In this document: positions 1-64,000 of the stretch, piece by piece | Numbering within the stretch: the first letter of the stretch is position 1 | Layout of the letters: every line of letters starts with the position of its first letter | Assembly: GCF_964204645.1 (NCBI RefSeq) | Contig: NC_134033.1 | Coordinates: forward strand, 13,524,655-13,588,654 | Reading direction: 5' to 3' | Origin: Tubulanus polymorphus | Taxonomy: Eukaryota > Animalia > Nemertea | Length of the DNA: 64,000 nt | Program-made: the position numbers and the translations under genes | The notes under the pieces: generated by a model | Databases searched by the model: none | Seen by the model: the letters and a program-made list of their open reading frames with translations, nothing else | Told to the model about the DNA's origin: nothing

Positions 1-3000
1 GTTGATGTGTCAGTCGAGGATGAAGTAGACGAATCCGTTGCTGATGTCGTATCGGTACTCGCCGAGGTCGATGTGTCTACCGCAGTGGAGGTGTCAGTCG
101 AAGACGAAATCGACGAATCCGTTGGTGATGTCGTCTCGGTGCTCACCGATGTCGATGTGTCTACCGTAGTGGAGCTGACAGTCGAGGATGACGTCGACGA
201 ATCCGTTGGTGTTGTCGTCTCGGCGCTCACCGAGGTCGATGTGTCTATCGAAGTGGATGTGTCAGTCGAGGATGAAGTAGACGAATCCGTTGGTGATGTC
301 GTATCGGTGCTCGCCGAGGTCGATGTGTCAACCGTAGTGGAGGTGTCAGTCGAAGATGAAGTCGACGAATCCGTTGGTGATGTCGTCTCGAAGCTCACCG
401 ATGTCGATGTGTCTACCGTAGTGGAGGTGTCAGTCGAGGACGAAGTAGACGAATCCGTTGGTGATGTCGTCACGGTGCTCGACGAGGTAGATATGTCTAC
501 CGAAGTTGAGCTGACAGTCGAGGACGTAGTAGACAAATCCGTTGTTAAGGTGGTATCGGTACTCGCCGAGGTCGATGTGTCTACCGTAGTGGAGCTGACA
601 GTCGAGGATGAAGTCGACGAATCCGTTGGTGTTGTCGTCTCGGTGCTCACCGAGGTCGATGTGTCTATCGAAGTGGATGTGTAAGTCGAGGATGAAGTAG
701 ACGAATCCGTTGGTGATGTCGTATCGGTGCTCGCCGAGGTCGATGTGTCAACCGTAGTGGAGGTGTCAGTCGAAGATGAAGTCGACGAATCCGTTGGTGA
801 TGTCGTCTCGGTGCTGACCGATGTCGATGTGTCCACCGTAGTGGAGCTGACAGTCGAGGATGAAGTAGACGAATCCGTTGGTGATGTCGTATCGGTGCTC
901 ACCGAGGTCGATGTGTCTACCGTAGTTGATGTGTCAGTCGAGGATGAAGTAGACGAATCCGTTGGTGATGTCGTATCGGTACTCGCCGAGGTCGATGTGT
1001 CTACCGTAGTGGAGCTGACAGTCGAGGATGAAGTCGATGAATCCTTCGGTGTTGTCGTCTCGGTGCTCACCGAGGTCGATGTGTCTACCGTAGTTGATGT
1101 GTCAGTCGAGGATGAAGTAGACGAATCCGTTGGTGATGTCGTCTCGGTGCTAGCCGATGTCGATGTGTCTACCGTAGTGGAGCTGACAGTGGAGGATGAA
1201 GTAGACGAATCCGTTGGTGATGTCGTCTCGATGCTCACCGATGTCGATGTGTCTACCGTAGTTGATGTGTCAGTCGAGGATGAAGTAGACGAATCCGTTG
1301 GTGATGTCGTCTCGGTGCTCACCGAGGTCGATGTGTCTATCGTAGTGGAGGGTTCAGTCGAGGACGAGGTAGACGAATCCGTTGTTAAGGTCGTATCGGT
1401 GCTCGCCGAGGTCGATGTGTCTACCGTAGTGGAGGTTTCAGTCGAGGACGAAGTAGACAAATCCGTTGATGAGGTCGTATCGGTACTCACCGAGGTCGAT
1501 GTGTCTACCGTAGTTGAGCTGACAGTCGAAGGAGAAGTAGATGAAATGGTTGGTGATGTCGTTTTGGTGCTAGCCGATGTCGATGTGTCTATCGTGGTTG
1601 ATGTGTCAGTTGAGGACGAAGTAGACGAATCCGTTAGTGATGTCGACTCGGTGCTCGACGAGGTCGATGTGTCTACTGTAGTGGATGTGTCAGTTGAGGA
1701 CGAAGTAGTCGAATCCGTTGGTGATGTCGACTCGGTGCTCGACGAGGTAGATGTGTCTACCGTTGTTGAGCTGACAGTCGAGGACGAAATAGACGAACCC
1801 GTTGGTGATGTCGTCTCGGTGCTCGCCGATGTTGATGTGTCCCTCGTAGTGGACGTGTCAGTCGAGGACGAAATAGACGAAACTGTTGTTGAGGTCGTAT
1901 CTGTGCTCACCGGGGTCGATGTGTCTACCGTAGTAGAGCTGGCAGTCGTGGATGAAATAGACGAATCCGTTGCCGATGTCGTCTCGGTGCTCGCCGAGGT
2001 CGATGTGTCTACCGTAGTGGATGTGTCAGTCGTCGAGGACGAAGTCGACGAAACCGTTGGTGATGTCGTCTCGGTGCTCGACGAGGTAGATGTATCTACC
2101 GTAGTTGAGCTGACAGTCGAAGGAGAAGTAGAAGAATCCGTTGGTGATGTCGTATCGGTGCTCGACGATATCGATGTGTCTACCGTAGTGGATGTGTCAG
2201 TTGCGGACGAAGTAGACGAATCCATTGGTGATGTCGTCACGGTGCTCGCCGATGTTGATATGTCCACCGTAGTGGAACTGGCAGTAGAGGACGAAGTTGA
2301 CGAATCAGTTGTTAAGGTCGTATCGCTACTCGCCAAGGTCGATATGTCCACCGTAGTGGATGTGTCAGTCGAGGACGAAATAGACGAATCCGTTGTTAAG
2401 GTCGTCTCTGTGCTCGCCGACGTCGATGTGTCTACCGTAGAGCTGACAGTCGAGGATGAAATAGACGAATCCGTTGGTGATGTTGTCTCGGTGCTCACCG
2501 TGGTAGATGTTTCTATCGTAGTTGAGCTGACAGTCGAAGGAGAAGTAGACGAATCCGTTGGTGATATCGTCACGGTGCTCGCCAATGTTGATGTGTCCAC
2601 CGTAGTGGATGTGTCAGTAGAGAACGAAGTAGACGAATCCGTTGGTGATGTCGTCACGGTGCTCGCCAATGTTGATGTGTTCACCGTAGTGGATGTGTCA
2701 GTCGAGGATGAAGTAGACGAATCTTTTGTGTTGGTCGTATCGGTGCTCGCCGATGTCGACGTGGTCACCGAAGTGGGGCTGGTAGTCGAGGAAGACGACG
2801 ACGAATCCGTTGGTGAGATATCCTCGGTACTCGCCGCAGTGGATGAATCAACTGTAGTGGAACTGAGAGTCGAGGATGACGTAGAAGAATCCGTTGGTGA
2901 GGTCACCTCGGTAGTCGCCGATGTGGAAGTATCAACTGTACTAGAGCTCAGAGTCGAGGACGACGACGACGAATCCGTTGGTGATGTCGTCACGGTGCTC

Positions 3001-6000
3001 GCCGATGTTGATGTGTCCACCGTAGTGGAACTGACAGTCGAGGACGAAGTAGACGAATCCGTGGTCAAGGTCGTATCGGTGCTCGCCGATGTCGATGTCG
3101 TCATCGAAGAGGGGCTGGTAGTCGAGGACGATGTAGACGAATCTATTAGTGATGTCGTCACGGTGCTCGCCGAGGTCGATGTGTCTACCGTAGTGGATGT
3201 GTCGGTCGAGGACGAAGTAGACGATTCCGTTGGTGATGTCGTCTCGGTGCTCGCCGATGTTGATGTGTCCACCGTAGTTGAGCTGACAGTCGAGGACGAA
3301 GTAGACAAATCCGTTGTTGATGTCGTCTCGGTGCTCGCCGATGTCGATGTGTCTACCGTAGTGGAGCTGACAGTCGAGGATGAAGTCGACGAATCCGTTG
3401 GTGTTGTCGACTCGGTGCTCACCGAGGTCGATGTGTCTACCGTAGTTGATGTGTCAGTCGAGGATGAAGTAGACGAATCCGTTGGTGATGTCGTCTCGGT
3501 GCTCGCCGATGTCGATGTGTCTATCGTAGTGGAGCTGACAGTCGAGGATGAAGTAGACGAATCCGTTGGTGATGTCGTCTCGGTGCTCGCCAATGTCGAT
3601 GTGTCTACCGTAGTGGAGCTGACAGTCGAGGATGTAGTCGACGAATCCGTTTGTGTTGTCGTCTTGGTGCTCACCGAGGTCGATGTGTCTACCGTAGGTG
3701 ATGTGTCAGTCGAGGATGAAGTAGAAGAATCCGTTGCCGATGTCGTCTCGGTGCTCGCCGAGGTCGATGTGTCTACCGTAGTGGATGTGTCAGTTGAGGA
3801 CGAAGTAGACGAATCTATTGGTGACGTCGTCTCGGTGCTCGACGAGGATGTGTCTACCGTAGTGGATGTGTCAGTCGAGGACGAAGTAGTCGAATCCGTT
3901 GGTGATGTCGACTCGGTGCTCGACGAGGTCGATGTGTCTACTGTAGTGGATGTGTCAGTTGAGGACGAAGTAGTCGAATCCGTTGGTGATGTCGACTCGT
4001 TGCTCGACGAGGTAGATGTGTCTACCGTTGTTGAGCTGACAGTCGAGGATGAAATCGAGGAATCCGTTGGTGATGTCGTCTCGGTGCTCGCCGAGGTCGA
4101 TGTGTCTACCGTAGAGCTGACAGACGAGGATGAAATAGACGAATCTGTTGCTGATGTCGACTCGGTGCTAGCCGATGTCGATGTGTCTATCGTGGTTGAT
4201 GTGTCAGTTGAGGACGAAGTAGACGAATCCGTTAGTGATGTCGACTCGGTGCTCGACGAGGTCGATGTGTCTACTGTAGTGGATGTGTCAGTTGAGGACG
4301 AAGTAGTCGAAACCGTTGGTGATGTCGTCTCGGTGCTCGACGAGGTAGATTTATCTACCGTAGTTGAGCTGAGAGTCGAAGGAGAAGTAGATGAAATGGT
4401 TGGTGATGTCGTTTCGGTGCTAGCCGATGTCGATGTGTCTATCGTGGTTGATATGTCAGTTGAGGACGAAGTAGACGAATCCGTTAGTGATGTCGACTCG
4501 GTGCTCGACGAGGTCGATGTGTCTACTGTAGTGGATGTGTCAGTTGAGGACGAAGTAGTCGAATCCGTTGGTGATGTCGACTCGGTGCTCGACGAGGTAG
4601 ATGTGTCTACCGTTGTTGAGCTGACAGTCGAGGACAAAATAGACGAACCCGTTGGTGATGTCGTCTCGGTGCTCGCCGATGTTGATGTGTCCCTCGTAGT
4701 GGACGTGTCAGTCGAGGACGAAATAGACGAAACTGTTGTTGAGGTCGTATCTGTGCTCACCGGGGTCGATGTGTCTACCGTAGTAGAGCTGGCAGTCGTG
4801 GATGAAATAGACGAATCCGTTGCCGATGTCGTCTCGGTGCTCGCCGAGGTCGATGTGTCTACCGTAGTGGATGTGTCAGTCGTCGAGGACGAAGTCGACG
4901 AAACCGTTGGTGATGTCGTCTCGGTGCTCGACGAGGTAGATGTATCTACCGTAGTTGAGCTGACAGTCGAAGGAGAAGTAGAAGAATCCGTTGGTGATGT
5001 CGTCACGGTGCTCGCCGATGTTGATGTGTCCACCGTAGTGGAACTGACAGTCGAGGACGAAGTAGACGAATCCGTGGTCAAGGTCGTATCGGTGCTCGCC
5101 GATGTCGATGTCGTCATCGAAGAGGGGCTGGTAGTCGAGGACGATGTAGACGAATCTATTAGTGATGTCGTCACGGTGCTCGCCGAGGTCGATGTGTCTA
5201 CCGTAGTGGATGTGTCGGTCGAGGACGAAGTAGACGATTCCGTTGGTGATGTCGTCTCTGTGCTCGCCGACGTCGATGTGTCTACCGTAGAGCTGACAGT
5301 CGAGGATGAAATAGACGAATCCGTTGGCGATGTCGCCTCGGTGCTCACCGTGGTAGATGTTTCTATCATAGTTGAGCTGACAGTCGAAGGAGAAGTAGAC
5401 GAATCCGTTGGTGATGTCGTCACGGTGCTCGCCGAGGTCGATGTGTCAACCGTGGTGGAGGTGTCAGTCGAGGACGAAGTAGACGAATCCGTTGTTAAGG
5501 TCGTATCGGTGCTCGCCAATGTCGATGTGGTCACCGACGTGGGACTGGTAGTCGAGGATGATGTTGACGAATACGTTGGTGATTTCGACTCGGTGCTCGA
5601 CGAGGTCGATGTGTCTACCGTTGTTGAGCTGACAGTCGTGGATGAAATAGACGAATCCGTTGCTGATGTCGTCTCGCTGCTCGCCGATGTCAAAGTGTCT
5701 ATCGTAGTGGATGTGTCAGTTGAGGACGAAGTAGACGAATCTATTGGTGACGTCGTCTCGGTGCTCGACGAGGATGTGTCTACCGTAGTGGATGTGTCAG
5801 TTGAGGACGAAGTAGTCGAATCCGTTGGTGATGTCGACTCGGTGCTCGACGAGGTCGATGTGTCTACTGTAGTGGATGTGTCAGTTGAGGACGAAGTAGT
5901 CGAATCCGTTGGTGATGTCGACTCGTTGCTCGACGAGGTAGATGTGTCTACCGTTGTTGAGCTGACAGTCGAGGATGAAATCGAGGAATCCGTTGGTGAT

Positions 6001-9000
6001 GTCGTCTCGGTGCTCGCCGAGGTCGATGTGTCTACCGTAGAGCTGACAGACGAGGATGAAATAGACGAATCTGTTGCTGATGTCGACTCGGTGCTAGCCG
6101 ATGTCGATGTGTCTATCGTGGTTGATGTGTCAGTTGAGGACGAAGTAGACGAATCCGTTAGTGATGTCGACTCGGCGCTCGACGAGGTAGATGTGTCTAC
6201 CGTAGTTGAGCTGATAGTCGACGATGAAGTAGACGAATCCATTGGTGATGTCGTCTCGGTGATCGCCGAGGTCGATGTGTCTACCGTTGTGGATGTGTCA
6301 GTTGAGGTCGAAGTAGACGAATCCGTTGTTAAGGTCCTATCGGTGCTCGCCAATGTCGATGTGGTCACCGACGTGGGACTGGTAGTCGAGGATGATGTTG
6401 ACGAATACGTTGGTGATGTCGACGAGGTGCTCGACAAGGTCGATGTGTCTACCGTTGTTGAGCTGACAGTCGTGGATGAAATAGACGAATCCGTTGCCGA
6501 TGTCGTCTCGGTGCTCGCCGAGGTCAAAGTGTCTATCGTAGTGGATATGTCAGTTGAGGACGAAGTAGACGAATCCATTGGTGACGTCGTCTCGGTGCTC
6601 GACGAGGGTGTGTCTACCGTAGTGGATTTTTCAGTTGAGGACGAAGTAGTCGAATCCGTTGGTGATGTCGTCACGGTGCTCGACGAGGTAGATATGTCTA
6701 CCGAAGTTGAGCTGACAGTCGAGGACGTAGTAGACAAATCCGTTGTTAAGGTGGTATCGGTACTCGCCGAGGTCGATGTGTCTACCGTAGTGGAGGTGTC
6801 AGTCGAAGATGAAGTTGACGAATCCGTTGGTGATGTCGTCTCGGTGCTGACCGATGTCGATGTGTCCACCGTAGTGGAGCTGACAGTCGAGGATGAAGTC
6901 GACGAATCCGTTGGTGATGTCGTCTCGGTGCTCACCGAGGTCGATGTGTCTACCGTAGTTGATGTGTCAGTCGTGGACGAAGTAGACGAATCCGTTGGTG
7001 ATGTCGTATCGGTGCTCGTCGATGTTGATTTGTCCACCGTAGTGGAGGTTTCAGTCGAGGACGAAGTAGACGAATCCGTTGGTGATGTCGTCTCGGTGCT
7101 CGACGAGGTCGATGTGTCTACCGTAGTTGAGCTGACAGTCGAAGACGAAGTAGACAAATCCGTTGATGAGGTCGTATCGGTACTCACCGAGGTCGATGTG
7201 TCTACCGTAGTGAAGGTGTCAGTCGAGGACGAAGTAGACGAATCCGTTGGTGATGTCGTCTCGGTGCTCGCCGATGTTGATGTGTCCACCGTAGTGGAGG
7301 TGTCAGTCGAGGACGAAGTAGACGAATCCGTTGGTGATATCGTCTCGGTGCTCGACGAGGTCGATGTGTCTACCGTAGTTGAGCTGACAGTCGAGGACGA
7401 AGTAGACAAATCCGTTGTTGAGGTCGTATCGGTACTCACCGAGGTCGATGTGTCTACCGTAGTGGAGCTGACAGTCGAGGATGAAGTAGACGAATCCGTT
7501 GGTGATGTCGTATCGCTGCTCGCCGAGGTCGATGTGTCTACCGTAGTGGAGGTGTCAGTCGAGGATGAAGTAGACGAATCCGTTGTTGATGTCGTATCGG
7601 TACTCGCCGAAGACGATGTGTCTACCGCAGTGGAGCTGACAGTCGGGGACGAAGTAGACGAATCCGTTGCTGATGTCGTCTCGATGCTCGACGATGTAGA
7701 TGTGTCTACCGTAGTAGAGGTGTCAGTCGTGGACGAAGTAGACGAATCCGTTGGTGATGTCGTATCGGTGCTCGCCGAGGTCGATGTGTCTACCGTAGTG
7801 GAGGTGTCAGTCGAAGATGAAGTCGACGAATCCGTTGGTGATGTCGTCTCGGTGCTCACCGATGTCGATGTGTCTACCGTAGTGGAGGTGTCAGTCGAGG
7901 ACGAAGTAGACGAATCCGTTGGTGATGTCGTCACGGTGCTCGACGAGGTAGATGTGTCTACCGAAGTTGAGCTGACAGTCGAGGACGTAGTAGACAAATC
8001 CGTTGTTAAGGTCGTATCGGTACTCACCGAGGTCGATGTGTCTACCGTAGTGGAGCTGACAGTCGAGATTGAAGTAGACGAATCCGTTAGTGATGTTGTA
8101 TCGGTACTCGCCGAGGTCGATGTGTCTACCGTAGTGGAGCTGACAGTCGAGGATGAAGTAGACGAATCCGTTGTTGATGTCGTATCGGTACTCGCCGAGG
8201 ACGATGTGTCTACCGTAGTTGATGTGTCAGTCGAGGATGAAGTAGACGAATCCGTTGGTGATGTCGTCTCGGTGCTCACCGATGTCGATGTGTCTACCGT
8301 AGTGGAGGTGTCAGTCGAGGACGAAGTAGATGAATCCGTTGGTGATGTCGTCACGGTGCTCGACGAGGTAGATGTGTCTACCGAAGTTGAGCTGAAAGTC
8401 GAGGACGTAGTAGACAAATCCGTTGTTAAGGTGGTAACGGTACTCGCCGAGGTCGATGTGTCTACCGTAGTGGAGCTGACAGTCGAGGATGAAGTCGACG
8501 AATCCGTTGGTGTTGTCGTCTCGGTGCTCACCGAGGTCGATGTGTCTATCGTAGTGGATGTGTCAGTCGAGGATGAAGTAGACGAATCCGTTGGTGATGT
8601 CGTATCGGTACTCGCCGAGGACGCTGTGTCTACCGTAGTGGAGCTGACAGTCGAGGATGCAGTAGACGAATCCGTTGGTGATGTCGTATCGGTGCTCACC
8701 GAGGTCGATGTGTCTACCGTAGTTGATGTGTCAGTCGAGGATGAAGTAGACGAATCCGTTGGTGATGTCGTATCGGTACTCGCCGAGGACGATGTGTCTA
8801 CCGCAGTGGAGCTGACAGTCGGGGACGAAGTAGACGAATCCGTTGCTGATGTCGTCTCGATGCTCGACGATGTAGATGTGTCTACCGTAGTAGTGGTGTC
8901 AGTCGTGGACGAAGTAGACGAATCCGTTGGTGATGTCGTCTCGGTGCTCACCGATGTCGATGTGTCTACCGTAGTGGAGGTGTCAGACGAGGACGAAGTA

Positions 9001-12000
9001 GACGTATCCGTTGGTGATGTCGTCACGGTGCTCGACGAGGTAGATGTGTCTACCGAAGTTGAGCTGACAGTCGAGGACGAAGTAGACAAATCCGTTGTTA
9101 ATGTCGTATCGGTACTCGCCGAGGTCGATGTGTCTACCGTAGTGGAGCTGACAGTCGAGGATGAAGTCGACGAATCCGTTGGTTTTGTCGTCTCGGTGCT
9201 CACCGAGGTCGATGTGTCTATCGTAGTGGATGTGTCAGTCGAGGATGAAGTAGACGAATCCGTTGGTGATGTCGTATCCGTACTCGCCGAGGACGATGTG
9301 TCTACCGCAGTGGAGCTGACAGTCGGGGACGAAGTAGACGAATCCGTTGCTGATGTCGTCTCGATGCTCGACGATGTAGATGTGTCTACCGTATTAGAGG
9401 TGTCAGTCGTGGACGAAGTAGACGAATCCGTTGGTGATGTCGTATCGGTGCTCGCCGAGGACGATATGTCAACCGTAGTGGAGGTGTCAGTCGAAGATGA
9501 AGTCGACGAATCCGTTGGTGATGTCGTCTCGGTGCTCACCGATGTCGATGTGTCTACCGTAGTGGAGGTGTCAGTCGAGGACGAAGTAGACGAGTCCGTT
9601 GGTGATGTCGTCACGGTGCTCGAAGAGGTAGATATGTCTACCGAAGTTGAGCTGACAGTCGAGGACGTAGTAGACAAATCCGTTGTTAAGGTGGTATCGG
9701 TACTCGCCGAGGTCGATGTGTCTACCGTAGTGGAGCTGACAGTCGAGGATGAAGTCGACGAATCCGTTGGTGTTGTCGTCTCGGTGCTCAACGAGGTCGA
9801 TGTGTCTATCGAAGTGGATGTGTAAGTCGAGGATGAAGTAGACGAATCCGTTGGTGATGTCGTATCGGTGCTCGCCGAGGTCGATGTGTCAACCGTAGTG
9901 GAGGTGTCAGTCGAAGATGAAGTCGACGAATCCGTTGGTGATGTCGTCTCGGTGCTGACCGATGTCGATGTGTCCACCGTAGTGGAGCTGACAGTCGAGG
10001 ATGAAGTAGACGAATCCGTTGGTGATGTCGTATCGGTGCTCACCGAGGTCGATGTGTCTACCGTAGTTGATGTGTCAGTCGAGGATGAAGTAGACGAATC
10101 CGTTGGTGATGTCGTATCGGTACTCGCCGAGGTCGATGTGTCTACCGTAGTGGAGCTGACAGTCGAGGATGAAGTAGACGAATCCGTTGGTGATGTCGTC
10201 TCGGTGCTAGCCGATGTCGATGTGTCTACCTTAGTGGAGCTGACAGTGGAGGATGAAATAGACGAATCCGTTGGTGATGTCGTATCGGTGCTCGCCGAGG
10301 TCGATGTGTCTACCGTAGTGGAGCTGACAGTCGAGGATGAAGTAGACGAATCCGTTGGTGATGTCGTCACGGTGCTCGCCGATGTCGATGTGTCTACCGT
10401 AGTTGATGTGTCAGTTGAGGATGAAGTAGACGAATCCGTTGGTGATGTCGTCTCGATGCTCGCCGAGGTCGAAGTGTCTACCGTAGTTGATGTGTCAGTT
10501 GAGGATGAAGTAGACGAATCCGTTGGTGATGTCATATCGGTGCTCACCGAGGTCGATGTGTCTATCGTAGTGGAGGTGTCAGTCGAGGACGAGGTAGACG
10601 AATCCGTTGTTAAGGTCGTATCGGTGCTCGCCGAGGTCGATGTGTCTACCGTAGTGGAGGTGTCAGTCGAGGACGAAGTAGACGAATCGGTTGGTGATGT
10701 CGTCTCGGTGCTCGTCGATGTTGATTTGTCCACCGTAGTGGAGGTTTCAGTCGAGGACGAAGTAGACGAATCCGTTGGTGATGTCGTCTCGGTGCTCGAC
10801 GAGGTCGATGTGTCTACCGTAGTTGAGCTGACAGTCGAGGACAAAGTAGACAAATCCGTTGATGAGGTCGTATCGGTACTCACCGATGTCGATGTGTCTA
10901 CCGTAGTGGAGGTGTCAGTCGAGGACGAAGTAGACGAATCGGTTGGTGATGTCGTCTCGGTGCTCGTCGATGTTGATTTGTCCACCGTAGTGGAGGTTTC
11001 AGTCGAGGACGAAGTAGACGAATCCGTTGGTGATGTCGTCTCGGTGCTCGACGAGGTCGATGTGTCTACCGTAGTTGAGCTGACAGTCGAGGACAAAGTA
11101 GACAAATCCGTTGATGAGGTCGTATCGGTACTCACCGAGGTCGATGTGTCTACCGTAGTGAAGGTGTCAGTCGAGGACGAAGTAGACGAATCCGTTGGTG
11201 ATGTCGTCTCGGTGCTCGCCGATGTTGATGTGTCCACCGTAGTGGAGGTGTCAGTCGAGGACGAAGTAGACGAATCCGTTGGTGATATCGTCTCGGTGCT
11301 CGACGAGGTCGATGTGTCTACCGTAGTTGAGCTGACAGTCGAGGACGAAGTAGACAAATCCGTTGTTGAGGTCGTATCGGTACTCACCGAGGTCGATGTG
11401 TCTACCGTAGTGGAGCTGACAGTCGAGGATGAAGTAGACGAATCCGTTGGTGATGTCGTATCGGTACTCGCCGAGGTCGATGTGTCTACCGTAGTGGAGC
11501 TGACAGTCGAGGATGAAGTAGACGAATCCGTTGTTGATGTCGTATCGGTACTCGCCGAGGACGATGTGTCTACCGCAGTGGAGCTGACAGTCGGGGACGA
11601 AGTAGACGAATCCGTTGCTGATGTCGTCTCGATGCTCGACGATGTAGATGTGTCTACCGTAGTAGAGGTGTCAGTCGTGGACGAAGTAAACGAATCCGTT
11701 GGTGATGTCGTATTGGTGCTCGCCGAGGTCGATGTGTCTACCGTAGTGGAGGTGTCAGTCGAAGATGAAGTCGACGAATCCGTTGGTGATGTCGTCTCGG
11801 AGCTCACCGATGTCGATGTGTCTACCGTAGTTGATGTGACAGTCGAGGACGAAGTAGACGAATCCGTTGGTGTTGTCGTCTCGGTGCTCACCGAGGTCGA
11901 TATGTCTACCGTAGTGGATGTGTCAGTCGAGGATGAAGTAGACGAATCCGTTGGGGATGTCGTATCGGTACTCGCCGAGGTCGATGTGTCTACCGTAGTG

Positions 12001-15000
12001 GAGCTGACAGTCGAGGATGTAGTCGACGAATCCGTTGGTGATGTCGTATCGGTACTCGCCGAGGTCGATGTGTCTACCGTAGTGGAGCTGACAGTCGAGG
12101 ATGAAGTCGACGAATCCGTTGGTGTTGTCGTCTCGGTGCTCACCGATGTCGATGTGTCTACCGTAGTTGATGTGACAGTCGAGGACGAAGTAGACGAATC
12201 CGTTGGTGATGTCGTCTCGGTGCTCACCGAGGTCGATGTGTCTACCGTAGTGGAGGTATCAATCGAGGACGAAGTAGACGAATCCGTTGGTGTTGTCGTC
12301 TCGGTGCTCACCGTGGTCGATGTGTCTATCGTAGTTGATGTGTCAGTCGAGGATGAAGAAGACGAATCCGTTGGTGATGTCGTATCGGTGCTCGCCGATG
12401 TTGATGTGTCCACCGTAGTGGAGGTGTCAGTCGAGGACGAAGTAGACGAATCCGTTGGTGACGTCGTCTCTGTGCTCGCCGATGTTGATGTGTCCACCGT
12501 GGTGGAGGTGTCAGTCGAGGACGAAGTAAACGAATCCGTTGGTGATGTCGTATCGGTACTCGCCGAGGTCGATGTGTCTACCGTAGTTGAACTGACAGTC
12601 GAGGATGTAGTCGACGAATCCGTTGGTGATGTCGTATCGGTACTTCCCGAGGTCAATGTGTCTACCGTAGTGGAGCTGACAGTCGAGGATGAAGTCGACG
12701 AATCCGTTGGTGTTGTCGTCTCGGTGCTCACCGATGTCGATGTGTCTACCGTAGTTGATGTGACAGTCGCGGACGAAGTAGACGAATCCGTTGGTGATGT
12801 CGTCTCGGTGCTCGCCGATGTTGATGTGTCCACCGTGGTGGAGGTGTCAGTCGAGGACGAAGTAAACGAATCCGTTGGTGATGTCGTCTCGGTGCTCGCC
12901 GATGTTGATGTGTCCACCGTAGTTGAGCTGACAGTCGAGGACGAAGTAGACAAATCCGTTGGTGATGTCGTCTCGGTGCTCGCCGATGTCGATGTGTCTA
13001 CCGTAGTGGAGCTGACAGTCGAGGATGAAGTCGACGAATCCGTTGGTGTTGTCGACTCGGTGCTCACCGAGGTCGATGTGTCTACCGTAGTTGATGTGTC
13101 AGTCGAGGATGAAGTAGACGAATCCGTTGGTGATGTCGTCTCGGTGCTCGCCGATGTCGATGTGTCTATCGTAGTGGAGCTGACAGTCGAGGATGAAGTA
13201 GACGAATCCGTTGGTGATGTCGTCTCGCTGCTCGCCAATGTCGATGTGTCTACCGTAGTGGAGCTGACAGTCGAGGATGTAGTCGACGAATCTGTTTGTG
13301 TTGTCGTCTTGGTGCTCACCGAGGTCCATGTGTCTACCGTAGGTGATGTGTCAGTCGAGGATGAAGTAGACGAATCCGTTGCCGATGTCGTCTCGGTGCT
13401 CGCCGAGGTCGATGTGTCTACCGTAGTGGATGTGTCAGTCGTCGAGGACGAAGTCGACGAAACCGTTGGTGATGTCGTCTCGGTGCTCGACGAGGTAGAT
13501 GTATCTACCGTAGTTGAGCTGACAGTCGAAGGAGAAGTAGAAGAATCCGTTGGTGATGTCGTATCGGTGCTCGACGATATCGATGTGTCTACCGTAGTGG
13601 ATGTGTCAGTTGAGGACGGAGTAGACGAATCCATTGGTGATGTCGTCACGGTGCTCGCCGATGTTGATGTGTCCACCGTAGTGAAACTGGCAGTCGAGGA
13701 CGAAGTTGACGAATCAGTTGTTAAGGTCGTATCGGTACTCGCCAAGTTCGATATGTCCACCGTAGTGGATGTGTCAGTCGAGGATGAAGTAGACGAATCC
13801 GTTGGTGATGTCGTCTCGGTGCTCGCCGATGTTGATGTGTCCACCGTAGTGGAGGTGTCAGTCGAGGACGAAGTAGACGAATCCGTTGGTGATATCGTCT
13901 CGGTGCTCGACGAGGTCGATGTGTCTACCGTAGTTGAGCTGACAGTCGAGGACGAAGTTGACAAATCCGTTGTTGAGGTCGTATCGGTACTCACCGAGGT
14001 CGATGTGTCTACCGTAGTGGAGCTGACAGTCGAGGATGAAGTAGACGAATCCGTTGGTGATGTCGTATCGGTACTCGCCGAGGTCGATGTGTCTACCGTA
14101 GTGGAGCTGACAGTCGAGGATGAAGTAGACGAATCCGTTGTTGATGTCGTATCGGTACTCGCCGAGGACGATGTGTCTACCGCAGTGGAGCTGACAGTCG
14201 GGGACGAAGTAGACGAATCCGTTGCTGATGTCGTCTCGATGCTCGACGATGTAGATGTGTCTACCGTAGTAGAGGTGTCAGTCGTGGACGAAGTAAACGA
14301 ATCCGTTGGTGATGTCGTATCGGTGCTCGCCGAGGTCGATGTGTCTACCGTAGTGGAGGTGTCAGTCGAAGATGAAGTCGACGAATCCGTTGGTGATGTC
14401 GTCTCGGTGCTCACCGATGTCGATGTGTCTACCGTAGTTGATGTGACAGTCGAGGACGAAGTAGACGAATCCGTTGGTGTTGTCGTCTCGGTGCTCACCG
14501 AGGTCGATGTGTCTACCGTAGTGGATGTGTCAGTCGAGGATGAAGTAGACGAATCCGTTGGGGATGTCGTATCGGTACTCGCCGAGGTCGATGTGTCTAC
14601 CGTAGTGGAGCTGACAGTCGAGGATGTAGTCGACGAATCCGTTGGTGATGTCGTATCGGTACTCGCCGAGGTCGATGTGTCTACCGTAGTGGAGCTGACA
14701 GTCGAGGATGAAGTCGACGAATCCGTTGGTGTTGTCGTCTCGGTGCTCACCGATGTCGATGTGTCTACCGTAGTTGATGTGACAGTCGAGGACGAAGTAG
14801 ACGAATCCGTTGGTGATGTCGTCTCGGTGCTCACCGAGGTCGATGTGTCTACCGTAGTGGAGGTATCAATCGAGGACGAAGTAGACGAATCCGTTGGTGT
14901 TGTCGTCTCGGTGCTCGCCGATGTTGATGTGTCCACCGTAGTGGAGGTGTCAGTCGAGGATGAAGTAGACGAATCCGTTGGTGATGTCGTCTCTGTGCTC

Positions 15001-18000
15001 GCCGATGTTGATGTGTCCACCGTGGTGGAGGTGTCAGTCGAGGACGAAGTAAACGAATCCGTTGGTGATGTCGTATCGTTACTCGCCGAGGTCGATGTGT
15101 CTACCGTAGTTGAACTGACAGTCGAGGATGTAGTCGACGAATCCGTTGGTGATGTCGTATCGGTACTTCCCGAGGTCGATGTGTCTACCGTAGTGGAGCT
15201 GACAGTCGAGGATGAAGTCGACGAATCCGTTGGTGTTGTCGTCTCGGTGCTCACCGATGTCGATGTGTCTACCGTAGTTGATGTGACAGTCGCGGACGAA
15301 GTAGACGAATCCGTTGGTGATGTCGTCTCGGTGCTCGCCGATGTTGATGTGTCCACCGTGGTGGAGGTGTCAGTCGAGGACGAAGTAAACGAATCCGTTG
15401 GTGATGTCGTCTCGGTGCTCGCCGATGTTGATGTGTCCACCGTAGTTGAGCTGACAGTCGAGGACGAAGTAGACAAATCCGTTGGTGATGTCGTCTCGGT
15501 GCTCGCCGATGTCGATGTGTCTACCGTAGTGGAGCTGACAGTCGAGGATGAAGTCGACGAATCCGTTGGTGTTGTCGACTCGGTGCTCACCGAGGTCGAT
15601 GTGTCTACCGTAGTTGATGTGTCAGTCGAGGATGAAGTAGACGAATCCGTTGGTGATGTCGTCTCGGTGCTCGCCGATGTCGATGTGTCTATCGTAGTGG
15701 AGCTGACAGTCGAGGATGTAGTCGACGAATCCGTTTGTGTTGTCGTCTTGGTGCTCACCGAGGTCCATGTGTCTACCGTAGGTGATGTGTCAGTCGAGGA
15801 TGAAGTAGACGAATCCGTTGCCGATGTCGTCTCGGTGCTCGCCGAGGTCGATGTGTCTACCGTAGTGGATGTGTCAGTCGTCGAGGACGAAGTCGACGAA
15901 ACCGTTGGTGATGTCGTCTCGGTGCTCGACGAGGTAGATGTATCTACCGTAGTTGAGCTGACAGTCGAAGGAGAAGTAGATGAAATGGTTGGTGATGTCG
16001 TTTCGGTGCTCGCCGTGGTAGATGTGTCTATCGTAGTTGAGCTGACATTCGAAGGAGAAGTAGACGAATCCGTTGGTGATGTCGTATCGGTGCTCGACGA
16101 TATCGATGTGTCTACCGTAGTGGATGTGTCAGTTGAGGACGAAGTAGACGAATCCATTGGTGATGTCGTCACGGTGCTCGCCGATGTTGATGTGTCCACC
16201 GTAGTGAAACTGGCAGTCGAGGACGAAGTTGACGAATCAGTTGTTAAGGTCGTATCGGTACTCGCCAAGTTCGATATGTCCACCGTAGTGGATGTGTCAG
16301 TCGAGGATGAAGTAGACGAATCTTTTGTGTAGGTCGTATCGGTGCTCGCCGATGTCGACGTTGTCACCGAAGTGGGGCTGGTAGTCGAGGAAGACGACGA
16401 CGAATCCGTTGGTGAGATTGCCTCGGTACTCGCCGCAGTGGATGAATCAACTGTAGTGGAACTGAGAGTCGAGGATGACGTAGACGAATCCGTTGGTGAG
16501 GTCACCTCGGTAGTCGCCGATGTGGAAGTATCAACTGTAGTGGAACTGAGAGTCGAGGATGACGTAGATGAATCCGTTGGTGAGGTCACCTTGGTAGTCA
16601 CCGATGTGGAAGTATCAACTGTACTAGAGCTCAGAGTCGAGGACGACGAAGACGAATCCGTTGGTGATGTCGTCACGGTGCTCGCCGATGTTGATGTGTC
16701 CACCGTAGTGGAACTGACAGTCGAGGACGAAGTAGACGAATCCGTGGTCAAGGTCGTATCGGTGCTCGCCGATGTCGATGTCGTCATCGAAGAGGGGCTG
16801 GTAGTCGAGGACGATGTAGACGAATCTATTGGTGATGTCGTCACGGTGCTCGCCGAGGTCGATGTGTCTACCGTAGTGGATGTGTCAGTCGAGGACGAAG
16901 TAGACGATTCCGTTGGTGATGTCGTATCTGTGCTCACCGAGGTCGATGTGTCTACCGTAGTAGAGCTGACATTCGTGGATGAAATAGACGAATCCGTTGC
17001 CGATGTCGTCTCGGTGCTCGCCGAGGTCGATGTGTCTACCGTAGTGGATGTGTCAGTCGTCGAGGACGAAGTCGACGAAACCGTTGGTGATGTCGTCTCG
17101 GTGCTCGACGAGGTAGATGTATCTACCGTAGTTGAGCTGACAGTCGAAGGAGAAGTAGAAGAATCCGTTGGTGATGTCGTCACGGTGCTCACCGTGGTCG
17201 ATGTGTCTATCGTAGTTGATGTGTCAGTCGAGGATGAAGTAGACGAGCTGACAGTCGAAGGAGAAGTAGATGAAATGGTTGGTGATGTCGTTTCGGTGCT
17301 CGCCGTGGTAGATGTGTCTATCGTGGTTGATGTGTCAGTTGAGGACGAAGTAGACGAATCCGTTAGTGATGTCGACTCGTTGCTCGACGAGGTAGATGTG
17401 TCTACCGTTGTTGAGCTGACAGTCGAGGATGGAATAGGGGAATCCGTTGGTGATGTCGTCTCGGTGCTCGCCGAGGTCGATGTGTCTACCGTAGAGCTGA
17501 CAGACGAGAATGAAATAGACGAATCTGTTGCTGATGTCGACTCGGTGCTAGCCGATGTCGATGTGTCTATCGTGGTTGATGTGTTAGTTGAGGACGAAGT
17601 AGACGAATCCGTTAGTGATGTCGACTCGGTGCTCGACGAGGTCGATGTGTCTACCGTAGTTGATTTGTCAGTTGAGGATGAAGTAGACGAATCCGTTGGT
17701 GATGTCGTCTCGGTGCTCGCCGATGTCGATGTGTCTACCGTAGAGGCGCTGACAGTCGAGGATGAAGTAGACGAATCCGTTGGTGATGTCGACTCGGTGC
17801 TCGACGAGGTAGATGTGTCTACCGTTGTTGAGCTGACAGTCGAGGACGAAATAGACGAATCCGTTGGTGATATCGTCTCGGTGCTCGCCGATGTTGATGT
17901 GTCACTCGTAGTGGACGTTTCAGTCGAGGACGAAATAGACGAAACAGTTGTTGAGGTCGTATCTGTGCTCACCGGGGTCGATGTGTCTACCGTAGTAGAG

Positions 18001-20190
18001 CTGACAGTCGTGGATGAAATAGACGAATCCGTTGCCGATGTCGTCTCGGTGCTCGCCGAGGTCGATGTGTCTACCGTAGTGGATGTGTCAGTCGTCGAGG
18101 ACGAAGTCGACGAAACCGTTGGTGATGTCGTCTCGGTGCTCGACGAGGTAGATGTATCTACCGTAGTTGAGCTGACAGTCGAAGGAGAAGTAGATGAAAT
18201 GGTTGGTGATGTCGTTTCGGTGCTCGTCGTGGTAGATGTATCTACCGTAGTTGAGCTGACATTCGAAGGAGAAGTAGAAGAATCCGTTGGTGATGTCGTA
18301 TCGGTGCTCGACGATATCGATGTGTCTACCGTAGTGGATGTGTCAGTTGAGGACGAAGTAGACGAATCCATTGGTGATGTCGTCACGGTGCTCGCCGATG
18401 TTGATGTGTCCACCGTAGTGGTACTGGCAGTCGAGGACGAAGTTGACGAATCAGTTGTTAAGGTCGTATCGGTGCTCGCCGATGTCGATGTCGTCATCGA
18501 AGAGGGGCTGGTAGTCGAGGACGATGTAGACGAATCTATTGGTGATGTCGTCACGGTGCTCGCCGAGGTCGATGTGTCTACCGTAGTGGATGTGTCAGTC
18601 GAGGACGAAGTAGACGATTCCGTTGGTGATGTCGTCTCTGTGCTCGCCGACGTCGATGTGTCTACCGTAGAGCTGACAGTCGAGGATGAAATAGACGAAT
18701 CCGTTGGTGATGTCGCCTCGGTGCTCACCGTGGTAGATGTTTTTATCGTAGTTGAGCTGACAGTCGAAGGAGAAATAGACGAAACCGTTGGTGATGTCGT
18801 CAGGGTGCTCGCCAATGTTGATGTGTCCATCGTAGCTGATGTGTCAGTCGACGATGAAGTAGACGAATCTTTTGTGTAGGTCGTATCGGTGCTCGCCGAT
18901 ATCGATGTGGTCACCGAAGTGGGGCTGGTAGTCGAGGAAGACGACGACGAATCCGTTGGTGATGTCGTCTCGGTGCTTTCCGAGGTCGATGTGTCTACCG
19001 TTGTGGATGTGTCAGTTGAGGTCGAAGTAGACGAATCCGCTGTTAAGGTCGTATCGGTGCTCGCCAATGTCGATGTGGTCACCGACGTGGGACTGGTAGT
19101 CGAGGATGATGTTGACGAATACGTTGGTGATGTCGACGAGGTGCTCGACGAGGTCGATGTGTCTACCGTTGTTGAGCTGACAGTCGTGGATGAAATAGAC
19201 GAATCCGTTGCCGATGTCGTCTCGGTGCTCGCCGAGGTCAAAGTGTCTATCGTAGTGGATGTGTCAGTTGAGGACGAAGTAGTCGAATCCGTTGGTGATG
19301 TCGTCACGGTGCTCGCCGATGTTGATGTGTCCACCGTAGTGGAACTGGCAGTCGAGGACGAAGTTGACGAATCAGTTGTTAAGGTCGTATCGGTACTCGC
19401 CAAGGTCGATATGTCCACCGTAGTGGAGGTGTCAGTCGAGGACGAAGTAGACGAATCCGTTGTTGAGGTCGTCTCTGTGCTCGCCGACGTCGATGTGTCT
19501 ACCGTAGAGCTGACAGTCGAGGACGAAATAGACGAATCCGTTGGTGATGTTGTCTCGGTGCTCACCGTGGTAGATGTTTCTATCGTAGTTGAGCTGACAG
19601 TCGATGGAGAAGTAGACGAATCCGTTGGTGATGTCGTCACGGTGCTCGCCAATGTTGATGTGTCCATCGTAGCTGATGTGTCAGTCGAGGATGAAGTAGA
19701 CGAATCTTTTGTGTAGGTCGTATCGGTGCTCGCCGATGTCGACGTGGTCACCGAAGTGGGGCTGGTAGTCGAGGAAGACGACGACGAATCCGTTGGTGAG
19801 ATTGCCTCGCTACTCGCCGCAGTGGATGAATCAACTGTAGTGGAACTGAGAGTCGAGGATGACGTAGACAAATCCGTTGGTGAGGTCACCTCGGTAGTCG
19901 CCGATGTGGAAGTATCAACTGTAGTGGAACTGAGAGTCGAGGATGACGTAGACGAATCCGTTGGTGATGTCACCTCGGTACTAGCCGAAGTGGAAGTATC
20001 AACTGAAGTGGAGCTGAGAATCGAGGATGATGTAGACGAATCCGTTGATGTAATCTCCTTTGTACTCGCCGAGGTTGATATGTCTGTAGAGCTGACAGTT
20101 GAGGGTGACGAATCCGTTTTTGAAGTCGTCTCGGAGTTCACCGAAGTTGATGATTTTACCGTTGAGGAGCTGACAGATGTGGATATATCA
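1..20190. repeat. Coding tandem array, 84-bp unit (variants of 81 and 87 bp), ~240 copies, with higher-order block duplications
   Basis: Unit ~gtggagctgacagtcgaggatgaagtagacgaatccgttggtgatgtcgtctcggtgctcgccgaggtcgatgtgtctaccgta recurs at 84-bp spacing (e.g. 1, 85, 169). Indels seen are multiples of 3. Confidence 0.97.
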
Positions 20191-20306
20191 GTCGTGGATT
20201 CGTTTAACATTTGCACTCTGGATGCGTTCAGGCAGCATGCTATCCATATCACTAGCAATGTCACACTTAAGTTCTTATTGGTTTTTACGTAGTTATTCAT
20301 ACCCAT
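1..20306 (-). CDS. Giant secreted Ser/Thr/Asp-rich mucin-like tandem-repeat protein (5' part; at least 6,768 aa, C-terminus outside window)
   Basis: Reverse complement from ATG 20306 reads MGMNNYVKTNKNLSVTLLVIWIACCLNASRVQMLNESTTDISTSVSSSTVKSSTSVNSETTSKTDSSPS (basic n-region plus hydrophobic h-region, i.e. a signal peptide), then the 28-aa unit ~TTVDTSTSASTETTSPTDSSTSSSTVSS (about 75% S+T). All six + shadow ORFs start in one frame (7, 727, 9868, 16342, 18889, 19726), so there is no frameshift over 20 kb. The + strand stops read as Tyr in the minus frame, and spot-checked positions showed no minus-frame stop. Probably absent from the ORF track because no stop occurs before base 1. Confidence 0.9.
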   Translation of the reverse strand, partial: MGMNNYVKTNKNLSVTLLVIWIACCLNASRVQMLNESTTDISTSVSSSTVKSSTSVNSETTSKTDSSPSTVSSTDISTSASTKEITSTDSSTSSSILSSTSVDTSTSASTEVTSPTDSSTSSSTLSSTTVDTSTSATTEVTSPTDLSTSSSTLSSTTVDSSTAASSEAISPTDSSSSSSTTSPTSVTTSTSASTDTTYTKDSSTSSSTDTSATMDTSTLASTVTTSPTDSSTSPSTVSSTTIETSTTVSTETTSPTDSSISSSTVSSTVDTSTSASTETTSTTDSSTSSSTDTSTTVDISTLASTDTTLTTDSSTSSSTASSTTVDTSTSASTVTTSPTDSTTSSSTDTSTTIDTLTSASTETTSATDSSISSTTVSSTTVDTSTSSSTSSTSPTYSSTSSSTTSPTSVTTSTLASTDTTLTADSSTSTSTDTSTTVDTSTSESTETTSPTDSSSSSSTTSPTSVTTSISASTDTTYTKDSSTSSSTDTSATMDTSTLASTLTTSPTVSSISPSTVSSTTIKTSTTVSTEATSPTDSSISSSTVSSTVDTSTSASTETTSPTESSTSSSTDTSTTVDTSTSASTVTTSPIDSSTSSSTTSPSSMTTSTSASTDTTLTTDSSTSSSTASTTTVDTSTSASTVTTSPMDSSTSSSTDTSTTVDTSISSSTDTTSPTDSSTSPSNVSSTTVDTSTTTSTETTSPTISSTSPSTVSSTTVDTSTSSSTETTSPTVSSTSSSTTDTSTTVDTSTSASTETTSATDSSISSTTVSSTTVDTSTPVSTDTTSTTVSSISSSTETSTTSDTSTSASTETISPTDSSISSSTVSSTTVDTSTSSSTESTSPTDSSTSSSTVSASTVDTSTSASTETTSPTDSSTSSSTDKSTTVDTSTSSSTESTSLTDSSTSSSTNTSTTIDTSTSASTESTSATDSSISFSSVSSTVDTSTSASTETTSPTDSPIPSSTVSSTTVDTSTSSSNESTSLTDSSTSSSTDTSTTIDTSTTASTETTSPTISSTSPSTVSSSTSSSTDTSTTIDTSTTVSTVTTSPTDSSTSPSTVSSTTVDTSTSSSTETTSPTVSSTSSSTTDTSTTVDTSTSASTETTSATDSSISSTNVSSTTVDTSTSVSTDTTSPTESSTSSSTDTSTTVDTSTSASTVTTSPIDSSTSSSTTSPSSMTTSTSASTDTTLTTDSSTSSSTVSSTTVDTSTSASTVTTSPTDSSSSSSTLSSSTVDTSTSVTTKVTSPTDSSTSSSTLSSTTVDTSTSATTEVTSPTDSSTSSSTLSSTTVDSSTAASTEAISPTDSSSSSSTTSPTSVTTSTSASTDTTYTKDSSTSSSTDTSTTVDISNLASTDTTLTTDSSTSSSTASFTTVDTSTSASTVTTSPMDSSTSSSTDTSTTVDTSISSSTDTTSPTDSSTSPSNVSSTTIDTSTTASTETTSPTISSTSPSTVSSTTVDTSTSSSTETTSPTVSSTSSSTTDTSTTVDTSTSASTETTSATDSSTSSSTDTSPTVDTWTSVSTKTTTQTDSSTTSSTVSSTTIDTSTSASTETTSPTDSSTSSSTDTSTTVDTSTSVSTESTTPTDSSTSSSTVSSTTVDTSTSASTETTSPTDLSTSSSTVSSTTVDTSTSASTETTSPTDSFTSSSTDTSTTVDTSTSASTETTSPTDSSTSSATVTSTTVDTSTSVSTETTTPTDSSTSSSTVSSTTVDTSTSGSTDTTSPTDSSTTSSTVSSTTVDTSTSASNDTTSPTDSFTSSSTDTSTTVDTSTSASTETTSPTDSSTSSSTDTSTTVDTSTSASTETTTPTDSSTSSSIDTSTTVDTSTSVSTETTSPTDSSTSSSTVTSTTVDTSTSVSTETTTPTDSSTSSSTVSSTTVDTSTSASTDTTSPTDSSTTSSTVSSTTVDTSTSASTDTTSPTDSSTSSSTDTSTTVDTSTSVSTETTTPTDSSTSSSTVTSTTVDTSTSVSTETTSPTDSSTSSSTDTSTTVDTSTSASTDTTSPTDSFTSSTTDTSTTVDTSTSSSIETTSATDSSTSSPTVSSTAVDTSSSASTDTTSTTDSSTSSSTVSSTTVDTSTSASTDTTSPTDSSTSSSTVSSTTVDTSTSVSTDTTSTTDLSTSSSTVSSTTVDTSTSSSTETISPTDSSTSSSTDTSTTVDTSTSASTETTSPTDSSTSSSTDTSTTVDISNLASTDTTLTTDSSTSSSTASFTTVDTSTSASTVTTSPMDSSTPSSTDTSTTVDTSISSSTDTTSPTDSSTSPSTVSSTTVDTSTSSSTETTSPTVSSTSSSTTDTSTTVDTSTSASTETTSATDSSTSSSTDTSPTVDTWTSVSTKTTTQTDSSTTSSTVSSTTVDTSTLASSETTSPTDSSTSSSTVSSTTIDTSTSASTETTSPTDSSTSSSTDTSTTVDTSTSVSTESTTPTDSSTSSSTVSSTTVDTSTSASTETTSPTDLSTSSSTVSSTTVDTSTSASTETTSPTDSFTSSSTDTSTTVDTSTSASTETTSPTDSSTSSATVTSTTVDTSTSVSTETTTPTDSSTSSSTVSSTTVDTLTSGSTDTTSPTDSSTTSSTVSSTTVDTSTSASTDTTSPTDSFTSSSTDTSTTVDTSTSASTETTSPTDSSTSSSTDTSTTVDTSTSASTDTTSPTDSSSSSSTDTSTTIDTSTTVSTETTTPTDSSTSSSIDTSTTVDTSTSVSTETTSPTDSSTSSSTVTSTTVDTSTSVSTETTTPTDSSTSSSTVSSTTVDTSTSASTDTTSPTDSSTTSSTVSSTTVDTSTSASTDTTSPTDSSTSSSTDTSTTVDISTSVSTETTTPTDSSTSSSTVTSTTVDTSTSVSSETTSPTDSSTSSSTDTSTTVDTSTSASTNTTSPTDSFTSSTTDTSTTVDTSTSSSIETTSATDSSTSSPTVSSTAVDTSSSASTDTTSTTDSSTSSSTVSSTTVDTSTSASTDTTSPTDSSTSSSTVSSTTVDTSTSVSTDTTSTTDLSTSSSTVSSTTVDTSTSSSTETISPTDSSTSSSTDTSTTVDTSTSASTETTSPTDSSTSSSTDTFTTVDTSTSVSTDTTSSTDLSTLSSTVSSTTVDTSTSSSTETTSPTDSSTSSSTETSTTVDKSTSTSTETTSPTDSSTSSSTDTSTTVDTSTSVSTDTTSSTDLSTLSSTVSSTTVDTSTSSSTETTSPTDSSTSSSTETSTTVDKSTSTSTETTSPTDSSTSSSTDTSTTVDTSTSASTDTTLTTDSSTSSSTDTSTTIDTSTSVSTDMTSPTDSSTSSSTDTSTTVDTSTSASIETTSPTDSSTSSSTDTSTTVDTSTSASTVTTSPTDSSTSSSTVSSTTVDTSTSASTDTTSPTDSSISSSTVSSTKVDTSTSASTETTSPTDSSTSSSTVSSTTVDTSTSASTDTTSPTDSSTSSSTDTSTTVDTSTSVSTDTTSPTDSSTSSSTVSSTTVDTSTSVSTETTSPTDSSTSSSTDTSTTVDTSTSASTDTTSPTDSSTSSSTYTSTSIDTSTSLSTETTTPTDSSTSSSTVSSTTVDTSTSASTDTTLTTDLSTTSSTVSSTSVDISTSSSTVTTSPTDSSTSSSTDTSTTVDTSTSVSTETTSPTDSSTSSSTDTSTTVDISSSASTDTTSPTDSSTSSTTDTSNTVDTSTSSSIETTSATDSSTSSPTVSSTAVDTSSSASTDTTSPTDSSTSSSTDTSTTIDTSTSVSTETTKPTDSSTSSSTVSSTTVDTSTSASTDTTLTTDLSTSSSTVSSTSVDTSTSSSTVTTSPTDTSTSSSSDTSTTVDTSTSVSTETTSPTDSSTSSTTDTTTTVDTSTSSSIETTSATDSSTSSPTVSSTAVDTSSSASTDTTSPTDSSTSSSTDTSTTVDTSTSVSTDTTSPTDSSTASSTVSSTTVDTASSASTDTTSPTDSSTSSSTDTSTTIDTSTSVSTETTTPTDSSTSSSTVSSTTVDTSTSASTVTTLTTDLSTTSSTFSSTSVDTSTSSSTVTTSPTDSSTSSSTDTSTTVDTSTSVSTETTSPTDSSTSSSTDTSTTVDTSSSASTDTTSTTDSSTSSSTVSSTTVDTSTSASTDTTSLTDSSTSISTVSSTTVDTSTSVSTDTTLTTDLSTTSSTVSSTSVDTSTSSSTVTTSPTDSSTSSSTDTSTTVDTSTSVSTETTSPTDSSTSSSTDTSTTVDTSTSASTDTTSPTDSSTSSTTDTSTTVDTSTSSSIETTSATDSSTSSPTVSSTAVDTSSSASTDTTSTTDSSTSSSTDTSTTVDTSTSASSDTTSPTDSSTSSSTVSSTTVDTSTSVSTDTTSTTDLSTSSSTVSSTTVDTSTSSSTETISPTDSSTSSSTDTSTTVDTSTSASTETTSPTDSSTSSSTDTFTTVDTSTSVSTDTTSSTDLSTSSSTVSSTTVDTSTSSSTETTSPTDSSTSSSTETSTTVDKSTSTSTDTTSPTDSSTSSTTDTSTTVDTSTSVSTETTSPTDSSTSSSTVSSTTVDTSTSVSTETTSPTDSSTSSSTDTSTTVDTSTSASTDTTLTTDLSTTSSTVSSTSVDISTSSSTVTTSPTDSTTSSSTEKSTTVDTPSSSTETTSPMDSSTSSSTDISTTIDTLTSASTETTSATDSSISSTTVSSTTVDTSTLSSTSSTSPTYSSTSSSTTSPTSVTTSTLASTDRTLTTDSSTSTSTDTSTTVDTSTSAITETTSPMDSSTSSSTISSTTVDTSTSSSAESTSLTDSSTSSSTDTSTTIDTSTSASTESTSATDSSISSSSVSSTVDTSTSASTETTSPTDSSISSSTVSSTTVDTSTSSSNESTSPTDSTTSSSTDTSTTVDTSTSSSTESTSPTDSTTSSSTDTSTTVDTSSSSTETTSPIDSSTSSSTDTSTTIDTLTSASSETTSATDSSISSTTVSSTTVDTSTSSSTESKSPTYSSTSSSTTSPTSVTTSTLASTDTTLTTDSSTSSSTDTSTTVDTSTSASTVTTSPTDSSTSPSTVSSTMIETSTTVSTEATSPTDSSISSSTVSSTVDTSTSASTETTSPTESSTSSSTDTSTTVDTSTSASTVTTSLIDSSTSSSTTSPSSMTTSTSASTDTTLTTDSSTSSSTVSSTTVDTSTSASTVTTSPTDSSTSPSTVSSTTVDTSTSSSTETTSPTVSSTSSSTTDTSTTVDTSTSASTETTSATDSSISSTTASSTTVDTSTPVSTDTTSTTVSSISSSTDTSTTRDTSTSASTETTSPTGSSILSSTVSSTTVDTSTSSSTESTSPTDSTTSSSTDTSTTVDTSTSSSTESTSLTDSSTSSSTDISTTIDTSTSASTETTSPTISSTSPSTLSSTTVDKSTSSSTETTSPTVSTTSSSTDTSTTVDTSTSSSTESTSLTDSSTSSSTDTSTTIDTSTSASTESTSATDSSISSSSVSSTVDTSTSASTETTSPTDSSISSSTVSSTTVDTSTSSSNESTSPTDSTTSSSTDTSTTVDTSTSSSTESTSPTDSTTSSSTDTSTTVDTSSSSTETTSPIDSSTSSSTDTSTTVDTSTSASTETTSATDSSTSSSTDTSPTVDTSTSVSTKTTTQTDSSTTSSTVSSTTVDTSTLASTETTSPTDSSTSSSTVSSTTIDTSTSASTETTSPTDSSTSSSTDTSTTVDTSTSVSTESTTPTDSSTSSSTVSSTTVDTSTSASTETTSTTDLSTSSSTVSSTTVDTSTSASTETTSPTESSTSSSTDTSTTVDTSTSASTVTTSLIDSSTSSSTTSPSSMTTSTSASTDTTLTTDSSTSSSTVSSTTVDTSTSASTVTTSPTDSSSSSSTLSSSTVDTSTSATTEVTSPTDSSTSSSTLSSTTVDSSTAASTEDISPTDSSSSSSTTSPTSVTTSTSASTDTTNTKDSSTSSSTDTSTTVNTSTLASTVTTSPTDSSTSFSTDTSTTVDTSTLASTVTISPTDSSTSPSTVSSTTIETSTTVSTETTSPTDSSISSSTVSSTVDTSTSASTETTLTTDSSISSSTDTSTTVDISTLASSDTTLTTDSSTSSSTASSTTVDISTSASTVTTSPMDSSTSSATDTSTTVDTSISSSTDTTSPTDSSTSPSTVSSTTVDTSTSSSTETTSPTVSSTSSSTTDTSTTVDTSTSASTETTSATDSSISSTTASSTTVDTSTPVSTDTTSTTVSSISSSTDTSTTRDTSTSASTETTSPTGSSISSSTVSSTTVDTSTSSSTESTSPTDSTTSSSTDTSTTVDTSTSSSTESTSLTDSSTSSSTDTSTTIDTSTSASTKTTSPTISSTSPSTVSSTTVDTSTSVSTDTTSSTDLSTSSSTETSTTVDTSTSASTDTTLTTDSSTSSSTEPSTTIDTSTSVSTETTSPTDSSTSSSTDTSTTVDTSTSVSIETTSPTDSSTSSSTVSSTTVDTSTSASTETTSPTDSSTSSSTDTSTTVDTSTSVSTETTTPKDSSTSSSTVSSTTVDTSTSASTDTTSPTDSSTSSSTDTSTTVDTSTSVSTDTTSPTDSSTSSSTVSSTTVDTSTSVSTETTSPTDSSTSSSTDTSTTVDTSTSASTDTTSPTDSSTSSSTYTSTSIDTSTSVSTETTTPTDSSTSSSTVSSTTVDTSTSASTDTTLTTDLSTTSSTVSSTSVDISTSSSTVTTSPTDSSTSSSTDTSTTVDTSTSVSFETTSPTDSSTSSSTDTSTTVDTSTSASTDTTSPTDSSTSSSTDTSTSIDTSTSVSAETTTPTDSSTSSSTVSSTTVDTSTSVSTETTSPTDSSISSSTDTSTAVDTSTSASTDTTSATDSSTSSSTDTS

Positions 20307-20371
20307 TGTGTTCACAAATTTGATAAGGTGTGCCTTAATTCTTTTTTTATTCCTTTTTACTCAATACATCT

Positions 20372-20722
20372 CTGAGAATGATGCAAACGTCTCCATTCTT
20401 CCGATCTTTGTAAAATTGTAACTTGTAATTTTCCACAAAAATCGTTCTTCAAATAAACCTGGCGATTATGGTTCGATTATTTTTCTTATATTTTCAAAAA
20501 TATGAAATAATTGTTTGACCAGTAGTTTCACATTGTTATACTCAGTAAATCATTTTCTTACCTGACCATTGGATTGTTTGTATTTTCGATTGTCTCTAAA
20601 CTACAATCTGTGGAAACTGTTGAGTTATCCTTCACGTAAAATGAATATTCTGACCTTTAATTGAATTTTGGTTAATGATTATTCCTCGGTGTGATGTCCC
20701 AGGACGAAGTTTTAGTATATAA
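20372..20722 (-). promoter_or_regulatory. Putative 5'UTR intron (20372-20561) and TATA-like box (~20716-20722) of the mucin-like gene
   Basis: Minus-strand donor CAG|GTAAGA at 20561, acceptor TTCTCAG|A at 20372, and TATATA about 155 bp upstream of the donor. Confidence 0.45.
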
Positions 20723-21357
20723 TTCGACGCGCCTTTAATAAGCTACGAACTATGTATGGGAGATTTACGCGGGTTTCGTTGACATAGTTGTTTAAAAAAA
20801 ATATGGGTGTAACCCATAATTACTGAACCGTGTAGTAGTAAAAAACTGATTTACTTTTATTCTTCATATTATAACGAACATTAGCGGCAATGTTAAATAT
20901 GTGTTACGTGCCTTTGAACAAATACTATCCGGTTTTTTGGGCGTATACCGGTATTTTGTCAATGAACCTCACATTGTAACGTTTAACATTGTAAGAGTTA
21001 TTCATATATTTAGGTATATATGTAGGTACGTATGTTAGCGTCGTACATCCACAAAATTCTGATTTCCAATGTCGATTTCCGACATCCATCCACATTAAAC
21101 GTTTTAATTGCTTGCACACAAATACTTAAACAGTAAAAGGCACACGACGGAGGGAAATAGTTACACAGTTTCCGTGTTTCCACGCATCGAGTGCGTCTGG
21201 CTTCGATGAATGATGATGCTCACAGAATCAAAAAAACAGGAATCAATGGTTTGAAAAACAATACTATTTTTATTGTTTCAATTTGCATTTTTGTGTCCTC
21301 TCCATTAACGATACAACAATATACAACACGTATAAATTCTAAGAAAAATCGTATGTT

Positions 21358-24300
21358 TTATTCGTGCGTTTTTGTCATAACCGCGTTTAGGGCTGGAGCT
21401 TGACAAACAAACTGAACGTATCGTGAACCATCATCTCTGTCATCATTAAATCCCCAACCGTTAACATCTTTATTCAACAGTATGTATTTCTCTTTGCCGT
21501 CGTAATTATTCGGCTCTCCAGGACTCCATACCGAGTATTGGTCGGGAATGACTGAAATGAGATTAGTTGATTTATTGGTCGCGTTGTAAAAAAAAACCGG
21601 TTGAACGATCACCTTTTAATTACTACCCAATCGGTAGTATTTCAACGTATTGTCCGTGAATTATCATATTGAATGTCAGTGTAAAATCCGACACGATCGA
21701 AATTCAAAAGTTTCTATCTATAGAACAAAATCTTCCGGGTAACGATATCAAAATCAAGTATATATAGATTATTTACAATGAGTGCGAAATCGATCTTTCG
21801 CACGATGTCAAAATGTCATAGCGTACAAACATATTTGTATAAATGCCCATGACCTGGTTCCCTGAAGGGAGAGACGATGGATGTTTAAGTTGTAATTCAA
21901 TCCTCGTCGGCAAAATAAAATTCAATATGTTTCCCTTTCAGAACAGTTCAAGAAGCAAAAGCTCTCTCTCAGAATACATCTCGTACATCTTGATATACAA
22001 AAGGCTGACAGGCGTGTGCAGATCTACTAATACACTTACCTGTGAATTTTGCATAATCATCCGACCAGACCCATTTACCATCGATCGGAATACCGCCGGT
22101 CCACCATTCACTGCCCACAAATTGCTGTCTGTTTAAGACAGTAGTTATGACTTCCATTTCTCTTTCGTTGTTTATAGAAACTAAATGTCCTCCAAGAACC
22201 ATACAATTTTTCTGTGCGTCCAACCATTCCGTTCGGCTTCTTTTCAGGCAATAACACGAGTCTTTGTAATTTAACGATGCATCGCAGCTCATTGGGCAGA
22301 CTATAAAACATTCAGATTCACAAGAGATCATAGTCAGTAAGATTTATCTTTATAATGAATAATGACGTGTGAGCAAAACAAGTGATGAATCGTAAAAGAA
22401 AAAACACCGTGAAGCTTTCTCATGTGTTGCCCCCAGTCTCTAAAGTCTAACGTACAAGACGACATAGGCAAACACGGAAACAGGAGACAAAACATGGTTT
22501 TGGGGAAACAATGTTTCCGAGATTGTTCGTTTCTGTGTTTCGCTGCGTCGTGTGCGTTGAGCTTAACTAAATGTAGATATCTTTATCAAGTTCTAAAAAT
22601 TCACCTTAGTGACATTTGATTACATTGTGCTCCGATTGGATGATGGAAAATAGTAGAATAACCAAACTCAAACGAGGAGAACAAACAGTATATAGTAAGA
22701 TAAAACCCAAAGTTTTTAAATCAAGAATCTATTCAATTCAATATTGAATAGATTCTAAAGTTTTAAACATATATTGTGGATTTTTGCTTATCAGATTATA
22801 GATGATTTAGCTATGAAATGAACAATCGATCATTTGAAGATTGCATATTCTGCTGCGAAGAATAAGTTAGATCTTATTTTACCTGCTTTTCTGGTACCGT
22901 TGATCATCTGTGCAACTTTTTGGAACTCACAAACTGATGGCAACCGTCGCGTTCTACGGCTGTAATCCCACCACCATTCACGACCGCTTTTCTTCAGGAT
23001 CAAATAATCGGACTTCAGTCCAGACGCCGATTTTTCGCTTCCTTTCCACTTTGAGAATGGTGCTGGTTCTATAAAATCAAAATCGTATTATGGTCAACTA
23101 AGCTCGTACTACACAAATAAATCGAGTTAACCTTTAAAGTACTATTTGTCTTAACTGATTGGTCGGAAATGACAGTCTAAGAATCCATTCCTTTTCCTAG
23201 AGTCCACGGAATGACAAAGTGCAAAATTATAGCAGCTAGTTCAAATAAAAGATGCGTTACTGCGTAATCAGCTATGTGACTCACCCGGTATAGTTGTATC
23301 CCATATGAACGTGTCTCCACCAACACCGCCTTCTCTTTCTCCTCCTGTCCACCATTCCTCGTAACGAGAACTTCTTGACTTGCGTTTATTCAGTTCCCTT
23401 TCAAGAAAATCGTTTTCGGATTTGGAATTTATGGCGACTAAATGTGAAAATTTTCTCCGGCACTCGGATTTTGCTCTCTCGTGTGACCGGCCGTCTGATC
23501 GTGACGAGAAGAAATAACAGCTGTTCTTGTGTCGTATCCAAACGGAACTGCCGCAATTTTCTAAAACAAAAGCAAGTTTACCAAGAAATTGAATGCGTCC
23601 TGTGACTAGTTCCTTGGGGCTGAAATACAAATTGTTGATCGTATAACAATAGATTTGAGCTAGTGAATTGGATTGTGGAACGGCAACCACTCGGGCAATA
23701 TCATTGTCACGAATACGTTTGGCATCATAATATTTTCTAAATCAAAAATTCAGCTTAGGGGAACTGAATAGCCTCATTCTGGAGTTTGAGACCGTTCATA
23801 ACAAATAAATATAAGATAATGTGCCACGCAACGTGCTTGGTAGAAATCTAGGGGATCGAATCACGAATCGATTCCACGTCATCTGCTTACCCGCCTGTTC
23901 AATTTCCTTTTCGCACATGTATCTCAGTTGATAATTTGGCTTGGTATAAATATCATTCCATCCCCAAAAACCGCTACTGTATTTCATACTGATAGCTATC
24001 TCATCGTAGTGATTTGGTTCTCCACTTCTCCAGTTTTCGTATGTCAACGGAGTGTGCGTTACCATTGGCACGCCTTGATTGCTGTTACCGTGAGCGGCCT
24101 CCGCATCCCAGCCCCACTTCAGACCAAATCTTTCACCACCTTTTAAACAAATTATTCTTAGAGTATTAAACAATATGCGATGTGTAATCTGATATATCAA
24201 TACACTTATGAATGATCCGAGGCATTTTTTTTACTTATTTTGAAAATTACAAAATCCTATTTTGTCTCAATCATGAATAACATATAGCTCACCAGTCCAA

Positions 24301-24500
24301 AATTGTGTCCGACCCCAACGACTGACTTTTGTGTCTAAATATCGAGTCAAAAATGAAAAAACAGGTTTCGTCTCAATTGTAGCTAGTTTGGCATCCAATC
24401 TACCACACGCCCTCACCGCGCTACGTCTAGTCACTCGGCTTCTTGAAACGTAGTAACACTGTCTACCAAAGCGAATGAAATTGCTTTTACATGGTCGGGC
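21358..24500 (-). other. C-terminal C-type lectin domain triplet (CTLD4-6)
   Basis: Motifs C..CY, HLVAINS/HLVSINN, WWTGG/FWTGG, WRSGEPNH...WGWND...YMCE, WSPGEPNN...WGFND...FVCQ. Confidence 0.9.
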
Positions 24501-27500
24501 TGGAAAAAAGGGAAATAATAACAATTATCTATTGATTCATTCAATCTATGGGTATATTATAAAACTACCTCTCTGGCTAACCATGGACTACAAAACAAAT
24601 ACTAGTTTTAGTTAGAGTCCACGAGCTAACTAACCTAATTTGACGGGTTCACTTTTCACACCAATACCAGCACCAGTCATTGCCGCTATCGTTATATTAT
24701 ATTCCTTATCCGGCTCTATATCGGTGAACGCGTGTTGCAAGGTATCTCGTGATGTTCTCGTTGTTTTATCGACGCCTTCCGAAGACAGGTGTATCTTTAA
24801 AACAAATGACAACTTCGTCAAAAAACTGAACCTTCATTTAAGAGAACCGGTTATACTGAAACTAATTCATGTTTTAGTAAAATTCGAGCTATTTTATATA
24901 TATTTTATACCTGGTAACCGGTAATTATTCCGTTAGCTGAATCAGCAGGGGGTGGTCTCCACGATAGTATCATAGTCGTCCGGGTCATCATCCTCAGTTT
25001 GATATTCTGCGGAGGCTTCGACGGTACTGAATTAAACATATATTTTGAATTGTCCGTGTGCGAATTTCAACTTACAAATTCCATCGTGAAAAAATTGCTC
25101 AAGAAAGTAGGGTTTTTTCTAATCAAGAAGAAAGAGAGATCTTAAGAACATGCGTGATAGCTAACCGTCTTCTAAAGTGGTCGCGACGTGTCCATTGCTG
25201 ATCGTGCCTTTAACTGTTTTGAAATATGGCTGCACCCTGAAGTTATACCTAGTATTCTTTTCTAGCGAGTTTACGACGTATTTGAGTTCCTTGTTTTCAG
25301 CGGGATTTAGCTGAACTTGAATGGATAATTCCTCTTCACCGGCGGACGCTGGAATCTTTTTGTACAGCACGTTAAAACCTTCGATGAATTGTTTAGATTT
25401 AACCACCTGAAAAATGGTTTACGCAGTAGTATAATAATATAATGATCATAATGATATTTCATTATTCATCTCATTTTTAACGATAAACATCATTATGAAT
25501 ACACCATACATAAATAATGTGTTAAAAAGGGGAAAGGACAATGGGCAAGCCTATACTCGAGGCAAGGCCCATTGCCCTAAGATGGCGAAGGTGACATTTA
25601 CGATATCATCTATCAGACCTCGAGTCATCTATCAAACCATCTATCAGGTCTTGAACAATGTAAGCCTTCGGGGTTCGAACCCACTACCTGGCTTCCCAGA
25701 GTAGAACGACCTGACCACTCATCCACATCGCTTGTTCGAAAGCTCTTAACTGTATATGATAACATGAATAATAGAGTAGTAGTAACGAGGAAAATAATGA
25801 TGATGAATAATATACATGAACGATAATGAAACCACGAAGAAATAGCCTGCGGAAATATGGTTCGCGCCATACGTACCGTCCATTCTAACCCTACACTAGT
25901 CGAACTCAAGACGCGAGGAGCCTTTAACGTAACCACGCGACCGCTAAGTTTCTCTTTCAGTTGATCGATGGAGTACGGATCGACGGTGGTTGTTACTTCT
26001 TCTGGAACACCTATTCAAAAGCAACAACGAATCATTACATCAGATGGCAGTTGCGACAATAATATACACCTTCTTTTATTCATCGTTCATTTTATTCATT
26101 TCCTTTCGGCAATTATCTGTACAATTATCAAATATCGACAATTTGCTTCGTTCAACATCCCAGGATATTACCATGACTCCCCTGCTTACCTTTGACGAGT
26201 AAATTTACAAGTTTACGTTGCGTGGACATAGTATTCAGTGAGCACATATAACTTCCTTGGTCGTCCTTCTTGACATTCGAAATTCTGAGATTCCATTCAC
26301 CAGATCCAGACGCGTGCTGAATGCTCATTCTCTGGTCATCTATGATCATGATTTCATTGAGAGATATTATGCGAAGACCCTCCTTTTTCAGCCACATAAT
26401 CTATAATGAATTAGGATCATAGATGCGTACGTATTCTCTTATAGCATTTCAAATAAAATCGCTATGAAGATCCGATCCCTAATGCTTACTGCATGCTGTC
26501 CTTTATTTTTCACTTCGCAGGGTAAATTCACTGTCTCGCCGACAAATCCTACCACATCTTCTGGCTGCGTGTCCAACGTAGGCTCTTTATCTTCCACAAC
26601 TGGTACAATCGGAACAACAGTTTCCCCTGAAATAAGCCACGATCGGTTTAGAGAAGAGCCGATACTTTCACCAACTCACTCGTGTTCGCGTCATTTTGAA
26701 GCGCTAAGGCGTAAATATAAGGGACCTATTTCATTTCATCCCCCCACTATTAATAAATTCGGAACCCTTTTAGAGAAATAAAAAGAAAAAATCCCTAATA
26801 AATTTGGTTTTATTCATACGTTAAAAAAGGCAAGCCCCTTCTTTTTTCTTAGGTAGACATTTAACGCCAGTACCACTGAACCAGTAGCGCCAAAAGGCAA
26901 AATGTCAAATTTATAGTGTAATTCATAGCTATGTCTGTATATGTATGCTTATGTAATTTGTTCATTCTACACATCTATGTATTCACAAATATTGTAAACT
27001 TTTTGTGTGCTGAGTAAACGTCTTTTTGCAGATCAAATAAATAAACTAAACTAAACTAAAATTAATCACGCGAAGTTGTTATTAACCAATTCAATATCTG
27101 ATACGGGATGTCTATATGAAATGTATGAATATGTGAAAATATATTTACCAGTTTCCTCTTCTGTTTCGTCCACACAAGCCGGTATATCGCATTCTTCTCG
27201 TTTGCCGTTGCTACCGGTAAAACACCATGGTTTCTTCAGCGCACTACCGCTCGGTGCGCGGCAATAATTCTGCGCCTCTTTTACTGACGGATCCGGAAAC
27301 AGTTCCGGACGGTTCATCACGTGGTTCTGCGCTGAATCCCATCGCAAGCACGTTTTGCCAGATTTCGTGACGCTAACCTTACCGATGTAGGCAGCCCCGG
27401 GTGTGACGCACTTCGATGTAACAAACTGTTTATCTTGAATAAGAATATAACGACGTCAAAATACATCAAGTCTCTGATTACATCTAATCGCTTGTGTTTG

Positions 27501-30500
27501 TATATATTTTCTTTTCGTAGCCACTTTCAAAACATATCCATTCCCAAGAAACTTTTTTGAAAATGGCTTGAGCCGAAACGTCAAAACCCTCTTTTAGTTA
27601 ACATGTTAATTTTCATGATAGAAAAAGTGAATTAATCGTTAGATGGTGTTATATGTACATATATGTAGTTCGATCTTTGATGCATTAATCAAAATATTCA
27701 ATCTTATTTATCAATCTTAACAAGCATTTCTCGGTCGGTTTAGACAACCAATATTGAGTCTGGCACGACTCAATATTTGTATAGGCTAAACTATAATGTC
27801 ATCATCATTATGTTATTTATGCGAAAATACTTTCGTATCAAATCAGATGAAATAAATTGGAACAGACGCGCTATATTAACTCATCAATTTTAGTGACGTT
27901 ACCTTCGCATAGCGGGATGTAACAATATGCGCGCCCGCCTCCATCTTTCTGATAACACCACGGTCCCCGTTCGCTATTATCCGGGTTTCGACAGAAGTTG
28001 GAGATTTCGCTGATGCTGGTTACGTTATCCGGAAAAAGATGCAGTCTGTTGGGTTTATTGTACGGCGAAAGAGCGGAATCCCAACGTCGACATTTATTCC
28101 CCTGGCGCGTCCTACTCAACTTGCCGAGATACCCATCACCAGCTCTATTTGTCTTACACGCCTTGTTATATTCGATCGGTTCTGAAATTTGTAGCGAGCG
28201 AAATGATTCTGATGTAGATGGAGGCATGATTGATGAAATCGAGGCTTATAGTGAATATCATTTACCGTAAGGTCGAGCTCCTTTCTCGCAAATATAACCG
28301 AGCCTCAAAGTGGATGATGTGGGCACATCGTTCCAGTGCCAATGACCTTCGCTATTTTTGGCAATTGCGAGAAGATTTTCTTTTCCATCCCAATTGTTCG
28401 GCTCACCGTTACCCCACGCCAGAAACTGGTTCGGTGTTCCTGTCATAAAGATGACACTGGATTTGTGATTAATTCTGTTTTTGGCATTCGGGTATCGTCC
28501 CTGTACAATATTAAATCGACGTCAAATTCAGCTTCATTAGAAAATTACCTAAGAACTTCTTGTGATCTCGACTCCAGACCCACTGGGAATCGACCATGAT
28601 TCCACCAGTCCAAATTTCATCGTCGAAATGTAACTCTTTCATTAGTGTCGCAAAATGTTCCAACTCGGCTTCGTTATCGATGGCTATAAGATGACCGCCG
28701 TCGTTGTTGCAGATCTTTGCGGCCTTCTGACGATCAACTTTCTCAAATGCCAAATCGTAACAAGCGTTACTGACAAATATGTAATTTGCAGGACATTCTG
28801 AAAATGAAATGCTTAGATATATTCTTGTTAAGCGCCAGTACCAGAGAACGGCAGAACCTCAATAATATTTCAACTTGATGAGACTATCCGTGTATGATGA
28901 ATAACGATAGAAGTCCCACACTTATTGCGATTTCTCTCGTTATTTCAACTTGTCTAATCTTTCATGCCATCTTACTGAAGAATTTGTTGTGCTGAACAGG
29001 AATTTCGCAGATATAATGCAATTTTGTAGAGCGTCTCGTCGCCTTCATCCACCATTCGCCTTTATCTTTAATCATCGACATGTACCAGCCGTCATTTCCT
29101 CGTGAGCTTCTTCCCCACATTTTCAGATACGGTTTTTGAACTGAAAAACAAAAACAGCATGGTACTTCATGAATTCGAATCCATCCAACGTCATCATCCG
29201 TCTATTCAGATTCATTGCAAGACGAAGTGTATGCCATAGCCAACATTCATTCGAGTAGAAGTTTTTTTTTTACATTCAACTAATATTTTTAAACAAGTAA
29301 TTAAAAAGGGGCTGCAAGTAAGAGAATGAACCATTTCTTTTTACATACGCGGAATTGTTATATCCCATACGAATTTTCCACCCATATTTTCACCACCGAT
29401 CCACCATTCTCTGTTGTTTTTCTCCGATTTTATTGTACTGATTATAAATTCGTTTTCTTTTCGGCTGTTTATCGCCACGAGATGGCTGCCTTTACTCCTG
29501 CAGTCGGCCTTGGCGGCCGGTTGCGACATCTCACCCTCAGCTTGGACTAGATAGCAGCTTTCTCCGTAATGTGACCAACCCTTCTCGCAGGCTGGAATGT
29601 CAAGAATTTACTTTATTTGCATGTAAAATCTTTTGAATATTTTATACGACAGACAACGCATAATTGTGGTATGATTTTTAGATGGGTTTTGAATATTTTA
29701 CTTTCGGCTGCAGATAAACTCAGCGATGGTGAGGTTAACTATAAGGGAATGATCAGTTGGAAATACAGTCGTCGAAATAATCACTGGAATCTAGAAATTA
29801 CAGCGCCAACCATCTGACCGAACCCTGACCGCGGTTGTGTACTTTATTCCTTTAGTTTGCACAACGTTTCGATGTTTTGACAGCTTTTATGCTTTTTTTA
29901 TCGTTATTATGCCTATTCCTAATGGACGTCTATAATTAAGTACGATCAGTATAATTTAGCATTCTTGTTATCCCAATTAATGTTTATTTGGGTTTCGAAA
30001 ATTACTAATAATGGCACGATGATTATTGGCCGGCAATCAGGACTCACTCGTGACTAGTTGAGGTGATTAACTCCCATAATTAAAGACCCTTGTAACATTA
30101 TATTGACATTCCATTTTTTATCTAACCTATCGGAAAAAATGTGTTTCTGTTTTAGATGTCATATGATAAATGTCTGTGTGATGAATTGATGAAATCCTTC
30201 TTTCGAAATCACGCATAATCGGTCGATCTTTTTTCAAGTTCACCATGGCCTCTAAAGCGAAGAGTCCATGGTTTCACTTACCATCAGTTTTAGCCTTTTC
30301 ACAAATGTAGGGGTACTTGAATTCTGTGACGCGATCTCGCCAGCCCCAGGAAAAGGTATCTTTAGCTAGTGTCATGCCCACTGTACCGGAAATACCACCC
30401 TGGTTGGGTTCATCGTTGAACCAATACTCAAATGTTACTGGTATAAAATCAGAGGTTTCCGTTTTTCGTATGATATCGCTTTCATGCGCCTGAAAAAAAT

Positions 30501-31897
30501 ACAGCATAAATGAAGCGCGGTCAACTAATCTCATTCCGTTTATAAATGACGTATATATAATACTGGTCTATTGGATTCTAAAGAATTTTGAGAATAAATC
30601 ATGTTAAAAATATGTTAAATCAAATCATATGATATATTAATTATTTCATCTATCTTTGGTAAGTTTGTTGTATCTATTTTTGAGGATGAAAGTAAGTAGA
30701 GCGATGCTGGGACATTTTGTAGACAAAAATGTGTCTTCTTTTTTTGAAAGTCAACCAATCGTCGATGTGAAAATTATCTATTTACGTCAGATTCGATTTC
30801 CTTGCCGTCTACTTTTAGTGTCTGGTGGTCCCATTTCCACCTGATACCCGTCCGATGTCCTCCCGTCCAAAACCCTATGACTGACACTTTTTGTTGATTG
30901 AAAAGAGACTCCAAGAATTTCCATTCCGCTTCTGTGTCGATGTTAACCAGTCCGGCATCCATACGGCGGCACTCGCTGGTGGCGCTTTGTTTATTGACTC
31001 TATCAGTTTCTACACGGTAGCATTTTGATTGATAATGAGCCCAATCGATACCTGGACATCGTTCTGTAAATTTATATAGAGAAATTTCAAATTAAATCCT
31101 CGAATGGGTGGATCTAGGGACAGACTTTGACAGGAGCACAGGGTCGATTAGTCATATACATCGATTATATACTGAAAAAGGGCAAAGTATCCATGCAGCC
31201 AAAACAAGGGTCTGGAAAATGTTAGAATTCCAGTGCATTTTCATTCATTTCCAGACACTTTACGAGAATAGGAGCTTGCTATTGCGCTGTGGACTGCTGT
31301 CTTACTTATTAGTTGCGGGTGGAAAAAGTGCCGTGAGAAATTCTGTCATTGTATTTTCAAAAGGGCACGGGAAATTTGCGACGGAAGCGCGTGCTCCTTG
31401 TGCCCCCGTCCGGATCCGCCCCTGATATTTCGATTTTACACACAGATTTCATTGCAAAGCGAACAATGTCGGGCTGTGGTCGAGAATAATTTCCATAAAT
31501 TTCATTCGATTTTTCAAAAGTTGCCATAATTTGACTTATTAAATTGATGATTAATTTTCGTCTCATATTTTAGATTAATGAAATTCAAAATGTTACTTAC
31601 GATCTTCCGGTATATCGTCGCGTTTTATTCTTAAGGCTCCTGTAAAGGCAACATGTTATTTATATACAAAAACTTATCTACACGGACATAATTTCTATGC
31701 AAAGAATCGTTGATGCATCTTCATAAAAAATATGTATAGATGTAATAGTTCGAAAGCATAAGTTACGTATGATTGCAGTTCCTTCTTTAAGAGGTTACAC
31801 TTTCGGCTGAGGCTTCGTTTCAAATCTTACCGAAAACAGCCTGGATGATTGCTAAGAAAGCAACTGCTCGAACGACTCGTCCCAGATACGAGTTCAT
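21358..31897 (-). CDS. Secreted mosaic protein: signal peptide - CTLD x3 - kringle x2 - Ig - FN3 x2 - CTLD x3 (~22 exons, ~1,450 aa)
   Basis: Exon 1 (31897-31831) MNSYLGRVVRAVAFLAIIQAVFG. Exon 2 (31639-31601) ALRIKRDDIPED. Then GT-AG exons for CTLD1 31063-30281, CTLD2 ~29592-28976, CTLD3 ~28797-28266, kringle 1 ~28181-27903, kringle 2 ~27434-27149, Ig ~26626-26190, FN3 pair ~26009-24635, CTLD4 ~24500-23891, CTLD5 ~23560-22883, CTLD6 ~22301-21358 ending ...VCQAPALNAVMTKTHE*. Frames join across the splice sites. No transmembrane segment. AATAAA (minus) at 21269-21274. Confidence 0.88.
24635..26009 (-). other. Two fibronectin type III domains, Robo-like
   Basis: LKAPRVLSSTSVGLEWTV..FIEGFNVLYK..LEKNTRYNFRVQPYF..TTLEDVPSKPPQNI..LSWRPPPADSANGIITGYQI..YNITIAAMTGAGIGVKSEP. 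Confidence 0.85.
25490..25737 (-). mobile_element. tRNA-derived SINE, intronic and degenerate
   Basis: Minus strand GTGGATGAGTGGTCAGG (A box) and GGGTTCGAACCC (B box, ~25671-25682) at tRNA-like spacing, followed by a non-tRNA body and an AT-rich tail. Confidence 0.6.
26190..26626 (-). other. Immunoglobulin (I/V-set, Dpr/lachesin-like) domain
   Basis: VGETVNLPCEVKNKGQHA|IMWLKK...DQRMSI..SGEWNLRISNVKKDDQGSYMCSLNT, containing the canonical C, W and DxGxYxC. Confidence 0.88.
26900..27060 (+). mobile_element. Possible 3' end remnant of a non-LTR retroelement
   Basis: AATAAA followed by a (TAAAC)n microsatellite tail at ~27036-27060. No coding remnant. Confidence 0.35.
27149..28181 (-). other. 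Two kringle domains
   Basis: C..GDGYLGKLSRTRQGNKCRRWD..NFCRNPDNSERGPWCY..YCYIPLC and C..GAAYIGKVSVTKSGKTCLRWD..NYCRAP..PWCF..ECDIPAC. Six Cys each. Confidence 0.93.
27553..27586 (+). ncRNA. Minimal type I hammerhead ribozyme-like motif (U3-A8 variant), Penelope-like
   Basis: tttt-TTGAAAA-t-GGC-ttga-GCC-GAAA-CGTC-aaaa: stem I tttt/aaaa, stem II GGC/GCC, palindromic ACGT helix III, GUC site. Confidence 0.5.
28266..31063 (-). other. N-terminal C-type lectin domain triplet (CTLD1-3)
   Basis: CPGIDWAHYQSKCY..FWTGG..WFNDEPNQ..WGWRD..YICE; CEKGWSHYGESCY..HLVAINS..WWIGG..YICE; CPANYIFVSNACY..IWTGG..WGNGEPNN..WHWND..YICE. Confidence 0.9.
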
Positions 31898-31954
31898 CGC
31901 CAGCACCTTCCAACTTCGAACCACAAATAAGCACAAATGTGCACATTTGCACTT

Positions 31955-31964
31955 ATTTATATAG
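31955..31964 (-). promoter_or_regulatory. TATA box of the mosaic lectin gene
   Basis: Minus strand CTATATAAATAAG about 60 bp upstream of ATG 31897. Confidence 0.55.
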
Positions 31965-32700
31965 TCTCTATTAAACGTCCATGTGTCCTACATGTGAAGC
32001 TATTAAATATTTATCAAAAAATTGATATACAACGTATATACCAAATTACCATAACCAATTTTCCATATTCCAAATAATCGTCAGTGCCGTTCGTTTAGCT
32101 CTAATGCGAAATGTACGGTTGTACTTATATTTGAATTAGGAGAATATGCGGGTTTTTGGGCGTGAAACCGCATGGAAACTATTTTACGTCGCCGTTCCCG
32201 AAAACAGCTTGTTGTTTGTTTGTCGAGCGAATGATGAAAATGATATAGTAGATGGGGATACACGCCAATTATCGAATTTGTAGTTCATAGTCCGGCCATG
32301 CAGAACGAGATTACACAGCAATTTTGTCATATCCTGTCCTGAAATACTCGGCAGGACGTAATTAACGACGCATTATTTTTTAGACTAAAAACTTGTGGGA
32401 AAGAAAATTTGGCGAATGTCTTGGGAAAATGCGTCCTCGTTTGTCAATCTTTTGTGTAGCAGAACAGCCAACAACTCTCTCGATCAAATCGGTCAAAATA
32501 ACCGCATTAACTAATTCAAGTATTCAAATGAAAACAGGTTTTCTTATGAACATTTATTGAATAGAAATAATGAAAGAAAGTGACTAATTGTCAGTTCTGT
32601 TGCATTTGATTTATTTACCATCATCCATTGATACAATTATTTATTCTTTTCATTGAGCAATATCAATTGTAGGTAGTCGTGTAAAAATACATATGAATTA

Positions 32701-32860
32701 CAGTCAGTTATAACGACATTTTTTTTAATACCACAGTCCGTACCACTTTTTCAGAGAACGAATTTGCCCAAATCGAACTAAAATTCAATGAAAATGCGAT
32801 TTGTAATAACGCCATGTTTTCCATTGGTCCTAGCAGTGGTGTTATAACGGATTTTGAATG
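32701..32860. mobile_element. TA-flanked MITE (Tc1/mariner-pogo type), degenerate copy
   Basis: Shares aactaaaattcaatgaaaat...ccatgttt..cattggtcc...gttataacgga.tttga.tg with the copy at 50621-50794. TA on both flanks. Confidence 0.6.
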
Positions 32861-33478
32861 TATATTCATTACTTGTCAATTGGATTCAGGCGAGATTCAA
32901 TTTTATCACAAAGTCTACGAAATTAACGACGTTATAAAGGCATAAAAAAAACATCTATCAGTATCTGTTATTATGTCAATCTAATATTTCTGTTAACAAA
33001 TAGATAAAATACTTTAACAATTTAAAACAAACATAATCAGCAACATTAGATTCATCTCATCATTGCCATAAATTTTCTCGTAATTGATTCACAACATATT
33101 CATTTTGGGTAATATTCATAATGACAATTGTACAATTCATTAATCTTTATCCTCTTCTAATTACAATCATTGCAATGGCAAGGGATACAGGCTGTACAGC
33201 TACATATAAAAGAACATTATACATGTATTCAGTAACATCAACAATGAGCTTTAAGTATCATAAGAGAATGGATTCATAGATGTACTTTCGACCTAAAGGC
33301 CCTCATATTTATACTGGTTCATGATAAAAAGCAGGTTCCATGATCAGTAATGTTTCTTTTTTCAGATTATCATCGAGAGAGTTCTGTCAAATACGACGAC
33401 GCAGTACATTATTTCCATTGGTTTTATCTACAGAACCTAGTATTTCCCTGAGTTCCTACACTGCACATGGTCGTCAAT

Positions 33479-35994
33479 TCATTTCTTCTTTTTCTAACAT
33501 AAATAAAAACCAGAGAAAAGTTTTCATCAAGTACGTGAGGATGGATATGTTCTCTTTACTACGACAAACTCCCAAAATATGACCACCTAAATTGCAAACC
33601 CTAAATGAGCTAGAGATGAAGGTATGAGCAAATACACATTATCTAACCAGACTTACTTTGCCTTTTCCTTTTTTCCCTTTTTTCTTCTTAACCCCGGAGC
33701 CACTTTTGTTGATGTCGGTGAACAGATCTTCTGTCATACGATGAGTTACTCGAATTCCAATAGATTTCAGTTTAGCTACAACATCAGTAACATCGCATCA
33801 TTCAATAATTCAGTGGCCAGGGGGCTGGGGTAGAATTATGCAAGCCCTGCATTAGACTGGATAGTTACCTTCCTTTCTAGTTTTGATACCTTCTAATATT
33901 TCTCGGCCACCAAGATTCCCAATCAAATTCTTATCAAGATCGATTTCTTGTAAGCAATCGGAGAACGTAATCCACCTGCGAGAAAAAGATTTAATCAACC
34001 ACAAAAACTTAAAAATCTAAAACTTTCACAAAACAGCTGGTCGTATAACTTACTGCCTAAACAGTCTCATCGCGATAACAGGAGCAAAGGCTACTTCACC
34101 ATAACTATCAATTCCATTATCAGCAATATGTAGTTTATGCAACCAGGGCCCAACGAGAGGAGGGATAACTTCCTTCTTTTTTTTCTTGCTTTTTCCTAGA
34201 AATATTTTCCACAAATCAACGTACGAAGTCTAAAACGTCTTTTTATCTAATAAGCGAAAAGATGTACCTTTTTTCTTGCCTTTTTTACCCTTTCCTTTCT
34301 TGCCTTTTTTAGAACTCGACTTGTTACTTACATCCGATTTTTCCGAACCTATCCTTGTTGTACCCAACGTCGGATTCAATCTCGCTTCTTTCTCTGAGTG
34401 AACAAAAAGACTAATTGATTAAACCTTAAGTATCATAAATACACCAAATCTCCTACGAACACGTTAAAGAAATGTTTTAAAAGAAAAATAAATATTTCCA
34501 GAGGTTAGTAGGCCTACCTGCTTCAAGCAGTTTTTGTTCTTCTTCCAGTTTGCGATTTTCATCTTCAATTTTTTGGTAATAATCTTGCTCCGCTCGTTCG
34601 GCCAGTACTTTGATTAATTCGATGGTTCCTTCGCAGCGAAGATTGTTGCCATCGAGATACAGCTCCCTATAACATAACACTGTCTTTTTGACGAGTTTGT
34701 TTTCATTATGAATAGAAATGAAAACACAGTTGATGCTATGAAATACATTATATCTTACTGTAAAGCTGTGGTTGTGACCATTTTGCCTAACATTTTCCCA
34801 CTCGCCTTTCCCAAATCACAGTAATTCAAGCTCAGGGATAACAATGTTTTATTACCGACCAATCCTTCGCATAATCCTTGACAGCCTTCATCACTGAACC
34901 TAGAAGTAATGATAACGGATAATTTACCTACAGAGCTTTGGATTTTTTGATACTGTAGATTCCTCCGTTTCTGATTTATAGGATTCTAAAGCCTAGCACC
35001 TTTTTGATTAAGATTGTACTAATCTTTCAAACATTGTAGGTCTAATGTACTTACTCATTATAATCGAGACAGAGTGTAGTGAGCGTGTGGCAGTAATTAA
35101 ATGTCCTGAAATTATTTTTAAAAAACCCACAAATATCATCTATATCATTAGAGTTCATTGTATAGTAAAAGTACAAATTCAAGAAACGGAGAGTTCATGT
35201 ATCTACCTTGCTAGCCGAGTAGCACCGTAAGGTTGTATGAGGCAGTCAATTAATTCGACAACACGAACTTGATAGAATCCCTTTTCCAACATGAGAGACT
35301 GTAAAAGATAAAAGTAAACATACAGCGTGAAGAGCTACAGTACTAGAATTTTAATTAAGACTATAGGCCAAGTAGTTAAAACAAAATATAGGCCCTACCT
35401 TAATTATCTCCTACTAGATCTTAATCTATGAATTATTTTTCAAACAATTTGAATACTTCAATAAAAGACATTTTCTATAAAATAGTAGTAATTGGTTCAG
35501 AGAATGGATCAACTTACCAAAGTTGCTATATTTGAATGTTCCAGAAACAAATCCCAGACATATATATCCTTTATGTACGTATAACGTTCAGATCTGACCG
35601 CGGCAATCAACGGTTCCAACTTTACTTGAAGATCATCCTTCGTTTCCACGGGAACTGGTTCAATTACCAACTATAGTAAAAACAGGAATACACCACACAT
35701 TAATCCATTAATCTTTTGACTTTCCTTTTTTGTACCGGTACTTTTAAATTAATGATTCAATTAAAAATGAAGGTTTAGGCCTACACTTACTTTGACTAAA
35801 AGTTGGTTCTTTTCGATGCAGGCTTTCATCAGTTTTTTTACTCCCATGCAAAGTAAAGTATTGGTATTACGACAATTCATCTCATATGTTTTCATCAAAC
35901 GCTTTACTAAAATATCTGGGTTTTGCAACATTCCTTTCATCTTCTTCTTCTTTCCTCCTTTCTTTTTCCCTTTCTTTCCTTTCTTAGGCGCCAT
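33479..35994 (-). CDS. Leucine-rich repeat protein (RNI-like LRRs) with Lys/Gly-rich tracts; ~11 coding exons
   Basis: MAPKKGKKGKKKGGKKKK...; LTTLCLDYNE|FSDEGCQGLCEGLVGNKTLLSLSLNYCDLGKASG; LQELYLDGNNLRCEG; LHKLHIADNGID; LQEIDLDKNLIGNLGGREILEGI. Last micro-exon 33493-33479 encodes KKKK*. GT-AG junctions keep frame. AATAAA (minus) at ~32553-32558. Confidence 0.85.
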
Positions 35995-37063
35995 ACTGTG
36001 TTAACTACCAACTGTCAACTGAGAGAAGTTCAAGATTTTGTGAATCAATACAATTGTCTTAAGCAGGTATCCCTGATAAAAGATTGAATCACATAATTTC
36101 AATGAGATACATCTGTCAAATATATATCCATAAAATTGGATTGAATTTATGTTGTTTGTATTAGCGACGGCAGAATCGGACGAAGAAACGGGCAAAGGCT
36201 AAAAAATCAACATTACAGCTAGTTAAAACTGAAAGATTGTGTAAACTGAAATTAAATATTAAAAGCATTATATTTACTCATTAATAGTCAAATATTCATT
36301 GAAGGAAGGGCTACCAAACCCTTAAATTACAGACATGTAAATGGGATTCGAACCCATTTCTCAGCTATGGTGGTTGTCGAAATATCGCATGTCGTAATGC
36401 ACTAATTGCCAATTCAATCAATTATATCTTTATTGATGCTGTTTCTACAAATGATGTAAAAATATCTCCACGATCTGAATTCCAAATTCAGTTTTCTAGC
36501 AGTGAAGAAAGGTATGTTACTAATTGTTATTTCTGACACTGAATAAAATGAATCAATGTCATAACTTGCGGCTATGGGTAGAATTATGCGAATTGATGTA
36601 AGAGCTCTTCAATTCAATTCAATCCAGTACTTTATTGTGTCATAATCGGTATGAAATGAAGTGCCTTGAAATAAAACAACATATATGTGGGTAAGATTTC
36701 AGTTTAGGTCACCTGCATGATAGTGAATAAAGATAAAGGAGGGTCATGGCAAGGTTTGTCAATTATTCTTTTTTGCACCAACGCCGGGACGGTTGAGTGA
36801 TACTGAATGAGGAGTGGCAGTGCCAACCACAGGGACTTGATACAAAAGGATTTTGACCCCAGTATCCTAGGTACTATATTTGAAAAGACCAAAGAACAGA
36901 AGAACAAGCCTATGCCTAGTCTAGTACCTAGCCGTCGTTCCGCAAACAACGGAAGGAACCGGTTGTAGGGAACCGGTAACAATGACTGGTATTCAGACTA
37001 GCCCATTCCAAAAGCCCACCAGTCTGAATACCACATGATCTAGTAGAACATTGGCTATCAAAT

Positions 37064-37197
37064 CACAGGGCCTCATATCAGAGTTGTAGGTAGTGTAAAA
37101 ATGGTAATCTGTTAATCCTGTGTCTATAATGTATAACAGACACTGGATTTGACAGATTGTTTTGACATGACCTACAACTCTGATGTGAGCCCCTGTG
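37064..37197. mobile_element. Palindromic MITE, CACAGGGGCTC-type TIR
   Basis: cacagggcctcatatcagagttgtaggt ... acctacaactctgatgtgagcccctgtg. Related copy at ~42689-42854. Confidence 0.7.
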
Positions 37198-37285
37198 TAT
37201 CAGATGGCCAGTCTGACTCTGTCTCTTAGTAAAATGAGATTTTCCACTGTCTTGTTTTTATTCACAGAGTAGGCTCCGTGTGAAG

Positions 37286-41637
<4,352 letters not shown>

Positions 41638-42688
41638 TAACCGAAACAAATGAATTAAGACTAATTCTAAAATTGTCTCCTTTCAACTCAAATACTTCTA
41701 TGTGTAACATATAACATGTTTTTATAATATTTTTGTGTAAAAACTATGAAATAAAAACTGTGCATATCAAACAAGCAAGTGATTAGTATATTTTCTAGAG
41801 AAACTGAACATTTCATATTGTGTTGATTAATATTTTCACGGGAAATGCTGTCAGAATACACATTTTTTGTATCAAATTTTTAGACCAGGGCGTTTCCAGT
41901 CAGTTTATTCTAAATTAACATTTTACATATGAACCAAGCGCTAGTGCCACCATAAGGATTTGGATATTCTCGGAGCCACCCACTTCTATTAGTGTATAGG
42001 TATTTTGTGTATATTACGCCTCTAGTACTTATCAGCTTATGTGTAGGATAGTCTAGGATATATCGAAGTAAAACTAATTTTTAGAAGGTAAGCACCAGGA
42101 TATTTTATCATCATTTTCAAATGCTGTTAATTTAGGGAGGAATATGTAGTGACATTCAATTCGTCACCTGTAGTTGAGTTGAGACTGAGGTGGCTGGCAA
42201 CAACAGTCATTAGTAAAAAAATGGGTCTCCCCCATTCATTCATTAAACACTAAAACAGAACAGATTGATTAATCAAATTAATTGACAGTCGTTTGATTTA
42301 TGGCTAAACCGTCTAGTCAGTAACTAATTACCTATTTTATTGGCGTTGAGCTTACAACTCTAATTGAACAATTTAAGATTGGAATGGATGGGTGTAACCT
42401 GTGGTTTAGTTTCACGAAGACGATCGGATATTTTCACAAACCACATTGGTATAAGTCCATCCGATTATAAAAAGCTTACCACCAACGATTAGGTAACTAA
42501 CTAGTACCTAGGATACTGGGTCAAATCTTTGATTTTGGACCCCCAGCTATGATGACGAGCCCCTGTGACACCAACATATGACCAATAGCAATATTTAGTC
42601 TGAATTTTATCAGACGACAGACGTTACTGTTAGGCGGGTAAACAGCTAGAGACTAACCAAAATGGCACAACTATGCCAAAATGCATGG

Positions 42689-42854
42689 ACAGGGGCTCAG
42701 AGTAGATTAATGTGAAAACGACGATCTATTGATCCAATATCTATAGTATATACCGGTATAAAATAGGTATTTTATATATACTATGTCTATAGACATTGAA
42801 ATAATAGATTATTGTTTTTACATTAATCTACGACTCTGATACGAGCCCCTGTGC
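42689..42854. mobile_element. Palindromic MITE (same family as 37064-37197)
   Basis: acaggggctcagagtagattaatgtgaaaac ... gtttttacattaatctacgactctgatacgagcccctgtg. Confidence 0.7.
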
Positions 42855-43753
42855 CTAAATGTGCTTAGTAAAAAGATATGCGCGATCATGATTTTAGTTT
42901 TTTAGATTGATCATTTACATTACACTCCTCGAGCGTCAGGGCCTGGGGCCAGTTTTACGAAAACGATTAACTGTTAAATCAATTATAAGGAAAACTGAAT
43001 TAAGATAGCAAATCGTTAAAAGTATTAGGATTAAATCATTTTTATGAAACTGTCTTGATTTTTATAATGGGCACAATTTGACATGTTGAAAAAATTGCGA
43101 AATACTGAACCTCTAGAAAAACAAATTGAGCAATCCTATATAATTGCGCAGTCAGTCACAATGTGTTGCTTATATGTACTGGTGGGACGTGGTATTGATT
43201 TCTGCATCCATGTATTGAGTTTTTTAAATGGTAGTTTGTGTGCCTAGTGCCACAAATCAAACTGGTTTTTCATAAGCGGTCTATAAGCGGTAGCTACATC
43301 ATATTATGCAGGCCTAATAAACAAAAAACATTAGCTGTTGACATTGGTTGCTATGAGGTGAGTGATTGGTCTCCAATGAATGGTTACAGTTTCCATTCAG
43401 TTGTGAACACCTGCAAATATAGCTTCAATAAGGCACATGTAAATCTGTTGAGGAGATATTCATTGCAGATATTCAAATACACTTGAAACGGACATATTGG
43501 TGCAAATAACGTTTTACCTGTTTTTGAAGTTTTGTGATGTTCAAATTTTGAAGTTAGGGACTATCGAATGGTAATATTTATTCAGGTCTGAATTCTGGAA
43601 GGCTTGTGCTCTTTTAGAAGTTTAGGCTTCATGGGTGGGATCTTAACTATTGGTTGTATAACATGTATTATCCCCTGAAATATTTGCATCGCATGCAGGC
43701 CTATTCTTCTGTTATAGGTTTGGAATTGTTCTTTTTAAGACCTTCAAAACAAA

Positions 43754-46700
43754 ATGGCAGCCCCAGTAATGCAGCAACCCGGTAAGTAGCAATATTGTAT
43801 TGTGATCACTAAAAATAGCTTGGATATCTAGTTCAACCACAGACAAGACGGGGTATAGGGCGTGACTGATTGTTTGTCACTGCTAATTATGACTTGGATT
43901 GTCCTAAACAAGTCTTCATGTAGAAAGTTTATCAGTACTATTTATCCATTTGCCAAATTACAGTGTTGTCAAACTACATATTTATAGAATCAAATTGATA
44001 ATGGTATTTTTAGTAACGTACATTGGCAATACACTAGTTGTTAGTACCGGTATTTAATGGCTTGGTAATAGTTTGCAGCTAGGCCCTAATAGAAACTATT
44101 TTTCCATAGTGCAGAAATGGAAAAAATTAAGATTTACTGCAAGATAACAACCCTATCTAACCATGTTGTGGTATTTCGTTCTATTTGCAGTTGCTTGGGT
44201 GTCAGCACCTCAAGGCAAACCTGCAAACTGTCCACCAGGTTTAGAGTATCTCACCCAGGTCGATCAGCTCTTAGTTCATCAACAAATAGAGCTTTTAGAA
44301 GGTAAATATTGAATCCGACTAGAGAGAGCAAGTTTGGTGTACAGACTGCTGGTTGCAGCTAAAATAGCAATTCATACTGTCAACTGAAAAACAAAGAATA
44401 TTTGTAGGGCCTAATCATGTGAACCTGCTGATTAGCAGATTTAGGGGTTGGTTCTGGGGGCTCTGATCCTTGCCACTACATTGAGGTTACCCTTTTTGTC
44501 AAGACAGAAATATTCGTTAAAACCTGCAAATTTGAACTCATCCTCTCATTGCATCTTTTCTGATGGATTTCTTCAAAATATATACTTTGGCACTGATGGT
44601 GGATCTCCGCAAGTGTGCTCTTCAACGTAGCTGCCTTCCATTCGAGGAATAAACTTTCTTTCCTTTTGGAACACCTGGGTTTTCTATTTTTCCAGAGCCC
44701 TGCCCAGGGGCAGATTGAGAAGAATTTAGAAGGACTTGTAACATTTCAAAAGGGCACTTTGATGTCCAAAAAGGCAATACTAAGCACATTCCCCGTGGAA
44801 ATGCACCATTATCTTAGTTGACAAAATGAAAAAGGCTATTTGAAAAAAAATTTGGTGGACATGTACAAGTCTCATAAGTCCCCCTGGATCGGCCCCTGGC
44901 ACCTGGTGAGTCACAATGATTCACTGCGATTTCACAGTTGCATAGCAAATTCTGGTGTAATGAATTCAGCGTGTCATTAGTGGAATATTATGTTATGTAC
45001 AGTGACTTAGTTACAGCGGTCTATCTCCCGCTGTGGTCGTTTATACTGAATAAATGTTAAACAGCTTATTTCTATGATAATTGATTCTGTTCCATACATT
45101 CTGTTATCATCCAAAGGACATTGTTGAATCTAAATCGATCGTAGCATGGTGATCTAATAGCGTAGCGTTGACAGTTTTATTTCGTTACTATGGATCTGAT
45201 GATACTTTAACAGAAATACAATAAGCCAATTATTTCGCTGAAAATCAAATCAAATTGAATTACATACTAGTAATGATCAACTGAAAAACTTACGAAGCCC
45301 CTGAGATTAGCTAAATCACGTTTCTATGCCCGCAGAATGTAAATTATTGAAATAGTATCGTCGTTCGGCAAAGTAAATCAACCCGCTTCTTCGGTTACTT
45401 TCAGCGTTCACTGGATTTGAAACGAACAATAAATATGAGATCAAGAACTCAATGGGACAACGCGTCTACTTCGCAGCGGAAGGTTCCGTACATTCATGAA
45501 TGCCTTTCCCATTAATAACCCAAAAATCGAATCGTAAATGTTAATGATTTTGTGTGCGATGAATTTCAGACACGAGTTGCTGTACTCGTAACTGCTGCGG
45601 TCCGTCTCGTCCGTTCGAAATACAGATCATGGATAATTCCGGCCGTGAAGTGATACATTTACATCGTCCTCTACGTTGCTCGACGTGTTGGTGCCCGTGC
45701 TGTTTACAGGTAGCTGTTTTATCCACTTCGTATGAACATTCGTTCCTCCTTACTTCCGCAAGAGACAATTTGCCACTTATACTATGAGTGCTGCGTGTGG
45801 GAAGCAATTTGCAGAGGTCTGTTAGTCCTCCCCCCAAAAAAATTGAAAATATAGATCATTCTAAGACCAACTTAGTTCTATAGCCAATCTAACAACTTTA
45901 GCCGGTCTTAAGATTTAAGACTACTATTTGACTTAAGCCACAACTGTGCCACTGAGCCCTGAGTATTTTCTAAATAGGCCTACGTATTTCTCGTATTTGT
46001 TGTATTGGGAAAAAATTGTGTTGTGTCATAGATCGACACCTGCGTTATAAACTATGTTTGCTTCGGATCTTGTGGGACCAATAGATTCTCTCCAGAGTAA
46101 TTGGAGTAGGAATGAATTGTGATCACAATGTATTGGAGTATGAAGATTTATAAATAGTTTGTCCTGGGGTACACGATTATCCAAGGCAATCAACTCCAGG
46201 GTAAATGGAGTCTACCGTACCACTACTATTGGCCCTGACCTTTTTCAAACGGTACTAGATCGATTCTGATGTCAGATCGTTTATTATCTTCCATAGAAAG
46301 TTGAGGTGTCCGCTCCAGTCGGAAACAACATTGGTTACATCAAACAAGCATGGAGCATATGCTCACCTAAATTCTATATCCAAGACTCTAAAGAGGAAAC
46401 CGTCTTACAAATACAGGGTCCATGTTTTCATTGTTCAATCTGTGGAGATGTGGAATTTCAAGTAAGTATTTTTTTAAAATGTGTGGACAGTTGTTTACTA
46501 ATACTTGGTTTTTCTGGTTTTGATATGTAATACCTCTTTGATGGTGATTTCATATCATTTCTCCTTGAATCATTGATTGCAAAGTTGTTATAACAAGAAA
46601 AGTTAGATGCACAAGTTTCACGTGTTGCCAAAATGTTCTTTTTTGGCAACATGTGAAAATTGTGCATCTAACTTTTCTTGTAAAAACAACTTGACAATCA

Positions 46701-47081
46701 TTGATTGCGGCAGAAATGCCTTCGCCACCGATGTTACACATGTTTAAAGCGTAGATATTTAATTTGAACAGGTCTTGTCAGCTGACGGTGATGTTCAGGT
46801 CGGTAAAATCTCCAAACAGTGGTCAGGATTCGCGAAGGAACTCTTCACGGATGCCGATAATTTCGGCATTCAGTTTCCAATGGATCTGGACGTCAATATC
46901 AAAGCAGTTATGGTTGGAGCTGTGTTTCTCATTGTAAGCTGACTGATATTTTTGATAAACGATCTATTCCTGCAAAATATGTCTCCTTATACTTTGTTAA
47001 ATTCCTACTGCCTATTTGTAGGATTTCATGTTCTTTGAGAAAGAAGACAACAAAGAAAATACGAAAGTAGGCATGGTTTAA
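43754..47081 (+). CDS. PLSCR: Phospholipid scramblase (PLSCR family); 7 coding exons
   Basis: MAAPVMQQP|[29 protein letters not shown]|[26 protein letters not shown]|[31 protein letters not shown]|[14 protein letters not shown]|[38 protein letters not shown]|DFMFFE..GMV*. Exons ~43754-43781, 44191-44301, 45405-45482, 45570-45709, 46297-46461, 46772-46933, 47022-47081. Confidence 0.96.
44704..44899. mobile_element. Non-autonomous DNA element with CAGGGGC(G)GATC-type termini
   Basis: caggggcagat ... ggatcggcccctg. Related ends at ~31108-31425 (ggatccgcccctg), ~49037-49050, ~51600 and ~57720-57872. Confidence 0.5.
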
Positions 47082-47779
47082 GATGTAACGATGTAACCCG
47101 GCCCTTTGATCTTGTAAGTTGTTAACATAAACTCTTCTGTTCATTTGCTATTTCTAATTATCCGATAATCTTCCATGACGATACCGAGATTGCAAAAACG
47201 TAATTTACATTTTCTTATCGCTATCAATTGCGAAGTTGACATATTCTGTTGTAAATCCTGCATAACGTTGTTTGCTTTTGTTTCAGTGTTTAGCGTTTAT
47301 CTCACAACGGTCACAATAAATACCCTGCATAGTTGATGCAGTGTCCTCTTCTCTCCGTGCAGTCAACGGAAAGCACATGATGAATGTAGACGACCTTGAT
47401 ACAGCAGAAGGTAGTAAAATTTGGATGTTCTAAAATGATATAACGTGTCGATACAAATTCCGATGATTAATAAGTAATGTTTCAAGTACATTTGTAATAT
47501 TGTATATTCTGCTAAATTGTCATAATTCACAGAGAAAAAGTGTTATTGCATGCATTGTGTTGGCATTCATTTGACTGTTCACTTGCATTATACTGCTGGC
47601 TACTCATATATTATAATATATCTATACATGTAATACATTTAAATCGGCACTGTAACATTAATGTAGCAACGGAATTAAACAGGTTAATTTCAGAAAATTT
47701 GATATTTATTTTGGAAAGTTTATAACTGCCATGTGATACAATGTCTAATACAGTCACTTTCAGCAGATATTGTATTACT

Positions 47780-47879
47780 GGATCCAGTTCCACAGTTGTG
47801 AGTTAGGAGTTAAGATTAGTTCATTTTCAAAAAGTTAGCTCAGAGTCAAATCTTAACACAGAACTGTGGAACTGGGTCC
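47780..47879. mobile_element. Short inverted-repeat MITE
   Basis: ggatccagttccacagtt ... aactgtggaactgggtcc. One end recurs at ~56510-56580 (cagttccacagttgtgagttag...ttagttcattttcaa) and a related end lies at ~45940-45959. Confidence 0.65.
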
Positions 47880-48322
47880 TGATGGATAGTCAACCAGTCT
47901 TTATACCAGTAGATCTGTTTAGCCCTGCGTTTATTCTGTTTAGATCTGTTTCCACGCGTAATGTTTATGGTATAATGTTATTACCAGGGATTCAATTACT
48001 GTCGCAGTATCAATAGTTTGACATTTGGGCGTATTGTATACGCGGTTCAAGAATGATCAGTATAACCGGGGTAAATTAAGATCACTGGTCAGTCCAAAAT
48101 AAATTATTCTTTGATATTACTCGATTCACATCATAAATGTTGCTGTTGTCTGTACTAGTAAAATATCCAGATGGATATATATTTTTGTAGGTAAACGTTC
48201 AAGGCAATTATTTGATGAATGTTAATGATCACTTGAAATCACAATATCTGTGATGAAACGTAAATGTCACATCTATGATTGTACTTTAAAGTCTATTAGT
48301 ATCAAGTAACCTATATCATTTA

Positions 48323-48356
48323 AGACTGAAGAAGGGTAACCGCCTGAAATATTTCT
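48323..48356 (+). ncRNA. Degenerate minimal hammerhead-like motif (Penelope-like), downstream of the PLSCR stop
   Basis: aga-CTGAAGA-a-GGGT-aacc-GCCT-GAAA-TATT-tct. It is followed by ttttcaatc...ttatgggattt, as is the 40961 element. Confidence 0.45.
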
Positions 48357-49848
48357 ATTTTCAATCGACTTTTTAGTTCAATTGCAATTATGGGATTTTA
48401 TCTATTTATGTTTGTAAAATGATTTTTAAATTCCCGTGTGCTTGCCAGAATTCAGAATTAATCCTTCTTCCACCGGGGTCATTGTACTCACTGTAGTGAG
48501 TAGAATACTTAACATCTTCTAATGTATTTATAGATAGTTTTATTGGTCTTTCACTAATGTACGATAGAATACATGTACTATTTATATAAAGGTTTATGTA
48601 ATATGTACTTATTTTTTTATAAAATCTGTCTCAACTTTTAGATGAGTGATGATTAGCCATCGCCACTTGTTGTATTGCTGTTTTAAAGAATATTTTAAAT
48701 TGAGCGATATGAAATATATTCCGACAGTTTAATTAAGCTTGCCGCTTGACATATTATGTCTCGTATATCAGTTACAAACAGTTTGTTTATTGAATGATAT
48801 ATTTCTATTATAATGCATATTAACAATTATTTTCTTATCGTCGTTAAGAATTGTTCGGATGATTCATATCAATGTCAATTTAAGTGCCATATAACTACGG
48901 TGGATTCATGATGTTATAAAAGCGAAATTTCAATTCAGTTTTTGAACACCTGCTTGTTTTGATCTTTTTCTTTGAGAAATTACAAATACAAGGAGAAATG
49001 ATTGTATTTTATCCAGACACCTTTGGGAGTTGCCTCTAGATCCACCCCTGAACTGAAATAATCACATTCTGAATAATAAAAGTATTTCCTTTGAATGAGT
49101 ATTTTTGAAATTGGGAATTTCAGCAAAGACGCTAATTAGTAGTATCAATGTGTACCTTAGTTTTCAGAAGACTTGCAGAAGTTTGGCATTTTTGCTTTAC
49201 CTGATTTGTAAAACTAATTTCGTATCTGGTCTGACCTTGTTTGGGTTGAGGCAAATTGACACTTGATCATTGGCCAAATAAAAAGTCTTGAGTTTAATGA
49301 TATTTTTGCTTTTTGAGAATGTGTAGAGAATCTGTGATGGGAGATAATATCTTGTAAGTGTAATGAATTTAGTTCATATTCATTATCCGGCATTTTATTT
49401 TTATTTTCTAATGATGGCCCATTTGTGGCATTGTTGTTGTTAAGCTTTTTAACATTATGCAAGGAATTTGTTGTCACCCAAGATGTCATGGACATTGAAC
49501 TTTGAATGACGGTCTATTCATGATGTGTTGTCCACCTATCGGTAAAAATTGTTCATCATCCAATGACAGAGCTTTAGAAGGCTGTTCAGCCTATTTTGTA
49601 CATGCTTCGTCTTACTTGGTGTTGCCATTCGCCAGAACCCATGAAAAATGAAAGGTTTTTGACAACAGAGCAAAGCCTACTGCTTCGACTTTTGAGTTTG
49701 CATTTTCTTTTATTCGGCGTCGCACTAGCCTCAACTGTTCACTGCGAACCTGAAAGCCAGTCGTCCGTTCTCCGCAGTGTTTTGATTGCCGCACGGTGCA
49801 GCCACTGCGGATACTCGAGAATCACCGGGAGACGACGATTGTTTCAAA

Positions 49849-51780
49849 ATGGCGGCTCCGGGAGATAGAAGGCAGTCAGTGATCGACGCGGTCAAACATT
49901 TGGGTTTAGACAGAAAACAATCGATTATTCCCACTGAGAAAGGGATCATATTTGAATATTCAGACGTAGCGCCGTCTCCCAGTCGCGATTTCTGCCAAAT
50001 CATTGTCTCTAAAGAAGAAGTAGGTGAATAAATAACTGAAAATCAATTCAATTTCAATAATTTATTGCCAGTGTAGAGACCTACAAAGATAATGCACAGT
50101 AGCAGAACACTTCATTTGGACGACTACTGGGGATTTCTTCTAATTAAGTAAAATCCGAATTATGAATAATATTTTACATGGTTCCAGGAAATTTGAACAA
50201 ACATTTTATGCCAACCCAATTGACTTTGTCATTTCAGTGAAAATCCGGATTTAAAAATCCAAAAAATGGCAAATAAAGCTATTTCTACTGTATGTCATCT
50301 ATTTTTGAATATCCTTGTATTTTGCCCTGTTGTTTTGCTTCAACCATTAATTTGCTGCTTATATCTGCTGATTAATTGTCTTTCATTTCTCTTGTGAAAG
50401 GTAGTGTTCCGTTGGTGGAAGATTTCATCTCGAAACGATGCTAGAGTCGCGCCTGGACAAGTACGCGAGACGCATGAAGAATTCTTAGACGATGATCGAA
50501 CTCAAAGTATGTTGTTCAATTACACGCTGATTGCTGCCCGGACCCTGCACCCCTCAAACATGCGATATGATTCCTCATAGGCCTAGTTGAAGGCTGCGCA
50601 TTGATTCCTACATAAATGTACATTCAAAGTCCGTTAAAATGCTGCCATCCATTTCAATGCCACTGTTCGCTTAACGCTAACATTTTTCCAAAAACTAAAA
50701 TTCAATGAAAATACCATTGTTTGTAACGCCAAATCCGTTATATCACCATGTTTGTCATTGGTCCCTGCAGTGACGTTATAACGGACTTTGACTGTAGTTT
50801 CAACTTCATACCAAACACTTAGGACAGTAGCAAAATTAATTTTCAGGTGAAATACATCGTGTTTTTGGTAAAGGAATGGTGGATTACGTGAAAAATCTCT
50901 GCAACGGTAAAATAGATTACATCGCTCGCCTTCCGCACAAAGTGCTCATTCATATGTTGTTACATCTCGACTTGGAGGACATTTCACGACTGGCTCAAAC
51001 CTGTAAACAGTTCAGAAAGGTGATTCAAAATGACCAAAGATATAGCGTCCGCTTTCTTAGTTTTAAAAAAGTTGCACCTTTTTCATCGAATTGTATTTCG
51101 TATTGGTTTACGTAGCTGTGTAATAGCGACGACTTGTGGGAGAGAATATATCGAACAAACAGCGAGACACCGATCACAGCAGAACTGACGTCACTCGCTG
51201 AGGAACAGGGCTGGAAAAAACTATTCTTTACTAATAAATTACAGTTACAGGTAAATCTATTATTGTGTATTGTGTACTAAGCATTAGTTTGAAAAAAAAG
51301 TAGAGGGGCTTACCATAGAAAAACAAAAGATTTATGATCCAGGGGGACTCGTTTGTCAAATTTATTAGCGCTCTTTTTTCGTATCGCCAACAAGAAAACT
51401 GAAATAATGTTGTAAGTGTATTGTTTTTCTTCATCCACAATCTAAAAAATAAGTTTGTGTCCTAGGATTATAAATCATTACTTTCAATGAATTTTCTAGG
51501 AATTATTGATACATTGTTTTCCTCTAAGTGCAATGCCTGGTTCATAAGCCTCGTATAGCCTTTTTTGAAGTGACTTGAGCTCTTCAAAATAAGCTTCTGA
51601 ATCCGCCCTTGGGTTACTATGAATGTATCCGGTCCTTTTCAACTGCTTAAGTTTATGTGGTTCTTAGTTACCTTTATTTCTTGTGATAATATATTAAGTT
51701 TCTATCACTTTTGTACGTAATTAATTCAGCGACAATTGAGAAAACGTGACAAAAAACAGCAACAAAAGATCAAGAGATAA
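49849..51780 (+). CDS. FBXO36: F-box only protein 36
   Basis: MAAPGD..FEYSDVAPSPSRDFCQIIVSKEE|VVFRWWKIS..PGQVRETHEEFLDD..|EIHRVFG..LCNGKIDYIARLPHKVLIHMLLHLDLEDISRLAQTCKQFRK (F-box)|LCNSDDLWERIY..GWKKLFFTNKLQLQ|RQLRKRDKKQQQKIKR*. Exons 49849-50019, 50401-50506, 50847-51019, 51116-51250, 51730-51780. Confidence 0.93.
50621..50794. mobile_element. TA-flanked MITE (Tc1/mariner-pogo type)
   Basis: TA|cattcaaagtccgtta ... taacggactttgactg|TA: about 16-bp TIR with a TA duplication. Confidence 0.75.
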
Positions 51781-52348
51781 TTCAACGCTGTATGTAAAGT
51801 TTTCATGGTCGAGACCAGTTTCACAAAAAAGCCATTCAACTAGAAATATGAATTTCTTGTGAACTGGGACCTCCTCCCTTGGCTTGGAAACCCAACTTTT
51901 CTCTCATTATATTCTTACTTAAATGCGTAGCGTTCTCTCCTTCACAATGCCAGCATAATATCTTCATTGCTACCCCTAACCTAGTAAAATCATTTATTGT
52001 AATTTGAAAATGAGTCTTCGTTGAAATTGATAATTTGAAACTACAGCGTTTCACATTCACTTTCGTTAAACTAGCTAACTTGTATCTCATATATCTCTAT
52101 TGCTTAAATATATCCTTGTTCTGAAGACTCCTATTAATTGACTGCTGCTTCTGATAGTTCTTTAGATATGATTAGTTAACAATGATTTTACATATATCAG
52201 TGCGAGTCTAAACCCCGATTTTTATGAAATTGAAAATTTGTTTTGAAGACGTCATCAATTACTTTGAATGAACTAAAGCTGAAATATACAATTTTTTCAC
52301 AGTATCGAATGATTGAGTTGATTTATAAATGAAGCAATATTTTTCCAG

Positions 52349-52381
52349 GTTCAACTGAGGCGAAAGAAATCAGATCATTGA
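52349..52381 (+). CDS. FBXO36: Candidate alternative terminal exon of FBXO36 (VQLRRKKSDH*)
   Basis: Good acceptor tttttccag|GTT, phase 0 matching the donor at 51250. The peptide parallels RQLRKR. Confidence 0.6.
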   Translation, partial: VQLRRKKSDH

Positions 52382-54159
52382 TGATACCTGTCCACATCCG
52401 TCCCTGGAATTCAGTGGTTCTCACTAGTATTTAGTTACCGTCCATAAATTCAGACATTGCTCTATGTAGTTTAAATCACTTCTGTTTACTATTAAACATA
52501 TTGAAAAGTGCCTTCAAATTGACTTGACTATTAATTGTATAAAGATGTGGGGCATGAATAGATTTTTAGATGATTATTTTTAAGCGGATAAAACTCAATG
52601 GTTGTGCACTGTCGAATACGCATGTGTTAAAATTGTCAAACAGAATATGTTATTTAGCTCTGATTTGAAACTGCTAAATACGTGTTCAATCAAACTGTTC
52701 CTCCTGAATACTGATACTTAGGTTAATCTTATATACTTCATAAGTGCCACTGCACGTAATGATTTTTCGTGTCAGTTTTGGCGATGTCTGAAATCTCCAA
52801 TGCGTGTGTTAGTAATGTGCTCAGAGTATAACACGTAGATATTTTTAAGCGGAAAACAATAACATACGGGACGAATATTAAACATAGCTTTCAGAAAACT
52901 GTCTCAGACTTAACATCGAAAATTGAATGATTATTAGTGCTAGATCTAAAAGGCTAAAATAATAAGGTCGTGATTTGGAACAAGCCGAGACCAAGGTAGA
53001 ATGCGAAAGAATATTCTCAATACGTGTGGGTATATGTATTGTGAACAATAATATACTAGATGTTGATATTATGCCCGATATAATGCATAGATTTCGTACA
53101 CATGTAAGAAATAATAATACGTCTTGTGTAGGAATTTGACCTGTAGCGCAAAATAAACAACTTGAAAACCGGTACCGCTAATGACTATTCATTGTGCATA
53201 TTTAAATACATTTACTGTCAGTGAGATATAACTAAATGACTTAAAGAAAAATTTTGAAGTTCGCAAACAAGCTAGAAGAGCATGTCATTGCCTCATATTT
53301 ACACTATGGGTAGGTCACTCTTGTATGCTTTGTCAAGTGACATGACTGGCTACACGTCTGGATGCATTAAAAAAATGAATAGATTATATATAATTAGAAT
53401 ATATAAAGTATGAAAATAATTTCGTATTATAATTATTTAAAAAAAATATTTTGTTAAAATGTTGTATCGCCGTGTGTTTAGATAAGATGTTATGGAAATA
53501 ATTCTCATTATTTACAAATATTTATGATTATTAAAAAATTTTATAAAGAGAAACTCCGGAGTCCTGTTTTGTTCGGTTCTTTCGGTTATTTTTGGTTGTT
53601 TGGAAATCATGAACGCACAGATCATTACGTATTCGGAAAATTTGAAAGTGATTTTGAGTGACCGCACTAATGACGTACGGTACGTGAATTGAGTCCGGTG
53701 AGGACGCCCGGTTTATGCCTTCAGCAATAAAGTAAATTCGATTTGATTTGTCTCGGAATTCCTACTTAGGAAATCGAGTTAACACCCACCTGCCGCAGTC
53801 CGTCTCTCACAGCAACTAACAGAATTCGAGCTGAACCGACGAATACAAATATCCTACGATTTTGGGACAATTACCACAGTTCGACATAGTTAAATGTATA
53901 TATGCAAGCCTAATATTAATAAATTTAAAAGCCAAATCGGTCGGAATGCAGGTGTTTAAATCGATACGTTTCGGGCTTTCACTATAACACGCTCGCATCG
54001 GACGCTGAGGTGTCGTGTCGAACAGGAGAACTGTCAAAGCTTCGTTAAATGTCATCCAGTCATGTCATTATCCATCATCACTCGTGGTTTCAACTCGGCG
54101 ACAACTGAGCAATTCTTTCCCCTAGACGATGTCGACAGTAACCCATTTCATTAGCAGAC

Positions 54160-57115
54160 ATGTCATCAAATGACCCGAAACTGGTGTCGAAGTGGGGTCG
54201 AGCTAGTGGTGGTGGGGGAGGGGTAATTATTGACGGAGAACATGTGGATAAAATAACGCATTCTCAAGATGACAGTTCGGAATCCGACGGAGAAACAGAA
54301 CCAGCCAAGTCGTTTCATCGACGCATATCAACGAATAAAGACCTGAAGACAGCGGTAAGAATCTTTGTGGTACCTTCGTCTCTCAAATGCTGTCTTGCTA
54401 CGCATATCGATAATCTATTTCATCTCCAAATACATGCATGGTGGTAGCACATGATTTAGCAGGTTAACTAACTGGTACCCTATTGCGATCAAGCTTGTTC
54501 CTACATTTTGACAAGCTATTCACTTCGCCTACTAAACTTGAAGGAAGTGGTTATTCAGTCCGATCCGGTTACCAACTTATAAAATATATTTGGCGGATCC
54601 ATATTATGTAACAATAAAATCATTATATTGGGTTTAGGGTTAGGGTTTTGATAGGGTTAGTGTCAAGAGGGTGAGAAGAGGGTCCAGGGTTCTGTTTCAC
54701 AACTAGGGATAGGGTTAGGGTAAGGTGACGCTATATGAAGTTAAAACATTCGGGTGGTTTTCAGGTGGTTTTGATAGGTCGGTGGTCTAGTGGGACGATG
54801 CTGCGCTAGTAATTTACTGACTCAGTTTGAGTCTCGCTCTATCCGCTCTATTTTCTCAAACTCTGTTCTCCACACTTCCTTTGAAGTCGCGCACCTCTCT
54901 GCGCATGGGCGGAGTAAATCAGCCAATTAGAGACGATATTCGGCAAAATATCCTTCAGAAGTCGGTGACCGGATGCGGCAAAATAACCACTTCCAAACTT
55001 AAAAAACTTCATTTTCCCTGTTTGATTTTTTGGAGCGAGGTTTCTTGTTTGACATCATCATAGCAAAAACATTCATCTGTCCTTTTACATACGACATCCT
55101 CAAACATAATTTTGCTTTCTGGAGTAATAACCCTTTTTCTTGTACGCCTAGTGGTTTAACATACATGTAGTATTTTATTATCTCTATTAATACAAGCTAG
55201 ATGCTGCATAGGCGAAATGTCGAGAAACTCAAACTATTAACACGTCAATATAAGTTAAGAGTATCGTATCGTAGTGTAATTAAAGGTGTGTTCACACTAC
55301 ATTAGGCCCTATTTAGTCAGGATTTAGTCTAGATTTGGCCTGGTTAATTTGGACTGGCAAAAGACGGCCTATTCCATATTAGTCCGTTCCATTTAGATCA
55401 GTGCTATTTGGACTGACCTAGAAGACCGAACCAGATCCATTCTGAATTTTTGGAACTGATTAATTCTCTGTGTGTGTGTGTATAGAATCTGATTCCAGAT
55501 CGCTCTATATTGCCTGAAAAATAATGTAGGCTATAGGCTAAAAGAATGTATATGTCTTAAAATCTATCTATTGCATGTTGCTCGAGGATTTACAGCTCGT
55601 TTTATTATTTTGAAAATATCCTAGAATTTAGATTGATGTGTCCAGATATAATGATTAACTGTAATCATCTAAATTTTTGAAATGAAAAATATCCAGAAAC
55701 TCATAAATCTAACATTTAGATATAAATCTAGGGTTGAAAGAGGCCTACTCATGGCGACATCTTGCAGAGCAAGTCAGGTAGCCAATTCAGCAACCTCTGA
55801 TTTGGTCCATTCCAGGTACGGGACCCATTTGTACCGGTGTATCTAGTGGTAGTGTGAACGCGGCTATATACAGGAGCCTAGTTGACCATATTTAGGTACA
55901 TTAAGACTTAAAGGGTACGAGATTGACAAGTTTGAAATGACTGTTAATCATTTTAATGTATTTTAATTATCGTCCTGAATCTGGTGTTAAGCATTGATAA
56001 TGAGATGAGTCCGCGAATACTAACCCGCAGTCTACACTAACTCTGAATAGACCTAATATCGGACGGCCACCGATAACCTATGTTTTAAAACAATATCAGA
56101 ATGTTAGAGTTCAGAGATTCCCAGGCGATTATTGCGATGGATGGTACAAATCTTTGAATATTCCTAGCTGTGATTACTGCCTGTATAGAACGTGCATGTA
56201 TTATGGAATTGATTATGAATGTTTCTTGTCACAGCAGTTGTTGATCAAATTGATTAAAACAGTCAAAGACAGGCCTCTGTTCCCTCCTAATCCGCGTTAC
56301 AGCCTGAAGGTGTGTTGGCTCTCTTAGTATAGGCCTATATGAACCTAGTGTGGATTAGCAGTAGTGTATCTGAGAGGTTCTACTACCTGAGTCACTGAGG
56401 ATGGATTAGAGAAATTCAGTATTTACCACTGAATCCATTTAGTTTAGAAATTCTACCTGTCAACTGGCTATAATACCGTCGAATGAGGTGAAGTAGCTTA
56501 ACTGTACTCAGTTCCACAGTTGTGAGTTAGAGTTAACTCTGAGTTAAAATTAGTTCATTTTCAATGAGTTAACTCATTTTAAGTTCTAAGGTTTTAAATT
56601 GACTGATGGGTTTAATTTGGCTACCCGGGTTAAAGTTGGCTTCCCGGGCTTAAGTTGACCATCCAGGGTAAACTTGGCTGTCCAGACGAAAGTTGGCTGA
56701 CCGGACTAATGTTGGCTGGCTACGCAGGGTTAAGTTGGCTACCCGGAGTCAAGTTCAGGAAATATGTTCGATAATGTGAATATTGTTCGGGGGTTCGACC
56801 TGACATTGAAATGCTTGTTGGATCGGGTTTCATCTGAGACATACTCGCTATGAGACGGAGCCCCCGGAGGTGCCACTGTCCCCGAGGTGTTCAGATAATA
56901 ATCAGCTGAAATACAGTCGATGCAGATCATCGAATTCATCAGATACGATTGTTTCGCCGATATATATATATAACGATATTGTTTGATTCGTCGTCGTATC
57001 TCGCGCGTGTCTCGTTGCTCGGGCGTACAGATTGAGAGAATGTCTCAAAAACTCGCGGAGAAGTTACCATGGCGACTTATCCTCCTCAACATTATATTGT
57101 TATGAATGCTAAGGG

Positions 57116-57153
<38 letters not shown>

Positions 57154-59344
57154 CTGAGGAAAATCAATAGTCTCTGTGTTGTGTTGTGTTATTGTTATTT
57201 GTTGTTTCTTGGATGATAAAAATTCGAAAAATGAAACTTCCCGATAGTTTATATGCTTGGCAGTGTCTGGTTGCCGATCTGTGACGCTGCTGCTGCTGTT
57301 GCTGTTGCTGCTGACTCATGATCTCATATATAGACGACGTTGTGGCTTATTGTCATTTGGGACTCGTTTGATAATGAAATATTTAGCCGAAACACCGTTG
57401 TTTCCTAGATATCTCGCCACGACGTCCCATTACTTCACATCTGCCTACGACGACTGTTTGCTAATATTTCACACACATTGTGAACTAGGAATCTACAAAA
57501 ACTTCCGTATTTGAGTGTGTGATATTTGGCGCAAGTGTGATACAGTGCTAGAAAATTGGCCACTTTCCTTTCTAAGCTGAAAAGGGGAGAGAGAGATAAA
57601 TGATTGTACACTAACCCTGAAAATTGGCAAGATTTTTTTAAATAAATTTACTTTATGTAAAATCCCACGATATGAAAAGAAAAACAAATTTTAAAATGTT
57701 TCCTTGTCCTAATAGGACAGAGGCACATCTAGGAAGGGGTGCCTGCCCCAAAATAGGGCAGATCATACAATTAAACGAAAGAAAGTTTGTGGGAAAAATT
57801 TAACTAATTTTTAAGAATACAGAGAATTGGCTTATGAATTTAACATTTCAATGGATCCCCATGGATCCGCCTTTTCTTTTTGTTTCGTGGGATTTCTTAC
57901 ACTGTATATACGTACTGTCCTTTCAACACGGATACCAACACGGATACAGTGCTTCCAATTATCGACTTCAATTTATCCTAGGGCTGATTTAATGGACCGA
58001 GTGTTAATTTTTGATAATGTGAGGTTCGCTTAATCGAAAATCGATATATCGTTAAACCCGTAGGGTTTAGGTAGAATGCGTCTGTAGAACCGAACTCGAT
58101 TGGTTGAAATCGGACTCCGAGGGTTGAAACATTTCAAATGAGCTAATGAGCTAACTCTCAGGATCCCTACGACTCCTTGATTCCTTATAAACTCCTTCTA
58201 AATGGAAAATGCTTTTAAAGGTGCTCGAAACCCCTTTAATTTGAGCAAAATGCCAGAAACTCCCTCAATTTTGAGAAAAAGGCAATTAGAAATTTTTGTC
58301 TTATTTGTAGTTTGCACCTAAATTGATACAGTCAGCCAGCTCCGGCATTTGTGTTAACCCAATTAGGCGGTTACTACAGGGATAAATATTTGCTTACAAA
58401 ACCACTGAATTACTGGTTTATCGAGATAAAAGGTACTACTGATTTAGGAGGAGTCCCTACTGTGATTGTGATGCAAACACTTCCTCCTCAAAATTTGACA
58501 TTTTCTCCTCGAAATATCCTTATATCCAGGAATGACTGATCTGTAGGGACCCTGACTGAAGTCATAACTGTGTAACTGTGTGGGCCTAAGGCTATCATGG
58601 TATTCGTCATAGTTATAAGTTCTATTCTAAACGCAATGCCGTCGTAGTTTTCCCTTCTATCTCGTCTGATGATAGGCCTAATTTCGACGACGACGACGAC
58701 CGCGTTACCGACGGCGACGCGTAGCCGCAGGTAGATATGGGTGGTGCTGTGTTTACTATATAACAATGCGACTAGATCGTGTTACAAACAAACCCCGCGA
58801 GCGCGCTCTCTCGCGTCGCGTCAGAGTGTTCTCAGATAGATTTATGGTCGATATATAAATAGTAGATACAGATTGGATCGGCGTTAAATCGATTTTCATT
58901 ACTCGATCAAATATTTGTGACATTATGGAACATGGGTGTAACTGGAGTAGACCGATGACACGATGCGTACTGACTCAATCCTCCTGACTTCAACACACGT
59001 ATTTTGCCCGTTTTGCGGATGGGGGCGGATAGCGGAGTTCTTTATTACGTACCGGTGCGCATCCAAATCGGCCGCTTCTCCCGATGAATGTAACGTAATA
59101 ACCTAGAACTTGTTCATCGCGGGGAAGTTGAAAATCGGCATCATTTTGAGTTGGTGTTTAAATTCATTTCAATATCTATTGGTCACCTTCGTCATTAAAA
59201 ACAATGCTACGGTTCATGTTTGTGGATGACATGAAGTTTTAGTCTACGGTACAAATAATTTAATGAAATATAATCCAAGCCGCGCCACTGTGATTATTAT
59301 TAAAATGTTTATCACCCGTTGACAAATTTAGTTTAGGTTCATAA

Positions 59345-59378
<34 letters not shown>

Positions 59379-62300
59379 GATTTGATCGACTCGCACAGAC
59401 CGGTTTAGATGATATTGATCTCGTTTAAATCGTCATGCAATTGAGAGGGAACATCTATAATTGTCTCTCCCTCTCTCCCCCTCTCTCTCCCCTCTCTCTC
59501 CCTTTCTCCCTCTATCTCCCTCTCCTCTCTCCCCCTCGCTCTCCCTCGCTCTCCCTCTCTCTCCCTCGCTCTCCCTCTCTCTTCTCTCTCACACCTCTCT
59601 CCCTCCTCTTCACCTCTCCCCCTCTCTCCCCCTCTCCCTCTCTCTTCTCTCTCCCTCTCTCCCTCTCATGACTTTGTTTTTAAGAATTTTTGTCGTATCA
59701 GTTCATGTTGAGACACCTCAGTGATGCGATCACGTGTTGAGTAGTTTATTGCCGCCGCTGATGATGATGAGGGAAGATGAAAATGTAACCGATGACGACG
59801 ACAGGCGCGCGCGTTATCGCCAGATTTTCGATATATCATTTAAGTTGTGATTATGTTTGTCAGGTAAATCCCGAAAGTGTCGTCAGCATCCGTACATCTT
59901 TGATCCGGCCGTTGCTTACGACAGTCTCTCTCCCTCTCTCTCATCTCTCCCTCTCTCTCCTCTCTCCCTCCATCCCTCTCCTCTCCTTCCCCTTGCTCCT
60001 TTCCCTCACTATTTCCCTGATTCCCTCTACCCCTTCTCCCTATCTCTCCCCCTCAACTTCTCCCTCTCATCTCTTCCCTCTCTCCACTACCTCCCTCTCT
60101 TCCTCTCTCTCATCTCTCCCTCCATCCCTCTCCCCCTTCCCCTTGCTCCTTTCCCTCACTATTTCCCTGACTCCCTCTATCCCCTTTCCCTCTCCCCCTC
60201 TACTTCACCCTCTCTTCTCTCTTTCTCTTCCCTCTCCTCTCTCTCCTCTCTCTGTCATCTGTGTCGGTGCTGTGCAGGTTGAGATGACGACGCACACGGA
60301 CGGTATACACACAGGCACATAATCAATACATCCATTAACATCGACAGCTTACTTACGTACGATCTAATGTTTTAGTCGATGCGTCATTAGCTATAGTCAA
60401 TAAATAGCAGTTCTTCGAAGTTGTTTAAAGCGTTTTCGATCAATTTTCGTGTCATATTTTAATGACAGAATTTCCGCTATTTTGTTCCACTCGTAGTCAC
60501 AAAATACACGCAAATAGAAAAATTCTATTTCCGTTTAAAAAAAAAATCTGATCCCTGTTCAAGTGAAGATGTGAGAGGCGGTCGTTGCAGACACTGAGAT
60601 ACCCGCGTTTAACCCGCGTTTAACCCGCGTTTAACCCGCATTAAACCCGCGTACACTTTGGGAGAACTAGGTTCCCGCACTGAGTTTAACGAGAGACTGG
60701 TCCCCTACCACTCCTTGATTCCTAAAAAAAAACTCCTTTGAAACGGAAAACGCTTCTAAAGGCACTTGAAACCCTTTTAACTTGAGCAAAATGTCAGAGA
60801 CTCCTTTAAAACTCCTTAGATTTTGAGAAATAGGCAATTAGAAATTGTTGTCCATCTAACTACGCCTAGTTCGGTACAGTTGGGATTTGTTTTTACCCTA
60901 TTAGGCGGTTACCGAAACTAAGTTTAGGTAGTATAAAGGATAGAAATTTGCTTACGTGCAAAACCACTTAATGTGATAAACAGTACCGGTTTAGGAGCCT
61001 ACCGTGATTGACATACTGAATTTATGAGAAAAATTCAATTGATTTAAGAGTTAATCTGAGAGTTTGCGGAAACTGAATGTTAAATTGCGATATAATGTTT
61101 TTTAAAGTTTAATGATGGTGACGTTTTATTGTTTTGATGATTTCTTTTTTCAGCGATGCATGAAAGAAGGCTACCTCGCAAAACAAACCAATTCATTTCA
61201 GGTGAGATTTCAGTTGTTCTTCTGTTGTCTGTTGTCGCCTGGAGGTCGTAATGTTCAACATTTCTCCTTACACTTGTGTCTCGTTAAGTAAATTACCACT
61301 TCACTAGACTGTATTTTTGAGGACATTTTCTTCATTATGAGTTTGATTATGGAGTTGAAATAGTTGCGGAGGTGGGAAAAATTTCTGAAAAAAGGTTACT
61401 AATTAAGGGAGTTGAATTTGAAGAGAAAAAATAAAAACTGCTTCATTTTGGAGGTCGTTTTGGATGATGATATGAAATAGGAAATATTGTCTATTTACCG
61501 CCTACACTCTGAACTGAGGCCGCCATTTTTACAAGAGAGAGGCGCAGTGGTCGAGTGGGTTAAGCCGCCGGTCACTAGTCTCGTCAATCAAGGGTTTATG
61601 GGTTCAAACCCTGGTGGCGACAGAGTTTCTTGGTCGAAGGTTCTTCTCTGGTCTCTCCCCCCATTGGGAAAAAGAAACATCGAACCCGCTTATAATGCCC
61701 TGTGTGGCACTTAGCGGGTTGAGGGTGTTAAAAAAAAAAATTTTTACAAGTCAAGCAATTTACTGAATGAACCCGACATAGTGCAGGAGCTGCAGCTCTC
61801 AGCAAAATTTCTATTTACTATAAATATAACGAGATACGCAACAAAATAATCGTGGAAAGGTAGATAATAAATTCATTCTTCTTCCAACAGCATCAATAGA
61901 CACACGCGTAAACATATTTTCATTGTTTTTTTTTTTTTGTAGCGATGGAGAAGACGATATTTCAAGCTCAAACCCAGAAAACTTTACTATGCAAAAGATA
62001 CTATGGTACGTCGTGTCCGGTGTTCGGCGGTTTATCTTTTCGAATAGTTTTTCATACTTCGTGTTGAAGTGATATCACACTAGGATTTCAGTACGATACT
62101 AAGCGTTCACACTAGGATATTATTCGTGGCTTATTCAGTTCCGTACTAAAAACTGCCGAAAAACCCGATCTCAGTACGGCACTGAGCTGGCTGCGTATTT
62201 TCTGTAGGGTGAACGTAGATTCGACGCTTAGCTAGCCGCATATTTACATCCTTAAACACTTAGCACTAATTACACTCCCCTCTATCGGCACACTGGGTGA

Positions 62301-63746
62301 CTACTATACCGGGCTTACTAAGCGCCGAATTGCCGACTCGTAGTGTGAACGTAAATGGCTGTATAAGCGCCGTATTTTGGTGAATTCGGCACCAGTGAAG
62401 TACGGTACTTCGTAAGCGCCGAATCTAGTGTGAACGCAGCTAGTTATAGATTTGGTTGAGTAGTTTGTGTGTCAGTTAAACCGGTCAATAAATCAGCCAA
62501 ATCAGTCGTGAACGTATATTGTATAAACTGATAAGCCGCAAAACGCACGCATATCTATTAAGTTAGCGTTCCTCGTTCGTGAACCTAACTACCGAATAAA
62601 TGGGGTAAATCCCCCGATAAATAATCTGCAAGGGTTTCCCCGAACTCGATTAGAAAGTTTTTACGCGAAGGAAAAAATTTATGTCCGTCACACGCCGCAG
62701 TATCGGGTACCAGAACTCTCGACGCGTCGATCAAACATCGGCGTCGGTACCGATTTACGAACCGCGGCGTATAGTACACATAGTCCTAACTAAATATCTC
62801 GTCAATAATTCCAATCAATTTCGAGAGCCGTAGTCGATCATGCAATATCTGAAAGCAATCATTTCTATACGATCGATAGTTGTATTAGATATCGGATTGA
62901 TGATAATTCGTCCGGCGTTCTGCGTTCTTATAAGAGATTTATTACGTATGACCAAATCTAATGAAATGCCGATCACTGGTGAATTAACTGTGTTTACCGC
63001 TGGCGAAATCTTGCGCCGGCCAATAACTTCATCTGCAGCAGACCCCCCTCAGGTCTCATCAAACACATCGGAGACCAATTAAATTTATCCAGTAGCCCCC
63101 GCGTCTCCCGCGTCTCCTTGATTCCTTAAAAACTAAATGGAAAGTACTTTTAAAGGTGTGTGAAACTGCTTTTATTCGAGCGAAATAATAGAAACTCCTA
63201 CAATTTTGAGAAATAGGCAATTAGAAAGATTTCTCGGCGCATTTTGAGTAGCCGCCATTTCTCATGATGAATTCTGTCGATTATTTCATCCTCGCAGCCT
63301 GCAGATCCTACTAAGCCAGTTGTTCCTACTAAGCCAGCCAATTCTAAGCCAGCTGATGCTACTTTACCCAGCCAATTTTACTAAACAGCCAATCTTGCTA
63401 GGCAGGCTGCCGTCCTCCTAAGCCTCTTGGCCTATTATCTTAGAATTTTAGGGTTGAGTGGTGACACCACTATATCAGTGATGGGTGCAAAGTGCTTCAT
63501 GCAAACAAGACAATTTTTGATGTGCATAAGTATGAGTTTCCATTTAAAAGCATTCCCCGATGGTTTCTGGGGTTAGATATTCCCTGTTTCTTTGTACTGC
63601 TGGTTCAAATCTGTCAAGTACGAGCTGCGCGTGAAATTGACGATGTGTCTTTTGATCTTTTTCAGTCTGTGATTTTTGATGAAATTGCTCTTCACAACTT
63701 AAGCATCGCCGAATGCAGCACTAAAAATGTAAACCACAGTTTTCAG
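54160..63746 (+). CDS. DGKH: Type II diacylglycerol kinase (eta/delta-like), 5' exons encoding the N-terminus and PH domain; continues beyond window
   Basis: Exon 54160-54354 ..DDSSESDGETEPAKSFHRRISTNKDLKTA; 61154-61201 RCMKEGYLAKQTNSFQ; 61943-62005 RWRRRYFKLKPRKLYYAKDTM; 63666-63746 SVIFDEIALHNLSIAECSTKNVNHSFQ. All junctions phase 0. Matches the DGKH/DGKD PH pattern KEGxLxKQTxSFQRWxxRYFKL..LYYAKD..IFDE..AExSTKNxNxSF. Confidence 0.92.
54630..54725 (+). repeat. Degenerate interstitial TTAGGG-like repeats
   Basis: gggtttagggttagggttttgatagggttag ... ctagggatagggttagggtaagg. Confidence 0.55.
55284..55865. mobile_element. Non-autonomous DNA transposon with GTTCACACTA-type TIRs (PIF/Harbinger-like)
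   Basis: aggtgtgttcacactac ... gtagtgtgaacgcggct. Second family member at ~62100-62441 (gcgttcacactag ... ctagtgtgaacgc). Confidence 0.6.
56605..56755 (+). repeat. Degenerate ~19-bp minisatellite (gggttaaagttggctnccc)
   Basis: About 7 diverged tandem units. Confidence 0.7.
57063..57076. promoter_or_regulatory. X-box (RFX)-like palindrome in DGK intron 1
   Basis: GTTACCATGGCGAC, close to consensus GTTRCCATGGYAAC, next to a (GA)n tract at 57121-57152. Confidence 0.4.
58160..58470 (+). repeat. Dispersed repeat family, three copies in DGK introns (also ~60700-61010 and ~63110-63228)
   Basis: Shared ctccttgattcct...aatggaaa..cttttaaagg..gaaac...gagc.aaat...gaaactcc...ttttgagaaa.aggcaattagaaa. 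Confidence 0.8.
59463..60252 (+). repeat. Two long CT-rich polypyrimidine tracts (59463-59667 and 59925-60252)
   Basis: Almost purely C/T. The second tract has an internal ~55-bp duplication (ccttccccttgctcctttccctcactatttccctga). Confidence 0.9.
60600..60651 (+). repeat. 11-bp tandem repeat (aacccgcgttt) x~4.5
   Basis: Directly visible. Confidence 0.8.
61536..61739 (+). mobile_element. Full-length tRNA-derived SINE with A-tail and 11-bp target-site duplication
   Basis: A box TGGTCGAGTGG 61548-61558, B box GGTTCAAACCC 61601-61611, A-tail 61730-61740, TSD atttttacaag at 61525-61535 and 61740-61750. Confidence 0.88.
62100..62441. mobile_element. Non-autonomous DNA transposon, GTTCACACTA-type TIRs
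   Basis: gcgttcacactag ... ctagtgtgaacgc, with an internal extra end gtagtgtgaacg at ~62340. Confidence 0.55.
63305..63425 (+). repeat. Degenerate ~18-bp tandem repeat (ctaagccagc core)
   Basis: Several diverged units. Confidence 0.55.
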
Positions 63747-64000
63747 GTGGGTAACAATAAAGATAGCGTTTCTCGGTCCTTTTTAGGGCACCGGTGTTTC
63801 TCGTCGGTTTCACCCTGCATCCTGTAGATAGTTTTTTCTTTTATCTTAAAATAGGGATTGACCCTATTATTAATTTGGTTGGTAAATTTCGTTTGAATTT
63901 TATAATTGAGTGTCCCTTACAAACCCACAAAACCCGCCAGGAGCGAAACAAGGGGTTTGATTTTGAAATCGGAAATCGAAGTACAGCTATAGTTGTGTGA

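Follow-up and report, generated by a model that had tools for sequence, protein, structure and literature searches.

A probable membrane-tethered mucin of giant size encoded by a 38.6-kb repeat exon in the ribbon worm Tubulanus polymorphus

The analysed window is a stretch of 64,000 nucleotides from Tubulanus polymorphus, and its positions 1-20306, read on the minus strand, form the first part, about half, of exon 1 of a gene with nine coding exons (gene A; C9:13,504,372-13,544,960, minus strand). Translation of the minus frame from 20306 to 1 gave 6,768 codons with 0 stops; the remaining frames of this segment contained 148-574 stops each, except for one plus-strand frame with 6. The frame is absent from the ORF list of the window because ORFs running past the window edge are unlisted. 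It continues for 18.3 kb to the left of the window, into a GT donor at C9:13,506,338, and exon 1 as a whole covers C9:13,506,338-13,544,960 (window -18,317 to 20,306), amounting to 38.6 kb, 12,874 codons and 459 repeat units; a separate ORF call at this locus found the frame open over 12,893 aa. The array length is known from a single assembly, in which the array sequence contains no Ns. Exon 1 alone encodes a polypeptide of ~1.26 MDa, and the predicted gene A protein comprises ~13,264 aa. A sister gene, gene B, is located 5.9 kb downstream of gene A (C9:13,426,682-13,498,432). The features of gene A are as follows:

1..20047, minus strand: first 20 kb (5') of the 84-bp/28-aa tandem array, the mucin domain (0 stops, units in frame)
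20048..20222, minus strand: short N-terminal Ser/Thr-rich stretch of degenerate units, leading from the signal peptide into the regular array (translation; array end at 20047 according to Tandem Repeats Finder)
20223..20306, minus strand: start codon (20304-20306) in ACAATGG context and signal-peptide-like N-terminus MGMNNYVKTNKNLSVTLLVIWIACCLNA (sequence, hydropathy, sister-gene alignment)
20437..20990, minus strand: upstream non-coding region, putative promoter/5' UTR (85% identity to the sister-gene upstream region)
C9:13,504,372-13,506,256 (L020:6073-7957), outside the window, minus strand: exons 2-9, encoding the SEA-like domain, Cys module, EGF-like module, transmembrane (TM) helix and tail (AG/GT sites, matching phases)

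The protein starts with MGMNNYVKTNKNLSVTLLVIWIACCLNASRV, in which a basic n-region is followed by a hydrophobic core (9-residue Kyte-Doolittle mean up to 3.0) and then by a polar stretch. This signal-peptide shape is retained in gene B in the N-terminal alignment, and the region shares 66% identity with its counterpart in that gene (C9:13498316-13498432). Further upstream, window positions 20437-20990 match C9:13498647-13499212, upstream of gene B, at 85% DNA identity, and this segment could act as a promoter.

Tandem Repeats Finder delimited the 84-bp array at 8-20047, with 83-85% matches and 0-1% indels. The 28-aa unit, with the consensus DSSTSSSTDTSTTVDTSTSASTETTSPT, contains 21-22 S/T, 3-4 D/E and one P, and DSS and STE motifs occur in every unit. 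The window part is composed of S 36.5, T 36.1, D 9.1, V 6.0, P 3.1, A 2.7, E 2.2, K 0.37 and R 0.06%, and the gene A repeat accordingly holds 72.6% Ser+Thr, 3.1-3.2% Pro and about 11% Asp+Glu. Identity to the consensus is just 70% over the first tenth of the array, adjacent array units are 79% identical, and 203 of 411 protein units are distinct; k-mer offsets reveal diffuse higher-order blocks of ~9.5 kb in array A and ~10.2 kb in array B. All 48 units of non-standard length in the gene A exon (81, 87, 78, 90, 72, 93 and 96 bp) are offset by multiples of 3. The sequence-only reading had described a single minus frame running over 20.3 kb without frameshift and with indels in multiples of 3, a unit of 21/28 S+T with 3-4 D/E, about one Pro and almost no K/R, a repeat beginning about 35 aa past the ATG, and a giant Ser/Thr repeat protein, acidic and low in proline, whose start resembles a signal peptide, all of which is borne out here; its size estimate of >0.6 MDa proved to be low.

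A long Ser/Thr-rich tandem-repeat domain on a single large exon is what generally characterizes mucins, and gene A possesses one. Its composition is not that of a proline-rich 'PTS' domain, with about one Pro per 28-aa unit, and composition-based PTS finders need more proline. Since 3.2% Pro is far under that of classical PTS domains, the density of O-glycosylation is taken here as an assumption.

The sister gene shares the unit consensus and signal-peptide shape of gene A, and their C-terminal cassettes are 98-100% identical, introns included, whereas the N-terminal region is just 66-74% identical. The gene B exon is longer (69.8 kb and 830 units, versus 38.6 kb and 459 units), and its repeats vary less (consensus identity 92%, versus 90% in gene A). 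An exon-versus-intron conservation test between A and B was discarded, as the cassette identity of 98-100% throughout left it with no power. Public annotation shrinks gene B to a 546-aa "uncharacterized protein", the RefSeq model XP_074658466.1 (LOC141911364, Tubulanus polymorphus), which covers only the 3' end of the gene, and no public model was found for gene A. The junctions of XP_074658466.1 in gene B exactly match the exon model of gene A; the two are 95-97% identical exon by exon through the EGF-like exon and 80% identical in the last exon, and there was one loose match only to the membrane-helix and tail exons of gene A.

Downstream of the GT donor of exon 1 lie eight short exons with consistent phases, which encode in order a Cys-free SEA-like domain, a 4-Cys module, an EGF-like module, a membrane helix and a tail. 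The leftward extension that had been proposed in search of C-terminal domains thus led through the donor into these exons. Gene A exons were searched singly; for the spliced product, the public protein of the sister gene served as a proxy. The SEA-like domain (130 aa, no Cys) contains, at motif level, an autoproteolysis site of the G/SVVV type, NG-SVIYQY in gene A and GSVI at residue 220 of the sister protein; it occupies the expected place within a SEA domain and has an intron just before it, as do same-genome SEA units scoring 24-25 bits. Pfam SEA (PF01390) gave no match at E<=10 to the single exons or to the spliced sister protein, the gene A locus was not among the matches of a genome-wide Pfam SEA scan, and searches of PDB sequences with exons 4 and 5 and the sister protein returned nothing significant, SEA included. 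With a custom profile built from the N-terminal halves of 10 same-genome SEA hits (2 above the Pfam cut-off, 8 near it), exon 2 of genes A and B ranked 1 and 2 among 1,765 six-frame segments (E 0.003, 13.4 bits). Among language-model neighbours of residues 158-292, the best ten with a family were all SEA clusters (0.82-0.83), which serves as a lead only; an ESM-feature search with exon 4 alone, half a domain, gave uninformative ankyrin noise.

The EGF-like module has six Cys in an EGF_1-type pattern (CVCNESYTGSEC); its Pfam EGF matches were sub-threshold, and PDB matches to betacellulin and TGF-alpha were not significant. It is followed by the hydrophobic stretch VIAISLGAVFGVLLIAIIFTVIIIFV, an RRRKKR stop-transfer sequence and a Ser/Arg-rich cytoplasmic tail of 151 aa, so that a single-pass type-I topology is predicted from the signal-peptide-shaped N-terminus, the helix and the tail. 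Because there were no relatives to align, AlphaFold2 was run on the sister protein without an alignment; the single-sequence model had a mean pLDDT of 38.7 and is unusable outside the TM helix, where pLDDT reached 84-96 at residues ~370-400, and the helix also drew weak TM-type Pfam matches. An exhaustive phmmer search of 1.84 billion representatives with exon 4 recovered only the model of Tubulanus polymorphus itself, and the protein searches found no relatives outside this species; one further protein match was rejected as a chance resemblance to an unrelated repeat protein. VWD, C8, TIL and CK had no Pfam matches in the cassette protein of the sister gene, and the 108 VWD hits of the genome all lay ~600 kb or more from gene A. 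The contrast drawn earlier with gel-forming mucins bearing VWD domains therefore holds: there are no N-terminal domains of VWD type, and the nearest VWD hit is ~600 kb off.

Several readings of this locus can be weighed. The least probable, in our estimate, takes the array for non-coding satellite DNA or for a dead gene, with a frame kept open by composition, or regards its length as an assembly artefact. It would be consistent with the nearly open opposite strand, on which one frame has 6 stops over positions 1-20306 and the sister array carries ORFs as long as 11,150 aa, with the difficulty of assembling long arrays, and with the outcome of the searches for RNA or protein evidence, in which no transcripts were found and protein searches, covering the exon-1/exon-2 junction region, the cassette and exon 4 in the open frame by word index, brought up nothing but the RefSeq model for gene B. 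Against it, 11,502 single-base changes could create a stop among the 36,134 codons of the two arrays, yet the minus frame contains 0 stops, where ~190 would be expected at only 5% neutral divergence, a rough figure given that the units are copies and not independent. The openness of the minus frame exceeds chance. All 60 length-variant units of arrays A and B are multiples of 3, third codon positions vary about twice as much as positions 1-2, and in both copies an ATG with a signal peptide stands at one edge of the array and a phased donor with intact exons at the other. The divergence between neighbouring units, moreover, favours a correct long-read assembly. Over the two arrays together, the near-open plus frame has 19 stops versus 0 for the minus frame, and its openness follows automatically, since a plus-strand stop can arise only where the minus strand has a codon for Tyr, His or Gln. 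A codon-position test was rejected as a strand discriminator, as the minus frame and the near-open plus frame have their wobble positions in common; the minus strand was chosen on account of stop counts, start and splicing.

Among coding interpretations, gene A most probably encodes a type-I membrane mucin of ~13,264 aa extending from a signal-peptide start to the tail (rough probability 0.72). Exon 1 splices in phase to SEA-like, EGF-like, TM and tail exons, and the product is therefore read as membrane-tethered, a cell-surface mucin, probably, rather than a freely secreted one. An unlikely alternative is a freely secreted structural polymer, a 1.26-MDa polyanion of mucus, tube lining or adhesive, in which the cassette would serve for delivery only, or alternative 3' processing would leave it out. 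Tubulanus inhabits secreted tubes and is highly mucous. Thick nemertean mucus (PMC6410017) likewise speaks for such a polymer, as do the resemblance of the start to a signal peptide and the GSVI motif, which could permit release. Nevertheless, exon 1 ends at a donor with no prior in-frame stop, it is in phase with the TM helix and long tail exons, intact in both paralogues, and polymerising domains are lacking, with VWD/C8/CK absent from the sister cassette and no VWD within ~600 kb. Of the sequence-only term 'secreted', the signal-peptide-like start stands, while free secretion conflicts with in-phase splicing to the TM helix, RRRKKR and the 151-aa tail. We give only a slight chance to an acidic phosphoprotein instead of a glycoprotein, in which secretory-pathway kinases acting on DSS and S-x-E units would yield a phosphophoryn-like polyanion for ion binding or for a mineral or adhesive matrix. 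Phosphophoryn is made of DSS repeats, and the DSS and STE motifs, the 3-4 acidic residues per unit and the low proline of gene A would suit this proposal, but Thr equals Ser (36% each), a balance typically seen in mucin domains with O-glycans but not in phosphophoryn, and the membrane-anchored layout fits cell-surface mucins.

The membrane-tethered mucin reading can be compared with known families. Gene A has in common with the vertebrate SEA-type transmembrane mucins MUC3/MUC12/MUC17 (also MUC13 and MUC1) a signal peptide, a Ser/Thr repeat domain on a giant exon, a juxtamembrane Cys-free domain with G/SV(V/I), an EGF-like module, one TM helix, a Ser/Tyr-containing tail and paralogues arranged in a tandem cluster. 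Human MUC12 alleles, with a single giant VNTR exon, range over 4,677-23,080 aa (PMC13345508), a span that includes the size of gene A. Its 73% Ser+Thr, 3% Pro and 11% Asp+Glu contrast with the Ser+Thr of ~25-52% in human mucins (PMC13345508). MUC3/12/17 have an EGF-SEA-EGF arrangement, whereas the one EGF-like module of gene A follows the SEA-like domain and no other precedes it, exon 1 passing directly from the repeats into that domain. There is no detectable sequence similarity between them, Pfam SEA being silent on gene A, and MUC3/12/17 homologues are apparently missing in chicken and fish (PMC1552070); orthology is therefore excluded, and the likeness would have arisen by convergence or independent domain shuffling. 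The best reading is thus that the layout resembles MUC3/12/17 but that gene A is not a member of this group.

Within the same genome, a multi-SEA mucin gene (C9:2.516-2.532 Mb), with MUC16-like alternation of SEA and PTS, shares with gene A the 28-aa S/T/D repeat family, a related Cys module (DPC..C..GY.C; blastp E ~2e-4, small database) and the intron just before xGSV, equally placed in its SEA units. Its SEA domains score 24-25 bits against the Pfam SEA cut-off of 26.4 bits, and its repeats form several short blocks broken by SEA domains, in contrast to the one giant uninterrupted exon of gene A. Gel-forming mucins (MUC2/5AC/5B/6 type) also have a huge central Ser/Thr repeat exon, but gene A is without VWD, C8, TIL or CK in or near it and has a membrane anchor. 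Dentin phosphophoryn (DSPP) and other acidic Ser/Asp phosphoproteins are, like gene A, acidic, Ser-rich, poor in Pro and basic residues, and equipped with DSS triplets; gene A differs from DSPP in having Thr equal to Ser, a 28-aa unit and a membrane anchor.

According to the membrane-tethered reading, the protein would enter the secretory pathway, and its repeat would be densely O-glycosylated in the Golgi to form a stiff brush. Mucin domains extend ~0.25 nm per residue, and the extended brush could reach ~3 micrometres, with a net charge near -1,400 arising from about 11% Asp+Glu. The juxtamembrane domain may be a divergent SEA fold that could cut itself at G/SVI, after which the brush would be held non-covalently and could be shed under force. 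Membrane anchoring means that the gene A product would be released only through cleavage or shedding. It is reasonable to suggest a hydrated polyanionic coat (glycocalyx or lubricant) on the surface of an epithelium, to whose mucus shed ectodomains could contribute. Gene A and its 69.8-kb sister may have originated by tandem duplication followed by amplification of units.

A bolder and doubtful possibility is that ribbon worms came by cell-surface mucins of PTS/SEA-like/EGF/TM layout, until now regarded as a vertebrate development, either on their own or by descent from an early bilaterian. The mucin domain would be an unusual one, with 73% Ser/Thr, 3% Pro and 11% acidic residues; it might carry glycans and phosphate alike, and it lies on single coding exons (38.6 and 69.8 kb) that rank among the longest known in animals. 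Gene A is a matter of descriptive biology and brings no new mechanism. Mucin inventories drawn from predicted proteomes, proline-dependent PTS finders or Pfam SEA would overlook both genes A and B. If expressed, gene A would provide a lophotrochozoan case of a membrane-tethered mucin on the micrometre scale, would indicate that the layout of giant exon, cleavable juxtamembrane domain, EGF and anchor arises beyond vertebrates without detectable sequence kinship, and would imply that a mucin domain may be almost proline-free and strongly acidic.

Translation of the minus strand from position 20306 to position 1 of the window met no stop in 6,768 codons, as the sequence-only reading had claimed, and the remaining frames of the same interval contained 148-574 stops each, with the exception of one plus-strand frame with six. 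A single 84-bp array spans 8-20047 (Tandem Repeats Finder; matches 83-85%, indels 0-1%), and GC content changes in an abrupt step between the flank (0.36-0.40) and the array (0.52-0.54). The protein unit of 28 aa has the consensus DSSTSSSTDTSTTVDTSTSASTETTSPT, and the window-encoded protein is composed of S 36.5, T 36.1, D 9.1, V 6.0, P 3.1, A 2.7, E 2.2, K 0.37 and R 0.06%; the frame, unit and composition first reported were thus all confirmed by translation and Tandem Repeats Finder. The frame was indeed missing from the ORF list, solely because it runs off the window. The other features of the window were as follows.

21358-31897, minus strand: exons with C-type lectin, kringle, Ig and FN3-like motifs, directly upstream of the giant gene (gene A), the 3′ end of this lectin/kringle gene lying about 1 kb from the gene A ATG
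37280-40600, plus strand: exons of PIG-U, a GPI transamidase subunit (Pfam PF06728, E 1.6e-31 at 40067-40597; weak N-terminal match at 37280-37522)
Near 39.9-40.0 kb: (TA)n microsatellite
59461-60322, plus strand: CT-rich low-complexity stretch with overlapping LSPSLS-type ORFs of 87-176 aa, probably non-coding simple sequence

The window covers C9:13,524,655-13,588,654. With 110 kb to its left added to the analysis, the frame of gene A was found to extend to C9:13,506,336 (C9, contig NC_134033.1), a stop-free stretch of 12,893 codons, 12,874 of them from the ATG to a GT donor. A second array, gene B, lies 8 kb further left and comprises 23,262 stop-free minus-strand codons (C9:13,428,656-13,498,441), with a start resembling the gene A N-terminus and an end sharing the gene A tail. 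The variant unit lengths in both genes are all multiples of 3, so that the claimed in-frame indels hold for each length-variant unit.

Repeat units by segmentation
Gene A: 459 units, 48 non-standard (81, 87, 78, 90, 72, 93, 96 bp)
Gene B: 830 units, 12 non-standard (81, 72, 78, 87 bp)

The very large polypeptide that had been proposed is borne out by exon 1 alone, the computed products being 1.26 MDa for gene A and 2.27 MDa for gene B with pI near 4; with a 390-aa 3′ cassette, the predicted totals are ~13,264 and ~23,648 aa. Stops of the plus frame at window 684 and 9825, 9,141 bp apart, have near-identical flanks, and 48-mers in common peak at offsets of ~9.5 kb in the gene A array and ~10.2 kb in the gene B array, which indicates amplification of higher-order segments within the arrays.

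The mirror plus frame is nearly open: its long ORFs in the window (727-9825, 9868-16332 and 16342-18879, with V/E/D/S-rich translation) reach 3,032 aa and those in gene B 11,150 aa, and such ORFs could mislead ORF-based gene callers. Third codon positions vary about twofold more among array units, but the wobble positions are common to both frames, so this excess shows that one frame is coding without telling which. The stop counts separate the two strands: across both arrays the minus frame contains none in 36,134 codons, although 11,502 single-base changes would each create one, and the plus frame contains 19. A plus stop can arise only opposite a minus-strand codon for Tyr, His or Gln, so that the plus frame is nearly open as a mere consequence of minus-strand composition. 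The ATG at 20306 has the context ACAATGG; a basic n-region and a hydrophobic core, LSVTLLVIWIACCL, come next, in agreement with the signal peptide first noted at 20306, and this start region is conserved in gene B. Together with the phased splice donor and intact exons at the array end in both copies, these observations led us to choose the minus strand.

The leftward extension called for by the sequence-only reading ended at a GT donor (GATATAA|GTTAGT), beyond which a cassette of AG/GT-bounded exons with mutually consistent phases was found in L020, a stretch left of the window.

Gene A exons beyond the array (minus strand)
Exon 2, L020:7836-7957: SEA-like domain, N-terminal part
Exon 3, L020:7677-7738: SEA-like domain, middle part
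Exon 4, L020:7413-7603: begins S|NGSVIYQY
Exon 5, L020:7134-7329: 4-Cys module and beginning of EGF-like module
Exon 6, L020:6820-6993: end of EGF-like module, TM segment VIAISLGAVFGVLLIAIIFTVIIIFV, RRRKKR
Three tail exons, ending at TAG, L020:6073

Gene A exons were searched singly, and the RefSeq model XP_074658466.1 was used as a spliced stand-in and as source of the 390-aa cassette. This model was the single true match to exon 4 (exhaustive phmmer, 1.84 billion representatives); it represents the gene B 3′ end, with splice junctions exactly as those read in gene A. It matches gene B at 100% in 5 of 7 pieces, the remaining two overrunning exon edges loosely, and gene A at 95-97% through the EGF-like exon and 80% in the last exon, with one loose match only, crossing introns, to the membrane-helix and tail exons. 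In the 546-aa model (C9:13,426,682-13,429,130), translation begins at an internal Met lying 156 codons short of where the 23,258-codon gene B exon ends, so that the public annotation shortens gene B by ~23,100 residues; no protein model covering the gene A cassette was found.

It is quite likely that the juxtamembrane domain has a SEA fold. Pfam SEA gave no match at E<=10 on gene A exons or XP_074658466.1, and a genome-wide SEA scan found 12 other places, the gene A/B locus not among them. Nevertheless, with a custom profile of ten SEA N-terminal halves from those places, exon 2 of genes A and B took the top two ranks, in that order, out of 1,765 six-frame segments (E 0.003). A GSVI motif occupies the SEA self-cutting position, directly preceded by an intron; SEA units scoring near the threshold (24-25 bits) in a multi-SEA gene at C9:2.52 Mb have an intron at this point too. 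The SEA-like domain contains no Cys, and the language-model neighbours of residues 158-292 were all SEA clusters (0.82-0.83, by the tool's rating a lead only). Six Cys of the EGF-like module fit what we take to be the EGF_1-type pattern, CVCNESYTGSEC; on XP_074658466.1, Pfam EGF families stayed below their cut-offs and PDB matches to betacellulin, TGF-alpha and ADAM22 were not significant. In single-sequence AlphaFold of this model (mean pLDDT 38.7), the TM helix was the sole confident fold (84-96). As proposed, the N-terminal VWD domains of gel-forming mucins are absent, with none in the gene or within ~600 kb.

Within the Tubulanus polymorphus genome, the N-terminus and cassette occur in genes A and B only, and the 28-aa repeat is also found in the multi-SEA gene 11 Mb away. 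In that gene (C9:2,515,001-2,535,000, minus strand), the near-threshold Pfam SEA domains and a Cys module alternate with 28-aa S/T/D repeat blocks and with a second, SGTTGSTVS-type repeat. Protein searches found no relatives outside this species; the repeat itself was left out of cross-species searches, as low-complexity matches would be meaningless. The A and B cassettes are 98-100% identical including introns, with indels in introns only (L020:5855-8100 versus L021:7467-9726), whereas the signal-peptide regions are 66-74% and the upstream DNA 85% identical, a contrast that suggests possible 3′ gene conversion or mosaic duplication.

The layout of gene A matches that of vertebrate SEA-type membrane mucins, and its predicted size matches that of human MUC12 (4,677-23,080 aa), which contains the largest human coding exon (PMC13345508). 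However, gene A is not in that family: there is no detectable homology, the EGF arrangement is unlike, proline is 3%, and Ser+Thr is 73% compared with 25-52% in human mucins (PMC13345508). As MUC3/12/17 homologues are apparently absent in chicken and fish (PMC1552070), these differences imply that the likeness would be convergent or derived from independent domain shuffling.

The earlier interpretation of a mucin-like, acidic and giant product stands, but not that of simple secretion, since in-phase exons encode a TM helix and tail; the predicted protein is probably membrane-tethered. The signal peptide would direct it into the ER, and O-glycosylation of the repeat would produce an extended polyanionic brush ~3 micrometres long. 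Self-cleavage is a possible property of the SEA-like domain and would allow force-dependent shedding; signalling or anchoring of the protein would be possible roles of the cytoplasmic tail.

Follow-up and report, generated by a model that had tools for sequence, protein, structure and literature searches.

Modules of the kinds discussed here are known from several groups of extracellular proteins. In the mannose receptor family (MRC1, MRC2/Endo180, PLA2R1 and LY75/DEC-205), an N-terminal ricin-B (CysR) domain, one FN2 domain and 8-10 contiguous C-type lectin-like domains (CTLDs) are followed by a transmembrane (TM) helix and a cytoplasmic tail. Plasminogen, HGF, apo(a) and prothrombin combine one or more kringles with a C-terminal trypsin-like domain and an N-terminal PAN or Gla domain. 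ROR/MuSK carry a Frizzled CRD and a kinase, and Kremen carries WSC and CUB domains, all of them with a TM helix. Adhesion molecules of the immunoglobulin superfamily (IgSF), such as those of sidekick, DSCAM and contactin type, are composed of several tandem Ig and several FN3 domains and are attached by a TM or GPI anchor.

Here, we describe a gene from the nemertean Tubulanus polymorphus in which CTLDs, kringles, Ig and FN3 modules are found in one chain. It lies in a stretch of 64,000 nucleotides of chromosome DNA (hereafter the window), from whose first letter positions are counted.

Gene structure and transcripts of LOC141910893

The gene corresponds to RefSeq LOC141910893 and occupies positions 31897-21358 on the minus strand. 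Its product, XP_074657863.1 (isoform X1; 1452 aa, ~163 kDa), was placed letter for letter (100%) by exact spliced mapping on 22 coding exons, every intron being GT-AG, which corresponds to a coding sequence (CDS) of 4359 nt including the stop. This mapping was preferred to de novo splice-site scoring, which left several junctions undecided and did not recover exon 2. In tblastn, cleanly aligned exons showed 100% identity, and XP_074657863.1 was the only full-length sequence used in searches. The ATG at 31897 and the TAA stop at 21360-21358 are identical to the gene ends given in the preliminary description of this DNA, whose exon list was right in its ends and modules but omitted the 39-nt exon 2 (31639-31601). 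It had also expected that automated pipelines would split the gene or name it mannose receptor-like, which did not occur: RefSeq keeps the gene unsplit, as an 'uncharacterized protein'.

Transcript evidence came from two independent RNA data sets, X3 (from a 2024 study) and X5 (from a 2014 study), and the check covered exons 5-20. In each assembly, a single contig (3091 nt in X3 and 4405 nt in X5) joined exons 5 to 20 as in the RefSeq model, including the exon 6/7 joint at 28976/28797. The loose contig end at 29140 in exon 6 picked up at 29349 in exon 5, and that at 23285 in exon 19 picked up at 23068 in exon 20. None of the intron-removal joints was seen in the X1 DNA run. Because spliced contigs from two studies removed introns 5-19 at the modelled sites, LOC141910893 is, as the preliminary description had supposed, one gene with one mRNA, and not two genes. 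These contigs span the CTLD3-Kr1, Kr1-Kr2, Kr2-Ig, Ig-FN3, FN3-FN3 and FN3-CTLD4 junctions. The introns at the junctions between families measure 84-522 nt and are all in phase 1, and a phase-1 intron is in fact found at every module boundary, the classic arrangement of shuffled extracellular modules. RefSeq also holds an isoform X2, in which read-through at the 23285 donor of exon 19 leads to a stop after 1245 aa; the RNA contigs use this donor. No tRNA was detected by ARAGORN in a high-copy stretch of intron 13.

At the 3′ end, an AATAAA signal overlaps the TAA stop, and the offsets of the X5 contig relative to the CDS fit exons 20-22 plus a 3′UTR of ~55 nt. A giant S/T-rich open frame extends downstream from 20360 to 3 and starts with a separate Met and a hydrophobic leader. 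That LOC141910893 runs on into this mucin frame was considered and rejected, since the AATAAA lies at the 21358 stop, the RNA offsets end ~55 nt later, and the mucin has a leader of its own. LOC141910893 adjoins giant mucin genes, and a decayed second lectin copy precedes the second of them. No S/T-rich frames were found beside the paralogous C2 loci (described below) in the flanks examined, and the lectin-mucin adjacency is therefore specific to the LOC141910893 locus.

Modules and motifs of the predicted protein

Exon-sized minus-strand frames between 31897 and 21358 matched the Pfam families Lectin_C, Kringle, Ig and fn3, arranged as had been described: a signal peptide and a 13-aa linker are followed by three CTLDs, two kringles, one Ig, two FN3 and three further CTLDs. 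All eleven modules, from four families, exceeded the Pfam gathering scores (CTLDs, Ig and FN3 as whole domains), the six CTLDs scoring 26.3-49.3 bits against the PF00059 cut-off of 22.6. The exons, all on the minus strand, were assigned from exon 3 onwards by mapping and Pfam, with RNA in addition for exons 5-20.

Exon 1 (31831..31897) encodes the ATG and the signal peptide (aa 1-22), which was placed by protein mapping and judged from hydrophobicity alone. Exon 2 (31601..31639; aa 23-35), included in the RefSeq model only, encodes the linker, in which aa 26-29 form a dibasic R-I-K-R motif. Each CTLD is divided between two exons, which encode its N- and C-terminal halves. In the first triplet, these are exons 3 (30786..31063; aa 36-128) and 4 (30282..30489; aa 129-197) for CTLD1, exons 5 (29349..29591; aa 198-278) and 6 (28976..29140; aa 279-333) for CTLD2, and exons 7 (28549..28797; aa 334-416) and 8 (28266..28439; aa 417-474) for CTLD3. 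Each kringle, with six cysteines and phase 1-1, occupies a single exon: exon 9 (27903..28181; aa 475-567; 58.7 bits) for kringle 1 and exon 10 (27149..27433; aa 568-662; 61.9 bits) for kringle 2. The Ig domain (I-set, 46.5 bits for the whole domain) is again split in halves between exons 11 (26490..26626; aa 663-708) and 12 (26190..26400; aa 709-778), as are the first FN3 (30.5 bits for the whole domain) between exons 13 (25877..26010; aa 779-823) and 14 (25166..25406; aa 824-903), and the second FN3 (59.2 bits for the whole domain) between exons 15 (24911..25026; aa 904-942) and 16 (24635..24794; aa 943-995). The second triplet comprises CTLD4 in exons 17 (24293..24499; aa 996-1064) and 18 (23891..24139; aa 1065-1147), CTLD5 in exons 19 (23285..23560; aa 1148-1239) and 20 (22883..23068; aa 1240-1301), and CTLD6 in exons 21 (22040..22300; aa 1302-1388) and 22 (21358..21551; aa 1389-1452), the last of which ends in a 14-aa non-hydrophobic tail past the last Cys.

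Hydrophobic 19-residue windows were confined to residues 4-27 of XP_074657863.1, the Kyte-Doolittle maxima starting at 4-9. No window elsewhere could account for a TM segment, and the protein ends in a polar tail; Pfam matched neither a protease nor a ricin or FN2 family across the protein. The preliminary description, which had proposed a signal peptide and neither a TM nor a protease domain, held on these points.

The EPN motif is typical of calcium-dependent binding of mannose/GlcNAc/fucose type, and the C2-C3 disulfide normally braces the sugar-binding loop of CTLDs. The complete set of EPN, downstream Glu and WND/FND was found in CTLD3 (EPN 429, WND 452), CTLD4 (EPN 1105, WND 1125) and CTLD6 (EPN 1401, FND 1423). 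The site of CTLD1, which has a long-loop insert of ~30 aa, is imperfect, with EPN kept at 155 and WRD at 178, in which Arg replaces the Asn of WND. CTLD2 and CTLD5 are devoid of the EPN/WND calcium and sugar site, CTLD5 showing WWD at 1272. In the alignment, the C0-C0′ and C1-C4 cysteines are present and the C2 and C3 positions are occupied by residues other than Cys in all six CTLDs; in the same alignment, the CTLDs from Styela display both C2 and C3 cysteines. The assignment to the C-type lectin fold stands, with these domains as an atypical subtype, and canonical sugar binding is not assured because the C2-C3 disulfide is missing throughout. The closest solved structures for the CTLDs were multi-CTLD receptors (DEC-205, PLA2R and MRC2) and CLEC4-type sugar-binding domains. 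The lysine-binding pocket of the kringles is degraded, with Asp57 replaced by Ser in Kr1 and both Asp absent from Kr2. The Ig-FN3-FN3 part was closest to the adhesion molecules sidekick, DSCAM and protogenin, a similarity that spans 12-14% of the query.

Paralogues and origin of the mosaic

The only full-length relative was found in the same genome. LOC141899442 (XP_074641851.1), at C2:10.617-10.624 Mb, is 29% identical and presents a CTLD3-Kr3-CTLD3 architecture, with a signal peptide, two a-b-c triplets around the kringles and no anchor; in contrast to LOC141910893, its three kringles lie in one 334-aa open frame and it contains neither Ig nor FN3, the Ig-FN3-FN3 cassette being specific to LOC141910893 of the two paralogues. 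All six of its CTLDs also lack the C2-C3 cysteines, and CTLD1 and CTLD6 retain EPN and WND. At a third locus, C2:3.604-3.606 Mb, a single kringle comes after a CTLD triplet. These three loci constitute a Tubulanus gene family, as defined here, in which an a-b-c triplet of CTLDs without C2-C3 is followed by one or more kringles.

In a tree of the CTLDs, positions 1/4, 2/5 and 3/6 clustered, and each domain paired with its LOC141899442 counterpart (support of 95/95 for A3+B3 and 98/94 for A6+B6; 0/200 label shuffles did as well). This grouping indicates that the CTLD triplet was duplicated before LOC141910893 and LOC141899442 split. LOC141910893 arose by triplet duplication and exon shuffling, and it represents a clean, transcript-supported case of the assembly of an extracellular protein from duplicated and shuffled phase-1 exon modules, with the triplet duplicated around kringles and an Ig-FN3-FN3 cassette in one of two paralogues. 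Taken alone, as one more lineage-specific mosaic lectin, it changes no general view. Tubulanus suits the study of module shuffling, because at least 125 kringle exons are spread over many different mosaics in the T. polymorphus genome.

Proposed function and comparison with known mosaics

From its modules and motifs, the LOC141910893 product would be a secreted, two-headed and multivalent mosaic C-type lectin that bridges glycans, a reading to which we attribute a probability of roughly 0.6. The signal peptide would send the product, devoid of a membrane anchor, into the secretory pathway. Each end of the protein would then expose a triplet of the same three CTLD types (a-b-c), in which the outer two domains bear EPN and the middle one (CTLD2 or CTLD5) has no site, and the five beta-rich modules between the triplets (Kr-Kr-Ig-FN3-FN3) would probably provide a spacer and protein-binding surfaces. 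Such two-headed binding could bridge glycans on two surfaces, so that microbes are clumped or coated, or glycoproteins such as the mucins of mucus are cross-linked. We infer the secretion, the sugar specificity and the bridging role. Should the product prove to be a lectin of mucus or of immunity, it would give one of the earliest functional entry points into innate recognition or mucus biology in nemerteans.

Other readings must be weighed against this one. The loss of the C2-C3 disulfide in 6/6 CTLDs and of the Ca2+/sugar motif in two of them, the likeness of the Ig-FN3-FN3 part to sidekick, DSCAM and protogenin, and the capacity of CTLDs to bind proteins, including kringles (tetranectin; PMC13466976), would all suit a matrix or cell-adhesion scaffold that acts by protein-protein contacts and not as a sugar-binding lectin. 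Such a scaffold is considered unlikely: EPN, Glu and WND/FND are complete in three CTLDs across the duplication, with EPN and WND likewise kept in CTLD1 and CTLD6 of the paralogue, which suggests selection for the calcium site, and one Ig and two FN3 without a membrane anchor fall far below true adhesion molecules. It is still more doubtful that the protein belongs to a defensive or predatory secretion, as a toxin of lectin type from mucus or proboscis glands directed at prey or predator tissues and not at microbes or the worm's own mucus, although lectotoxin-, nattectin- and snaclec-like C-type lectins are reported from nemertean proteotranscriptomes (PMC7460313, PMC9132205), the product looks secreted and its gene neighbours giant mucin genes. 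The published candidates are small one-domain lectins and not 163-kDa mosaics, and no similarity to known toxins emerged from the protein and structure-match searches.

Arrays of Ig-FN3 and of multiple CTLDs usually sit on membrane receptors, and tethering by way of a partner protein, or of an alternative 3′ exon missing from the annotation, may be imagined for LOC141910893. This is very improbable, since the stop, overlapped by AATAAA, directly follows CTLD6, the X5 contig offsets fit termination ~55 nt beyond it, the 1 kb up to the next gene (the mucin with its own signal peptide) contains no hydrophobic open frame, and RefSeq lists no such isoform. The chance that the architecture is a prediction artefact fusing two or more neighbouring genes is slighter than any of these. 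The RefSeq model is indeed a predicted one, and the CTLD triplets resemble a duplicated unit; however, in each of two independent RNA data sets one spliced contig runs across all the junctions between families, and the phase-1 introns at those junctions are too short to hold a promoter together with a new signal-peptide exon. By analogy with tetranectin, and returning to the bridging lectin, head-to-tail self-binding is conceivable because one chain holds both partners of a CTLD-kringle interaction; a calcium-dependent mesh cross-linking the glycans of the downstream membrane mucins, as a mucus-gelling lectin-mucin pair, would be a highly speculative extension.

Compared with known systems, LOC141910893 shares with the mannose receptor family its tandem CTLDs, some with a sugar site, and members of that family were the best solved-structure matches of CTLD5 and CTLD6. 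However, it has six CTLDs in two triplets instead of 8-10, neither TM helix nor endocytic tail, and no match to PF00652, PF24562 or PF00040 in aa 1-1241 or the remaining slices of XP_074657863.1. Its kringles are ordinary six-cysteine kringles, best matched among solved structures by plasminogen K1-K2 (E 3e-55), but the lysine-binding pocket of plasminogen-type kringles is partly replaced in Kr1 and fully in Kr2, and XP_074657863.1 gave no match to PF00089, PF00024 or PF00594 and has neither a PAN/apple nor a serine-protease domain. Neither a Frizzled CRD nor a kinase, WSC or CUB domain was reported by Pfam, nor is there a TM segment as in ROR/MuSK and Kremen. Unlike IgSF adhesion molecules, the protein has a single Ig and two FN3 domains, and its C-terminus is polar.

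An exhaustive search for kringles among 1.84 billion representatives showed the order CTLD3-Kr2-Ig-FN3(2)-CTLD3 in no other species. When 5.8 billion word-indexed proteins were searched with the complete protein and with its CTLD3-Kr-Kr and Kr-Kr-Ig-FN3-FN3 blocks, no orthologue was found in other species, matches being single-family only, as they were in the ESM Atlas, and the Kr-Ig-FN3 and CTLD-Kr junctions occurred in no other species in the protein searches. Searches for papers on nemertean kringle or lectin mosaics yielded nothing on LOC141910893 or its architecture. The unfamiliarity of the architecture put forward in the preliminary description is borne out for the full order in these sources, but not for the pairing of CTLD with kringle. 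Kringles and CTLDs share one extracellular chain in amphioxus 'apolipoprotein(a)-like' proteins (P0015, P0061) and in the Styela clava 'macrophage mannose receptor 1-like' protein (P0159), and the clam RpMR genes are listed with CLECT plus KR (PMC12321717). These mosaics differ in order (Kr4-CTLD-Kr4-CTLD, CTLD-Kr6, and Kr-CTLD7 with discoidin, trefoil, LCCL and FN2), contain neither Ig-FN3-FN3 nor two mirrored CTLD triplets, and show no sequence orthology to LOC141910893 beyond the common domains. A further precedent is tetranectin (CLEC3B), whose CTLD binds plasminogen kringle 4 in a calcium-sensitive manner (PMC13466976); unlike LOC141910893, which carries both domain types in one chain, it is a small trimeric one-CTLD protein whose partner is a separate protein. 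As judged from these comparisons, the module order of LOC141910893 appears to be new, whereas its combination of CTLDs and kringles is already known elsewhere.

Gene model and transcript evidence for a single mRNA

An open-frame scan of the minus strand revealed a series of open frames of exon size in window 31897-21358, and when these were searched singly, individual frames matched the Pfam families Lectin_C, Kringle, Ig and fn3 in the order proposed in the preliminary description. An exhaustive HMMER search with the exon of kringle 1 retrieved a 1245-aa protein carrying a kringle at the expected place, and cluster look-ups identified it as isoform X2 of the T. polymorphus 'uncharacterized protein LOC141910893' (P0005), whose isoform X1 has 1452 aa (XP_074657863.1, here P0151). 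P0151, the only database protein used as a full-length query, matched the window's own piece of chromosome C9 (C9:13524655-13588654) exon for exon, and scripted mapping gave 100% identity over 22 coding exons, with all introns GT-AG. The gene is therefore already in RefSeq, yet without a name or a description. On the minus strand, its ATG lies at 31897 and its TAA, overlapped by an AATAAA, at 21360-21358, which are exactly the gene ends first proposed from the sequence. The exon set proposed with them stood as regards module order, in agreement with Pfam, and had overlooked a 39-nt exon (31639-31601, minus strand), whose 13 residues, R-I-K-R among them, separate the signal peptide from the first C-type lectin domain (CTLD1).

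When sliced as complete domains, the six CTLDs, the Ig domain and both FN3 domains all scored above the Pfam gathering thresholds, and the two kringles did so too. Each kringle is a single exon and every other module is split in two, with a phase-1 intron at every inter-module boundary. Residues 4-27 form the sole hydrophobic stretch of P0151 and only a short polar tail follows the last Cys of CTLD6, so that neither a transmembrane helix nor a GPI-type tail is present, in line with the signal peptide and the lack of a transmembrane domain noted previously. The mature chain has ~163 kDa, a pI of 8.5, 40 Cys and three N-glycosylation sequons.

Sequencing runs were aligned over window 23200-29190, a region that comprises all junctions between different domain families. 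Two of them, X3 (2024 study) and X5 (2014 study), behaved as RNA assemblies, and each provided one contig (3091 nt and 4405 nt, respectively) that skipped 13 introns at the modelled sites; read along the plus strand, the skipped segments were bounded by CT..AC, corresponding to GT..AG in the direction of the gene. None of these splice joints was present in the genomic run X1 in the same region. Moreover, the loose contig ends at 29140 and 23285 resumed at 29349 and 23068, which are the adjacent exon ends; therefore, introns 5-19 were all absent from a single molecule. On one side, the offsets of the X5 contig were consistent with exons 20-22 plus ~55 nt past the stop codon, and on the other side they ended a few bases from the ATG, which is compatible with exon 2 being either in or out. 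Thus, the division into two genes that cDNA might have revealed was not observed, since X3 and X5 each carried a single spliced contig, and the architecture originally described was confirmed and its interpretation supported. RefSeq isoform X2 reads through the exon 19 donor (23285; window 23271-23285) into the intron, and its product would be devoid of half of CTLD5 and the entire CTLD6; this read-through was absent from the X3 and X5 contigs, in which only the spliced form was found. Dozens of differing sites and a few small indels, several of them exonic, separated the genomic runs X1 and X2 from the reference in window 23200-29190, which indicates either strong heterozygosity or variation among individuals.

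Genomic neighbourhood, paralogues and origin

A composition break was found at ~20.3 kb, with bases 1-20000 presenting 53% G+C and a strong skew, and the remainder 32-44% G+C. An S/T-rich open frame lies on the minus strand (window 3-20360); the part inside the window alone runs uninterrupted for over 6786 codons, and the frame continues past the window start to about C9:13506337. It opens near 20306 with a Met of its own and a hydrophobic leader, follows the lectin gene head to tail on the same strand at a distance of ~1 kb downstream, and consists of short repeats, with ~73% Ser+Thr in the neighbouring stretches measured; it is a giant mucin gene. Its opposite strand is also open over long stretches, as such repeats would predict. 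Around 24 kb before the window start, at C9:13499305-13500477 (L001:9306-9441 and L003:155-465 of the flank pieces), a second mucin gene is preceded by a degenerate lectin gene copy. Identity at the nucleotide level was 70% for exon 22, intron 21 and part of exon 21, 84% for exon 7, and 74-85% for the 3′ flank up to the mucin start; the copy contained frame breaks and an internal deletion, the counterpart of window 22134-28535 being missing. The position of this copy before a second mucin implies that the lectin-mucin pair was once duplicated as a block. No mucin-like frames were found in the flanks examined of the paralogous loci on chromosome C2. Upstream of the lectin gene, minus-strand frames with leucine-rich-repeat-like text and long Lys/Gly-rich runs (window 33400-34815) probably belong to the next gene. 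Intron 13 harbors the core, of ~64-90 nt, of a dispersed repeat (window about 25669-25732), at which DNA-run depth rose from ~25 to ~1600; a first look gave 191 candidates on many chromosomes, of which the 40 scored were 80-89% identical. Its translation gave a tRNA-T-arm-like stretch, ARAGORN detected no tRNA in it, and the element is possibly a SINE or a MITE.

A word-indexed search with the full-length protein, in an index that misses distant relatives, returned only P0151 itself and a paralogue from the same genome, LOC141899442 (P0152, XP_074641851.1; C2:10616600-10624030, plus strand), with 29% identity and, by local domain scan, a CTLD3-Kr3-CTLD3 arrangement. The paralogue carries far fewer introns in its middle: one open frame of 334 aa contains all three of its kringles, and another, of 358 aa, holds much of CTLD4-5, whereas the window gene has one exon per kringle and all its CTLDs split. 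In a tree of 12 CTLDs, six of the window gene (A) and six of the paralogue (B), positions 1/4, 2/5 and 3/6 clustered and every A domain paired with the B domain at the equivalent position (support of 95/95 for A3+B3 and 98/94 for A6+B6), a positional grouping equalled by none of 200 label shuffles. It follows that a CTLD triplet (a-b-c) was duplicated around kringles before LOC141910893 and LOC141899442 split. The Ig-FN3-FN3 block, present in LOC141910893 and absent from the paralogue, was either gained in the former or lost in the latter. At a third locus, on C2, a single kringle follows a CTLD triplet. At least 125 Pfam kringle matches, many in tandem clusters, were distributed over many chromosomes of the genome (for instance, C4:19.66-19.68 Mb, C9:14.378-14.385 Mb and C2:29.975-29.988 Mb), with three kringles in one open frame at C9:16323305-16324054 and C11:10735993-10736739. 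For an invertebrate, this amounts to a large expansion of kringles, and LOC141910893 is therefore one product of genome-wide kringle shuffling.

Binding sites, proposed function and known systems

CTLD3 and CTLD4 possess the EPN motif, the following Glu and WND, and CTLD6 the same set with FND. CTLD1 kept EPN, with WRD instead of WND and an insert of ~30 residues, and CTLD2 and CTLD5 have neither EPN nor WND. The cysteines of all six domains correspond to C0-C0′ and C1-C4 only; the C2-C3 pair is missing from them and from the six CTLDs of the paralogue, whereas tunicate CTLDs of the same alignment have it. Altogether, the 12 CTLDs of P0151 (window exons 4, 6, 8, 18, 20 and 22) and P0152 are devoid of the C2-C3 cysteines, yet half of the 12 retain EPN/WND calcium-site residues. 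As judged from the alignment, such domains are an unusual CTLD subtype, of which no discussion was found in the literature searched. Compared with plasminogen, in the residue numbering of its kringles, kringle 1 retained Asp55, Trp62, Tyr64 and Arg71, with Ser at 57, and kringle 2 is devoid of the acidic pair.

One mRNA encodes a multi-CTLD mosaic lectin with a leader peptide and no anchor, in which two lectin triplets are held apart by five small modules. The product would be secreted and may act as a two-headed calcium-dependent lectin of mannose/GlcNAc/fucose type, whose heads could bridge glycans of microbes or of mucus glycoproteins, the kringles and Ig-FN3 modules presumably serving as spacer and protein-docking sites. 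The binding activities of both CTLDs and kringles are uncertain, given that the C2-C3 disulfide is missing and the kringle pockets are degraded. The main rival explanation is that of a protein-binding scaffold.

Searches with the Kr-Kr-Ig-FN3-FN3 and CTLD3-Kr-Kr blocks, in a word-indexed database in which distant relatives are missed, returned no protein across either junction, and the ESM Atlas gave Ig/FN3 or FN3/lectin clusters and no full architecture. Among the best 150 kringle proteins in 1.84 billion representatives, CTLDs and kringles occurred together in five besides the product of the window gene (the paralogue, two from amphioxus, one from Styela and one from a metagenome), all with other module orders. 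The view that this combination is not a named family was thus upheld, as the module order was found nowhere else among the databases searched. CLECT and KR are among the domains listed for clam 'mannose receptor' genes (PMC12321717). A hypothetical CTLD-kringle self-association of tetranectin-like kind (cf. PMC13466976) would be an attractive idea. The best relatives of solved structure for the CTLDs of the window gene are the domains of DEC-205, PLA2R, FcRY, MRC2 and CLEC4 type, and the nearest matches of the Ig-FN3-FN3 block are adhesion molecules of the sidekick, DSCAM and protogenin type.
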